Source: Laetmonice hystrix (lineage: Eukaryota). From it: 64,000 bases of DNA. The stretch lies in contig OZ249447.1 in NCBI GenBank assembly GCA_965235115.1, positions 20,274,001 through 20,338,000 on the forward strand. Reading direction: 5' to 3'. How positions within the stretch are numbered: the first letter of the stretch is position 1; each line of letters starts with the position of its first letter. A program made the position numbers and the translations under genes. Shown piece after piece: positions 1 through 64,000 of this stretch. Under the pieces are notes generated by a model. That model searched no databases, was not told where the DNA came from, and saw nothing but the letters and a program-made list of their open reading frames with translations.

Positions 1-140
1 GTTTACACACACCTGGTTAACGAGATATCTACCATGTAATCGGCTCTGACTGTGATTATCATGGCAGCCTGTTTACACACACCTGGTTAACGAGATATCT
101 ACCATGTAATCGGCTCTGACTGTGATTATCATGGCAGCCT
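1..140. repeat. 70-bp tandem repeat, 2 copies visible (may continue upstream)
   Basis: gtttacacacacctggtt...atggcagcct repeated at 1 and 71. Confidence 0.9.
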
Positions 141-2400
141 GTTTCACCCAGGTTCAGAGCTCTCTGGTTTTGATCGCGTCCTGTTTTATCCACGGTAATT
201 TGTTTGATTGTGTTTTCTGTGGCAGGCCAGTCAATCATCCGACACTTGTATCCATCGCATGAGAACGGCTTTTTGTGTGTGTTGATACTGTGCTTTGACA
301 GGGAATCCAATAATAACCAAAGAGAATTACTAGTTGGCTATTTTTGTCTAAAGTAGTATTATAATGAGAATCGTCTCAAAGTTACATTCATGACCCGGTT
401 GGTCATTATTGGTCTAGGAGTATTAAATCTGCCTTTGGTGGTGCCAGTCTCTTATAATATGTTACATGCGAGAGCCGCTCAACGGTACATTATGCTTTAG
501 TAATGTAACTTTAATGAGGGCCTACGTAACGTAAATTGCCATCACTGTTTTTACGTAGATATTGAATTAATAAGTCACGCTCTTAAGTCTCGGCTCCGCC
601 TCGAGCCTATAGGGGCATGAAGCATTCCGCCCTTCTTCCAGCATGCAATATCCATTGGCTAAATCAAAGTTTTCAGAGGTAGAGCCTTAAATTAGAGAAG
701 GCTGCTACAGGACAGGCATATTTCAACCCAGTCTTTTCTCCCATATAAAACGATTACTGAACAAAAAACCGTTTTCTAAAGTTGCGTCCAAGTTTGTAAG
801 GAGTTAGATGGTTTCTTGTTCTATCTGTGGGAGATAGGAACATTGGAATGTGAACGTTTCCCAGGGGCCACGAGACCGGGGAGAATTGTTGAGATTTCCA
901 ACTGAACACCCTGAACGTACATCCCCCCCCCCCTACTCATGGCGTATGTAAGTATCTTTGAGATCTTCAGACAGCAAACGATGTGCGCTTACTGTCCTTT
1001 GGGGGTTAACGATATAGAGGCAATGATTATCTTTACCATCTTCCTACCAGGCGCCTAATTATTACTACATCCATATCTTAGCATCCATCTGAGTGCTATA
1101 CAGTGGTTGGACCAAGGTCATCAGGTTTTCTTGCATCTCTATATCAATCCAACTTCCCGTCCCCCGTCTATGAAGATTTACAGCTCATTTAAAACGGAAA
1201 GAAAATTCCCATCAGTGCTGATGAAAACTGTATGTGCAATCAAAGATTGCAATTAATTTTTGACGAGTGGGACAGAGATTGCTGTGTGAGCCAGGCAGTG
1301 TAACCGTGGCCGGTGTGGAAGGTACCGGCGGGACTGATGTGGCGGAGAGGTAGGCCGGATTCTGCCCGCCCAGTCAGCACAAAACGACGGATCGTACCGT
1401 GGAAAACGGCCCAAGGGATGCATCTGCTGCTCCGGCTGCTCGCACTGCCGACAAGTCCACAAACACAGTGGCGGGTTTTTTTCTTCACGGCGGCTGGTTT
1501 GTTTGAAGGGCGAGTCACAAGTTGGCAGTCCATCCAAGTGTGACACATTACAGAAGTTTTGTTGTTAAAGGTGCTATTCGTGAAAAAAAAAATCAATTTT
1601 TTTATTTTTAATTTTGTTGACGTTTATGTGATCCCACCTATCATGGAAATAGATTCAAACCAAAGGAAATCAAAATTTTTCATGGATAACGGCACAAATG
1701 GGGCTCTCTCAGAAGGCCTGTGGAGACCCTGACACGCCCCACCATAGGAAATGGCTCTATCTCGGTGCGCACCGAGATAGGTTTCAAATGCTGCACACGA
1801 ACTAATAGAAGGTTTATCAGGCCAATGGTATCGGTAGGAATTGTTTCTAGTACTATGTGCACAATGTATGATAGGAGAAATGCCATTCTGTGCGAGACGA
1901 ATAGCACCTTTAAATCTAGATGTTGTTCGACTGCGCTGCATTTGTAAATTGGCTGCCCGTGTTTGTGTGCATTAAGGCTTGGAGCTATGAAGTGTGGCTG
2001 TGAGCCATGAAGTCGGTTTAACTTTGTATTGCTTTGACTGAAATGGTACTAGGCTGGTCATGCTGCTTGAGTAAGACCGTTTTACAGTGTATAGAGGACA
2101 CAGAGTAAAACCATTGGAATTGGTCCCATTTCATGTCACTTTATGTTAAGACTTGCCAAATGTCTGCCAGATATTCATAAACAGGCTGAGGGTTTTTCTT
2201 AGATGTCGGCGGCAGGTTTCATGAAAGTTTAGGAGATATGATGAGACAGTTTACAGTTGAGAGAAGATCGTCAGACGGTGTCGAGAAGCGATTCCGATCT
2301 CAGTGTCGGAGGGCAAGATGTTTTGTGTAAACCGTGGAAACTATTTAAACACAGTCATGCGTATATCGAGCAACTCCTTGAGCCATACATAATTACTTAT

Positions 2401-2474
2401 TTTGACAGAAACAACTGTTAGATAGGTTAATCGTTTATTTGACAGAAGCAACTGTTAGATAGGTTAATCGTTTA
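2401..2474. repeat. 37-bp tandem duplication
   Basis: tttgacagaarcaactgttagataggttaatcgttta x2. Confidence 0.85.
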
Positions 2475-2504
2475 CGTGAACTCTGACATGGCTCAGACAA
2501 CGAG

Positions 2505-3017
2505 GATAATCACCAAGTCCATGTACATGAGATTGATAATCACCAAGTCCATGTACATGAGATTGATAATCACCAAGTCCATGTACATGAGATTGATAAT
2601 CACCAAGTCCATGTACATGAGATTGATAATCACCAAGTCCATGTACATGAGATTGATAATCACCAAGTCCATGTACATGAGATTGATAATCACCAAGTCC
2701 ATGTACGTGAGATTGATAATCACCAAGTCCATGTACGTGAGATTGATAATCACCAAGTCCATGTACATGAGATTGATAATCACCAAGTCCATGTACGTGA
2801 GATTGATAATCACCAAGTCCATGTACGTGAGATTGATAATCACCAAGTCCATGTACGTGAGATTGATAATCACCAAGTCCATGTACGTGAGATTGATAAT
2901 CACCAAGTCCATGTACATGAGATTGATAATCACCAAGTCCATGTACATGAGATTGATAATCACCAAGTCCATGTACATGAGATTGATAATCACCAAGTCC
3001 ATGTACATGAGATTGAT
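2505..3017. repeat. 30-bp minisatellite, 17 copies
   Basis: gataatcaccaagtccatgtac(a/g)tgagatt. Confidence 0.97.
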
Positions 3018-3624
3018 TTCGAGCCTGAGCGTTTTAGGGTAATTAGGGGTTGTTCCGCTAGAGGGCGTCGTTGGTCAAGGAGCGGGTAAAAACCCCCGCT
3101 GGTGATAACAGTAGCGGTAAACGGGGTCCTGTCCAATAGGACCCTTTTTGTGTTGATTGGGTGATGATAATGAGGCTAGGTGAGGGGTAATTAGAGGTGT
3201 CAGTAACAAGACGAACGTGCATCTCCACCACACCCCACCACCCCCACACCCCCACCCACCCACCCACACCCTAGCACGTGCCTCGTTTAACCCGTAGGTG
3301 TGGAGAGTCTGACCTGAGGACCATACTGCCCCCTACAGGTCTTCTGTATCTCACCCGCCTCACCCACTCATGCCCAGAACCTGTGGCCAGTATTCCACAG
3401 ACGACCACAGCAGATCTACAGCACATGTCCTGTGGTATCGATATCGATAAAATGTAATAAAAGGATATATTTAACTAATAATAAGTTGTTGTTTATGTCC
3501 AAATTTGTTCTAATGTGAGCTCTTTATCTGTTGCAGGTTTGTGACCCATTCCATTACGACTCAACCCATCGTCAGGTAGGCCGGTAGGACCGGAACTATA
3601 AATATAAAATATATCAGTGATAAT

Positions 3625-3810
3625 AATTATGGCAGCCTCATGGGCGCAGGGGCAAGATTCCGCAGTCTCACGGGTGTTGGGGCAAGGTTCCTCCGCCTCA
3701 CGGGCGGAGGGGCAAGGTTCTGCAGTGTTACGGGCGGAGGGACAAGGTTCTGCAGTGTTACAGGGGGAGGGACAAGGTTCCGCAGCCTCACGAGCGGAGG
3801 GACAAGGTTC
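3625..3810. repeat. degenerate ~30-bp minisatellite, ~6 copies
   Basis: cctcacgggcggaggg(g/a)caaggtt(c/t)... Confidence 0.75.
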
Positions 3811-4075
3811 TATCCTGGTGAGGAATCTCAGACTTCACTCACAATGATCATGTAGTCTTTCTTCAGCGTTTGTAAGAGACTTAAATACATTTCAACAAAG
3901 AAAAATCCGCTTTTGTTCCCGGAAAATTAATTAGCAACAACGCATGAAAGGTTTCAGGCTGTTTTTTCTCCATATAATTATATTTTCTTTTGTTTTGAAT
4001 GGAAAAGTTGAAAGCAGTGATGGCAGTACAGTTTCAGATATTGCGCCTGTTATTTCGTAAACGTGTATGAAACGT

Positions 4076-5700
4076 ACGGCTAGGTGGGGGAGCGGCCATA
4101 TGTACCTCACGGCCAAGGTAACAGATTGGGGCGCTGAGGGAGCCACCATTATGTCCCTCACGGCCTAGGTAACGGATTGGGGCGCTGGGGGAGTCGTTAG
4201 AGGTAACTCACGGCCAAGATAACAGATTGGGACGCTGAGGGAGCCGCCATAGGTCCCTCACGGCCTAGGTAACGGATTGGGGCGCTGGGGGAGTCGTTAG
4301 AGGTAACTCACGGCCAAGATAACAGATTGGGACGCTGAGGGAGCCGCCATAGGTCCCTCACGGCCAAGATAACAGATTGGGGCGCTGGGGGAGTCGTTAT
4401 AGGTCCCTCACGGCCTAGGTAACGGATTGGGGCGCTGGGGGAGTCGTTAGAGGTAACTCACGGCCAAGCCGGTAACGAATTGGGACACTGCAGGAAGCCA
4501 CCATAGGTCACTCATGGCCAAGGTAACGGATTGGGGCGCTGGGGGAGCCGTTATAGGTCCCTCATGGCCAAGGTAACGGATTGGGACGCTGGGGGAGCCG
4601 CCAGGTCCCTCACGGCCAAGGTAACGGATTGGGGCGCTGGGGGAGCCACCATAGGTCCCTCACGGCCAAGGTAACGGATTGGGACGCTGGGGGAGCCGCC
4701 ATAGGTCCCTCACGGCCAAGGTAACGGATAGGGACGCTGGGGGGGGGGGGTCGTTATAGGTCCCTTACGGCCAAGGTAACGGATTGGGGCGCTGGGGGAG
4801 CCGTTATAGGGCCCTCACGGCCAAGGTAACGGATTGGGGCGCTGGGGGAGCCGTTATAGGGCCCTCACGGCCAAGGTAACGGATTGGGACGCTGGGGGAG
4901 CCGCCATCGGTCCCTCACGGCCAAGGTAACGGATTGGGACGCTGGGGGAGCCGCCATAGGTCTCTCACGGCCAAGATAACGGATTGGGGCGCTGGGGGAG
5001 CCACCATAGGTCACTCATGGCCAAGGTAACGGATTGGGACGCTGGGGGAGCCGCCAGGTCCCTCACGGCCAAGGTAACGGATTGGGACGCTGGGGGAGCC
5101 GCCACAGGTCCCTCACGGCCAAGGTAACGGATAGGGACGCTGGGGGGGGGGGTCGTTATAGGTCCCTTACGGCCAAGGTAACGGATTGGGGCGCTGGGGG
5201 AGCCGTTATAGGGCCCTCACGGCCAAGGTAACGGATTGGGGCGCTGGGGGAGCCGTTATAGGGCCCTCACGGCCAAGGTAACGAATTGGGGCGCTGGGGG
5301 GGCCGTTATAGGGCTCTCACGGCCAAGGTAACGGATTGGGGCGCTGGGGGAGCCGGTATAGGTAACTCACGGCCTAGGTAACGGATTGGGGCGCTGGGGG
5401 GGGGGGGCCGTTATAGGTCCCTCACGGCCAAGGTAACGGATTGGGACGCTGGGGGTACCGCCATAGGTCCCTCACGGCCAAGGTAACGGATTGGGACGCT
5501 GGGGGAGCCGCCATAGGTCCCTCACGGCCAAGGTAACGGATTGGGACGCTGGGGGAGCCGCCATAGGTCCCTCACGGCCAAGGTAACGGATTGGGACGCT
5601 GGGGGAGCCGTTATAGGTCCCTCACGGCCAAGGTAACGGATTGGGACGCTGAGGGAGCCGTTTAAGTCCCTCACGGCCAAGGTGACGGATTGGGACGCTG
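4076..5700. repeat. ~50-bp G-rich minisatellite, ~32 copies
   Basis: cacggccaaggtaacggattggg(g/a)cgctgggggagccgttataggtccct. Confidence 0.95.
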
Positions 5701-8398
5701 CGGAGAAGGCAACCTGGCGGTTCTAGCACTGTCAACTCCGTGCCCAACCACTGACTGGCTGTTGTCATGGAAACTGAACCTTTAGTACAATAAACCGCCA
5801 CAACACCAGTTGAGTCGACATTAAATATTAATAGGTTTACCGGACAACTGTGAGCACGTCGGAGGCAGCAAAGACATTTGTGTATATATGATTGCGCAAA
5901 CAAATAGATGATGTATGGGGAAGGTCGCCTTTGGGCCTGAGTAATATTGAAGTGGATTTTTCTATTCATATTCAATTATATCCAAATGGCGTACTGGAAG
6001 AGTTCTGTATGTGACTGTGGAATAAATAACAATGCCACCTTTTCGGACGTATTTAGGGCCGTCATACGTAGGGTCATTGAAGTTAAATGGTGTCTTCATA
6101 GTGTCAATAAAGGATGACAGTTACAAAATCTGTACAGGAATATATCACTCCAGGATGAGAGGCACTATAAGGGGAGTAAAACAGATTTGTAACAGTTATT
6201 CCTTTATTCCGTATGAACGTGTGCCTGGTCTTTTCTACTGTTAAATGGGATAGATTTGTTTATTAGAAACAGTTAATTCTTAAATATTCGGTGTAATTGC
6301 AGTATCTCTCTGCAGAAAATGGAACGTAAGACATTGTAATTACATTGTGAAACTTACCGTCCCAGAACGTAATGACTTTTTTTTAATTCAGTGCCCTAGT
6401 TTGCTCAAATAAACTGGTAATAATATGCTAAATAGAACGGGGTGTGTGACAAATTGAAGAAAAAAAGTGAAAGAAATAGCAAATAATAAAATTGCCAAAT
6501 CTTACTAAATGCAAATTAAATAAATTTAGTAGTTTCAGGCGAACTCTCTTGGCCTGTGTTGCTTGTGTTATGTTTGAAACAGAGCTGGTCATGCCTGGAC
6601 AGGTAGTGTTATTGGTGAGGGAGTTCCTGTAGCTGGGGCTGATACAGGCCCAGGGAAAGCCAGCCGGGGGAGCCAGCCGAGGGAGCCAGCCGAGAAATAA
6701 ATGAATCTGTGGCCACTACTTACAGTCGTCTCAGATTGATGTCAGTGCTTGTTGCCAGGTGACTCAGAAGCACGTAATTAATTTCTAATATGGTGGAAAT
6801 GGCAGATAATCAAATAATTTGTCACGCACTTTACGTCTGCGGATGCCCCCAGGGGGCGCTGTCCACATGTGTTGGACGCCGATTATTGCCGTTATGATTG
6901 GGTCACATGGTCTTAAAACTAGGATGAATGCATCTATTAAAAGGTAAAAACAGCGGCAAATACTTTTTCCCCGTGTCCCTAGAGATGAGTCGTTATTTAT
7001 TTCTCGCTTCCTGTCTTGCTCATGCAACAGTGAGGCTGAGACGGATGGTCCCTGGAGAGAGCCGGGATTGTTTGAAATGGTGGCAGGCCTGCAGGCCCGG
7101 CCACCCGTCGCGTCGCGTGTCGTGTCGCGTCGATCAGTGCGATCGCTCGCACGTTCCTGTACATTGATCAGAGCATTTTGTCGGACGGATTTACGGACAT
7201 GAGGAGGGGGGGCAAGCGGTGTTGAGGAGGAAACAGAGAAATGTTATTCCTGGCATAAGTTCGTATCCCAGTATGAATAACTTGACTTACTCGCACAATT
7301 GACTTTGGGTTTATATAGCATAAAGTACGACTTTCTGTTTAAACAAAAAATGTACCGTGACGCAGTCATTACGATTTTAAGTTTTAACCTACGGGGCTTC
7401 CGTAGCAGTTAGCATTATAACCATTACCTTTTCTCAAATATACAGAACACATTAGGACTTCGTACATGGTCCTAGTCCTCCAGAAATTGTGGATGACTGA
7501 ATATGAATACGTTGGACCCAATGATTCAACTGATATCTGATTAAACATGGTAGTTAGGCCTTTGAAAGCCAATAATACTTGGGAGATTAAAGGAGATTAG
7601 GACAATATTATTCAGAAGATCAGCCAGTCCCAGGATATACCATTATGTAGTATATATATTCCGAAAGATGAGCATTTATAACTCATTGCCACAGAGCTGA
7701 TTTACCAGATCCAGAGATTGACAGTAATGTGAACGTAAGCTCAGTCTTGTCGACTAATTAGATCTCACTATCGGTAAGGGATACTGATTACTGAACTCCT
7801 CCTCGGAGCGAAATCCTAAAAGTCAAATTAGCCTAGCGGTACAGTGAGAGGATTGGAGAGATTTAGACTGATTTCATAAACTGACGCTTGTAGTGTGATT
7901 CTCCTTAAGCGTCTGTTTCACGATATGTTTAAATCGGTGGAAACTCCCGAGTTGATGATTATATTATTGTGGATAGAATTTTGTGGAGATGTTCGGAAGG
8001 AAACGGATCACAAGGATCACTGGTGGATGAAGCCAGTAAGAGTAAAGCGTTGAGGATTGAGGTGTCGTAGTAGAAATCGTTCTTACATCTCAGCTGTACA
8101 AACACGGACCGACAAACAGTCTCTACGAGTGACGTGTTCGGTTTGAATCAGCTGGTTAGATTCACTCCATCATCAAAGTAGACTTCACTTCATCTAACGG
8201 TGGCGGCCGGCTGCTTGCGCAAAGACGCCTCGTGGGTCGGTTGGGGGGGAGGCAGGTTTTTTTTTCTTCTTAAGATTGGGTGCAGCAGATCTACCAATCA
8301 GAAACGTTAAGCTGAAAATTAAGCAATATCCTAAGATATCAATATATATTTTACAGGTACACGTTGTTCAGGGGCACCAGCGGAGTGCTGTATTGGCA

Positions 8399-8543
8399 TA
8401 CACGTAACGACTGTTTAGTCGGCCGACGGCCACCAACGAAACATATCCATGTGTGTATAACGGGCGTTTTCCGTTTTTCTCCCGGCATACACGCGTCGAC
8501 TATAGTTGGGGGCAGTCGGCCGATGAAACAGTCGCTACGTGTA
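8399..8543. mobile_element. MITE-like element, family with (GG)CATACACG terminal inverted repeats, copy 1
   Basis: Left tacacgtaacgactgtttagtcggccgac vs right gtcggccgatgaaacagtcgctacgtgta; internal similarity to 11069-11259. Confidence 0.65.
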
Positions 8544-11068
8544 CGACAGGATGAGGCACGTATGGTTAAGCCCGCCGCATACTTGCAAGACTTGCAACCT
8601 GACAGTCGGCAGTTGGTTAGCGACTTTCAGTGTCTGAAGATTAAACATGTTTAGTCTTCAGTAGTCGCCAGAAGTTATTGGAGACTGCAGTTGGAGTTGG
8701 AGTTTTGTGGAGTTATTTAAAGTCTCTACAGTGTACGGCAGATTTTACAGGCATCGGTCATTTGTTGTCCGACACCCTGAATTGCAAATGCCATGCAATT
8801 GCGGATACATGTATATGGCCACAGTCGTGGTATTTTGTTTTTCCAATGCCTTGCAATAGAAATGACATCAGATTCCTAACAAACGCAGTACATTAGTAAC
8901 TCGAATGTATACTGGACCAGGTTTTTAGATGTTCCTTTTTTAAAAGACGGGACTCGTTCACTTCCTGACAAAAACTGTTATTCCGTTGTTAAAGAAAGCC
9001 TCTTATACTCGCCCGGCCCTGGCTATTTTTCTTGATTCCGCCCAGGGTGTTCATCCTTTGGTAATTTGATGTTTTCCTTCAGAAGTTCTTGGGGGTAGTG
9101 TCTGGGGACACTGCTTGGTGAAGAATCGAGACAGGAAAAGCGAAGGAGCCAGGATTAGGTGAACTGCGAGTCATAGTGAAAGGGGACAGAGGCTGTGAAC
9201 TGAAACAGTATTAGTGGTCGTGAACGTCGGTTAAGGACATTAGTTAATGGCCTGGTGTTGCCAGAGCCTCTCGCAGCATAGAAATGGCCTTCAAGTTTCC
9301 ATGACAACTGGGATTTAATAGAGATAAAAGGATAAAGATTAGACTGTCGGCGCGTCAAAGCGTTTTTTTAGGTGTTTTATGGGAAGGAGGTTCGAGGGGG
9401 TTACATAATGCTTCCCCCTCACTGATCAAATTGTAGTTTTGTGATTAAAAAATGTAAAGGTTTGTTTATAAAGGAAAGAAATACTGACATTCCTTGATAA
9501 AGAATGGTGACTGATTCCGTCTAGATTTTAACAGTATTTAAACTGGTTTGATTACTCTACGGCGAAACGGTTAACCTAAGACGGTAAATATACTATATTT
9601 AGTAACGTCGTGTGTGCTCGTAAGTATACGTTTACTATAAATATGATTCATGACATGATATGAATATGTAAATGAGTATTTAAGTGATGACTTTTTCAGT
9701 AAATACAAGTAGCTCGGAAATGTATGGCTGTTACAAGTAAGTGACGCCTCTGATGAGACATGAATGACAAGTCTGTCGAGCATGTCGGGAGGACTTCTAG
9801 TGATTCAGCAGACGATTGTACAGGGTGGTTCAAAGGTCACACCTGATAAAAATGACTTATATTACGCGTCGGATTAAATTGAGTAAAATTAAGGAAATGC
9901 TAAAATTTCTGGTCATGAACCTCAAGGGACGTATTGAAACAAACCGGAACAGCTGCTTGTCTTTGCCGCAATATGTCCAAAGTGATTTTATCACGCTCAG
10001 ATCTCAGTCCGTGATGCTTTATTTAACCAGAAGGTTCCTCTCTTGTCAACCCAGTTAACAGATTTCTGTGAAAATCGACATTGATTTTCTTCATCTCCCT
10101 TTACAGTTAAAGATGAACCCCGGCTATTTTCATGATATTTGAAACCTGTTGGGAGAAAATTACCGATGCTATTTCCTGGGTGTTTCTCTTTCTTCTACAC
10201 TTCGTCATCATACAGTGACCCAGCATTGAGGTCTGAAAGTTGTGTTTTTGGTCCAGCTGATGTCATATTCTGTCACCCTAGTAGCCGTGGGAATAGACTT
10301 CCAGCACCGACTAAGCTGTAGGTGGCAATTAAACAATGGGATGGCCCCGGGGTACACAGAGCACGCTTGTCCTCTACTCAAAACTGTTTATGTCGGGATC
10401 TGTCATCCCAACCCGCAGTGACACCTGGCAGGGAGAAAAAGGCAGCCGCCAGTCGTTATGTGTGGGCCGCCGAGTCGGAGAGAACACAGACCATCGTTTG
10501 TGTAAGAGATACACTTGTACTGTTGTGGGCGCTGTAACACAGAAAGTAACATTCCTTGGCACAGAGTCGCGCCATGAGACCAGCCAGCCACTGTCAGAGA
10601 AAAAGATTATTTATCTCTCTCTTTGACAATGAAATGATTCAGACGAAGTGAAAATAAGCGTCCCACCAAAAAAAAAAAGAATACGTTGTTGAATAGTTTT
10701 CGTCGGTAGTGATGGTAGCGGCGGTGTAGATATGTAGTACGTATAGTGTAGCAGCAGTGTGTGGATATTAGGGGTGAGAAATGAGGGATATCTTTTATTT
10801 TTACAAAAAGGATAGTCTGGTCGCCAGGTATAGAGGTGTGGGCGTTATTCAAATGAAGGAACTAGTATATCTTCCTTGAATGGATGAAACCCCCTCTGCT
10901 GGATAAATACGTGTAGTTTTCGTTATAATATCTGCTCAGTTTGTGTTTGTAAGTTGATATCTACACCTGTGGTGTGATTCACTTGTCAATGAGTGTGTCA
11001 AAGTTACAGATTGGGTATAGTGTATACAGCCGACCTGATGCTTGCTAGCCCGAATCCTTGTCTCTTAA

Positions 11069-11259
11069 GTCCGGCAAACACGTACCGACTGTTTGGTCGG
11101 CCGACTGTCCTCAGGTAAAATAGTCGATGAGTGTATCCCGAGCTCCCTGGCATCCAACTGGTTGTTAGGAGTAGTCGGGAGCTGTTGCCCGTATACACGC
11201 ATCGATTATTTAGTTGGGGAGAGTCGGGCGACTAAAATGTCGGAGCGTGTATGCCGGGG
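11069..11259. mobile_element. MITE-like element, same family, copy 2 (TAA on both flanks, PIF/Harbinger-like)
   Basis: Left ccggcaaacacgtaccgactgtttggtcggccgact vs right agtcgggcgactaaaatgtcggagcgtgtatgccgg; taa at 11066-11068 and 11260-11262. Confidence 0.65.
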
Positions 11260-11862
11260 TAAAATAACTGTATAGAATCATTCGATGTCCCCATGACCGG
11301 CCTCAGCATCTGCTCAGCCACATAACCACATAGAAAGCATGTGGTGTTCTCAGCGGATGTTTGGGCTCAGACTTTCCCCAAGAAAGACCACACCTATGGG
11401 CCACGATCTGGATCTGTGTGATTCCTCGCATCTCACAGCCTGGCCTCGTGCTAGTGTGCAACTCTACCGCCAGGTGGCCGGATCAGCCAGAAAACGGAGT
11501 CTTATATCTCCCCCCCCCCCGAGTATTTAGGGGGGACGGAGACTTATTTGAACAGAGACTGTGTGGTAGATCGGACCCGTACCGAGTAATGTCCAGCCAT
11601 CCATCAGGCCCAGTGATAGATAGACTGTTAGGTTCACCCTGCCACATCTTGTCTCCAATGGCAACCGTAGCGATCCATTTGATGGGTGTTGCTGATAACA
11701 GTTTAGCGGTGCTTCCTGGGACAGGCGCAGGTGACATGAAGCCATCAGTGAGCAGGAAATCTGTGAAGCCCTTCCGTGCCGAGTAGGATCTTAAAAAAAG
11801 GACAAACACAAAACAGAACAGCTGTAATGGTGGTGTTAGAATATAGGTTCGATGAAAATAAG

Positions 11863-12440
11863 GGTCAGTTCAGCCTTGGGTGTGATTGACAGTCGCCCTG
11901 AGGTTTCACTGAGGTCAGTTCAGCCCTGGGTGTGATTGACAGTCGCCCTGGGGGTTCACTGAGGTTAGTTCAGCCTTGGGTGTGATTGACAGTCGCCCTG
12001 GGGGTTCACTGAGGTTAGTTCAGCCTTGGGTGTGATTGACAGTCGCCCTGAGGTTTCACTGAGGTCAGTTCAGCCTTGGGTGTGATTGACAGTCGCCCTG
12101 GGGGTTCACTGAGGTTAGTTCAGCCTTGGGTGTGATTGACAGTCGGACGCTCTCAGTTTTCATTAAGGTTAGTTCAGCCTTGGGTGTGATTGACAGTCGC
12201 CCTGAGGTTTCACTGAGGTTAGTTCAGCCCTGGGTGTGATTGACGGTCGCCCTCAGTTTTCACTGAGGTTAGTTCAGCCCTGGGTGTGATTGACGGTCGC
12301 CCTCAGTTTTCACTGAGGTTAGTTCAGCCCTGGGTGTGATTGACAGTCGCCCTCAGTTTTCACTGAGGTTAGTTCAGCCCTGGGTGTCATTGACAGTCGC
12401 CCTCAGTTTTCACTGAGGTTAGTTCAGCCCTTGGTGTGAG
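11863..12440. repeat. 50-bp minisatellite, ~11 copies
   Basis: g(t/c)agttcagcc(t/c)tgggtgtgattgacagtcgccct...cactgag. Confidence 0.95.
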
Positions 12441-14254
12441 TGATTGTGGCTGTTAAGAGTTGTGGTTTATAAATACAATTCATCAGCACACACATATATA
12501 TATGAAAGATGTATGTATCCTCTGCAAGTCTCAGCATGGCAGGGAGCTTTGAGTGATCCATAGTCTGAACTACACCGCTGTCAGGCTCACTGCAAACTGC
12601 AGACAATGAATGGCTGCATGTATCACTGAGTGAGGAGCGTGAGGCTGGCAGGCTGGCAGGCTGGCAGGGAGTGACACTGACAGCTTACATACAGCACGGC
12701 GGCCGACTGTCACCGGGGCACATTGAGAGAATGTCACTGACAGTCTTCAGCGGGTCCGAGGAGGCGCGCCAGTTCCGGGGGAAGGGGAGAGCACAGGTGC
12801 TCTGCTCCTCCTCGAGCACCACCAGGACGAGGAGCATGGCCTCCTGTGTCTAGTTCTCCTCCAGATGGGATGTTGACATGTCCGGCCGTTATCGGTCCGG
12901 CCCGCGCACTCCTCCATTATAGCTTGTCTACACATTTGTTGAACCAGCCACCAAGGGACGCAGGCCGGAAGTGATGCGCCATTAGTCGTTCTCCCAGACC
13001 TTAGCAACCACAATTGGATGATGGACGCCGTGGCCTCCAAGGCCTGGGGTCAAAGCCACAGAGCGAAAGGTCTTTAAAGGTCATTAGCTCCAGAACTAAT
13101 CCGGGGACGGAAAACCAGTGATTGCGAAATCTTTTTGTTTTTGTTTAAGATTTAAAAGGGAAAGCGTAGTTGGATTGTGGTGCTGCTGATGGCTGAGGGC
13201 GTAGTTGTAGTGTAGTTATAGTACGGTCAGTAAGTTCGATCACGTTGGTACAGCCCTTGTGGACCAAGGTCATCAGGGACATCCATCTCTACTTGTCATT
13301 GTCCTTCAGGATCACTTGGTTTCTTTGATGTGGCAGCTGCACCGGAAGTGATGAGGCTAGAACTCGCTCAGGTGTTTTCACGCGGGATCTCTGCTAAATT
13401 CGCGACATGAAATATAGATACGCAGATGGAGGCTGCCTGTGTTGTTTGGAATTATATTTCCTGAATTGTTAAAATAAAGGCCCAGTTTAGAATCTGAACT
13501 GAACTGAGGCTCAATTTGAAAGTGTTACACAGCGCAACTCTTTCAGGTTCTCACGTTATATTTCTCGCGGGCATGGGTATCCTGTCACAGAGTCCGATCG
13601 CTGTTCACCATTCACTTGGTATTTTACAGTGAGGTTAGCATGTGAAACATGCACATCCACAGGCAGCTTGTGATGGCTGTCTTATGATATGTAAATCCTT
13701 CTGATAAAGCCGAGAAGGTTGGCCCAAAATGGCTGAAATCCCCCCAGTGAGGGCTAATACAGGCAAGCTCTCGCTGAGGTTTTTTCCCCCCTTTAGCGTG
13801 TCGAGATTGGCGGCAAACTGCGAACCCCAGAAGGCCTTATCGACGTCACCTGTCACTGTGAAGTGGCCGATCAAACGGCCGTTATACAGGAGTGAAGTCG
13901 GTTGTAAGTAACACGATTGCTGCCACCGGCTGACACAGGCAAGGGGTGGCAGAGGCCACTTAATTGAATGGATCAGACCGTAATTGAAAAGGAATGTGTC
14001 TGTGACGAAGGGAGTTATCTGATCCCGCTGGTTTGACCCTTGTTGGACCTGCGCCGCCGCCGCCGGCGTGTCTCTCTCTGGGTTGAGGCCGAACCCAAAA
14101 TTGGCCTCCTAATAAGAAGGGTGGCAAGGATCCGGGGTGAAGGGCGGCGTGTCCGGATATGGCACGGGTGGGGGTGGGGGTAAAGGTGTGGCATTGGCGA
14201 GAGTATGGCCTCAATATGGCACCAGTTGTAAGGCTTCTTGAAGTGGCAAAGACT

Positions 14255-14520
14255 GGAGCATGTCGCCAGCATGGCACGGGGGAAGGTCGTGCTGAGGTAG
14301 CAGTAATGTGGTTGACTGGAGCATGGCACGGGGAAGGTCGTGATTGACTGGGGTATGTCGCCAGTATGGCACGGGGAAGGTCGTGTTAAGGTACCAGTAA
14401 TGTGGTTGACTGGAGCATGGCACAGGGAAGGTAAGGCACCAGTAATGTGGTTGTAACTGTTCTGTAGCAGTGGCATAGGCCCCTTGTGTATGTCGCAAGT
14501 ATAGCACAGGGAAGGTAGTG
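14255..14520. repeat. degenerate tandem repeat (gcatggcacggggaaggtcgtg...cagtaatgtggttg)
   Basis: Motif recurs ~5 times with variable spacing. Confidence 0.6.
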
Positions 14521-16849
14521 CCAATGCCTCCAGGATTGCCACAAATAGGGGTATGCACTAAATATGGCGTATTTTGTAGTATGTGTCACTGTGTTGGGGT
14601 GAGGGGGGTGGCTTTATGTAGGGGGTAGAGTTCATAACAGGCGGTTTTGGCGCACTGCGTGCAGCAGGGGATCTTGGATTTAGTACGTGAGATTAGAGGG
14701 CGGTTAAGCCCCCCAAATCCTCCCAATCGTGGGATCCAAGACTGCAAACGTCTATTGGATGTTTTACAAGGTCGTTGGCCTATATAGGAGTAGAGGATTA
14801 CCGACACTTTCTATACGGGACGTTTTGCGAGAACGGTGCAGAGTATGCCGCCAGTATAGATGGCGCAAGTTGGACACAGGTGGGTTGGGTGTTGGCGCAG
14901 AGGACGTCCTAAGTAATGGCACAAGGACTGTTGTCGAAACAGTTGTGTCCAGTCCTGTGAGGGTCAGTCCCAAGCCAAGGTGACCTTGTTGTCCTGGTTA
15001 TTTTCAAGAAGAACTAGTTATGTGTGTAAAGCGGAAAGTGTCAGGACCGAGTTGTATAGACAATATGACGAGTGCCGTCAGTGTGCTGGATGCTGCGGCC
15101 TCGGCCGGTGGCTGAGAGTGGAGAGAGAGGCAGGCGGTATATAACCATCATCAGTATGAATAGTTTAGGAGGCAACAAGAAAGGTTTCTCCCTGACGTAT
15201 GGCCATTGGCAGCCACATGAGGCAAACAAACGATAAATACCCATCAATTACCCATGTTTTTCTGAATTACCTTTTCTGTGTATTCACCGCAGAACTGCTT
15301 GATGGTAATTTGTCAGCCGATCTGTGCAGTGTTTGCGACCATCAGTAAGAGAGGTTGCCTCCACAATTAGTGATTGCAAGTCGTATCTCCGTGGCGACCG
15401 CTCTCTAGTGAATGTTCCGTGCGGGTTACTGGTGACCTCATGTAAAAAAAACCCTTGCAGGTAATTATCATTAGATACTGCCTGAACACAGCTGCGAGTT
15501 CACTCTAACCAGACTTTGCGATTTTTAACCAGTATTTGTATTCAGTAGGAAACTTGATTAAGCGTTTGTGTTTGGTTTGTAATGGCGGCGGGATGAATTG
15601 TTGATGCGACCCGCCATATTGTTTCCATCCGCGTGGATTACTCCCGGCTCGAGGCTAAAGCCCCTTATGGAATAGAGTAATAGGATGTCGCCTCATAACC
15701 CACGTGGAACGGTAAAACTTCGGGCATTTAAGAGCAGAGATGGGCAGAAAAAAGGGAATTAATGGTGTACAAGGCTGAAAAAAAGTTTGCTTCTATGGCT
15801 GTGCCGGTAGCTATGTGGCTGCGCGCAGTAGGTCTTTCTGTCTCACTGGTTTGGTTGGCATCCGCTCGAACGCTGAAATGGTAGGAGGCGTTTTCTATTC
15901 CAGATTTAGGCGACTCTGAAAGGGATTCGCAGACTTGTTAGATAATACATCGGTTAGCACTTACTGTTTCCAGGCAAACAGCATCTGGTAATATTGTGAG
16001 AGAAAATCTTTAAAAAAAAATATTGTGTTTTCCTAATGAGAGATAGTATCCGGATTTAAAGTGGTGGTAATGCTCCCATTTAAATCTTACAGCAAGAACG
16101 GGAACAGTAGAACCAAATGTCATTTCGAAGTATTTTTGTTGAGAAAATACTATTGTACGGTTTACAAGAGCTGCTTGGAAAGAGAAGTGGGAAAATGCAA
16201 CCTTGATGAAATATGTGCGAGGGAGGACCGAGTGTGATAAAGGAGACTGGGGGTCAGCCTGTTATCCGACATAAAACTGATAGCAGTTAATCACAGCGTC
16301 ACAGACAGATATAAAACTCGGTGCCACCAGTGGTCCCCAGTGGAAGGAGCGGGGTCCACTTTAATCTGACCAGTCTCCCGGTTGACCAAGCCGGTCAGCC
16401 CGTCAGTCTGCCGGCCGTGTCGGCCCCTGTCTGCCTACCACCGACCGGGGCCTGATTAGGACAAGGGTGCTCGGGGCTGCAGTGGAAAGATGCACTTCTG
16501 CCGTGACGCCATCGAGAGCGCGCCCATAGTGGCAACCAACCGTCCTTGGACGAAGCTGTCAACTTTAATCACAGACCTGGCTGACAGGGTTTGGTCGAGC
16601 ATCCCAACTGGGAATCGGTCCCCCTTCCCATTTCTGAACTATGACCTGATCTTTTGACTCCCACTTAGTGGGCTGGAGTCGGGAAATAGGGGGCTTGGTC
16701 TGCCGTCACTTTTCTAATAGGTGTAGAGGTGGGTGGGGTGTGGGGGTATGGGAGGGGGGTAAGTTGTCAATAGTGGGGTGAACTTCGAATTCATGTACAA
16801 GTCCAAGCAGGTAGGCTAGGGATAAACTAAAAACGATCAGATTTCGAAA

Positions 16850-17050
16850 GATAATGTTCGGCGCATTTTCACCCTTGAAAGAGTTCGAATCGTCCCACCC
16901 ATCCACCCAGCGTCCCCAACTGGGTTAACAAAGGCGTTTGCCTCTGTGCCCAGTGTTTCAAGTTAAAGAACCCTTGCCACCCATTGGTAAGAGTACGGAC
17001 CTGGTCCGGTGTTTGGGTTTCTCATGTATCATCTCAATATCATCATTAGC
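16850..17050 (+). mobile_element. possible tRNA-derived SINE remnant
   Basis: B-box-like GTTCGAATC at 16883-16891, followed by ccacccagc...aactgggttaac and gttaaagaacccttgcc, which resemble invertebrate SINE cores as I recall them; no database check. Confidence 0.3.
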
Positions 17051-20000
17051 AGACAGGAAAAATTAAAATATATTTGTTGTTGTCCTGAAGATGGCCAACA
17101 TTTACTGGAACTCGCAAAAGATGAGCACGAGGTGCGTTCAGCAGCAGGTAGCGTCAAAAAACGTTAGGAAACGCACCTCAGGAAACAATATGGCCGACAC
17201 AGGGCGACAACCGACAAGTGTGGCAGTGGTATGGAGTCAGAATGTTACAAAACCGGAGGATATCGGCATAAAAGGGCCGGCCACGTGACTTCAGGCTACT
17301 TGTCTGTCGTCGTGCGCACCCCGAACACGTCACGAATCCTCGAGGGCACGCACAGCGCCGCCAAGTGGCCAGCGTTTGCCGACGCCGAATCCCTTTGATG
17401 TTGGCAGAGACGATCCTTTTGTGACGACCAAACAATAAGCACCTGGACAAATCATATTTCTGACGGAGCGCCGAACAAGAAACGTGCCATCAACGACACG
17501 TACATTTTTCTGAGCAATGATTTTTTCACAGCCAAACTGTTTGAGATTTGTTGATGATGAAACCAAAAGAACATTGCTGCTGAAGAAAGCTGAGGGAGTA
17601 AAATCCTAAACAGATCCTCAGATGGTCGTGTCTCCGGAGTGAAAAGGTGGCCGTGTTACTGTTGAGATTCGTAAAATGCGTTAGATCAGAAATATAACTC
17701 AAAGTCCTTGAGGAGGAAGCCACCTTCAGAGCGGTGGCACATGGCGCCGGCGGATCAGGCAGACTACCGGCTCGCCACAGCCTCCAGCGGCAAATGGATT
17801 TCTGATCCATCAAGTGTGAAAATCCAGCGTGGGATTCAAGGTTGGAGTGAGGGCCTGCGAGGATAGGGGTGGGGGTGCAAAGCCCCCACACCCTCATCCC
17901 TTCTTGCCGATCTACCACAGGTGCTCAAGTTCTCGCGTGGGCAAGATTGCAGCAACGATTGCAGCAACGATTGCAGCACCGGTGGCAGCGAATTCCGTGG
18001 TGAGCAAAGATTTGAATTCGGTGTCTGTGAAGGCTTTCGGTCTGATGCCCCTGCCAGTAGAGGGGCGCCCAGCCTGGTGGGCCTCGAAGCCTCTCGGTTA
18101 CCGTGACAGTCACACTGTTCAACTCGAGTTTGCTCACCAAGCAAAACGACGATAAATGAAAAACAATCGGCAAACATTGGTTGGAGCTAATTAAAAGGAC
18201 TGCAATTCGAGTCTTGACATTAGTGCTGGCCTTGAACTCTGAATTAATGAAAGCAGTAGTGCGGCTGTCTAGCTCAGATAAGACGAGGGAGAAATCGTGC
18301 TTAATTTATAGCCTTGTTACCTGATTGCTGTAGTTGCTAATTATCGTCGGGAGAAAGTTGCACCTGATCCTCATCTGTAGCAGCAGCAGCAGGAGAAATT
18401 AGCTGCGGCGGTCGGTGTATATAGCAGATATTAACGAACCAAGGAAGTAGCCGACGTGCGCCATTTAGGCGAAATTTGACTAAATGATCCTTACTGATGC
18501 TCATATCGCATGTGTCTACCGGGATTCATACATAATTTGTACTACTAATAAACGTTTTGGCCCTCCGCAGGTCATGTTTAAAACTGGTGTATATATAGGC
18601 AGAGGCAGAGCTGACAGGTTGCCACCGAATGTATGTGCCCAACCAAAAATGCAACCGATTTTCAAAATACTTTTAAGGTATGATAAAGTATTTTCACCAG
18701 TTTTGCTACTCAACTGCATGCGGTACCAGCCTGGGCATTGTGTGATGTACAATCAGTGAAGGCAACCGAGAAGTATGACATGATCCTTTTCTCTGTTCCA
18801 ACCAAGTCGTACCCAGTTCAGTCAGTAGGGGTTCAGAGCGCATGGGAATCACGTGCCGTAGTGTTTGGATACAAGACAGAGGCGGGGTTGGGGGTATGAA
18901 GTACCACGCTAGGCCAGACTGGGGTTATTAGTATTTCACGGAGTCCTCCAAGGTCGGCGCCCATTCCTGGCACGTTGGTAACCCAGAGGCCGGAGCGGCC
19001 CACAAGACCGCCACCAATCGGCCCGTTATGCCAACAGTCCACTGGAAGGCGGCGCCTGCTCAGGCAATGCGATCTCAGCAAACAGAAACATCCGAGAACG
19101 CCAACACCGCAAGGACAATGGGTCATATTATCTCTACGGGACAGGGTTTCTCAAACAACGGACAAGTGGGAAAGGTGGACAAAGATCGCGAGACATTTTG
19201 TTGTTGATAGAAAGACATTTTGTTGTTGATAGAAACGGTCTGCATGATAGATGGCTGGTATAAATGGTGGTAAGGGAAGGGGCGGGGGCGCGGCGCAGAT
19301 GGCTGCGGCAACAGGTTGTTGTGTGTGGAGGGCAGAGAAAGGAGGGTGAGAAATGGTTATGGTTACAAAGACTAATGGCGACAGCAATAACCTTGCCATG
19401 CTGTTTTATCAGGGGAACAGAATAGGCGTCAGAATGGGCCAGTGATATGTTAGTGATATCTCTGGGTATCCAAGTATGAATGACGTAGCCGACGTCTTTA
19501 ACATCAGAAAACCCGTACAGATACTGCAGTGACGGCGTTTCCGCGGAATCCTTGCACAGATTAAAGGAAATGGCCAAACACCATGAAAAGAAACTATATT
19601 TTTTTATCAAGTACAAGAAATCCTTTTTTGTCAGTTGATTTGTAAAATCATGCTGTGTTGTTCAGGCGGACAACGTATCTTAATTTCCATGTGAAGTAGT
19701 GGGTAGCTGTCTCAGTGGAGTCCCGTTCCGGATTGTCCCACTTGACCTTCTGACCCATCCCGGGCCGGGGTGTATCGGTGGGCAGGACTGTGAACGAATC
19801 TCCCGTTGACCACCACTCCGCCGCTCCTTACCAGGCGCGTTGCTACTGTTGCTCCTGATTGCCACATTTGGAATTTGTGCCAGGGCACGAAGCGCCCGTA
19901 TTAGGCCCGCCAGCTGGCCAGCGATCTGCATTTGTCGTCATGTCTGTCCATGTAAATGAGCGTCCTCAAGCCGACTCCCCTGGCCAGATTGCTCCGCGCC

Positions 20001-22404
20001 AGGCCCCCATTGACTCAGCTACCCGGTCCTGATTTGTCAACTGCTTCCCCTGCGCCCAGTGTAATGAGACAGGACCTCAGCATATGCTCAGGCACTTTGG
20101 GGGCAGGGGACCCGCCTGACAATCCAATTTACACTCCCACCCCCTCCGCGACCACGGGAGGTCAGTATGGAAAGCAATTCATTTGAGGAGTGCTATGAAA
20201 GGGAAGTGGTCAGTGGGGACAGTGACTGGGCGGCTGGTAGAGATGAGGGGATGGAATGAACAGGATTCTGTTAGCAATGGTGGCCATGGCTCGACGCCAT
20301 GATGAAGCAACAGTCGTAGATATGTTAACGTGATAGGGAACATATATTATACGAGTGAAGGTTAAAGAAAAGTGTTTTGGTATTTAAAGGTTAAATCCTG
20401 TAATAATACAGAGTTACTGGAAGACAGACATTTAATTAAAGTCGCGTGCGGTTTGTCTGGAAGCCGGGAAGACATGCGTTCTGTGGTATGCGTCCAAAAT
20501 GTGGAAACAAGTATGCCGTCGACATACATCATGATTGAATTTGATGATTAGAAATGGTGGTGCTCGTAATATCAAAAGATCTAAGTAGACAAGTAAAGTA
20601 GTTTTACATCCTCGATATCCACCTGTTTCTCGTAGTTTTGAGACTGTAATAACATGAGGCAGAGACTGTGCAGATAGTGGGGCCTCCCGAGTCAGGCTCG
20701 TGTAGAGCGAGGTCCATGAGGAACCATTGGGAGACCGTACCAGGATGGTACAGTCTACAGCAGTGCGGGCCGCCCAGGTTCATGTATAGCTAACATGGAC
20801 CACCCCCAACCCCCGCCCCGTGAGACCTCCCCACACATGATGCGTTGTCACCTTGATCAACTACAACATTCATGGAGTCTGACGGCGGGAAATTGGCAGG
20901 AGTACCTGGCGGCACGCAGGAAATAGCTGTGTATATTTCATATTGATTGGCATGGACGAACCCTGTCAGCCCAGTCGCCGTCCCAGCCGGCGATGAAATT
21001 GACACGGTGACATTGCCTCGCAGATATGACCACTTGCACGAGAGCAGATAGCAGGGAGGTAAATTAAATCTTGAGCCTGCAGACACAGACAATGACAGGC
21101 GATAGAAGGAGGCCCAGGCTGACACCAACCCGGTGGGACCGGCAACAGTGGCTGGTACCGCCCGACCCGACTACAGGTACTGCCCGTCTGGTGGGTCCTG
21201 GCCCAGTGCAGGCCTTGCCCCGGCCAACCTGAGGGCTATCAGTCGGTCGGATAATTCGCCGATCTCACAGCCCTGTTACCCCCACCCCCCACCCTCGGGT
21301 GATAGCTATGCAAAGAGCTCGGTTTGGTTAGCAATAGATAGCGGGTCTTGGTCTTCCTGTTTGGGGACCATTGGTCTAAATCACTTGAGTTAACTTGAGG
21401 AATCGCACATGGTTCCATTTATGAAATGTATTTTTTCTCGGTGCATAAAACAACTTTTCTTAGTGAGGAGTTATAAATTAGTTAGAAAGAAAATAATGTT
21501 CTTTATAAGATAAAATGAAGATGCGATGTCTTATCAACAGGAATGTGATATGTTGCCAACACATTATGTTGCCAGTAAAGATGCCAGTAAATTGTAGCCT
21601 TTTAGCACAGACTATTGCCACATTCTCTGATTCCATTTGCGCCCTGCATACTTCCACCACAATTCTACTTTAGAAAGAACGTGGCAGCAAGCAGGTGGTC
21701 GATGCACGAGTGGATTAACTATGATCCACAGTCGAGTGTTCTCAGCGGTCAGTTACTGTAGGGTTGGGATGGGGGTGGGGGGGGGGGGTTGTGGAGGACA
21801 TGAGGCCCGGTACACCTGTCTGGACAGGGAAATTACCCCCCTGCACTCCAGACCGAACGCGGTAATTGCCAGCGGGTATGGGGAAATAGACTAGGGAAAT
21901 AGAGGAAGCTGGGCAGTGCAGGATGATCAGGGGTCAGCACCAACAAACCAATACATTTTACATCGTTGCTGTTGGTTGAAGGCCAATAGGGCATATTTTA
22001 CTGGGTCTACGAGGAGGGACTCTACGTACATTGTGGCCCATTCCTAGGGCGGTAAGGTTTAACAGATATTGATGCTTCTCGTGCTAATGGCCCGCTTAGC
22101 TGATCCTCTTCAAGCCATAGATACCACAGCTGTCTCCACATTGTGTTTTGTTATCATGCTGTGACCACTCACCAACTGTAGTTGGCGTTGGTTCGGCGTC
22201 CGCGAAAAACTTGTTTCCGTCATCACCTGTATGGTTACCACGCCGCGAGTCTGTGATCAGTTATTGGTTAAAAAATTAAGTCATCGACTGATATAAATAT
22301 AGCATTATCTGCATGGTACCACTGCCAGTATAGTCAGTGAACATGAAGGCATTATCCCACATTGTGGTTTTACTAAAGAGCAAAACTCTGGTATTTCAAA
22401 CATT

Positions 22405-23871
22405 AGATGTATGATGTTGTGGTTGTGTTTTTCCGCAGGTTCTCCGGGTGAAGGTTCAGGAGTGCAGTCAGTACATGACATGTGACAGATGTATGATGTT
22501 GTGGTTGTGGTTTTTTCCAGGTTCTCCGGGTGAAGGTTCAGGAGTGCAGTCAGTACATGACATGTGACAGATGTATGATGTTGTCGTTATGTTTTCCTCT
22601 AGGTTCTCCGGGTGAAGGTTCAGGAGTGCAGTCAGTACATGACATGTGACAGATGTATGATGTTGTCGTTATGTTTTCCTCTAGGTTCTCCGGGTGAAGG
22701 TTCAGGAGTGCAGTCAGTACATGACATGTGACAGATGTATGATGTTGTGGTTGTGTTTTTCTCCAGGTTCTCCGGGTGAAGGTTCAGGAGTGCAGTCAGT
22801 ACATGACATGTGACAGATGTATGATGTTGTGGTTGTGTTTTTCTCCAGGTTCTCCGGGTGAAGGTTCAGGAGTGCAGTCAGTACATGACATGTGACAGAT
22901 GTATGATGTTGTGGTTGTGTTTTCCTCCAGGTTCTCCGGGTGAAGGTTCAGGAGTGCAGTCAGTACATGACATGTGACAGATGTATGATATTGTAATTGT
23001 TGTTTTTTCTAGGTTCTCCGGGTGAAGGTTCAGGAATGCAGTCAGTACATGACATGTGACAGATGTATGATGTTGTGGTTGTTGTTTTTTCCAGGTTCTC
23101 CGGGTGAAGGTTCAGGAGTGCAGTCAGTACATGACATGTGACAGATGTATGATGTTGTGGTTGTGTTTTTCTCCGGGTGAAGGTTCAGGAGTGCAGTCAG
23201 TACACGACATGTGACAGATGTATGATGTTGTCGTTATGTTTTCCTCCAGGTTCTCCGGGTAAAGGTTCAGGAGTGCAGTCAGTACATGACATGTGACAGA
23301 TGTATGATATTGTGGTTGTTGTTTTTTCTAGGTTCTCCGGGTGAAGGTTCAGGAGTGCAGTCAGTACATGACATGTGACAGATGTATGATGTTGTGGTTA
23401 TGTTTTCCTCCAGGTTCTCCGGGTAAAGGTTCAGGAGTGCAGTCAGTACATGACATGTGACAGATGTATGATATTGTGGTTGTTGTTTTTTCTAGGTTCT
23501 CCGGGTGAAGGTTCAGGAGTGCAGTCAGTACATGACATGTGACAGATGTATGATGTTGTGGTTATGTTTTCCTCCAGGTTCTCCGGGTGAAGGTTCAGGA
23601 GTGCAGTCAGTACATGACATGTGACAGATGTATGATATTGTGGTTGTTGTTTTTTCTAGGTTCTCCGGGTGAAGGTTCAGGAGTGCAGTCAGTACATGAC
23701 ATGTGACAGATGTATGATATTGTGGTTGTTGTTTTTTCTAGGTTCTCCGGGTGAAGGTTCAGGAGTGCAGTCAGTACATGACATGTGACAGATGTATGAT
23801 GTTGTGGTTGTGTTTTTCCCCAGGTTCTCCGGGTGAAGGTTCAGGAGTGCAGTCAGTACATGACATGTGAC
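22405..23871 (+). repeat. 82-bp tandem array, 18 copies; unit = last 34 nt of intron (with acceptor AG) + first 48 nt of the PSI1 exon
   Basis: Exon-start copies at 22439, 22521 ... 23742, 23824; the copy near 23170 has lost its AG by deletion. Confidence 0.95.
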
Positions 23872-23924
23872 GAGTGTCTCGGTGCCAAGGATCCGTTCTG
23901 TGGGTGGTGCGTCCTCGAGAAAAA
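23824..23924 (+). CDS. PlexA: Plexin-A exon, PSI1 start ([33 protein letters not shown]), phase 0-2
   Basis: ttttccccag|GTT ... AA|gtgagc; PSI signature C..C..C....DPxCGWC. Confidence 0.92.
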
Positions 23925-24918
23925 GTGAGCATCCTTGATCTTACTACATGAAAGACATCTGTGCGGATCTCATGAATTAATTCCTTGGATCCGGCAGATA
24001 GCATTGTGGCTTTGACCAGTCAGTGTAAACGTCTTATAAAACATATGTTTAGCTTTGATATTTTAATGTTTATTGTCTATAGTCGACAGGAAAGTGAGTG
24101 CCATGGTTTTGATATTTAGGAACACGTTCTCGCAGTGACCATCCTCTTGTCTTTGATTTTTGATTTAAATCCGACAACGACAAATGTTGGGATTGTGGAG
24201 TGCTTTTAGAACGATGGAATATGGTTTGAAGTTGAGAGTCTGCATTGATGTGGGACAGGAAAGCTGAAAACGTTAGAAATGGGCGACGGAAATCCATGGA
24301 ATTCAAACATGTGTTTCTGACCGCAGGGGAAGGAAGTTGGAGAAGGTGACTTAGTTCACTGTGTCTGCTCCTTGGCTCAAAAAGAAACAGAACATTAAAA
24401 GCTCAGTTAACTTATTTACAGGAAGAGGGAATTATAAAAAAAGAGAATCGACAGGCTGAAGCAATGGCAAGGTCGTCTCCATTAGGACTTCAAGGAACAC
24501 TTAAAAATGTCCATTTGGTGACTTAACAAGGTGGCTTAGGCCAAAAAACGGACCATGGAGAATTATCTTTGTGTTTTAAGCCACAACTAATTGCAGGAAG
24601 GTGTTCCTAGAGAAAGACTTCCAGATCAATAGGACATTTTAAGAGACCATTTGCCATTTGCTTTCAATATTTTGCGAAAGAAAATTCACTTATATCACTT
24701 CAGAGAAAACGCCTGGGGATTTCGAATTGTTTTTGTTTGAATAGTTTACTTTTTGCCACGATAAAAGATTGAATTGATTTAAACGTCAATCTAATCAGTC
24801 AATCTCCGAGCCGCCTCGTTGATTAGTTGATAATGGTAAATAGGATTTGAGGCGTACCCCAGGCGGGGGGTTGTTTTCACTAGGTTGTTTATAAACGTTG
24901 TTGTGTTTTAATCAAAAG

Positions 24919-25051
24919 GTGCGGTAAGAAGACTGAGTGTGAGAACTCGGACCATTCCCGCAGATGGCTCCCCTACAGTGGCACCCAGTGTACCAGTATA
25001 CAGAACATCATACCGCCTCAGGTTCAGATCAAGCCAAACGCCGTGTCGAGG
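24919..25051 (+). CDS. PlexA: Plexin-A exon, PSI1 end (CGKKTECENSDHSRRWLPYSGTQCTSIQNIIPPQVQIKPNAVSR), phase 2-0
   Basis: tcaaaag|G ... AGG|gtaagt; frame-compatible with both neighbours. Confidence 0.9.
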
Positions 25052-25129
25052 GTAAGTCAGACTACGGCAAGTTAGGTGTAGTAGGCTTTGCCGCTTCATC
25101 GAACTGGACAAGTAACGCATGATTACTAG

Positions 25130-25433
25130 CAGGGTTTCCGCCAGAAAAAAAATTAGGGTACGGACCAGAGGAGGGGTTAGGGTTAGGCTAACCCTAACCC
25201 CTCCTCTGGTAACTGCTGTTACAGATATGTGAATTAATCAAATAAAGACTGCATATACTGTACAACATTATATTTGATTCCTTCAAGTTGCTCAAGGCAT
25301 CATGATCATCACTCAGGTTTTTATCACTTAATGGAGAAATGGTTACCCAACGATTTTCTGGGTACGGATCCGTACCCTGGGAAAATTTTAGGGTACGGAA
25401 TTTTACCCATTTTACCCTCTGACGGAAACCCTG
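25130..25433. mobile_element. MITE-like element with CAGGGTTTCCGYCAGA terminal inverted repeats (hAT-like termini)
   Basis: cagggtttccgccaga at 25130 and tctgacggaaaccctg ending 25433; no clean 8-bp TSD. Confidence 0.55.
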
Positions 25434-26367
25434 ACTCGTGAAAGAATAAAAAAAGATAAAATGTTTGAAAGCGTTGAAAATATATTGCATCAGGGTAGAG
25501 TTGTGCTTGGAGAGGTCAGATATTAATATAATTATATCAAAGATAAGATGATAGAAGGAAGCGCTAAGGGGCCAGGGGACATTTATCAGTGTCGCCATTT
25601 CCAAGAAGTATTACCGTAAGTCCGGAGAAAAGATGGGCCAGCTGACATGAATGATGAGTGGGAGATAATGGGGAGATGGCTGATCTCAGTAATCCGGCAT
25701 TGGTCATTGGTTGGACGGCGCCCAGCCTCCTGTGGGGGCTCCGTGAACGACTTTAAACAGGGAGGAGGGGGGAGGGGGGACACTGACGGCGCCACAAGAT
25801 GGAGGGGCAGAAAGACATTGAATCCAAAGGGGGATTCCCGCGAGTGTTTCATCTTTCATGGTAGCGAGCTGTGTCGTGTTTGGGAACTCATCCATTTGGA
25901 GCGGACCGGAGGATGCGGTCCCGTAGGACTGGTCCGACTGGTCTCCCTGTGTCACCCACCCACCCACCCCCGCTGAGCCTGGCATGGTCCAGAGGAAGTT
26001 TAGTCACCTCATTGCCCAGGAACTATTCTCATGGGTGTCTGTTCTCCTCTGGGTTTGAACAACTTCTGAAGCGGGGATTGGGAGAGAAGACAAGGTTTTG
26101 GGTTCAGAGAGAGCGATATTAGGAGAACGCACCTGGTTGTTGATCTGTGGCGGGGAAACCGAGGCCACGCTAAGGGAACGTGAAAAGGAGTTTTGTTACG
26201 TTCGCTTGTCTAAAAGAACTTTGAAGGGTTATTTTGGCCAGGGGCCTTAGTTGGAGTAATCGGTGATGAAGTTCAAATAACTAGATTAGAATGTAGATAG
26301 GCTTCAGAACTGTTGCCATGTCGTTTGGGTGTGCCCGATGTTAAGTGGATTTTGTGTTTGTGTTCAG

Positions 26368-26551
26368 CTGACCCTGACGATCCAGAACCTTCCCAGTCTG
26401 ACCAATGGTGGATACGAGTGTGCATTCACAGGATATGGAGTTGTACGCACGACCGTGGCAACTGTAGGCAATGGACACCAGAACGACACTACGCTCATCA
26501 TGTGTGAAACACCCTACCCGAACCTTCTCCCCATCATCCCGACCGGCCGAG
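26368..26551 (+). CDS. PlexA: Plexin-A exon, TIG-like domain after PSI1 (LTLTIQNLP...MCETPYPNLLPIIPTGR), phase 0-1
   Basis: tgttcag|CTG ... CGAG|gtaagt. Confidence 0.9.
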
Positions 26552-27228
26552 GTAAGTTACCGAGTTGTCTGACAGGTATCCCAACCCTCTCCCCATCATC
26601 CCAACCGGCCGAGGTAAGGTACCGAGTTGTCTGACAGGTATCCCAACCCTCTCCCCATCATCCCAACCGGCCGAGGTAAGTTACCGAGTTGTCTGACAGG
26701 TATCCCAACCCTCTCCCCATCATCCCGACTGGCCGAGGTACAGTACCGAGTTGTCTGACAGGTATCCCAACCCTCTCCCCATCATCCCGACCGGCCGAGG
26801 TAAGTTACCGAGTTGTCCGACAGGTATCCCAACCCTCTCCCCATCATCCCGACCGGCCGAGGTAAGGTACCGAGTTGTCTGACAGGTATCCCAACCCTCT
26901 CCCCATCATCCCGACCGTCCGAGGTAAGTTATTGAGTTGTCTGACAGGTATCCTAACCCTCTCCCCATCATCCCGACCGGCCGAGGTACATTACCGAGTT
27001 ATCCGACAGGTATCCCAACCCTCTCCCCATCATCCCGACCGGCCGAGGTACGTTACCGAGTTGTCCGACAGGTATCCCAACCCTCTCCCCATCATCCTGA
27101 CCGGCCGAGGTAAGTTACCGAGTTGTCCGACAGGTATCCCAACCCTCTCCCCATCATCCTGACCGGCCGAGGTAAGTTACCGAGTTGTCTGACAGGTATC
27201 CCAACCCTCTCCCCATCATCCCGACCGG
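26514..27228 (+). repeat. 62-bp tandem array, ~11.5 copies; unit = last 38 nt of exon + donor GT + 24 nt ending in AG
   Basis: GT at 26552, 26614, 26676 ... 27172 (period 62). Confidence 0.95.
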
Positions 27229-27780
27229 AAGTGGTCTGACAGGTTTCGGAGTGTGTCCCCGACCGGGAGAAGTAAGGCAGTGATTGGAAGTGGTGTGACA
27301 GGTTTCGGAGTGGTTTCGGAGTGTTCCCCGACCGGGAGAAGTAAGGCAGTGATTGGAAGTGGTCTGACAGGTTTCGGAGTGGTTTCGGAGTGTTCCCCGA
27401 CCGGGAGAAGCAAGTCAGTGATTGGAAGTGGTCTGACAGGTTTCGGAGTGGTTTCGGAGTGTTCCCCGACCGGGAGAAGTAAGGCAGTGATTGGAAGTGG
27501 TCTGACAGGTTTCGGAGTGGTTTCGGAGTGTTCCCCGACCGGGAGAAGCAAGTCAGTGATTGGAAGTGGTCTGACAGGTTTCGGAGTGTTCCCCGACCGG
27601 GAGAAGCAAGGCAGTGATTGGAAGTGGTCTGACAGGTTTCGGAGTGGTTTCGGAGTGTTCCCCGACCGGGAGAAGCAAGTCAGTGATTGGAAGTGGTCTG
27701 ACAGGTTTCGGAGTGTTCCCCGACCGGGAGAAGCAAGGCAGTGATTGGAAGTGGTCTGACAGGTTTCGGAGTGGTTTCAG
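27229..27780. repeat. 69/59-bp tandem array, ~8 copies, diverged relative of the 62-bp unit
   Basis: gaagtggtctgacaggtttcggagt(ggtttcggagt)gttccccgaccgggagaag(t/c)aag... Confidence 0.9.
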
Positions 27781-30700
27781 AGTGTGTCAGTACGTCATTA
27801 ATCAGATAAAAAGGATCAATGTCCGTGAACAGATCACCAGGATCTGGCTGTGGGATTAGCATGGCTGACTTAATGTGTTTTTCTCGTGGGATCTTGACAA
27901 GTTTGTTACTTGCTGTTTTACTGTGTGTGATTATCACAATGAAGAAGGATCTCTGCGCGAAGTTAAATCTTTTGGATTTTCAGCGTTTTTCTACAGAAGA
28001 ACAATATTTTCCCATCTTGGTTTGTTCAGTATTAGCATTGATTGCAGGAAAATATTCGCCATGCGAGTGTTCTTTTGTCCTCGTTCCAAGAGAACAAATT
28101 CACAACGTAATAAACTGGGTATTTTCATGTCATTTGCACAATAGTTGAATTTCATTTTGTCATTGTGATTTCGAAGAAGTTTATTTGGACGGCTAGAGTC
28201 CCTGTGGTTTGTTTCGACGATAGGCTGAGCCAACAAGTAATCACCGTTGGACTGTCTGAGTGTTGGAAACGGTCCCAACAATGAGGCATTGCGAGGCGGC
28301 AGTTGAAAGCAGAGGCCTTTGTAATGTGAAGCCTTTGTGTATGGGAACTTCACATCGCAATCCTTCACATGGAACAGTGTTCCCAGTCTGTGTCCAGGCG
28401 ACTATCGGGAGGACAATATGGAATGTAAGGGTGTAGTATTCCAGGCTTAATGTTTCATCAGAGAACTTTGATAATCTTATCTTCATGCATTGTCCACCAT
28501 AGTCTCTGCATATAAATCCCTTAAATACAGCTATCTCTACCCTTGTCAAGCTGGAAGCAGAATTCAACTTTTCTTGCTAATTTGTCAGCAAGCAATAACT
28601 TTCGATTATGGCTGCCAGCTGAACAAGCATTTGGTATGGATGAACGTAATTGAATAGATTTCATATATATTTATTATTCATGGTCTCCATTGTTAGGAAG
28701 CAATGATCCAATTGTAATCGAACAAGAGCGACTTTGGAGGCAATATCACCATATTCCATAACATCTTGAGTATGCCATCATCATTGGCTGCAGCGCTCAC
28801 TAAAAATATGATGGATATTTTAAAATAGGTTTCAGCGGGTTTAATGAAGAGGCTTATATGATAACTGCCTCTTTATATTTGCTCGCTGATGGAACTGCAG
28901 GAGAAAAGAAACGTTTCTTTATGAAATATTTAGGGTCTATGAGATTGGAGAGGTGAAGTTTGAAACTTGCGACAAGCGCAGTACAAGTATATGTATACGT
29001 GGTAGTCTACCTCCATGTGTAGCATTTACTGAGCTTGTTCACCTTTACAAATCATAATCATAATATGTATAATGGGTCCATGATGTGCAATTTTCATATC
29101 AAAAGCGTTTTTTTGGGGGGGCAAAGAAGTCGAACGACATGTTTTTTTCCTTTGATTATAATTAATGTAATCATAGCCTTTCCCTTGAAAAAAATGTCGA
29201 ATGACATTTCCCTTTGATTATAAGTAATGTAATGATAGCCTTTCCCTTGAAAACGGATCAACAGTGTTCTCTTCACAAGAAATGGGACTACAATCCATTT
29301 TCTGAAGACCTGACATCGAGTTTTTACCCTCAAAAAAGACGAGCGTTCATTTTTTACGAAGAAGCAAACAGGGATTCTGGGGAACGTAATTTAATACAGC
29401 TCTATTCGGTCGGGCCTGACCCTGAAGAGAAAACATTCAGATGTAGAAGACGCTTTTAATGTATTTTGCCCGTTCTGGGTATGATATAAGGCCCTCCCCC
29501 CAGCCCCCACCCCCTCATTCTCCTAAGAAAGCTCCCCTCCAATCTCCTAAGAAAGTTCCCTCTCCAATCTCCTAAGGAAGGAACTCCTGTGACAGCCCTT
29601 ATTACCTGGGAGTCCGAGCAAGTCTGTGGTAGAAAGTAATTCCGTACATAGCCGTAGTTGAGTCCCGGTAACCATGTAGCACGCAGACCGGGTAGAATCA
29701 GGATCGTTTTCTACGGCTGGGCAGAGACAACAAACAGTGAGACTGAAGCGTTGGTCCAACTGAAGCAAACCAAGACAAACGGAAGGCTCTGGCTTGTTCT
29801 CGACCGAACGTCAGATGCAATCAGTGATACGGAGGAACAATCCGTTTTCAAGCATCGCCTACACTCACAGTAATTGCGCATAGTTAAGCCGCTTTGTAGG
29901 TAGAAAATGTGATTTATTGGCGGTGATAATGGCATACAGCCCCTGTAGGTAAGATCATTTATGTGGTTGCCAGCACCACTTTCACAGCTGAGCCCTTGAA
30001 AAACTCATCCAATGTTCAGTGGGTAACGGGAAACGGCCTGAAGCCTCAGCAACCAGAACACCGTCCATTATAAACGGACACGGGCATCAGGATTCCATCG
30101 GTCCCGGCCAAAACAGGGCTGAGAATTACTTCCATTTACTTTTGTAATCTTTCAAGGCAAGCTCACATTTATCAGTTGTTAATGTTGACTTTGCATGCGG
30201 GAGGCGGACGGTGGGAGACCGGGCGTATGTTACTCGGCAGTCGGCGGCATTGTTTCGTTTAGAGGACGGATACACGCGAGGATTCGGAGACATTGTTACC
30301 TGCTCATATGTAAGGAAGTAAATCGTGAGATTGATAATGTTCAGGATGTTCACAATTTTGGTATTTTATAGGTGGAATTCTTAGCGGAAGGTGAAGATGA
30401 GAGAATGTATATTGTGAGGAGTAAGTCTGGCAGTGGCCGGGGATGTCGGGAGAAATTATCTGTCTCGTTTAGCGGGCATTCATTGCTCGACATTCACCTG
30501 AAAAGCTGGCAGGAAAAGGAGAGTTTGTTTCTTGAGAGAGCAGAAACAAAAGGTCAGTCCCATAAACAAAAGGGCGGTAGATGGCCCCAGGCATCTATAT
30601 TGCAACGTGAGACCGACCGTAGATGGTCTGTTCCTGGATTTTTGTATGCCGGAATGGCATGACATTTTCCAAGTACATTCAAATATTGCCAATTCCCCAG

Positions 30701-32294
30701 CAGTAATTTTTTCCCCTCGGTTAAAAGATGCTGTATCGTGACACAGACATGACTTAGCGTTGATCATCTCGAGGAAAGAAGGAGAGCCTATGTGAATAAT
30801 TGAATTGACCGTAATCTAGTGTGTATCTCCCGGGATGGAGCGCGATGGAGCGCTCCCCAGGGCCGGCGCTTCATCACAGTGCTACTCTCATGCAAAGAGA
30901 CAAAATAATGCATACTAAGGGTTTCAAGGCTCTCAAGCCAAGAAGTAGAATATCAACACTGTAATTTGATTATTTTCATGGCGGGTGATAATTAGGGGAC
31001 CAGGGAAGGTCGATTGTCCTGTGACGGGTGGGGTCTGTGATGGGTAAGGGATGGGGGTGGGGGTTAGAATGAGGGTAAACTGTGACCAGATATAGGACGC
31101 GATGGGGTCAGTGACATGTGTTCCATGTGAAGTGTCCCAAGTTGTGAGGCAGTCACTCACAGCCCATACACCACCCGCCCGTCCCATTCGGCGTCCAAAC
31201 CGACCTGATGCCTGTGCTCCCCGACTTTGCATTGCTAATACGGCATTATGGAGATGCTGCCTGGAGGGGGCGTAGAGGTTGTTGGGGGGAGGGGGGTCCC
31301 AATGGAGTTGTGTTGTCGGCACATAAAACACAACCCCCCGGCCGCTCCGTTGCCGTGCTATAGAATCATTGCCCCCTGGTTCTGCAGGCGGGAGATTCTC
31401 TGCAAGGTATGCCAACATTTTAACGGGTCTTTTAACAGCTCACGGCTCGCCTGATTGTGTTGGCGGGTCCATACCTCCTCCACGCCCAGTGTCATCAAGG
31501 AAGGAGTTTGAAGGCAGCAGCGGAGCCCGGCACAGGACGGCCTCCCAGGGTTCTTTCTCCTGATCTTTTCGTCATTTCCGTGATCAAACGATCAAAGGAA
31601 AATGACACCCTTCCACTGCGGGATCTTCAAGGCCTGTTTTCTCATCCCAGGCGAGCGCCTGCCCATCAGGCTAGGATCAGGTCCGTCTAACTTCACGCTA
31701 CAAGTGTCACACTCAAAATTAGACATCATTCTTTCCCAAAAAATGTGATGTTTTTTTTATTTAAATGTAAGTTACTGATGATGTCTTGTCAAGTGGGCGT
31801 CCATATACTGAGTGGGGAGTCCGTGGTGTATTATGATTGATTTAGTGGTAATCCTGTCGTGTGGTTCTGTTAATCTTATATCACGCGAACGCTGTGAAGT
31901 AGATCTTAGTGGGATGACTCGCCGCTCTGATCCGCTTAGTACACGAGATTCCCGTCACAATGCCCTGTACCTTTTACTACAGATCTGTCAGAGCTTTCCT
32001 CCCGGACCTGCCTCGGGCCCAGGAGTTAGGATGAAAATAGGTCAGGCTTGAGTAATTAGGCTGACCTCCTGATCCCAGAATCCCAGCGATAATTTCATTT
32101 AAACGGTTCATTAGATGGTTAGATTCCTAATGGAGGGGGAAGGATTGCGATACGGGGAAAGAATTTGGCCAGTATTTCCAGAGGTAAGGCCCTTCAGAAC
32201 GGCTGGGCCCAACGTTCAACAAGAGAGTTGCACATGCCTATGAAAGGTACACATGCCCTTCGTGGGGAAACCATGCGTGGAACACAGATTGGGG

Positions 32295-32770
32295 ACCGGC
32301 GTCAGACACCGTGCATTAACCGTGCACAAACGTGCACTAAACAGACACGGACAGGCGTCAGACACCGTGCACTAACAACAAACGTGAACTAAGCAGGCAC
32401 GGACAGGTGACCGGCGTCAGACACTGTACACTAACCACAAACGTGCACTAAACAGACACGGACAGGAGACCGGCGTCAGACACCGTGCACTAACCACAAA
32501 CGTGCACTAAACAGACACGGACAGGAGACCGGCGTCAGACACCGTGCACTAACCACAAACGTGCACTAAACAGACACGGACAGGGGTCAGACACCGTGCA
32601 CTAACCACAAACCGTGCACTAAGCAGACACGGACAGGAGACAGGCGTCAGACATCGTGCACTAACCACAAACCGTGCACTAAGCGGACATGAGACAGGCG
32701 TCAGACACCGTGCACTAACCACAAACGTGCCCTCCGACAAACGTGCACTAACCACAAACGTGCACTTAGC
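32295..32770. repeat. 59-bp minisatellite, ~8 copies
   Basis: ggcgtcagacaccgtgcactaaccacaaacgtgcactaaacagacacggacaggagacc. Confidence 0.9.
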
Positions 32771-34206
32771 AGACAAACTTGGCAGATTCAGACGCCCAGC
32801 TTAAACCATAGCTGTGAACACGGTGAAGCACTAATCTTCAGTAGAAATGTTTTTTCAGTGGACCATCTTAGTAACCCGCAATCTTATAAAGCATGTTACC
32901 GTGGAAGGAAGAAAAGGATCTTTCTCGCAATGTGTAGAAAAATGTTTAAAAAAACACCAATAAAAAAACTCAGTTGGAATCTCTCTCCCCTTTCTCTGTA
33001 AAAGCAAACCCTTGAGCCAAGCCCTGCTAACACAGGACTGTGATACCCGGGAGAAGCGATATTAGTAGGAGGATACAGCCAAGTGCGTGAACCAGATCGA
33101 GTCTCTGAATTATGAAGTTTGTTCAGTAGATACTGACAGGAAGCTTAGATACTGGGATATCTCCAGCTGGGCAAATACCCAAGGAACATTTCTCTTCAGG
33201 CTGTTAAACGCGCGGCGTACAATTATAGGCACGAAGATGCTCGATGGCTAGACTTCCCTCGGCATTATGTACTCTTGTATGATCTTGAGATGGCTCACTA
33301 TCACGTTCTACACTCTGGTGTCTACATTAGCCATTTATCAACGAGATCATTTTGTTAGTGTTGAATTCGGAGTTTAAAAAAAGTGTTTTATTTCGGTTAC
33401 AATAACGTTTTTGTTTGTAAAAGAATAAGTGTTTTGCACGTAATTCGGGCGGTATTGTAACGATGTCTGGCGATCTCCCGTCCACACTGAATCAATACGG
33501 CAGAGAAGTGGGTGCAGACAACCATGCAGGGTGTCATCTACTTCTACTCGCGGACAGTGGACATCTAAGGAACCACGGCTTTCTAAAAGGTCTTTTCTAT
33601 CTGGGCGGCCCGACTGACACTGCAGGATAGAGTCCGATATGGCCCGGTCGCCGCTGGCCTCGGTCATATCCAATATCGCCCACTATACGGTGTCTCCAAG
33701 CGATCCTCATTGAGTCGGACAAGATAAAACGGCCGTCGATAAGATCAGTTCTGGCCCGTTTGCTTGTTTTCTTGATCTGGCGTCCACGAGACTGGCTGCT
33801 TGCCCGTATTGAGCGCGGGTGGTTGGTCAGGCCGTCAGTGGTGGGGTCTGACGCCTTCACAGTGGAGGGCCACACCGGTGATGGGTCGGGGGAGGCCTGG
33901 CTGGGGTCTGACCGGAATACTGACCACTGACTGGACACTGGTCATTGGCGCCTACAGCTGCTACTGACCCAGTGCGCACACGGTGTCTGGTGAGGACGTG
34001 GGCCGTATGGTGGCGCTGTGTAAAGGAGGGGGTGAGGGTTTTGAGGGCGTTGGAGCACTGAATGAGGGTTGTTCAGGACAATTTGTAACATGAGGTAGGG
34101 GCGGAGGGGTATCGTTAATATTGGCGACTGTGAGGCGGGGAAGGAGAACGGCAGGAGAACAAACCGGGGGAAATAGCTGGTCGGTAGGTAGTGTGGCCAG
34201 AAGTGT

Positions 34207-34637
34207 GGTAACGAACACTTGTCAGAAGGTAACGACGGTCATTAGAATGGTAACGAACACTTGTCAGAAGGTAACGACGGTCATTAGAATGGTAACGAAC
34301 ACTCGTCAGAAGGTAAAGACGGTCATTAGAATGGTAACGAACACTTGTCAGAAGGTAACGACGGTCATTAGGATGGGAACGAACACTTGTCAGAAGGTAA
34401 CGACGGTCATTAGGATGGTAACGAACACTTGTCAGAAGGTAACGACGGTCATTAGGATGGTAACGAACACTTGTCAGAAGGTAACGACGGTCATTAAGAT
34501 GGTAACGAACACTTGTCAGAAGGTAACGACGGTCATTAGGATGGTAACGAACACTCGCCAGAAGGTAACGACGGTCATTAGGATGGTAACGAACACTTGT
34601 CAGAAGGTAACGACGGTCATTAGGATGGTAACGAACA
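34207..34637. repeat. 42-bp minisatellite, ~10 copies
   Basis: ggtaacgaacacttgtcagaaggtaacgacggtcattag(a/g)at. Confidence 0.95.
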
Positions 34638-35190
34638 GTGGTGGAAGGTAACAGTGAGTGTAGTTAAGGATGAATAGAAGAGACGAGGGAGAAAGCAAAA
34701 AGTTAGCGATGCAAGGAAACACACACGAGTCTCAAACTAAGGAAGGGGACATAAGAAAGACAACAGTTGTTCGTTAAGTCGGAGAACTTGAGTGTTGCCG
34801 AGACGAGATGGAATCAAGGGGCCTGAAAGGTGTCAGAAACGTCATAAACATTGTCATAGTTTGTGACAGGGAAACTCAGGACAAGAATCTCCATTTATTG
34901 TCATTTTAATGACGCCAACAAGGAGGGCACTTAGATCTACGTGGATGTTCGATGAAACAAACATCTGATTTGGTCGTGTGCTGTAGTAACACCTCATTAA
35001 AACGGCCCAGGTTTTCAGGAATTGTGAGCGGAGTGAGTTGTTACGTGTTTGACGTGGGGGTGGGGATGGAATTGTAGGGACCTGGTGCCGAACCTGTAAC
35101 ACAACCAGACTTGAAGAAATAATGAAACTGGCGTAGGCGCCTTGAATAATTCAGGATGGAGAAAGCGAGCATATATTTAAGGGTGTGATT

Positions 35191-35660
35191 TCACAGTCAT
35201 CATGACGGCTAGGTCGGAGCGCTCAGATATCACAGTCATCATGACGGCTGGGTCGGAGCACTCAGATATCACAGTCGTCATGACGGCGGGGTCGGAGCAC
35301 TCAGATATCACAGTCGTCATGACGGCTGGGTCGGAGCGCTCAGATATCACAGTCATCATGACGGCTGGGTCGGAGCGCTCAGATATCACAGTCATCATGA
35401 CGGCTGGGTCGGAGCGCTGAGATATCACAGTCATCAAGACGGCTGGGTCGGAGCGCTCAGATATCACAGTCATCATGACGGCTGGGTCGGAGCGCTCAGA
35501 TATCACAGTCATCATGACGGCTGGGTCGGAGCGCTCAGATATCACAGTCATCATGACGGCTGGGTCGGAGCGCTCAGATATCACAGTCATCATGACGGCT
35601 GGGTCGGAGCGCTCAGACATCACAGTCATCATGACGGCTGGGTCGGAGCGCTCAGATATC
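35191..35660. repeat. 39-bp minisatellite, 12 copies
   Basis: atcacagtcatcatgacggctgggtcggagcgctcagat. Confidence 0.95.
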
Positions 35661-36972
35661 CCCGACCTGTATAACTAGACGTGTATGACAGACTGTCTGT
35701 CTGCCTCTCAACCGTCCTACCGGAAGGCAAAGGATGGGGTCCGGCGAAGAAAAATAAAAGAAAGAGGAAAACCGCGCCAAATGAAGTTGCCATCACTTTG
35801 TACATCCACAGACTTGTCAGTCAAACCACCCAAGTGAATATTGGAGGCTGGTGAATGTAGACTGAGATAGATGTAGTTGTGTGGCTCGTACCCCCTCCCC
35901 CCCCACCCCCCTTCCCATGATACCCCACCCGCTGCCAACCAAGACGGCCTCCCTTGGCAAGACTTGTTTGCCAGTACACAATCGTTGGAAATCTCAGGAG
36001 ACGAACGTCAGGAGATTGGTTTTGTATTGAAGAGTGCTCCGGTAAATAAACGAAATAATTGGTCGCGATAAGGCTTTGTCCACAAATTGCTGAACTGGGC
36101 TGACTGTCACATATACATGGACAAGGCCGCCGGGGGAGCAGGATGGATACTGAGTGTATGAGGCAAGGATGGCTGATGGACGGGGGCGTGTCTCTGGGCG
36201 CTATCTTGTCAATCGCTCGTCAGAGTGGACGGTTGGAGTTAGAGGGGTGGGAGGTTCCACAACAGACCGCTGTAACAGCCACTGGCGCTCCGTTCATATG
36301 GTATAGCATTGGTTTATCTTGGTGTATATATTATCTTGGTGTGTATACAAGGATTTATGCGAACCGAAACAATGTACAGAAGTGTTCGGTCCGAAACAGG
36401 CACCGATATATTATAACACATCTGAAGGCTGCCTCGAGGCGGCAAACCTTATTGGAAATTGACGACAGAATGAGAGTGTCTTTGAGGCTGAAACTTGAGG
36501 AACGTTTTTGAGTATGAGTAGTACATGAAGTTGAGGGATGTTTGAGAGTATGAGCGGTTTGAATTTGACTGATAATGGGATAACTGGATAAACGTTACAG
36601 GTTACATGAACCATGTCAGCAGTATATAAAAATGAGAGTTTCAAGTCAAGCAGAGCCGGAGTGTCACAACGGCTCCTGCTTTGGCTGCTCCTTGTTCCTG
36701 GTTACAAACTCGCATTTTGTATACTACTCACCTCCCATTTTTCTAAATACAAAATGTATGTAACAGCGATTTATGGAATATCTAATGGATTCTTTGTTGC
36801 ACTTGCCAATCAGTGCAAGTCAATTCAACACTCATGGAAATGACCTTTTGAGGGCAGTGATTGCGTGAAAAAGTATAGTTTTATGGGATTATTATTGGAT
36901 GGTTTATGATATTGACCCTTTGTTTATGATGTTGAACCTTTGTTTATTATGTACCCGTACGGTGTGTTTCAG

Positions 36973-37063
36973 ATCACATCATCATGCAGCTGTCGGTCCG
37001 TATGAATGGGAAGGACTTCGTCTCACGTAACTTCACCTTCTTCGACTGTGCTGTCCATTATTC
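36973..37063 (+). CDS. PlexA: Plexin-A exon (DHIIMQLSVRMNGKDFVSRNFTFFDCAVHYS), phase 1-2
   Basis: tgtttcag|AT ... TC|gtgagt; FTFFDC motif preceding PSI2. Confidence 0.92.
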
Positions 37064-39746
37064 GTGAGTATACCCCGCTTTGTTTGACGGCACCAGCCCC
37101 CTCCGCTAGCTGCAGTTTCATCCTCCACACTTGCGCTCAGTGTTTTTTGGATCTCATGTTCTGTGTGTGACCAGATGGACTTGCCCTCCTCAACTTTTGT
37201 AGGTTCTGACCAAAAAAGGCGGGTATTGTTGAACATTGTTGTGGTGCACCAACTGACAGCAGTGTAGGCGTTTCTAACCATGAGCAGTTCCACTTTCTAC
37301 CACTTGAGGGCGCCACATGGCTGAGGGGGATCAACATAGTGAGCAAACATAGCGTACATCAAACATTTGGTATCTTTAAAACAAAAATCGTCCATTTTCA
37401 TTTCCCCCTGCATCAGGAATTTAGCTGTGAGATATCTGAAATGGGGGAATGTTGCACTTTGAATGTTTTATCTGAAGAAATTATTATCATTACTGCTAAG
37501 TGAACACAGTTGAGAGTAAACCCAGACAAAAGACAATTAGGGTTTCTACAGGGTGTGACGGCAGCAGTGCTGAGACTTGAAATAAGAAACGAAGATATTG
37601 ATACTGTTAATATACTTCGCTATACTAACCTAGCTGTTTTTTGTTTTATTTTTTCTGCATGCCCCCAGACCGTTGAGCCACCTTTCCAAGTAGGTAGATT
37701 AAAGCATAGAAGCTTCTCTCGTGATGGCTCGCTGCTTTACTATGCTCCGCCACAACCCATCAAACCAATCAATTACTTTTTTTTGTGGAGTTTTGTGATT
37801 TTCAAGAATCCACAGTGACATTTGTTTTTTTTTAATCTATTTTTTTTCGGGTGTGTAAACATTTTCGTGACAAGCTCTGTATGAATGATGACGTAACCCT
37901 GTCCAATTCAGCGGAAATAAACTTGTTTTAAATCAGTATTTTTGGGGGGACGGTAGACAGGCTAAAACCACGGAAATCGATTCTTTGTAGCATAAAATTT
38001 GAAAATATGGAGAAAATATCAAAGGGAAGAATATCAGATAAGAATATTTTTAAAACGAGAAATGCATACAAACTACAGTAACTCTTGATGATCTTCTTTA
38101 AGAAACCCCGCACAATTATTCATTATCTTAAATAAATTATCAGTATATAATTGACATATTTTGATCAGTTTCAGTGTTGTGTGTACATGTCTGTATTGAC
38201 TCCGTTTATATTATGTGTTTATCTATTCTGAAGATTTCATCCTCTAGTCCTGGTTAGGCGTTATGTTGTACAATATTTTACACATGGGGCTGTTTTGCTA
38301 TTATTGCCTAATTATTTATTTGTAATATTAGAACCAGCAAAAGATAACCTTGAAATACGTAATCAGTTTCATTTCACAAATAACTTCAATTCCCACGATA
38401 TTTTCTCGCGCCTACAATTCAATTAAGAGCAGAACCATGTTGCATGTAGGCATTCCCATCTTTTATACGTCTTGTGGGGTGCGCTCATCCAAATTAGAGA
38501 AATGCGAGGAGCACAAATTTCATTATGCTCCTTGGCTGTGGGGAAGTTAAAACTAGACCCATTCCTAGATGGCGCTGCAGGTAAGGTGCAGCAGCTGTTG
38601 GCAGTGACTATGAGCTAGATCCTTTAACATCAAGTCAAGTTATGTGGCTTAATTAAGTCATTAAAATGAAAATGCCATGCGTTTTGAGACTGTTATTCGA
38701 TGAATGTAGCTGCTAATGCATTTGGAACACGAGTTAAGGCGGGTGATGTAATTAGACCATTTATCAGAAAGTTAAAATGGATGTAAATTTCCCGCATAAA
38801 TGGTAACTCCTTATGCATGCAGCAGTGCTCCTGGTGTCAGCAGTTTGAACCAATGTTTTAGAATGCACCCCTGTGTCTGTTGCCTTTCACAAGTCCAGGC
38901 AGCTGTTGGGGAGAAAGCCACAGAAAGAGACATAAGGGCACAAGGTTACACTTCCCAAATCTGGTTAGTTGATGTCATAAGTGGGGGAAGGGAGGAGGTT
39001 AACTTTGTGAAATAAAGACACTGATTGTGCAGTCTTCGAATTGTCTGACCTTCAGTCAGTAACCTAGCAGTGCGAACTCCGGAAACAGGGTTATAAGGAG
39101 GGAGTTGAGATGGGCATCAGTTATTGACGATACGGGCTCAGTTGACCTGAGAAAGCTGCCAAGTTCTTGTCGCTCACGTTTTTGCATGCCTATCTGTTTG
39201 TGTCGTCATTGTGACGTTACGGTGTTATTGCCAGACGGAATACGGAAAGCCTCGTTTTGTATCATCTCAGTGGTAACTAGGAAACAAAGAGTGACGTCAG
39301 TTATGACGTCAAGGAATCGTTACACGTCATGCCATGCCGTGAAAGGCGTTGATGGCCCCTGTCGTGGTGCCTAAATATGGATGTTGTAGAGGCTAACTTA
39401 GCTCACTTAACTCAATATAAATGGTTGTTTTGTTTGACTAAAATACACTTGTATGACTTGTTTTAAAATTCAATCTGTAAAGAGACTGGTTTGACAAGTT
39501 CCATAATCTCGTTGGGAAGGTGGATGCCAGTTTTGAGGGATAAAATAAAAGGATAAGGGTGATTAAAATAAGAGGGAAGGGTGACATTGTGAAGGGTTGG
39601 GGGTAATGTTGCATTTTGTGCCCCGGCACCTCTTAGCATGCCGCAATTAACGCTTGGAGCTTCTGACCGTCGGTCGAGATACTAGATGCATGGAGGGGGG
39701 GGGGGGATTCAAAACGAAAGTTCTTTGCTAAAGCAAAGGTGTAACA

Positions 39747-39786
39747 CTTCTGATTGGCTGGTCAGCTTATACCAGCCAATCAGAAG
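39747..39786. mobile_element. hairpin core of a dispersed palindromic MITE-like family carrying inverted CCAAT boxes (other copies ~8266-8312, 42700-42832, 58066-58156, 61133-61250)
   Basis: cttctgattggctggt ... accagccaatcagaag recurring in five places. Confidence 0.7.
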
Positions 39787-40680
39787 CATTTTAAGCTTAA
39801 GTTAGAACATAATTTAAAAAAAACCGAGCCGGGGTCGGCGGGGGGGGGGGGGGCTAAAGGACCGGGAGTCCTCGAAACCAGCGTCATGCAGGACTTTCAG
39901 TCTGGCTTCCTAGACTAGAAAAATCCAATTGTTACATTGGTCAAATTGTATTTTAAGCCTCGATTGTATTTTGATTACGTTTTTATATGCTAGAACAACG
40001 GAATACTGTTATCCTGTGTGACTTACAATCAGATTTTCGTTTTCGACAGAAATAAGCATTCCAGACTAACAAACCCATCTACCGGACCTTTTTCTTAAAA
40101 TAAAACATTTTTCTTTGTGGTATCTGAATTGAAACTAAGATAAATGAATCTATTTGTAGACGGGGAGCAGTACTTGCCAGGGCAAGAATTATTCTGTGCG
40201 CCAGTTTTTTTAAATACTCACAATTAATGACATGTATTTCGTCCGTCAATCTGGACTTTGCTAAGCATCAAGCCAATCTGCATGTGATCTATAACTCAGG
40301 TGTGGTCTAAATCTGCTGTTTTCTCTACTACAGTAAACTCCTGCTTATTTATCAAAGTCCGTCTGAGGATGTTTGGTGATAATAAAGGCCTTTGTCGTTA
40401 ATATAATACCGTAAACCCAGTCAGCACTTTATCAGTGATATCATCGAGGATCAATATGTATAACGTAAACCACAGGATACTTTTGTCCCCCCCCCTTCCA
40501 AATACCTTCAAGACTTCTGTATTGAAATTGCCCTCGACTCGTACTAAGCCACCTAACATTACCTTTCATTGTGGTTAGTTCTTCAGTTTTTAAGTGTTTG
40601 TTTATTTTCACGTTTCCCCCCCCCCCCCGATATTTGCCCACCTGTAGTGTACATCAGCTCCCTGACCTCCCACGTTGTAC

Positions 40681-42210
40681 TCCGTATTCTCCATCCAGTG
40701 TGCCACAACCAGCTACCAGTCCGTATTGTATGTTTCCCTACCAGTGTGGCACCACCAGCAAGCAGTCCGTATTGTATGTTTCCCTACCAGTGTGCCGCAA
40801 CCAGCAAGCAGTCCGTATTGTATGTTTCCCTACCAGTGTGCCACAACCAGCAGGCAGTCCGTATTGTATGTTTCCCTACCAGTGTGGCACCACCAGCAAG
40901 CAGTCCGTATTGTATGTTTCCCTACCAGTGTGCCACAACCAGCTACCAGTCCGTATTGTATGTTTCCCTACCAGTGTGCCACAACCAGCTACCAGTCCGT
41001 ATTGTATGTTTCCCTACCAGTGTGCCACAACCAGCAAGCAGTCCGTATTGTATGTTTCCCTACCAGTGTGCCACAACCAGCAAGCAGTCCGTATTGTATG
41101 TTTCCCTACCAGTGTGCCACAACCAGCAAGCAGTCCGTATTGTATGTTTCCCTACCAGTGTGCCACAACCAGCAAGCAGTCCGTATTGTATGTTTCCCTA
41201 CCAGTGTGCCACAACCAGCAGGCAGTCCGTATTGTATGTTTCCCTACCAGTGTGGCACAACCAGCAGGCAGTCCGTATTGTATGTTTCCCTACCAGTGTG
41301 CCACAACCAGCAAGCAGTCCGTATTGTATGTTTCCCTACCAGTGTGCCACAACCAGCAAGCAGTCCGTATTGTATGTTTCCCTACCAGTGTGCCACAACC
41401 AGCAAGCAGTCCGTATTGTATGTTTCCCTACCAGTGTGCCACAACCAGCAAGCAGTCCGTATTGTATGTTTCCCTACCAGTGTGCCACAACCAGCAGGCA
41501 GTCCGTATTGTATGTTTCCCTACCAGTGTGGCACAACCAGCAGGCAGTCCGTATTGTATGTTTCCCTACCAGTGTGCCACAACCAGCTACCAGTCCGTAT
41601 TGTATGTTTCCCTACCAGTGTGCCACAACCAGCAAGCAGTCCGTATTGTATGTTTCCCTACCAGTGTGCCACAACCAGCAAGCAGTCCGTATTGTATGTT
41701 TCCCTACCAGTGTGCCACAACCAGCAAGCAGTCCGTATTGTATGTTTCCCTACCAGTGTGCCACAACCAGCAGGCAGTCCGTATTGTATGTTTCCCTACC
41801 AGTGTGGCACAACCAGCAGGCAGTCCGTATTGTATGTTTCCCTACCAGTGTGCCACAACCAGCTACCAGTCCGTATTGTATGTTTCCCTACCAGTGTGCC
41901 ACAACCAGCAAGCAGTCCGTATTGTATGTTTCCCTACCAGTGTGCCACAACCAGCAAGCAGTCCGTATTGTATGTTTCCCTACCAGTGTGCCACAACCAG
42001 CAAGCAGTCCGTATTGTATGTTTCCCTACCAGTGTGCCACAACCAGCAAGCAGTCCGTATTGTATGTTTCCCTACCAGTGTGCCACAACCAGCAAGCAGT
42101 CCGTATTGTATGTTTCCCTACCAGTGTGCCACAACCAGCAAGCAGTCCGTATTGTATGTTTCCCTACCAGTGTGCCACAACCAGCAAGCAGTCCGTATTG
42201 TATGTTTCCC
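40681..42210. repeat. 46-bp minisatellite, ~33 copies
   Basis: ccagtgtgccacaaccagcaagcagtccgtattgtatgtttcccta; explains the three overlapping 514-619 aa ORFs. Confidence 0.97.
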
Positions 42211-42253
42211 CAGCCCTGACGATGCCGGTGTAGGCTGTATAACCTGCCAATAC

Positions 42254-42405
42254 TTTCTCCTCAGATCCTGCTCTCAGTTTCTGTATTATAACCTGTTGTC
42301 TCGGTTTCTCCTCAGATCCTGCTCTCAGTTTCTGTATTATAACCTGTTGTCGCGGTTCCTCCTCAGATCCTGCTCTCAGTTTCTGTATTATAACCTGTTG
42401 TCTCA
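42254..42405. repeat. 51-bp tandem repeat, 3 copies
   Basis: tttctcctcagatcctgctctcagtttctgtattataacctgttgtctcgg. Confidence 0.9.
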
Positions 42406-42491
42406 GTTGTTTAGCCTGAACGAATTGTGATTAGCTACAGCCGGTGTTTGAAATCTGAGTCCTGCTTATGTTTGTTTTTTTTTGTTTGCAG

Positions 42492-42603
42492 TTGCACAAG
42501 TTGCACGAAGAGCGACTTCCCTTGCACGTGGTGCGTGCAGGAACACACGTGTACCAGCACTCCAGAGAACTGCCGCACTGATATCCTGATCACTGGCGAG
42601 GCT
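42492..42603 (+). CDS. PlexA: Plexin-A exon, PSI2 (CTSCTKSDFPCTWCVQEHTCTSTPENCRTDILITGEA), phase 2-0
   Basis: tttgtttgcag|T ... GCT|gtgagt; CxxC...FPCxWC. Confidence 0.93.
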
Positions 42604-43390
42604 GTGAGTATACTTGGGTCGTTTTCAGCTTAGTTTGAGCATAGAGTATTCTATGGTTTCAGGAAAATGTATATATGTCAGATTTCCTGGATTTGTGTTT
42701 CCTTTGTCCGGCTTTTCAAAGTTGAAGTTTGAGATTGAACTTAAGCTTCACCCTTCTGATTGGCTGGTCTAAGTAGACCAACCAATCAGAAGCTTAATCT
42801 GAAGCAAGAACTTAAGTTTTGAAAAACTGTGTCTTGAATCGCAATCACATTTTCGGAATCACGGTGGTAGCGGTATTTTTGCTATCTCCTGGTGAAGTTT
42901 TAAATCGTCTCCATGTTAAGAATTTGATCGGCTGGAGCTCTGCGGACTGTCTGCGGACCGGCCGGAGCTCTGCGGACCGGCTGGAGCTCTGTGGACCAGC
43001 TGGAGCTCTGCCGGTTTATTGTGATGTGGTTGTGTGTGTGGACCAGTTGTCAGCCCCAGGGAGCGCCCCCCCCCACCTCATCCCCAGAGTGGAGGGAACC
43101 ACCTCACCAGTCGATGTATATATGCACACCTCTCAGACGAAGTCGATCGAGGAGTCGATCAGCCGCGGGCAACCAATCGACGCTGTCGAGAACAGGCCGC
43201 AGATTGGGAGCTAAGTTTGGGTGAAAGCGACTCATCGGGTTGGAAGGAGTACCACCGCGGGCGGGCCAGACGGCATACACAGAACGCTCTCACTACTTCC
43301 CATTGGGAAATGTGCATTAGACACAATCCTTTCCCTCGGAGCCATGTCTTGTCGGGTCCCAGCATGGCCGGGGGAATCGGGAAGGTTCAA

Positions 43391-43949
43391 ACACTGTCTC
43401 CCGCCCCTCACACTGTCCCCCGCCCTCACACTGTCCCCCCGCCCTCACACTGTCCCCCCGCCCTCACACTGTCCCCCGCCCTCACACTGTCCCCCGCCCT
43501 CACACTGTCCCCCGCCCTCACACTGTCCCCCGCCCTCACACTGTCCCCCGCCCTCACACTGTCCCCCTCCCACACACTGTCCCCCGCCCTCACACTGTCC
43601 CCCCGCCCTCACACTGTCCCCCCGCCCTCACACTGTCCCCCCGCCCTCACACTGTCCCCCCGCCCTCACACTGTCCCCCCGCCCACACACTGTCCCCGCC
43701 CTCACACTGTCACCGCCCTCACACTGTCCCCCGCCCTCACACTGTGCCCCGCCCTCACACTGTCCCCCGCCCTCACACTGTCCCCCGCCCTTACACTGTC
43801 CCCCGCCCTCACACTGTCCCCCGCCCTCACACTGTCCCCCGCCCTCACACTGTCCCCCCCGCCCTCACACTGTCCCCCGCCCTCACACTGTCCCCCGACC
43901 TCACACTGTCCCCCGCCCTCACACAGTCCCCCGCCCTCAAACTGTCCCC
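43391..43949. repeat. 18-19-bp C-rich minisatellite, ~30 copies
   Basis: ccctcacactgtccccc(c)g. Confidence 0.95.
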
Positions 43950-45504
43950 ACCGAACCTCTGCTCGCCACACGGCCAATCATTAAGGTCTCAGGGCATTAA
44001 ATCCAAAGGGGAACGGAACTTCAATTTTACCCAGCAGCATGTGCGTCTTAGCTGTAAGCCTGCCAGAAAGAGGCCGTGCTTGTATTGGGTCCGCTGGCCC
44101 GGTTCAGATGGACAGGGCTGACTGAGATGGGTAATTAGTAGGGAAGCTGGGACTGGACTGGCGGGACTGACGCCTCTAGCGTCTAGTATACCCGAGGACA
44201 ACTATCGAGGTCTTTATTTGACATAAATGTCCTTATGTTTCTCCCGAAGAAACTCCCTGATGACATTTGGTGAAATGAGTTTTTAAGCAGCACAATGGAA
44301 GAGAAACTCAAGCAGGGATTGTGTACACTAATGGAATCAGAATGATTTTGTTTCAGTATTTTTTCCCCCGGGTGGGGGTGGTGTAGTGGATTAGAAACAA
44401 AAGATGGCGAATGCTACACGAATTGAAAAGGTTTTAATCCCTTAGTTATCTGGTCTTGCATTTGACTAACCAGATGTCTGACATTTGCTGTTGTCATGGC
44501 AACTGACCTGTGAAGATTAAACACTCCGGCAACATTGACTGAGGTCCCACGTCACTTGCCTTGTTTGGCACGTGCCGCGTTTCAATAGGCACATCAAGGT
44601 TTTTTTCCGTTGCACGTATTAAAGAGAAAGAAAAAGATAGAAAAGCAGGCATGGTATTGTGATGGGCGCCATTGATGTAAATGAAGTTATTTGAAGCCTG
44701 AAGTTGTGCTCATGCGTGAGAAAACTGGATGCTCATCTGGCAACGGGAGGCAAAAAGGTGCCGTGTAGTGTTGACTGCGATTACAGTGCAAGACTAACCA
44801 TAAAAAGGAGCGGAATACATAGTGGAAACAGAGAAATGGAAATCTGGGATTCAGGGCGGGAATAACGTGTTGGAAATTAGAAAAGGCGTTGACGTTCGAA
44901 GTCGAAATGTTCTGGAAAGAGTCTGGAATAAATGCAGGTGTGAACGGAATGTAAGTCCGCCGGAATGGAGGCCCGCCGGACCTGGATTCCTTGGTTATGC
45001 AGGTCGTAGGTCATCAACGTCGTGGTATAAGACAATATAATTAAGAAAATGTAAATGGATTAGGGTTAAGGTTAGGATTAGGGATAGGATTATAAAGAAA
45101 TATTTAAATAATACAACATCGTTGGACCTGCATTTCAGGGGGACTTGGATTCCTGTCCAACCGGGCATGAAGATTGTCCAGTTGCCATGAATCGCAAACA
45201 GCATTTTAATATTCAGTACTAACATTTTAAAACACGCCTCGACAAGGAATCTTTTTAGTGGAATGACGTTTTCATGGCACTTACTGCCATCACATTTTGC
45301 TTATCACGTTTTCTTCTTTTTGCTCCTCGCTCGCTGCTGCCTCTCATTTTCCGATGCTGTTATTTCTGTCAGCCATTTGCACACCCTCGATCTTAAGTGG
45401 CGCTCTAATAATGTTTTCAGGTGCTTTCCTTTTTCCTCCTTTTTATGAATATTCTTGATTATGTTTGTATAAACTTTAACCTCTGACCTTTTCTGTGTAT
45501 GCAG

Positions 45505-45627
45505 GTAAAGGGAAAAAGTGACAGCCCAGGCCCACAGTCATGTCCCCGGTTTGAGTCGAGCTTCACCGAGATCTTAGTGCCGTCGGATAGCGAATACAAG
45601 GTCAAAGTTCGCGCCGTCAATCTGCAG
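45505..45627 (+). CDS. PlexA: Plexin-A exon (VKGKSDSPGPQSCPRFESSFTEILVPSDSEYKVKVRAVNLQ), phase 0-0
   Basis: tgtatgcag|GTA ... CAG|gtcagt; GP..CP motif closing PSI2. Confidence 0.9.
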
Positions 45628-45712
45628 GTCAGTAGAGGTTTCATTGAGCGGCAACGATTCCTGGTAATCTGCAGGTCAGTAGAGGTTTCACTGAGCGGCA
45701 ACGATTCCCGGT
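45619..45712 (+). repeat. 47-bp tandem duplication spanning the donor of exon 45505-45627
   Basis: aatctgcag|gtcagtagaggtttca(t/c)tgagcggcaacgattcc(t/c)ggt x2. Confidence 0.9.
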
Positions 45713-46659
45713 GAAAGATTTTCATAAACATGTTGAAATAGATGACAATCTCATTGTCATTTTGTGGGAACACATTTTACGTATTAATGCGGGAGTCGGT
45801 TTGTATGTAACAAGAAGATTTAAATGTTTTTTTTTTATTTATTCCAATACAACGTTATACAGTGTTGACGGGGGATCAACACAAAATGCTTAAAGTGGAT
45901 ATTGTGGTAGTCGGTTGTTATCTCGCTTCGGTTACAATATATCACCAGAGGGCGCCACTTGGCGTCAGGAAACTAGGCGCTCATCAAATTGCCTCATTGT
46001 AGGCACTGAACAGTGAACCAGGCAGTTGAAATTTCCTTTTTGACAGACGACAGGGGTAGTTTGCTGGCTTCTTAACAGCAAGGAAGTCCAGGCGGCATTT
46101 ATGCTGCCTTGTATTTGGTTTCAACATATTTCATGTCTGTGTTTCAAACATTGAGGATACTATCAGTTCGTGCCAGGGATGGATAGTGATAGTGAAAAGG
46201 ATTTGTGTGTGCTTGTAAGGGCATGTTTTAAATGTACAGGATTATTGTATGGTAGCTATAGTGAGGTAGAATTACCTTTTCAGCGAAGGGCATGGTACTT
46301 TTATCTGTATTTCTAAATGTGATCTGACGACTGACCACAGGGAGACGAGATGTCAGGAACCCCGCAGACATTATTTGTTGCATCGCATAATTTACATTGC
46401 AGACTATATCTCGTCCGCCAAAGCAGTCCATATTAATGATTTATGTCTAGGGTGAAGAGATACTTAATTCTTTATTAGTTTAGAGTTAATTATAGCAAAA
46501 TATCCTCCAGAGACATTTATGACTGTTGAAGGTTGGGGACATGGTGAAGACTCCTATGCCATCTCGTCTGATACATTTAGAGCTGTAACTAATGTCTGGT
46601 CAGCCCATAGCACGGGGCTGACCAAAGTTCACTGCACGTGCACTCACATCAACCGGCCG

Positions 46660-46842
46660 TCCTATCATCAACCGGCCGTCCGCTCACCATCGTCATATCA
46701 ACCGGCCGACCTCACATCAACCGGCCGTCCTCACATCAACCGACCACTCACTCACCGTCCTCACATCAACCGGCTGACCTCACATCAACCGGCCGACCTC
46801 ACATCAACCGGCCACTCACTCACCATCCTCACATCAGCCGAC
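46660..46842. repeat. degenerate ~19-bp minisatellite
   Basis: caaccggccgacctcacat variants. Confidence 0.75.
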
Positions 46843-47096
46843 CGTCCGTCCTTGTACGAGAAGTAGGAACCCAGAAATAGGCGACCAAATTTAGCCGAAC
46901 CGAGACAGAACAGAGCTCGGAGAAGTCGCCCTGATTTAGCGCCATGTCTAATCCTGCGCCATCGTTCTTTGATTATTATTAACATAACGTCGTTTCCAAT
47001 CAGCCGACTGTGTGTATGTGTGCGCCATCTACAGCCATGTTCATTACCACTAAATGAGTATACATGCATATCGGTATGATATATGGGGACGCTGGC

Positions 47097-47535
47097 GTTC
47101 TGCTGCACAGACGGACAGACTGCTGCACTGACGGACTGCTGCACTGACAGACAGACTGCTGCACTGACAGGCAGACTGCTGCACTGACATACAGACTGCT
47201 GCACTGACAGACAGACTGCTGCACTGACGGACTACTGCACTGATGGACAGACTGCTGCACTGACGGACTGCTGCACTGACAGACAGACTGCTGCACTGAC
47301 GGAGTGCTGCACTGACAGGCAGACTGCTGCACTGACGGACTGATGGACGGACTGCTGCACAGACAGACAGACTGCTGCACTGACGGACTGCTGCACTGAC
47401 AGGCAGACTGCTGCACTGACGGACTGCTGCACTGATGGACAAACTGCTGCACTGACTGACGGACAGACTGCTGCACTGATGGACAGACTGCTGCACTGAC
47501 GGACTGCCGCACTAACGGACTGCTGCACTGACGTA
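47097..47535. repeat. 16/20-bp minisatellite, ~22 copies
   Basis: actgctgcactgac(ggac/agacag) variants. Confidence 0.9.
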
Positions 47536-49444
47536 CGGACAGAGAGGAAGAGCCGGGTTTATTTGGACAAACCTATGTAAGAAAGGAGAACCATTGGCCA
47601 GGCCGGGCCAAGGACTCTGGAAAGAGCGTCACCTGCTAGGGCACGGACCCATCCGCTAACATGGATCCATGCTCAGGACATCACCCCCACCCCCACCCCA
47701 CCACCACCACCCCCACCCCACCACCACCACCCCCACCCCACCCCACCACCAGTCGCAGCGCTCCAATCAACCAGTCGTGTGCTCAGTGCCAGTAAATCTG
47801 TAATGGAATCAGGGCGTTGGATCTGTCCACCAGCCGGCCTGACCACCTGAGCGCCATACAGACCGCTATCACACATACCACAGCGGGCGGGGCGGCCGGG
47901 TCAGCGGTTTCAGGACATCAATTCTAATGGCAGGCCAAGCTTAACCAAAGCCAGCATCGTGATTTATAAATACGGCCACCTCCATCCCCGATAGAAACGT
48001 TACACATAATCATGAACGAATCTTGTAGTCCCATAATAAGTCTGTCCCTCCGGGGAGCTTTTATTTTGAACATCAAATGCGTACAAACCTTCAGTTCAGA
48101 AATCAGGGGTGTTTTTTTTCGCGCGGAGCCGTCAAAAACTAGGGGTGAGTGACAGTTTCTTTGAGCGGCATGGGAAAATCAGTTTGAATTCTATTTCACC
48201 TGTAGTGCCTTTTGCGGTACGGTGGGGTAGGGCCCACGTGACCTGCGGTACCGTGCGGTAGGGCCCACGTTACCACCTTCACGATAATCAGGATGAACAG
48301 GAAGGCCGTCCCAAGTGTCTCATGAAAGATTCAGCCCTTCCTCAAGGGCTTGGGGACACAGCTGATGAAGCCAATTGCAGACAGCCAACTAAAAGTTTAA
48401 AGCTACACTCCAGGAAGCTGGATGCCCCGGAGGAGACGCGCTGCAGTTGTGGATCATTTAAATCTTTACCCATCCAAACCACATTTTTGTTGGGGAGTGA
48501 TTTTTGATTTCGTTCTCTCTTATAAATCCCATGGCAGCGAGGGTGATAGGTCTGGTAGTCAGATTGCAGCGAGACGTTTAGAGGCAGGATGGCACACTGG
48601 TGCCCCGGTAATGGATTGCTCCTATAAGATGTTTTGACAAACCAGCTTCTCCTCCGTCCTGGCCCTTCTCATTGGCAGTGTAATTATTGCCGAGCGGGCT
48701 CGAGGCCAGCCGGCGGCCGATGACCTGTTGGGGGCCGGGACAGACGTCTGAGACCCGGCGCAGGTTACCCGACGTGTCACGGCCTAGCAAAGGCCATCAG
48801 CCTCGAGCGACGCCCCATTGATGAAGTCGTAGCGGGCGCCGTAAAGCCTGTCAGACCAAGTCATGGTGGTATTATAAATGGCTGCGCCGAGTCGGGGCCC
48901 AGCTTGGGTCGGGCTGGCAGGTGAGCTAGGAACGGAACGTGCCACAGGCGCCTCCCGCGCCTGGCGCCTGTTACAGCGGATTCCTGGTACAGGGGGCACT
49001 CATACCTTCGCTAACCCCCCTCTAGCCCTTGCATCTTTAAATCTATTTTACATGTATAAAAACAAAGGAAGAAGGCAGTCTAACAGACACATCGGTTCTA
49101 TGTTGAAGTCATTAGGGGCGGCCGAGAGGCTCTTTGAGAAACAAACCAAAAAAGTGAACAAAATGGAATCATATTATGAAATATACATGTAGTATACCCC
49201 GCGGGGTATAATACTTATACATGCAAGTGAAACAAATGGCCATGGATGGCTTCTAGGAAAACGAAACGCGGCATAAATAGTTAATGTAAAATCACTATTC
49301 TAGAACAATTCACAGTCTGTTTGCCACTTTGGCCTCGTGTGAATTGCAGTAATTCTCAAGTCGTACATAGGAGATAGTAGTACACGGAAATGGGGGGTAT
49401 CGTCACAGGCTCCAAGTCACGAATCATTTAGTGTGTAAGGTTAT

Positions 49445-49638
49445 AGGGCCCTATCCACTAAGCCGATTTTCTTTGCGACGCCTATGCGATTTTGACATCA
49501 CTCTTTTATTTCACTGTTATTTTGAGAGTAAAGGATGGGGCCCATTTCCTTAAACAGGGAAGGCCAGCCAGGAAAAATTTCAGCATGAAATTCTACCATT
49601 AAATCAAAAATCGCATTGCCGTCGCAAGGGGAATCGGC
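49445..49638. mobile_element. MITE-like inverted-repeat element
   Basis: gccgattttctttgcgacgcctatgcgattttga (49462-49495) vs tcaaaaatcgcattgccgtcgcaaggggaatcggc (49604-49638). Confidence 0.5.
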
Positions 49639-50796
49639 ATATATCTCAGTCTACTTCGTCTCTACTGGAAAATGTGGCCGGCAATGTCAGTACTCGCTTG
49701 AATTGGAGGCTCTTCATCAAAGTTAATGTTCCTTACTTTCCTAGGCTTATATACAACCAACACCACCATGTGAAGGGACATTTCCCCGTCCCACATACAT
49801 GCAGGAAAAGTTAATATCGTCCATGCGATCATTGCCTTGGTAATTTAAGTGTCACATATGATTACCGACCATATATATTAATATATGTCCCGCTTGTATA
49901 CGTATGTTTTCATTTGCCTGACTTTGCTGGGACTAGGAATGTATGACAGCGTTAATGGGAAGTGTGGCGTACTGTGGTGTAGTATAGTAGTATAGTGAAA
50001 TGGTTGTTTGTGTCAGACCCTGGCCGGGTGGTCGGCTAGATTCATGGTGATGAGACATGTAGGATGGCGGCCAGTCAGTGCCAGGTAGACCATTCCCAAC
50101 ATCACCAATTAGCTCTCTACAAAGACCAGCAGTGGAATGGATGACCACAAGCCCTCATTGTCGGCGACTCTATGAAGAAGACCGACGCTCATTCCTCCTG
50201 CCCTCATAAAGACCGTGCAATATGCAGTGGTTCGCAGTTTTTTCCGTTTTATGAAATGTTTTCAGCGTAGAAACGACGTAGATGTGGAGAATTTATTGGA
50301 CAGTTATAGTGAGGTGGTAAGCAGAGGTAAATGGACGTTGTCAGTAATTTAGGAAAGGTGATGTGACCGCCGTGTTAAAGGGCGGGGAGAATATTTTGGA
50401 GCATTCATTCAGTGGAGACCAGGACTGGCTTGATGTCAGGGTGGACTGCATCAGTTACAGCGGGTCTCTGTGGGTCTGGTATACAGGGGTTAACGGTTAT
50501 AGCCGAGTCTTACAATAGACTGTGAAGTTGGGGGATAGTTGGGGGGAGAGGGTTCATTGTATTGGACAGCACAGCAAGGAATGACTCAGGGTGTTGTTAG
50601 GTTGGGGCAGAATGAGGCAAAAAGACTTTTTTCTTTTTACGCTCAGATAGACTCTACCTATGCATGTTGCTTGGAAATGACCTTTCCAATCATCAAACAG
50701 GAAAAAAAAGGAAGAAAGAGTGGTTCCCGTCTTGAAAATGGCCTACGGGATGTAAGCCCACCAACTAAAACTGGCGATGTCAGAGCAAAATGAGAG

Positions 50797-51020
50797 TCTT
50801 AGTGACGATACCTGATACCTGTGCCCCACCGGCCAAGGAATACAATGGATAGTTTTACCGAGAATACCTGTGTCCCACCGGCCAAGGAATACAATAGATA
50901 GTTTTACCGAGAATACCTGATACCTGTGCCCCACCGGCCAAGGAATACAATAGATAGTTTTACCGAGAATACCTGTGCCCCACCGGCCAAGGAATACAAT
51001 AGTTTGACCAAGAATACCGT
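50797..51020. repeat. ~49-56-bp tandem repeat, 4 copies
   Basis: atacctgtgccccaccggccaaggaatacaatagatagttttaccgaga. Confidence 0.85.
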
Positions 51021-51703
51021 GCTATTGTAGAACCATGGAACTATAGCGCTAGTTCTGTGGTAGAACCGTCCGCTACAGTAGCGTTCCCCGATCAGACAGA
51101 CTATGTTTGATGGTAGTTAGGATAGCCGGACGGTCAACCTGACGCCACCGATCTGGATCGAACAGATTGATAGATAATTTAACCACCCACTAAGGTGATC
51201 TGTTTAGGTTACAAACATCACAATTACCATAAATCCATACATGGTAATGTGGTTGGTTTCCGTGTTATTACTGCAGACAGTATTGCCGACTACTCTATCA
51301 CTGCCAAACTTGGGCCGTATATATAATTAGAGATGTAGGGGGGGGGGGGGGGGTCGGAGAGGAGCGTGGCGCAGTCAGGACGGTAATGGATGGCCGTTAT
51401 TAGAGGAAAAAACCGCACCAGATACCGCTAGTTAGACACGTGGCAGATAGTCGAGCCATGCCTAGTCAGGGATGAGACCCATACTTCATTATTTACGTTT
51501 CTTTTGTTGTGTTTTGTGACATGTAAATGGGATTTACTGCGGGTAGGGAGCTGAGTGTCTGCTCGGGGAGCTGACTGTCTGCTCAGGGTGTTTCGTAGAC
51601 AGTCCATGTCTGGTGTGTTTGTTATATTGTCTGTGTGTCAACGAGAGACAGAAATCGAGTCTGTAGGGGTCTGTTTCTGATGTTTCTGTTCTTGCTGTTT
51701 CAG

Positions 51704-51805
51704 GAGTTCCAAACCAATTTCAAGTGTCGGTTTAACATCGAGGGTAAGGACTGGGAGGTTCCCGCAACTCAGGATAACTCTGAGATTGAATGTGACACAT
51801 TCAAG
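51704..51805 (+). CDS. PlexA: Plexin-A exon (EFQTNFKCRFNIEGKDWEVPATQDNSEIECDTFK), phase 0-0
   Basis: ctgtttcag|GAG ... AAG|gtaagt; FxCxFNIEG motif. Confidence 0.92.
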
Positions 51806-52119
51806 GTAAGTCAAATATTCTCAACTTTATAATTGTACAAAAAGAATATTTCTGTTGGGAAAATACGTTTACATTGACCATATCTGTGACGATTATTATC
51901 ATAATGTGGGTAATGTGGTATTAATTGTGATTATGACGACATAAACTAAATTTGCTTTACCCTTTTGGTTTGACCCATCCCATTCATCTTCACACATACT
52001 TTTGTCAATTTAGAAAGAAAAATGGCAGCGTCCTCCATGCAGGCCTGCCATCTGGTGGTAAATGTGTATATTAGGCGTGCATGGATACGCGCCCTTTGGC
52101 CGAAGGTGGTCCGGACCCC

Positions 52120-52556
52120 CCTCCCCTCCCCACCCCCATCACCCTCCAGCCAGGCCGTAAGGTGGTCCAGACCCCCATCACCCTCCAGCCAGGCCGTAAG
52201 GTGGCCCAGACCCCCATCACCTCCAGCCGGGCCGTAAGGTGGCCCAGACCCCCCCTCCCATCCCCACACCCCCCCATCACCCTCCAGCCGGGCCGTAAGG
52301 TGGCCCAGACCCCCCTCCCATCCCCACACACCCCCATCACCTCCAGCCGGGCCGTAAGGTGGCCCAGACCCCCATCACCCTCCAGCCAGGCCGTAAGGTG
52401 GCCTAGACCCCCATCACCTCCAGCCAGGCCGTAAGGTGGCCCAGACCCCCCCCCCCCCCCCCATCACCCTCCAGCCGGGCCGTAAGGTGGCCCAGACCCC
52501 CATCACCTCCAGCCGGGCCGTAAGGTGGTCCAGACCCCCATCACCTCCAGCCGGGC
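52120..52556. repeat. ~39-40-bp C-rich minisatellite with insertion variants, ~10 copies
   Basis: cccccatcaccctccagcc(a/g)ggccgtaaggtggcccagac. Confidence 0.9.
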
Positions 52557-52661
52557 CGGAGGGCTCGTTGGTAACTTCAAGGTCGGGTTTATGGAGTGGT
52601 TTTTTCATCCATCAGTTTTTTTTTCTAAGGGTAGTTTCCATCATGTGGGTGATGTAGTTGG

Positions 52662-52763
52662 AGTCTGGGAGGGGGTGGTGTGGGGCAGACTCGGGGTCTG
52701 GGAGGGAGTGGTGTGTGGGGCAGACTCGGGGTCTGGGAGGGAGTGGTGTGTGGGGCAGACTCG
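52662..52763. repeat. 34-bp tandem repeat, 3 copies
   Basis: gtctgggagggagtggtgtgtggggcagactcgg. Confidence 0.85.
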
Positions 52764-53167
52764 CCAGGAATTGAAAACCCTGACCGGAAGCACTATTAAC
52801 TTTGACTCTAGTTAACGCTGATGGGGACCCTAATGTCGTACGTCCCCCGGGTAAAGAAAAGGGAAAGGTCCAGTTAGTTGTGAGCTCTTCAACACGGTGT
52901 ATCGTCAGTGGAAGGGGGGGGGGGGGGTCTGGAAACCTCCCAGGGTCCAGCGCCGCTGTCGCATTCAGTGGCGCCCCCTTGTGGGAATGAATATGGCAGA
53001 AGTCCGCCCTATGACATTTCTTTGTTATTTGTGAGTCTATACTTTCCCTATAACTGAGGGCATTTGAATTTTGGCCCGTTTCACACCCTGTTATTTTATA
53101 TGCCACTTTCCAAACGTTCTGCCCAAACGCTCTTCCTTGACCTACATAATAAACTTGGTGTTGACAG

Positions 53168-53267
53168 TTCTTGTACCAGTCGGGGACGGCCCACCTCAAC
53201 ATTCCCTTCAAAATATTCTGGGGCAATCCGCAAGGCAAGGCCCTCGACAACCCAGACAGGATACAAG
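53168..53267 (+). CDS. PlexA: Plexin-A exon (FLYQSGTAHLNIPFKIFWGNPQGKALDNPDRIQ), phase 0-1
   Basis: gttgacag|TTC ... CAAG|gtgagc; WG...LDNP motif. Confidence 0.9.
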
Positions 53268-53551
53268 GTGAGCGTAATATTATAACTTTAAGTTGAAGGG
53301 AAATTGTTGGTTTGTTTGTATCGCTTGTATATTATAACAGATTTCTATTATTGAGTATTGGCAGTATTGGCCCATGTATTGTTATGTATATATTGTATTG
53401 CACATACGGTATATAATTTCAAGCACGGCCAGTACTTAAACCCACTCGGCCACACATATATAATCAAAAGAGGAATATCTCCAGATACTCTGCCATCATT
53501 GTCCCAATAGTTATTATTGATGAATCCTCTAACTTGACTTGTCTTCTCCAG

Positions 53552-53721
53552 TGAAAGTTTACAAATGTGAGGAGATGGCAGATAACTGCGGTGAGTGTTT
53601 GACGGTGAGCCATAAGTACAACTGTGGTTGGTGCCACACCAAATGTTCCATCCAGCGCAAGTGTTCCAGCCACAACTGGCTCAACTCAAGCCTCGACTGC
53701 CCCAACCCTAAGATCACACAG
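53552..53721 (+). CDS. PlexA: Plexin-A exon, PSI3 (VKVYKCEEMADNCGECL...CGWC...CPNPKITQ), phase 1-0
   Basis: cttctccag|TG ... CAG|gtatgc. Confidence 0.95.
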
Positions 53722-54028
53722 GTATGCCTACTCCCATTGTCTGCCATTCAATCATTTGGTAAGATAGAAACAAAAGAATTTAAGATAGGTGCGATTTGGA
53801 AGTCAACTTGGAAGGTGGTATAATAGGAATGTTTGTATCCACCGGAAAATCGGAAATATGTTTTCTGTACTGGAAAGTTTCTATTAGATAATTATCCATT
53901 TTAAGGTGACTGAAGTTTTCATATTTTTATTTTCTTCCACCGAGGTTACATGTATGTCACATTTGGTCCTAGAAAGCCTTAGATTTCTTTGAACCCTGAT
54001 AGAATTATTTTTGTGGTGTGTTTGACAG

Positions 54029-54180
54029 TTCATGCCGAGGACGGGGCCGTTGAAGGGTGGCACACGGGTGACTATTGACGGTGAAAACCTGGGCAAAGTT
54101 TATGATGACATTAAAGCCGGGGTACAGGTGGCTGGACAACCGTGTGAGCCAGACCCTGCCGCTTACAAACCCGCTCAAAG
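54029..54180 (+). CDS. PlexA: Plexin-A exon, IPT1 first half (FMPRTGPLKGGTRVTIDGENLG...PAQ), phase 0-2
   Basis: gtttgacag|TTC ... AAAG|gtaagc; PxxGPxxGGTxVTIxGxNLG. Confidence 0.95.
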
Positions 54181-54340
54181 GTAAGCTCAAACTATACACA
54201 GACCACTATAGGGTCGGCATCTTATATCTGGGGGATTTCAGGACAAGCTTTACACAATATGATCAGATCTGGAAAAAAACGTGGCTAATGCGGAATTTAA
54301 CATTATGAGCGATTGGAGTATTTTTTGGGTATATTTAACC

Positions 54341-55704
54341 GGTGTCAGTGATGATGGTTACTATAATGTGTTTGATGTCGACAGGGTGGTGTGTATAACG
54401 GGTGTCAGTGATGATGGTTACTATAATGTGTTTGATGTCGACAGGGTGGTGTGTATAACTGGTGTCAGTGATGATGGTTACTATAATGTGTTTGATGTCG
54501 ACAGGGTGGTGTGTATAACGGGTGATGATGGTTACTATAATGTGTTTGATGTCGACAGGGTGGTGTGTATAACGGGTGTCAGTGAGGATGGTTCCTATAA
54601 TGTGTTTGATGTCGACAGGGTGGTGTGTTTAACGGGTGTCAGTGAGGATGGTTACTATAATGTGTTTGATGTCGACAGGGTGGTGTGTATAACGGGTGTC
54701 AGTGAGGATGGTTCCTATAATGTGTTTGATGTCGACAGGGTGGTGTGTATAACGGGTGTCAGTGATGATGGTTACTATAATGTGTTTGATGTCGACGGGG
54801 TGGTGTGTATAATGGGTGTCAGTGATGATGGTTACTATAATGTGTTTGATGTCGACGGGGTGGTGTGTATAATGGGTGATGATGGTTACTATAATGTGTT
54901 TGATGTCGACAGGGTGGTGTGTATAACGGGTGTCAGTGATGATGGTTACTATAATGTGTTTGATGTCGACAGGGTGGTGTGTATAACGGGTGTCAGTGAG
55001 GATGGTTACTATAATGTGTTTGATGTCGACAGGGTGGTGTGTATAACAGGTGTCAGTGAGGATGGTTCCTATAATGTGTTTGATGTCGACAGGGTGGTGT
55101 GTATAATGGGTGATGATGGTTACTATAATGTGTTTGATGTCGACAGGGTGGTGTGTATAACAGGTGTCAGTGATGATGGTTACTATAATGTGTTTGATGT
55201 CGACAGGGTGGTGTGTATAACTGGTGTCAGTGATGATGGTTACTATAATGTGTTTGATGTCGACAGGGTGGTGTGTATAACGGGTGTCAGTGATGATGGT
55301 TACTATAATGTGTTTGATGTCGACAGGGTGGTGTGTATAACAGGTGTCAGTGATGATGGTTACTATAATGTGTTTGATGTCGACAGGGTGGTGTGTATAA
55401 CGGGTGTCAGTGATGATGGTTACTATAATGTGTTTGATGTCGACAGGGTGGTGTGTATAACAGGTGTCAGTGATGATGGTTACTATAATGTGTTTGATGT
55501 CGACAGGGTGGTGTGTATAACGGGTGTCAGTGATGATGGTTACTATAATGTGTTTGATGTCGACAGGGTGGTGTGTATAACGGGTGATGATGGTTACTAT
55601 AATGTGTTTGATGTCGACAGGGTGGTGTGTATAACGGGTGATGATGGTTACTATAATGTGTTTGATGTCGACAGGGTGGTGTGTATAACGGGTGTCAGTG
55701 ATGA
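54341..55704 (+). repeat. 60/54-bp tandem array, 23 copies; unit = 30 nt intron end with acceptor + first 30 nt of the IPT1b exon; open in the plexin frame
   Basis: tggttactataatgtgtttgatgtcgacag|ggtggtgtgtataacgggtgtcagtgatga; translates as (GVSDDGYYNVFDVDRVVCIT)n. Confidence 0.97.
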
Positions 55705-55780
55705 AGTCAAGTCGGGCAAGGTGGCAGTAACTGTGCGAAACCACTACAGCTTCACGTCTAGTCAGGAGTTCTCCTACGTG
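55675..55780 (+). CDS. PlexA: Plexin-A exon, IPT1 second half (RVVCITGVSDEVKSGKVAVTVRNHYSFTSSQEFSYV), phase 2-0; minimal form using the last acceptor of the array
   Basis: gtcgacag|G GTG ... GTG|gtaagt; 20 further in-frame copies of the acceptor upstream make the true 5' boundary uncertain. Confidence 0.85.
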
Positions 55781-56413
55781 GTAAGTAGCCCCCACCCCCA
55801 CCCCATCACCCATTACAGAACCCCCTCCCCCTCCCCGACCCCTCCTTGGCCTTTACATGGGGAGACGCTTGGAATGAGGCCAAGAGCAATGAAACACCTT
55901 AGGGGCTTTTATCCTAGATTGCAAACCCACCGTATCAGGCTTGGATGATTTGATAACGGTCTAAATGGGATGCTGACAAGATTGAATTGCGTTTTTGGCT
56001 CTGAAATGGTCACGTCAATTAATTATCTTAGGTTGAATCCCTGATGATTGAGAAACGTAAGAGATGTCAACTAATGAGTCTACACTGACCTGCTCTCTAG
56101 TCATTTCCTCCCGTCTGTGTCTGAATAATTCAAAGTCATATAAGCAGCTGTAGCCAAGCTGACCCAAACATTCGGAATTTTCAGTCGGGGGGGGGGGGGC
56201 AAGGTCCAGAATTTTCAGTGATATAAGCAGCTGTAGCTAAGCTGACCCAAACAGGGGCGGATTCGGAATTTTTAGTCTGGAGGAGGGGGGGACCCAAGGT
56301 CCAGAATTTTCAGTCGCGAGGCAGGACCCAAGGTCCAGAATTTTCAGTCGGTGTTCAGAATGTTTGGAAGGGATAGATCAAGGCATGAGAGTTGATATCT
56401 GTTTGATTCACAG

Positions 56414-56550
56414 AGACCGGTGCTCACCGACTTCTCCCCGACCCGTGGTCCCCAGTCGGGCGGTACGAGGCTGACCATCGCCGGGGAACATATGAATACA
56501 GGCACAAACACGACCATCACTGTGGCCAGACTGCCCTGTTCTCTCATCAT
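56414..56550 (+). CDS. PlexA: Plexin-A exon, IPT2 (RPVLTDFSPTRGPQSGGTRLTIAGEHMNTG...CSLI), phase 0-2
   Basis: attcacag|AGA ... AT|gtaagt. Confidence 0.94.
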
Positions 56551-56853
56551 GTAAGTCTTAGTCTCTTAGTATCAAATGTGTTGGTTTATAGACATGGGTA
56601 ATAGATACATCCATGTATGCTATAATCATGTTATTATCGGGCTTGCCTAAAGAGAGAGGAAACAAATGTTTACTACTGATAAAATATTAGATTTGTAGTC
56701 CCACAGAACTATAATTTTGTGCTGGAAAACTCCTTTTAAAAAACTGCTTAAATTGTGATCTCCTGAGGCTACGGACCCGAACATTATAGGAAGTATAATT
56801 AGAACGATTTAACGACGATTGTACGTGACCGTTTAATTTTATCTTCCGTACAG

Positions 56854-57018
56854 GAAAAGTGAATCGACAGCGGTGTGTATGACGTCACCGTCTGCCGACA
56901 CGACCAGCGGTCACGTGGTGGTTCACTTTGACCGGGCCAGTATCGAGCATCCCAGTGTATACAAATACGTCCTTGACCCCAACGTCACGGGAGTCTACCC
57001 ACTCAAGGTCATTCTAAG
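56854..57018 (+). CDS. PlexA: Plexin-A exon, IPT2 end/IPT3 start (KSESTAVCMT...YKYVLDPNVTGVYPLKVIL), phase 2-2
   Basis: ccgtacag|G ... AG|gtcagc. Confidence 0.92.
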
Positions 57019-57291
57019 GTCAGCCCGAACTCCTTTAACTACAGGGTCATGTATGGGTTCAGACAATGCATTAAGTCGGCACTGTTTATGTCAAAAGGGG
57101 AAAACGGTATGACGTACAATTTTTATTTTTAAGAAAGCTAACAAGCATGAAACATTTCAGATGTGTGTTTTCACGATGTATAAAGGAATATGTTGGTTTT
57201 AAAGTGTGAAACAACAAAATGTTGATGTGCAGTAAGAAATGTACACCAAGAGTCAGGACCTGATATGAGAATGATTCTCTGATTCTTACAG

Positions 57292-57385
57292 TGGTGGGAT
57301 GAAGCTAACCGTGACTGGCACTAACCTGGATTCGGTACAAGACCCCAAGATGTTACTACAGATCGCTGACCAGGAGTTTGTTGGG
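57292..57385 (+). CDS. PlexA: Plexin-A exon, IPT3 (SGGMKLTVTGTNLDSVQDPKMLLQIADQEFVG), phase 2-0
   Basis: ttcttacag|T ... GGG|gtaagt. Confidence 0.93.
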
Positions 57386-57731
57386 GTAAGTCTTCAGTAG
57401 TTCTCAACAGTCCCCAACCCCCAATCAAAGTTTCTGGTTTCAAGCTCAGATTATCCCCTCATGGTTTTGATTAAAAGAACCAGTATTGCAATGTTTCTTT
57501 GTAAATCAGTTATAAATCATGCAGATACTTTAAAATTATAAAAATTAAAAATTCTCCTTCTATCCTCATCCTTAGCCTAACCTCTCCCCTCTCCCCCTCC
57601 CCCACCCCCTACGACCCCCATCCACCTACCGCCCCAAGAAAGCCCCGGCCCCTAACCCGGTTTCCCGCCAACCTCTACCTCCGAGAAAATGTCATCCTTA
57701 ATGATAACCCAATGTTTGTGTGTGTTACCAG

Positions 57732-57989
57732 GAATGCAGTGTGAGGAACAGCAGCATCATGTTGTGTCGCTCCCCGAACCTGAAGGGGGCCGACATCTCG
57801 CCACCCACAGAGAAGGAACCAGTTTTGTTACCATTTGGCTTCCTACTTGACAACGTGACGGCACTGCGCTCCTATACCCAGCACCACGGCGGCGACCGCC
57901 TCGCCTTCTACCCAGACCCGGTGTTTACGGCCTTCAAAGACGGCACGAAACGGGTCCAGGCCAAGGAGGACGACCATCTCACCATCAAC
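57732..57989 (+). CDS. PlexA: Plexin-A exon, IPT3 end/IPT4 start (ECSVRNSSIMLCRSP...GFLLDNV...FYPDPVF...LTIN), phase 0-0
   Basis: gttaccag|GAA ... AAC|gtacgg. Confidence 0.93.
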
Positions 57990-58162
57990 GTACGGCTACC
58001 TGCTTCTTACTACTTCTAGGGCTCGACGGAGGGTTAACACACCTGTAGTGGTGGGGAGGGTCAAGGGCCTGGGTCCGGTTTCTAAAATCTTAAGATCTGA
58101 CTTAAGTTTAGGCTTAACGCTTCTGATTGGCTGGTCTGCTTAGACCAGCCACTCAGGGCCCA

Positions 58163-58274
58163 GGGCCCGGGTCACAAGCAAAGTTAAGTCAATTTTAATT
58201 AACTTGAAATCCATTTTAACCAATCAGATTCAAGTCAATTCAAATTTAATTGACTTTGTTTGTGAACCGGGCCC
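58163..58274. mobile_element. 112-bp MITE-like element with GGGCCCGG termini, abutting/truncating a CCAAT-hairpin element
   Basis: gggcccgggtcacaagcaaag ... ctttgtttgtgaaccgggccc. Confidence 0.65.
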
Positions 58275-58384
58275 ATCTCTTAAAAGCTTAATATTTTGCT
58301 TAAGACTAGCAGATAGTGCCCATATGACGGTGCTGTCATGTTTCTGGACCCAATGTCTGACTGTGTATTGTGTTGTGTCTCCAG

Positions 58385-58775
58385 GGTCAGTTCCTGAACC
58401 TAGCACTGACCAGCGACGACGTTGTGGTCAAGGTGGGCTCGGCCGACTGCGTTGTGACAACCATCAGCAGTACCTACCTCATCTGTACCCCACCCGGCCC
58501 GCAAGTCGAGGGTGTCGGCACCAACCCGCGGGTCACCGTCCACGTGGGCGCCAACCTCACCCACAACATCGGCAGCCTCAAGTACGAGAGCATGCAGATC
58601 CTGCCCTTCCCAGCCATCATCGGCATCGGGGCTGGAGGCGGCATCCTCGTCCTCATCATCATCATCGTCTGCATCGCTTACAGACAGAAGTCGCGGGAGA
58701 GCGACAGAGTCATGAAGCGCATGCAGAATCAGATGGACGTGTTGGAGGCGCGAGTCGCCAAGGAGTGCAAGGAGG
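58385..58775 (+). CDS. PlexA: Plexin-A exon, IPT4 + transmembrane helix + juxtamembrane coil, phase 0-1
   Basis: tctccag|GGT ... GAGG|gtaagt; TM AIIGIGAGGGILVLIIIIVCIAY followed by RQKSRESDRVMKRMQNQMDVLEARVAKECKE. Confidence 0.96.
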
Positions 58776-58999
58776 GTAAGTGGAGAGGCTTGGTCGTTGT
58801 TCAGTTTGTATACAGGGTGGGTCAAATTCAGGGTTTGTTCAGGACAGGATGGAAAATTCTGAAAACTAAGGGAAGGATGGAGTCGGGCCAGTGAAGTTTG
58901 GTGTACCAGAACCAGGATCCAATTTTTTGTTTTGTTTTTTGATTTTTTTAAATGGTTGTTTTTGGTTGTGTTGTATTGTATGCCTTGTGATGTTTGCAG

Positions 59000-59151
59000 C
59001 ATTTGCGGAGCTCCAGACGGATATGACGGAGTTAACCAGCGACCTGTCCGGGCCCGTCGGGATACCATTCCGTGACTACCGCAGTTTCTGCATGCATGTT
59101 TTATTCCCGCTCGCCAGTGAGAAAGACCACCCTGTGATGCGCCCTCTAGAG
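59000..59151 (+). CDS. PlexA: Plexin-A exon, cytoplasmic ([16 protein letters not shown]...GIPFRDY...HPVMRPLE), phase 1-0
   Basis: tgtttgcag|CA ... GAG|gtaggt. Confidence 0.96.
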
Positions 59152-59587
59152 GTAGGTGTTGAAATCAGTCGGTGAACTGGCCAGTCCTGACAGTGTCTTG
59201 ATTTCACCTGTCAAAATGTAATCGGTGTTTTTGCTTGGTCGGGACGTTAGGAAATAGGCTGAGCACTCATCAGGTGGAAAAAGTCTTGCCCTCCTGAAAT
59301 GAGTCATGAAATGACATGCTTTATTTATTGACGTCATGGGTTTGTCATTGACCTTTTCAAGGCATTTTGTTCCTGAAAAACCACCGGAATGACCAAATAA
59401 CAGCATAACAAATGTTGACGCCAATATTCCACCCAATAAGGAGGCCCTGTAAAACCCAAGTGCAATAAGGCTGCACGCGGTCTTGAAATCAACCTGAAAG
59501 TCCTGGAATACTTTGGAAATATTCCTGATTTCGTTGGGTCTGTCCTCATTTCAATGCTGACCACTGATTTTGTTGTTGTTCCTACAG

Positions 59588-59778
59588 GTGGACGTTGGGC
59601 AGCGTGATGGCATTGAGCGGGGCTTGCGGTTGTTCAACCATCTGGTGCTCAACAAGACCTTCCTGTTGCTCTTCATACGGACACTCGAGTCCCACAAAGA
59701 CTTCTCAATGCGAGAGAGAGTCAATGTTGCTTCTCTCATCTCTGTGGCCCTCCAAGGTCGCATGGAGCACCACACAGA
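59588..59778 (+). CDS. PlexA: Plexin-A exon, GAP C1 (VDVGQRDGIERGLRLFNHLVLNKTFLLLFIRTLE...VALQGRMEHHT), phase 0-2
   Basis: tcctacag|GTG ... GA|gtaagt. Confidence 0.96.
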
Positions 59779-59805
59779 GTAAGTTTTGGGGGTCGTATTC
59801 CCCCT

Positions 59806-60438
59806 TTTGTGGGAGAGGTATTGTGATCGGGCTTAGGGGTGTGTTTGTGGGAGAGGTATTGTGATCGGGCTTAGGGGTGTGTTTGTGGGAGAGGTATTGT
59901 GATCGGGCTTAGGGGTGTGTTTGTGGGAGAGGTATTGTGATCGGGCTTAGGGGTGTGTTTGTGGGAGAGGTATTGTGATCGGGCTTAGGGGTGTGTTTGT
60001 GGGAGAGGTATTGTGATCGGGGTTAGGGGTGTGTTTGTGGGAGAGGTATTGGGATCGGGGTTAGGGGTGTGTTTGTGGGAGAGGTATTGTGATCGGGGTT
60101 AGGGGTGTGTTTGTGGGAGAGGTATTGTGATCGGGCTTAGGGGTGTGTTTGTGGGAGAGGTATTGGGATCGGGGTTAGGGGTGTGTTTGTGGGAGGGGTA
60201 TTGGGATCGGGGTTAGGGGTGTGTTTGTGGGAGAGGTATTGTGATCGGGCTTAGGGGTGTGTTTGTGGGAGAGGTATTGGGATCGGGGTTAGGGGTGTGT
60301 TTGTGGGAGAGGTATTGGGATCGGGGTTAGCGGTGTGTTTGTGGGAGAGGTATTGTGATCGGGCTTAGGGGTGTGTTTGTGGGAGAGGTATTGGGATCGG
60401 GGTTAGCGGTGTGTTTGTGGGAGAGGTATTGGGATCGG
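59806..60438. repeat. 38-bp G-rich minisatellite, ~16.5 copies, filling most of an intron
   Basis: tttgtgggagaggtattg(t/g)gatcggg(c/g)ttaggggtgtg. Confidence 0.96.
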
Positions 60439-60470
60439 ATATATTAATGTGTGCTTGTATTTGTTTGCAG

Positions 60471-60615
60471 CATTCTAAAAACTTTGCTGGCTGACCTCAT
60501 AGAAAGGTCAATGGAAGGTCGTAGTCATCCCAAGTTGCTGCTACGAAGGACAGAGTCCGTGGCAGAAAAGATGCTGACTAATTGGTTCACCTTTCTTCTA
60601 TATAAGTTTCTCAAG
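60471..60615 (+). CDS. PlexA: Plexin-A exon, GAP C1 with catalytic LLRRTES motif, phase 2-0
   Basis: tgtttgcag|C ... AAG|gtcagt; [30 protein letters not shown]. Confidence 0.97.
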
Positions 60616-60865
60616 GTCAGTTGTAGATTATATGTGATTGGATTCTGTGACCGTCGACGTAAACCTTGATGCAATCGGACATTGTTTCACCAAAAATATG
60701 TTAGGATTGTGAGAGATACGGATTACCGAATCATTTCAAAAAGTAAAAGTCTGTATGGATTAATGAAGCACGGATTATCAAGATCTGATTGCAATGAACT
60801 GTGGGTGAGTAACCATGCCGGTGTTTTCACACATAACAAATTTGGTTTGGTTTTTCTCTCGCCAG

Positions 60866-61012
60866 GAGTGTGCCGGTGAGCCCCTTTTTATGCTGTTTCG
60901 TGCTATCAAACAACAAGTTGACAAAGGACCAGTTGATGTGATTACCAGTGAGGCCAAATACTCGCTCAGTGAGGATAAACTGATACGGCAGCAGATCGAC
61001 TATCGTGTCATG
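60866..61012 (+). CDS. PlexA: Plexin-A exon ([24 protein letters not shown]...[18 protein letters not shown]), phase 0-0
   Basis: ctcgccag|GAG ... ATG|gtatgt. Confidence 0.97.
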
Positions 61013-61400
61013 GTATGTCCAACATAACCTTTCACCACTACTACATGTAGCCTACACAAATCGTAATATATACTCACCAAGAGTTCTATTTTGTGACTTT
61101 GATCAAGTCTAAGTGGTGCTTTCCCGTCCAGAGACCAGTTTCTGAAAACTGAAGATCATGTTTAAAAGTTAATGCTTAGGATTGGCTTGACTTCAGCATC
61201 CAGCCAATCAGAAGTTCTTAAGTTTATGCAAGATGTAAAATTTGACTGGACCTTGATCAGATATTGTCTTGTAGTAATGAGAGGGTTGTGTGAAGAGCCC
61301 GGTTGTGTGATGACCCCAGTGTTGTGATGACCCCGCTGGTGTGATGACCCCGCTTGTCTGATGACCCCGCTTGACCTGACCTGTTTTTGTTCATGATCAG

Positions 61401-61563
61401 ACGATCTCGGTGATTGACCCCGACGTGCAGTACGGGTCACAGGAGCACTCGGTCAAAGTGCTCGACTGTGACAGCATCTCTCAAGTCAAGGAGAAGATTC
61501 TCGATGCACTCTATAAAAACGCACCATTCTCTTCGCGTCCAGACAAAGATGATCTGGATCTTG
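61401..61563 (+). CDS. PlexA: Plexin-A exon, RBD (TISVIDP...[23 protein letters not shown]...DLDL), phase 0-1
   Basis: atgatcag|ACG ... CTTG|gtaggc. Confidence 0.96.
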
Positions 61564-61706
61564 GTAGGCAGATTTTTTTATACCTTAGAAAAGTATCTTA
61601 TTTGCCTAAATGAGTGGCTTCCATAAACCGTAGTAGAAGTAGAAATATGTTGTGTTTAAATTACACTAGTAGGTAGAGAGATACAAGAGAAATAATTCTA
61701 TTTCAG

Positions 61707-61907
61707 AATGGCGCACAGGGGTCAAAGGTCGAATAATCCTTCAAGACGAAGATGTGACGTCGAAGACAGAGGGCGAGTTTAAACGTATTAATACACTCGG
61801 CCATTACAAGGTGCCTGACTTCGCCCTCATGGCCCTTGTACCCAAACAGTCCTCATTGTACAACTTGTCCTTTGGGTCAGATCGGTCTGGCTCGCACCAT
61901 AAGCTCG
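61707..61907 (+). CDS. PlexA: Plexin-A exon, RBD ([19 protein letters not shown]...[10 protein letters not shown]...HHKL), phase 1-1
   Basis: ctatttcag|AA ... CTCG|gtaagt. Confidence 0.95.
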
Positions 61908-61932
61908 GTAAGTGTATGTTTCTTCTTGTTAC

Positions 61933-62552
61933 CTGTTACTGGTTACGTTTGCTATCGTCTTACAGTGTATTGTTACTGGTTACGTTTGCTATCATCTTAC
62001 AGTGTACTGTTACTGGTTACGTTTGCTATCGTCTTACAGTGTACTGTTACTTAGTTACGTTTGCTATCGTCTTACAGTGTATTGTTACTGGTTATGTTTG
62101 CTATCATCTTACAGTGTACTGTTACTGGTTACGTTTGCTATCATCTTACAGTGTAATGTTACTGGTTACGTTTGCTATCATCGTACAGTGTACTGTTATT
62201 GGTTACGTTTGCTGTCATCTTACAGTGTACTGTTCCTGGTTATGTTTGCTATCATCTTACAGTGTACTGTTACTGGTTACTTTTGCTATCATCTTACAGT
62301 GTACAGTTACTGGTTACATTTGCTATCATCTTACAGTGTACTGTTACTGGTTACGTTTGCTATCATCTTACAGTGTACTGTTACTGGTTACGTTTGCTAT
62401 CATCTTACGGTGTACATGTGTACTGTTACTGGTTACGCTTGCTATCATCTTACAGTGTACTGTTACTGGTTACGTTTGCTATCATCTTACAGTGTACTGT
62501 TACTGGTTACGTTTGCTATCATCTTACAGTGTACTGTTACTGGTTACGTTTG
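61933..62552. repeat. 37-bp minisatellite, ~17 copies, filling most of an intron
   Basis: tgttactggttacgtttgctatcatcttacagtgtac. Confidence 0.96.
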
Positions 62553-62580
62553 ATGAATGATGTGTATTGATGTGTTTCAG

Positions 62581-62678
62581 ATACGTACACCATGTCCGGC
62601 AGCCCGTCCCTTACCCGACCTCTAGCCCCCCAAACTATCCATCTGGAAATGGAGAGTGGCACCAAGTACTACCACCTG
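62581..62678 (+). CDS. PlexA: Plexin-A exon (DTYTMSGSPSLTRPLAPQTIHLEMESGTKYYHL), phase 1-0
   Basis: tgtttcag|AT ... CTG|gtgagt; ESGxKxxHL motif. Confidence 0.93.
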
Positions 62679-62959
62679 GTGAGTCATCCAGAATCTAATC
62701 TCGACCCAGTCTGGGATCATGGATTTTATATGGCTGGAAATGGATGAATGCTTGAGTATGCCCTACCGTGTTTGAGACAGTGGTGGGGCTGGTTGCGGTT
62801 CCCGAACGGTTATGTAACAGCATATGTGATTGGATGGCAAAGTGACAGGCGTTTGATTGGATGGAGATGTAACAGGTGTTTTAATTGGACAATAGCGATG
62901 TAACAAGTGTTTTGATTGGACGATGGTCATGTGACGGGTGCTGTGATTGGTTGACACAG

Positions 62960-63052
62960 GTTAAGCAGCATGACACAGAGCTTCAGAAGGAGGGAGACCG
63001 CGGTAGTAAGATGGTGTCCGAGATCTACCTCACACGTCTGCTAGCCACCAAG
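62960..63052 (+). CDS. PlexA: Plexin-A exon ([31 protein letters not shown]), phase 0-0
   Basis: tgacacag|GTT ... AAG|gtacgt. Confidence 0.96.
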
Positions 63053-63463
63053 GTACGTGCCACACTCTTTGTCATCTTGCTACTTGGAAGCAAAGTAGAA
63101 GAATAATAGATTTAATAATAGATTTAAATAAAGAAGGGGATCCATTAGTAAGTGAAGCCTACGATTTAACATTTAGAGCTACTAGCAAAGTTTTGCTAAT
63201 AACAATATTTTCATCTAGAAACAGGAATAATTCCATTAGCACAAAAAGAAACCTAAGTGTTTTTAAATGCATTTAATGTAATTTGTCTCTGATATTCTGT
63301 ATGTATTTCAACCAATGAAGATTTTTCTACTAGCCAAATGTACATATTAGGCAACAATTTGCTAGTTAACTAGTGTTAATTTCAAGCCTTAGTTATCGTG
63401 TTTGACATAAAATGCGAATCCAGTGAGCACAACCATTGCAAGGTATGATTTGGTGGGTTTCAG

Positions 63464-63633
63464 GGTACGCTGCAGCAATTTGTGGATGACTTGTTTGAGA
63501 CCATCTTCAGTACGACCAACAGAGGCACAGTGCTGCCACTGGCTATCAAATACATGTTTGACTTCCTGGACGACCAGGCCCTTCACCATGGAATCAACGA
63601 TCCCGAGGTAGTCCACACATGGAAGTCCAACAG
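63464..63633 (+). CDS. PlexA: Plexin-A exon, GAP C2 ([16 protein letters not shown]...[16 protein letters not shown]...HTWKSN), phase 0-2
   Basis: gggtttcag|GGT ... AG|gtaggc. Confidence 0.97.
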
Positions 63634-63863
63634 GTAGGCTACTCCTGACACCTCTCAAACTGTGTCAGAAAATTGGACCAGTCAAACATTTCATTCTCGC
63701 TTATACAAATTTAGAATTATTTAGAATCAAAAATCCGTTTTGCAGGAATAGAATGTCAGAATTTCAGTCCTGAAAAACTCCTCTAACTCTACGACCCTTA
63801 CATTATCATGAATGACGTTTTTTGTTGTAACTTTGAGGTAACTGTTTTTTCTTTCTGTTGCAG

Positions 63864-64000
63864 CCTTCCTCTGAGATTCTGGGTAAATGTTGTGAAGAAT
63901 CCTGACTTTGTTTTCGATGTGTACAAGTCGAACATTGTCGATGCTTGTCTGTCAGTAACGGCTCAGACGTTCATGGACAGCTGCTCGATGAGCGAGCATC
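63864..64000 (+). CDS. PlexA: Plexin-A exon, GAP C2 ([23 protein letters not shown]...[13 protein letters not shown]), truncated by window end
   Basis: ctgttgcag|C CTT CCT CTG AGA TTC TGG; LPLRFW catalytic arginine motif. Confidence 0.96.

Follow-up and report, generated by a model that had tools for sequence, protein, structure and literature searches.

Minisatellites whose repeat unit spans an exon-intron boundary have been named "mirages" in amphioxus (Canestro et al., 2002, via PMC3087553 and PMC3902484), where, as described in the latter two reports, they occur in Adh3, the globin genes BflGb6 and BflGb9, troponin C (TnC) and PGBD5, leave splicing undisturbed and show length instability. 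In humans, intron 7 of F7 carries a 37-bp VNTR with repeated identical donors, and its dissection by minigenes demonstrated that the first (5'-most) donor is used (PMC1557585). Moreover, a tandem duplication of the AGGT proto-splice site is the basis of the Rogers model of intron gain (as discussed in PMC3087553). An earlier note on the DNA considered here knew of no described system of this kind, a view contradicted by the amphioxus and F7 literature.

The window analysed here is a 64,000-nucleotide stretch of the Laetmonice hystrix genome (GCA_965235115.1, contig OZ249447.1, positions 20,274,001 to 20,338,000), which contains a plexin-A orthologue. Exons were mapped by laying a plexin HMM, made from 11 plexins each 1,400 aa or longer, on the window, and boundaries were then refined by splice site. 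The resulting model comprises 25 complete exons and one truncated by the window end, with GT-AG introns throughout (donors GT 25/25, acceptors AG 26/26), and the spliced frame of 1290 aa is stop-free and aligns end to end with residues 486-1773 of octopus plexin-A1. Identity was 51% with the octopus, 50% with an insect and 45% with the carp sequence, the protostome sequences being most alike, while the nearest proteins, from ENA assemblies, reached 89-91% and 71-76%. PSI, TIG_plexin, TIG, Plexin_cytopl and Plexin_RBD domains were recognized by Pfam, and the Sema exons were located outside the window, some 138 kb upstream (C13:20135862-20137334). Feature coordinates are collected in Table 1.

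Table 1. Plexin-A, its four array-bearing exons and the associated tandem arrays, in window coordinates
Feature	Position	Strand	Description	Basis or remark
Plexin-A orthologue	23824..64000	+	PSI1 to cytoplasmic domain	HMM and tblastn mapping, Pfam
Exon E1	23824..23924	+	PSI domain; Pfam E 7e-9	real acceptor 23824; junction kept in relative
Exon E3	26368..26551	+	TIG_plexin	real donor right after 26551; junction kept in relative
Exon E6	45505..45627	+		real donor right after 45627; junction kept in relative
Exon E11	55675..55780	+	end of IPT domain	real acceptor 55675; junction kept in relative
Array 1	22405..23871	+	82-nt unit x 18.0, 92% match	TRF
Array 2	26521..27228	+	62-nt unit x 11.4	TRF
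Array 3	45619..45712	+	47-nt unit x 2.0	TRF
Array 4	54336..55704	+	60-nt unit (some 54 nt) x 23.3; 354-nt higher-order period	TRF
Adjacent array	27242..27785	+	69-nt unit	TRF consensus, compared by eye

Exactly four of the 51 junctions in the window (E1 acceptor, E3 donor, E6 donor and E11 acceptor) lie inside tandem arrays, all of which sit in introns of plexin-A, and TRF arrays and exon model agree to the base, as the earlier note had claimed for repeats across these four splice sites. According to TRF, the periods are 82, 62, 47 and 60 nt, with 2-23 copies and matches of 92-95%. In total, 47 decoys in the four arrays retain an intact AG or GT, and the sequence of most is the same, or nearly the same, as that of the real site. 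The array 1 unit joins the final 34 nt of the intron (polypyrimidine tract and AG) to the first 48 nt of E1, and its real acceptor is accompanied by 16 decoys, with AG in all, plus one more unit that, as read from the translation, lacks 9 nt around its site. The array 2 unit takes 31 nt from the end of E3 and 31 nt from the start of the intron; the array has a real donor and 10 decoys, with GT in all (GTAAG in six, GTAC in four). In array 3, whose unit combines the terminal 9 nt of E6 with 38 nt of intron, there is a single decoy donor besides the real one, and the nine exon bases and first 15 intron bases are identical in both. Array 4 units carry the closing 30 nt of the intron followed by 30 nt from the start of E11; the real acceptor is joined by 22 decoys, 20 of which keep AG and match the real-acceptor 36-mer exactly or with one mismatch, whereas AG has become GG in the other two. 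In accordance with the claim that the functional copy is the exon-proximal one, only proximal copies adjoin the exon remainder and only they give an open frame, which is indirect evidence.

As in the amphioxus mirages described in PMC3087553 and PMC3902484, the plexin-A units are minisatellite-sized, arranged head to tail and locus-specific in origin, with the splice boundary at the 5' or 3' end of the exon falling within the unit, and they are of similar size (10-160 bp published, 47-82 bp here). Also in common with those accounts are the AG or GT retained in most copies, the concerted evolution within arrays with a boundary unit that is not the most homogenised, and the position of the arrays in introns of intact genes. 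Here, however, the host is a different one, with a plexin-A nearest to protostome sequences, and a single gene holds four arrays with up to 22 extra sites each; in amphioxus, normal splicing and length instability were shown according to the same accounts. The F7 layout, a first element spanning the exon-intron boundary with identical pseudo-donors behind it, is exactly that of arrays 2 and 3, although F7 has a few repeats and was tested in minigenes and array 2 has 10 pseudo-donors read from the assembly. The mirror image of this layout, on the acceptor side, is seen in arrays 1 and 4 and lies outside the F7 work. With the Rogers model, as discussed in PMC3087553, the locus shares the creation of extra splice signals by tandem duplication, but no new intron arises here and the four introns are old; intron gain by this route was rejected, as all four introns stand at identical positions in a relative.

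The arrays or their copy numbers could in principle be artefacts of repeat mis-assembly, and indeed the short-read contigs do not span them. Nevertheless, those contigs run from unique sequence into the arrays, with breaks precisely at the edges, 23842 and 26555. For array 1, the one array of the four covered by the read-depth check (three DNA runs of one sample, possibly the assembled one), unitig depth at 23514-23625 was 7.6x single copy, in agreement with the assembly, in which the 31-mer multiplicity is 8.0. Moreover, the variant units and higher-order structure do not look like the outcome of a collapse or of a duplication error, and similar arrays are present in plexin paralogues, so that we regard an artefact as extremely unlikely.

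Across the 627-Mb genome, each unit matched solely its own array; no unit was found at other loci, which rules out a dispersed or mobile satellite and agrees with the in situ origin proposed in the earlier note. In the plexin-A orthologue of the relative used for comparison (ENA ERZ25767047), the same four junctions are present at the same base positions, and no array was found at any of them. Consequently, the arrays arose in the Laetmonice hystrix lineage. Tandem repeats make up about 2% of the 45.3 kb of the relative's orthologous gene, none of them at a junction, against 27% here, a difference suggestive of a minisatellite burst specific to the lineage.

Regarding how the arrays enlarged, the view that they grow into the intron holds for their geometry but not for growth itself. 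In array 1, the units adjoining the exon are 93% like the real unit and form a 164-nt higher-order repeat, whereas the most distal units are 99% like it, a pattern that indicates internal growth. The higher-order periods of arrays 4 and 1 (354 and 164 nt) point to unequal exchange and imply turnover within arrays.

The earlier note had further suggested a local amplification process acting often enough to hit splice junctions. Between 22405 and 64000, 31 minisatellite arrays occupy 27% of the sequence, and random seeding with the observed unit lengths would give 1.1-1.5 junction-spanning arrays compared with 4 seen (P(>=4) 0.02-0.06), in a window that had been picked for showing the effect. 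In unselected plexin paralogues and their flanks, used as control, 2 junction-spanning arrays were counted over 112 junctions against 1.9 expected, and therefore such arrays are general and occur close to the random rate. A modest true excess may nonetheless exist in the window (4 versus 1.1-1.5). A preferential seeding, by which some transcription- or splicing-tied process would start tandem duplications at exon-intron boundaries, would fit the window count (4 versus 1.15 expected, P = 0.025) and the pooled count of window and controls (6 versus 3.0, P = 0.07, over a total of 163 junctions), but 27 of the 31 arrays touch no junction, several end 20-32 nt before one, the window was selected because of the effect, and the control yielded the random expectation. 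We consider this process unlikely; repeat density nearly explains the count and targeting is unneeded.

In this context, our preferred reading, to which we give a probability of about 80%, is that all four arrays belong to the mirage type, as intronic minisatellites specific to their locus, and that they are a by-product which a very repeat-rich genome tolerates. A short tandem duplication would by chance have taken in an exon-intron boundary, and expansion inside the array, via replication slippage and unequal exchange, would have followed in a lineage whose minisatellite load is very high. Duplications of this kind would be harmless while one copy still adjoined the exon remainder, namely the first copy at a donor and the last at an acceptor, and the remaining copies, lying within the intron, would be spliced out along with it. 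The spliceosome would presumably ignore the decoys. By analogy with human F7, the 5'-most of identical donors would be taken, and at acceptors the copy nearest the exon remainder and its donor may be chosen via exon definition and exonic enhancers. Aberrant products of arrays 1-3 would probably contain premature stop codons and be degraded by nonsense-mediated decay; in the frame analysis, decoy use in array 1 is predicted to add 82n nt and then run into a stop, read-through of array 2 runs into stops, and the array 3 decoy would add 47 nt and shift the frame.

Array 4 differs in its frame, since its unit lengths are all divisible by 3 and the exon frame is open from 54263 to 55945, so that each unit included through decoy use would lengthen the protein by 18 or 20 residues and bring in no stop, and nonsense-mediated decay would not mask decoy use there. 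As a protein query, this open frame gave no match in the protein search, and thus no sign of a shared array in the relative whose protein is 91% identical. Decoys could then be used to make alternative isoforms, chiefly through an in-frame ladder of 60/54-nt acceptor steps before E11, each putting 18-20 residues into the IPT domain. A frame open over all 23 units and the identity of most array 4 decoys to the real acceptor over 36 nt would be in line with such use, as would the conservation of the exon-derived part among array 1 decoys, where variable columns amounted to 2/48 in the exon-derived part and 11/34 in the polypyrimidine tract (p = 0.0012; array 1 was used for this comparison, paralogue arrays being confounded by indels). 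Indeed, so nearly invariant an exon part beside a variable tract is not what pure neutrality would lead one to expect. On the other hand, by our estimate chance alone would combine an open frame with a unit length divisible by 3 at a probability of about 0.13 (0.38 x 1/3), repeats put into the IPT beta-sandwich would probably misfold, array 4 is absent in the relative, the extra sites go unused in published mirages and in F7, and arrays 1-3 yield frameshifts and stops. Decoy use of this kind is therefore very unlikely in our judgement. Equally improbable is the wider proposition that junctions are preferred amplification seeds (about 2-3 fold in plexin-A) and/or that the array 4 ladder serves variable-length plexin-A isoforms, with selection on decoys as the cause of the exon-part conservation in array 1.

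For the study of splice-site choice, plexin-A is a natural experiment, in which 47 extra sites, at donors as well as acceptors, stand beside four whose use is needed for an intact protein. Acceptor choice is less understood than donor choice; the first-site-wins rule of F7 would take the wrong acceptor copy, and thus RNA could reveal how the last copy, of 23 in array 4 and 17 in array 1, is picked. Furthermore, mirages are not peculiar to amphioxus and appear wherever minisatellite load is high. To our mind, the lineage-specific minisatellite burst is the more interesting question.

Next to array 2, the 69-nt array at 27242-27785 has the blocks CCCGACCGG and GTCTGACAGGT in common with it and lacks the GT donor when compared by eye, so that it probably derived from array 2 at an earlier time and has since decayed. 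No RNA family was matched in an Rfam scan of the window. Elsewhere in the genome assembly, the mitochondrial COX1 (C35) contains 12 in-frame TGA codons.

In the plexin-A orthologue of Laetmonice hystrix, carried on the forward strand, four minisatellites span exon-intron boundaries. They are real, a striking case of a repeat type already described elsewhere, and most likely a by-product, tolerated by the gene, of a genome rich in minisatellites. All four were recovered by Tandem Repeats Finder at the coordinates claimed in an earlier note on this DNA, and exactly 4 of 51 splice junctions lay within arrays, the same four that had been named there.

Junction-spanning arrays in the plexin-A gene (window coordinates; units and copy numbers from Tandem Repeats Finder)
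Array	Coordinates	Unit x copies	Real splice site	Alternative period
1	22405-23871	82 nt x 18.0	E1 acceptor, 23824	
2	26521-27228	62 nt x 11.4	E3 donor, 26551	
3	45619-45712	47 nt x 2.0	E6 donor, 45627	
4	54336-55704	60 nt x 23.3	E11 acceptor, 55675	354-nt higher-order repeat

For the gene model, a profile HMM from full-length plexins (at least 1,400 aa, representative search) was mapped on the window, and exon boundaries were sharpened using reading frame and splice-site score. The model comprised 25 complete exons (23824-63633) and one exon truncated at the window end, with GT-AG introns throughout, and its spliced product was a 1290-residue open frame that aligned along its entire length with residues 486-1773 of octopus plexin-A1 (51% identity), with an insect plexin A (50%) and with plexin-A2 of carp (45%); the greater similarity to octopus and insect than to carp speaks for a protostome and not for amphioxus. 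Pieces of the Pfam domains PSI, TIG_plexin, TIG, Plexin_cytopl and Plexin_RBD were also detected; the gene is intact when spliced through the proximal sites. Since its Sema exons lie upstream on the same chromosome (C13:20135862-20137334), about 138 kb from the window start at 20274001, the intron before E1 is some 160 kb long. Three more plexin-like genes occur on this chromosome, at 9.85, 20.10 and 20.90 Mb. Intron 2 holds a 304-bp element (25130-25433) bounded by terminal inverted repeats of 16 nt, CAGGGTTTCCGCCAGA ... TCTGACGGAAACCCTG; its short-read depth of 30,000-87,000, against about 56 for single-copy sequence, marks it as a MITE-like repeat of, very roughly, a thousand copies.

Inspection of the arrays revealed that every unit consists of exon-like sequence fused to a splice signal, so that extra splice-site copies, or decoys, accompany each real site. 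In array 1 the real acceptor is accompanied by 16 decoys, each with an AG and a polypyrimidine tract, and by one unit, seen in translation, without the 9 nt surrounding its site; decoy use adds 82 nt per step and then meets a stop codon. Array 2 carries 10 decoy donors, each with GT (GTAAG in 6, GTAC in 4), and stops are encountered on read-through, while use of the single identical decoy donor of array 3, 47 nt downstream, would lead to a frameshift. Among the 22 decoys of array 4, always spaced by 60 or 54 nt, 20 equal the real site over 36 nt with at most one mismatch, and AG is changed to GG in two. Here the exon frame is open from 54263 to 55945, and decoy use would insert 18 or 20 residues per unit, stop-free; since we estimate that a stop-free frame and a unit length in multiples of three would coincide by chance with a probability of about 0.13, this open frame alone is no evidence of function.

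The earlier note knew of no described system of this kind, which was mistaken. Tandem repeats spanning exon-intron boundaries were named "mirages" in amphioxus Adh3, and others have since been reported from the 5' as well as the 3' ends of exons in amphioxus genes for globins, troponin C and PGBD5, with no aberrant mRNA (PMC3087553, PMC3902484, both citing Canestro et al., 2002). In human F7 intron 7, where the first unit of a 37-bp repeat straddles the exon end, fifty minigene constructs showed that the pseudo-donors are functional and that the 5'-most donor is selected by a scanning-type process (PMC1557585). Arrays 2 and 3 have the F7 layout, and arrays 1 and 4 the acceptor-side form, as in amphioxus globin BflGb6; our search found no published description of mirages in the lineage of the window. 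By analogy with F7, the first donor would be chosen at arrays 2 and 3. At arrays 1 and 4 the last acceptor would be preferred, as the sole copy continuous with unique exon sequence and the nearest to the exon's donor, a choice that would rest on exon definition and exonic enhancers. Mis-spliced products of arrays 1-3 would be expected to enter nonsense-mediated decay.

The claim that the units arose in situ was upheld: in a search of the whole 627-Mb assembly, each of the four matched its own array only, unlike the units of a dispersed satellite. Short-read contigs, from three runs of one sample that is possibly the assembled sample itself, run from unique sequence into arrays and then break (23842, 26555), and breaking at a tandem repeat is usual for de Bruijn graphs. 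A 112-nt unitig within array 1, the only array so compared, had 7.6x single-copy depth, and in the assembly the 31-mers of that stretch occur 8.0 times on average, which supports the copy number of array 1, with the same reserve about the sample.

A protein search with exon 16 retrieved two ENA assemblies, with products 91% and 76% identical, and the 76% relative (ERZ25767047) was used for comparison of DNA, its contig being walked and 45.3 kb joined to give the orthologous gene from E1 onward. Exon order was the same save for one fused exon pair, and the four junctions fall on the same exact bases in the relative, yet none of its junctions was spanned by an array in the 45.3 kb examined; therefore the four introns are old and the arrays arose later, in the lineage of the window. 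The arrays formed in situ and are young relative to the introns. The lineage of the window also has a far higher minisatellite load, as seen in this gene (31 arrays on 27% of 22405-64000, against about 8 small arrays on roughly 2% of the DNA in the relative). E21 and E22 are separated by a 143-nt intron (61564-61706) that also occurs in a paralogue in the same genome at the same position (HMM 1524/1525), and the equivalents of these two exons are fused in one in the relative (L002 13301-13684), which looks like intron loss in the latter. Gene calls on the relative's eukaryotic contig (L002, L030-L032) read through stop codons, with P0182 aligning across at 99% identity; evidently a different genetic code was used and these are not real proteins.

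Expansion was internal, rather than outward from the real site as previously proposed. In array 1, the units least like the real one are those adjoining the exon, at 93% identity, against 99% for the most distal, and units two positions apart match each other at 98-100%, so the proximal half is a 164-nt higher-order repeat expanded internally. By eye, a 69-nt array (27242-27785) has sequence blocks in common with array 2, with the donor absent, and looks like an older, decayed portion of that amplification. Variable columns among the decoys of array 1 numbered 2 of 48 exon-derived and 11 of 34 intron-derived (p = 0.0012 by columns), all 11 being in the polypyrimidine tract; no such bias was found in arrays 2 and 4. 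The bias may reflect a T/G-rich tract prone to mutation, the amplification of a few founder variants, or selection that reached the decoys as they exchanged sequence with the real exon.

Finally, under a null in which each array began with the duplication, at a spot drawn at random from the gene, of a stretch as long as its own unit (amplified copies collapsed beforehand, at least 5-8 nt required either side of a junction), 1.1-1.5 junction-spanning arrays were expected in the window against 4 seen (P 0.02-0.06), a value that overstates the case because the window was selected for such arrays. An unselected control, namely three plexin paralogues of the same chromosome and the flanks of the plexin-A gene, gave 2 for 1.9 expected at 112 junctions (P 0.59), both of acceptor type (93 nt x 19 and 50 nt x 8.7), and the pooled count was 6 for 3.0 expected (P 0.07). 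Junction-spanning arrays are therefore general in this genome, at a rate close to that predicted by repeat density, and a true but modest excess is conceivable in a sample of 163 junctions. Several window arrays stop 20-32 nt short of an acceptor or begin 25-27 nt past a donor, as expected if arrays are tolerated wherever one whole splice signal remains. The 692-nt E18-E19 intron (59779-60470) is nearly all one 38-nt x 16.7 minisatellite (59806-60438), which begins 27 nt past the donor and stops 32 nt before the acceptor.

Follow-up and report, generated by a model that had tools for sequence, protein, structure and literature searches.

Introduction

Minisatellites that span the boundary between an intron and an exon have already been described, namely the amphioxus 'mirages' and the human F7 IVS7 repeat. 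The mirages, found in Adh3, TnC, the globin genes Gb6 and Gb9, and PGBD5, copy splice sites, and splicing was undisturbed as judged by RT-PCR (PMC3087553; PMC3902484). In the 37-bp VNTR of human F7 IVS7, the pseudo-sites are functional, yet splicing takes the authentic exon-adjacent donor alone (PMC1557585). Here we describe an array of this kind, array C, at a 3' splice site of a plexin gene in a 64,000-nucleotide stretch of the genome of Laetmonice hystrix (contig OZ249447.1, positions 20,274,001 to 20,338,000), hereafter the window. By its anatomy as read from the sequence, array C is a member of the 'mirage' minisatellites, being a head-to-tail minisatellite with the authentic junction inside its unit and the authentic copy contiguous with the exon. 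Array C stands out in its size and in being in frame. It is most probably a tolerated boundary-spanning minisatellite of the mirage type that probably varies in length, lacks an evolved function, and leaves the last acceptor in use.

Results

Anatomy of the junction repeat

Tandem Repeats Finder (TRF) reported array C as one minisatellite with a period of 60, 23.3 copies, and 94% matches, together with a higher-order period of 354 bp. The array and the exons that flank it are as follows (a slash marks a splice junction).

54029-54180, plus strand: exon encoding the first half of plexin IPT3, with donor AAAG/gtaagc, ending in phase 2 (Pfam TIG, E = 5.5e-6; Plexin-A1 match; tblastn with the related plexin P0030)
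54181-55674, plus strand: intron, 1494 nt given the last acceptor (from the sequence)
54336-55704, plus strand: array C (TRF; unit-by-unit alignment; genome-wide uniqueness)
54791-54858, plus strand: two adjacent units in which the acceptor AG is changed to GG (motifs at 54791 and 54851)
55675-55780, plus strand: real exon encoding the second half of IPT3, with acceptor gtcgacAG/G and donor GTG/gtaagt (gap-free alignment of the 54180 to 55675 product with P0030)
56414-56550, plus strand: next exon, start of IPT4 (Pfam TIG, E = 7.5e-9; tblastn)

A pattern scan for the motif GTCGAC[AG]GG located 23 copies, the first at 54377 and the last at 55667, with the acceptor AG present in 21 of the 23 and GG in the other 2. 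The copies are spaced 60 nt apart, except for five cases of 54 nt, and by these spacings all of the acceptors share one phase. The first base of the exon-like part falls at 54385 in the first copy and at 55675 in the last, which places the two 1290 nt (430 codons) apart. Unit-by-unit alignment identified positions 1-30 of the unit as the opening 30 nt of the real exon, which is identical to the consensus here, and positions 31-60 as the last 30 nt of the intron. The junction piece (30 nt of intron and 30 nt of exon) is present 22 extra times in the array, and the sequence around the 21 acceptors does not differ for at least 30 nt to either side. Each unit contains branch-point-like motifs and adds one Cys, and no good donor could be read from the sequence of the unit. 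Only the last copy, at 55675, runs on into unique exon sequence and a donor. A search of the 627-Mb genome found the repeat to be unique to its locus.

No stop interrupts the plexin frame between 54281 and 55948, a span that takes in the whole of array C. The remaining two plus-strand frames meet TGA and TAA within one unit, as read from the consensus, and one frame of the minus strand is open as well (394 aa). The array is in frame and stop-free because the length of the unit is a multiple of 3 and half of the unit is exon. The open frame across it can be put down to repetition, since the minus strand is also open and other minisatellites in the window carry ORFs of 150-600 aa. On all of these points the original prediction agrees with our results: the pattern scan and unit alignment returned the copies of the acceptor with its 30-nt exon start and their division into AG and GG, the spacings returned the unit lengths and the single phase, the ORF list and the consensus returned the stop-free plexin frame and the stops in the other two, and the extra Cys per unit was found as well. 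Pfam matches of the array C ORF to DUF5049, DUF4479, MapZ_C2, and RALF were rejected as repetition artefacts, as no single stretch was significant. Elsewhere in the window, an intronic minisatellite of 46 bp x 33 at 40569-42430 holds three overlapping open frames of 514-619 aa, long ORFs that arise from repeats alone.

Host gene

The tblastn matches of P0030 follow the plexin order along the window, with PSI1 at 23.8-25.0 kb, IPT1 at 26.4-37.1 kb, PSI2 at 42.5 kb, IPT2 at 45.5 kb, PSI3 at 53.5 kb, and IPT3 to IPT6 at 54.0-58.6 kb. This is the layout of a plexin, in which the PSI and IPT domains precede a transmembrane segment and the cytoplasmic region. Its juxtamembrane segment matches Plexin-A1 and Plexin-A3, and the best matches among solved structures were Plexin-A1, A4, and A2 (E values of 5e-15 to 6e-11), with Plexin-B2 at E 0.83; the Sema domain lies outside the window. 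Judged by these matches, the host gene is probably a class-A-like plexin. The exon at 54029-54180 corresponds to residues 835-880 of the mouse Plexin-A1 ectodomain, or residues 11-56 of the Plexin-A1 chain 5l7n (393 aa). The split domain had been named IPT1 in the original prediction; the Plexin-A1 match and the tblastn matches, which place PSI1, IPT1, PSI2, IPT2, and PSI3 upstream, correct this to IPT3 (ectodomain domain 7).

If array C were reduced to a single unit (1290 nt fewer), the intron that begins at 54181 would measure 204 nt, and it would have the same length if the first acceptor were used. The donor GTG/gtaagt, 106 nt downstream of the last acceptor, is strong, and no other acceptor of the array has one.

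The product predicted from joining 54180 to 55675 and 55780 to 56414 aligns to P0030 as a single block, without a gap over 130 residues. One added unit amounts to an 18-residue insertion relative to all four of the related proteins aligned, which are partial plexin-like sequences from a search of protein representatives and are distant fragments (best identity 52%). Among the junctions that can be formed from donor 54180, only 54180 to 55675 is predicted to give a product that is gap-free against the related plexin. In two plexin paralogues on the same chromosome, the corresponding position in IPT3 is interrupted by an intron of ~320 nt that contains no array.

G000:C13:9860118-9863258: paralogue L012, sharing the IPT3 intron position
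G000:C13:20104734-20107862: paralogue L013, sharing the IPT3 intron position

An unrelated array of 93 bp x 10.9 is located just downstream of the second IPT3 exon in L012. A search of the public protein collection returned no homologues of the 50-aa exon. The same collection, searched among proteins of 264-840 aa, held no protein carrying the array C repeat, which is a weak blank given that the window's own ORF is unlisted too.

Two further junction-copying arrays in the same gene

Splice junctions of the plexin gene are copied by two more arrays.

22405-23871, plus strand: array A, 82 bp x 18, copying 51 nt from the start of the PSI1 exon together with a strong acceptor; of its acceptors (22439-23824), the real one is that before 23824
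26521-27228, plus strand: array B, 62 bp x 11.4, copying the end of the IPT1 exon and the donor GAG/GTAAGT; of its donors (26551-27171), the real one is that after 26551

Each of the 16 decoy acceptors of array A meets a stop within 43 codons. The 10 decoy donors of array B all lead to a frameshift or a stop, and a perfect GTAAGT is retained in 5 of the 10. Only the exon-contiguous site of either array can yield plexin, and therefore a working gene would need that site to be chosen among up to 17 identical ones. Arrays A and B, out of frame and full of stops, are tolerated equally to array C.

Tandem arrays are common in the window, where 22 of them occupy 21% of the length and the unit is divisible by 3 in 9. 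Among the three junction-copying arrays of the plexin gene, the unit is a multiple of 3 in one, and one in-frame array among three is the chance expectation. Under random placement, 0.7-1.2 junction-spanning arrays would be expected in the gene as against the 3 observed (P 0.04-0.12), at most a mild excess over chance that leaves room for a non-random origin.

Other arrays were noted near exons of the same gene. Right after array B, at 27242-27785, lies a 69-bp array whose unit (CCCCGACCGGGAGAAG.AAGG...) resembles the array B junction and which may be an older, decayed junction copy. Two arrays at 59806-60438 (38 bp x 16.7) and 61933-62552 (37 bp x 16.5) start ~25 nt past the donors of exons for the cytoplasmic domain, leaving the donor itself out. 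Arrays seem to lie near the ends of exons.

Variation among units

When the 22 upstream units were compared with their own consensus, differences were found at 20 of about 1290 positions. Behind these variants are a single 6-bp deletion and seven distinct substitutions. Read in the plexin frame, 5 of the seven change the residue (I>L, T>M, D>E, Y>S, and R>G) and 2 are synonymous; the R>G substitution is the one that abolishes the acceptor AG, and it is present in two units. Across the 22 upstream units, the exon-like half was not found to be better preserved than the intron-like half, and the unit variants gave no signs of selection. Judged by these comparisons, the variants look neutral. Near-identity among the last nine units suggests that the array expanded or was homogenised recently.

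Read support and haplotypes

Short-read contigs from the same sample enter array C from both flanks at the expected positions and break at the edges of the array. Pieces on the array had a word depth of 600-760, compared with ~50 in the flanks, and the depth was 12-15 times that of the flanks in the three runs X1-X3, which consist of short DNA-type contigs; array C is thus multi-copy in the reads. With regard to allele length, the contigs do not span the array and the depth ratios show the multi-copy state alone.

In the sequenced individual, the intron flank at 54201-54284 shows heavy heterozygosity: ~10 substitutions and 3 indels, all at half depth, fall within 85 nt, and a contig of the second haplotype departs at 54317 with a short insertion. 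The searches for sequencing runs returned X1-X4, which come from a single sample and are not recorded as RNA. The small run X4 (59 million letters) contained 28% of the words of the plexin exon at 58385-58775 and did not come up for a 2.8-kb stretch of which half is array, a weak and indirect point in favour of the last acceptor. This run may be an RNA-type data set of the species.

Discussion

Origin of the array and choice of acceptor

The anatomy of array C shows that a 60-bp piece across the 3' splice site (30 nt of intron and 30 nt of the second IPT3 exon) was duplicated in tandem and then expanded; unequal exchange or slippage would have brought it, with homogenisation, to about 23 units. 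Because the unit includes the 3' splice site, 20 extra AG acceptors would now lie in the intron, and the last copy would by construction be continuous with the rest of the exon. The spliceosome would take this last acceptor, and the upstream copies would remain intronic. Use of the last acceptor is suggested by the strong donor 106 nt downstream, which is found only there and would be favoured under exon definition, by the out-of-frame arrays A and B, which demand the same choice, and by the published mirages and the F7 IVS7 repeat, which behave in this way.

Upstream acceptors could also be used at a low level beside a dominant last one, and minor in-frame isoforms with 18-430 extra residues in IPT3 would then be made as noise without function, possibly mildly harmful. 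Such use is mechanistically possible, given 21 identical sites, branch-point-like motifs in each unit, and an intron of only 204 nt with the first acceptor. In classical experiments with duplicated splice sites, splicing can prefer the copy closest to the donor. In addition, there is no strong donor within the unit, so re-splicing could not correct an upstream choice, and the frame is open, hence the products would not be cleared by nonsense-mediated decay. Mirage arrays, however, gave no aberrant products in published RT-PCR (PMC3087553, PMC3902484), and we regard leaky splicing of this kind as unlikely.

The original prediction had gone further and proposed that the length of the ectodomain could be tuned, with 0-430 extra residues depending on which acceptor is chosen or how long the VNTR allele is. 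If acceptor choice were regulated, or if alleles differed in length, a variable, Cys-bearing insert in the stalk might alter the geometry or the autoinhibition of the plexin ring. The acceptor ladder is indeed in frame and stop-free, and an AlphaFold2 model built from a single sequence, with seven units and the exon half, predicted a confident beta-hairpin stack (pLDDT about 90 over the units), which makes a regular extension conceivable in physical terms. Models of repeats from a single sequence are unreliable, however, and structure comparison of the seven-unit model returned no similar solved fold (best E 0.37), so the model was not counted in favour of a function. The in-frame state is at chance level among the three arrays of the gene, arrays A and B are out of frame yet tolerated, the unit variants look neutral with two AGs lost, and only the last acceptor gives a predicted product collinear with a related plexin. 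The insert would also split an Ig-like IPT domain mid-way and add up to 22 unpaired cysteines, whereas related proteins and paralogues have no insert at this place; the blank in the public protein collection, weak as it is, points the same way. We therefore consider functional length tuning highly improbable, and the idea of a length-tunable receptor found no support in array C. The compound case, in which upstream acceptors are meaningfully used and the length of the array varies between alleles, such that plexin-A IPT3 would carry a heritable, variable stack of 18-20-residue beta-hairpin units, is very unlikely. The possibility that array C was collapsed, expanded, or misjoined in the assembly draws on the fact that short-read contigs cannot span it, but the excess depth in three runs, the entry of contigs from both flanks as expected, and the structured unit variants, including the 354-bp higher-order period, leave an assembly artefact hardly credible. 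A young, neutral array of which only the last AG is used, which the original prediction had named as its alternative, appears to fit both the sequence evidence and the published repeats (PMC3087553, PMC3902484, PMC1557585).

Implications

If array C is such a tolerated minisatellite, it amounts to a natural experiment on the choice of 3' splice site, with 21 in-frame acceptors that are identical over 60 nt. Every choice of acceptor would escape nonsense-mediated decay and would hence be visible in cDNA, and the same gene has built-in controls in an out-of-frame acceptor ladder (array A) and a donor ladder (array B). For annotation, the locus is a warning that in a genome that is one-fifth minisatellite, long open frames and 'perfect' intronic splice sites are expected by-products. 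Plexin biology would be touched only if the upstream sites are really used. Were upstream use and variable length both true, in-frame junction minisatellites would give this repeat-rich genome a way of bringing new coding repeats into extracellular domains.

Comparison with known systems

Array C has features in common with several kinds of repeat and splice-site arrangement. Like NAGNAG and other short-distance tandem acceptors, it presents alternative in-frame 3' splice sites close together. NAGNAG acceptors lie 3 nt apart and have one branch point and pyrimidine tract in common; an assignment of array C to this type was ruled out, as its acceptors are 54-60 nt apart and each may carry branch-point-like motifs of its own. 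Coding VNTRs resemble array C in being in frame, in having a unit that is a multiple of 3, and in that both could vary in length. In coding VNTRs the repeat is inside an exon and is always translated, whereas array C is intronic unless an upstream acceptor is chosen.

In the 37-bp VNTR of F7 intron 7, the first element spans the exon-intron boundary, and identical functional pseudo-sites follow the real donor (PMC1557585). Its direct counterpart in the plexin gene is the donor ladder of array B (26521-27228). F7 and array C differ in that the F7 repeat copies donors with the productive copy first, whereas array C copies acceptors with the productive copy last.

The amphioxus mirages of Adh3, TnC, BflGb6/BflGb9, and PGBD5 are like array C in that the unit spans the intron-exon boundary, splice signals are present in many copies, and the authentic copy is located at that end of the array which adjoins the exon. 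Both 3' and 5' boundaries are affected in amphioxus, by units of tens to about 160 bp that evolve in concert (PMC3087553, PMC3902484). Array C lies in a different gene and has 23 units, compared with the 3-6 given for BflGb6. Unlike the amphioxus mirages, array C has a unit that is a multiple of 3 and free of stops, so that use of a decoy acceptor would, from what the sequence tells, result in in-frame insertions.
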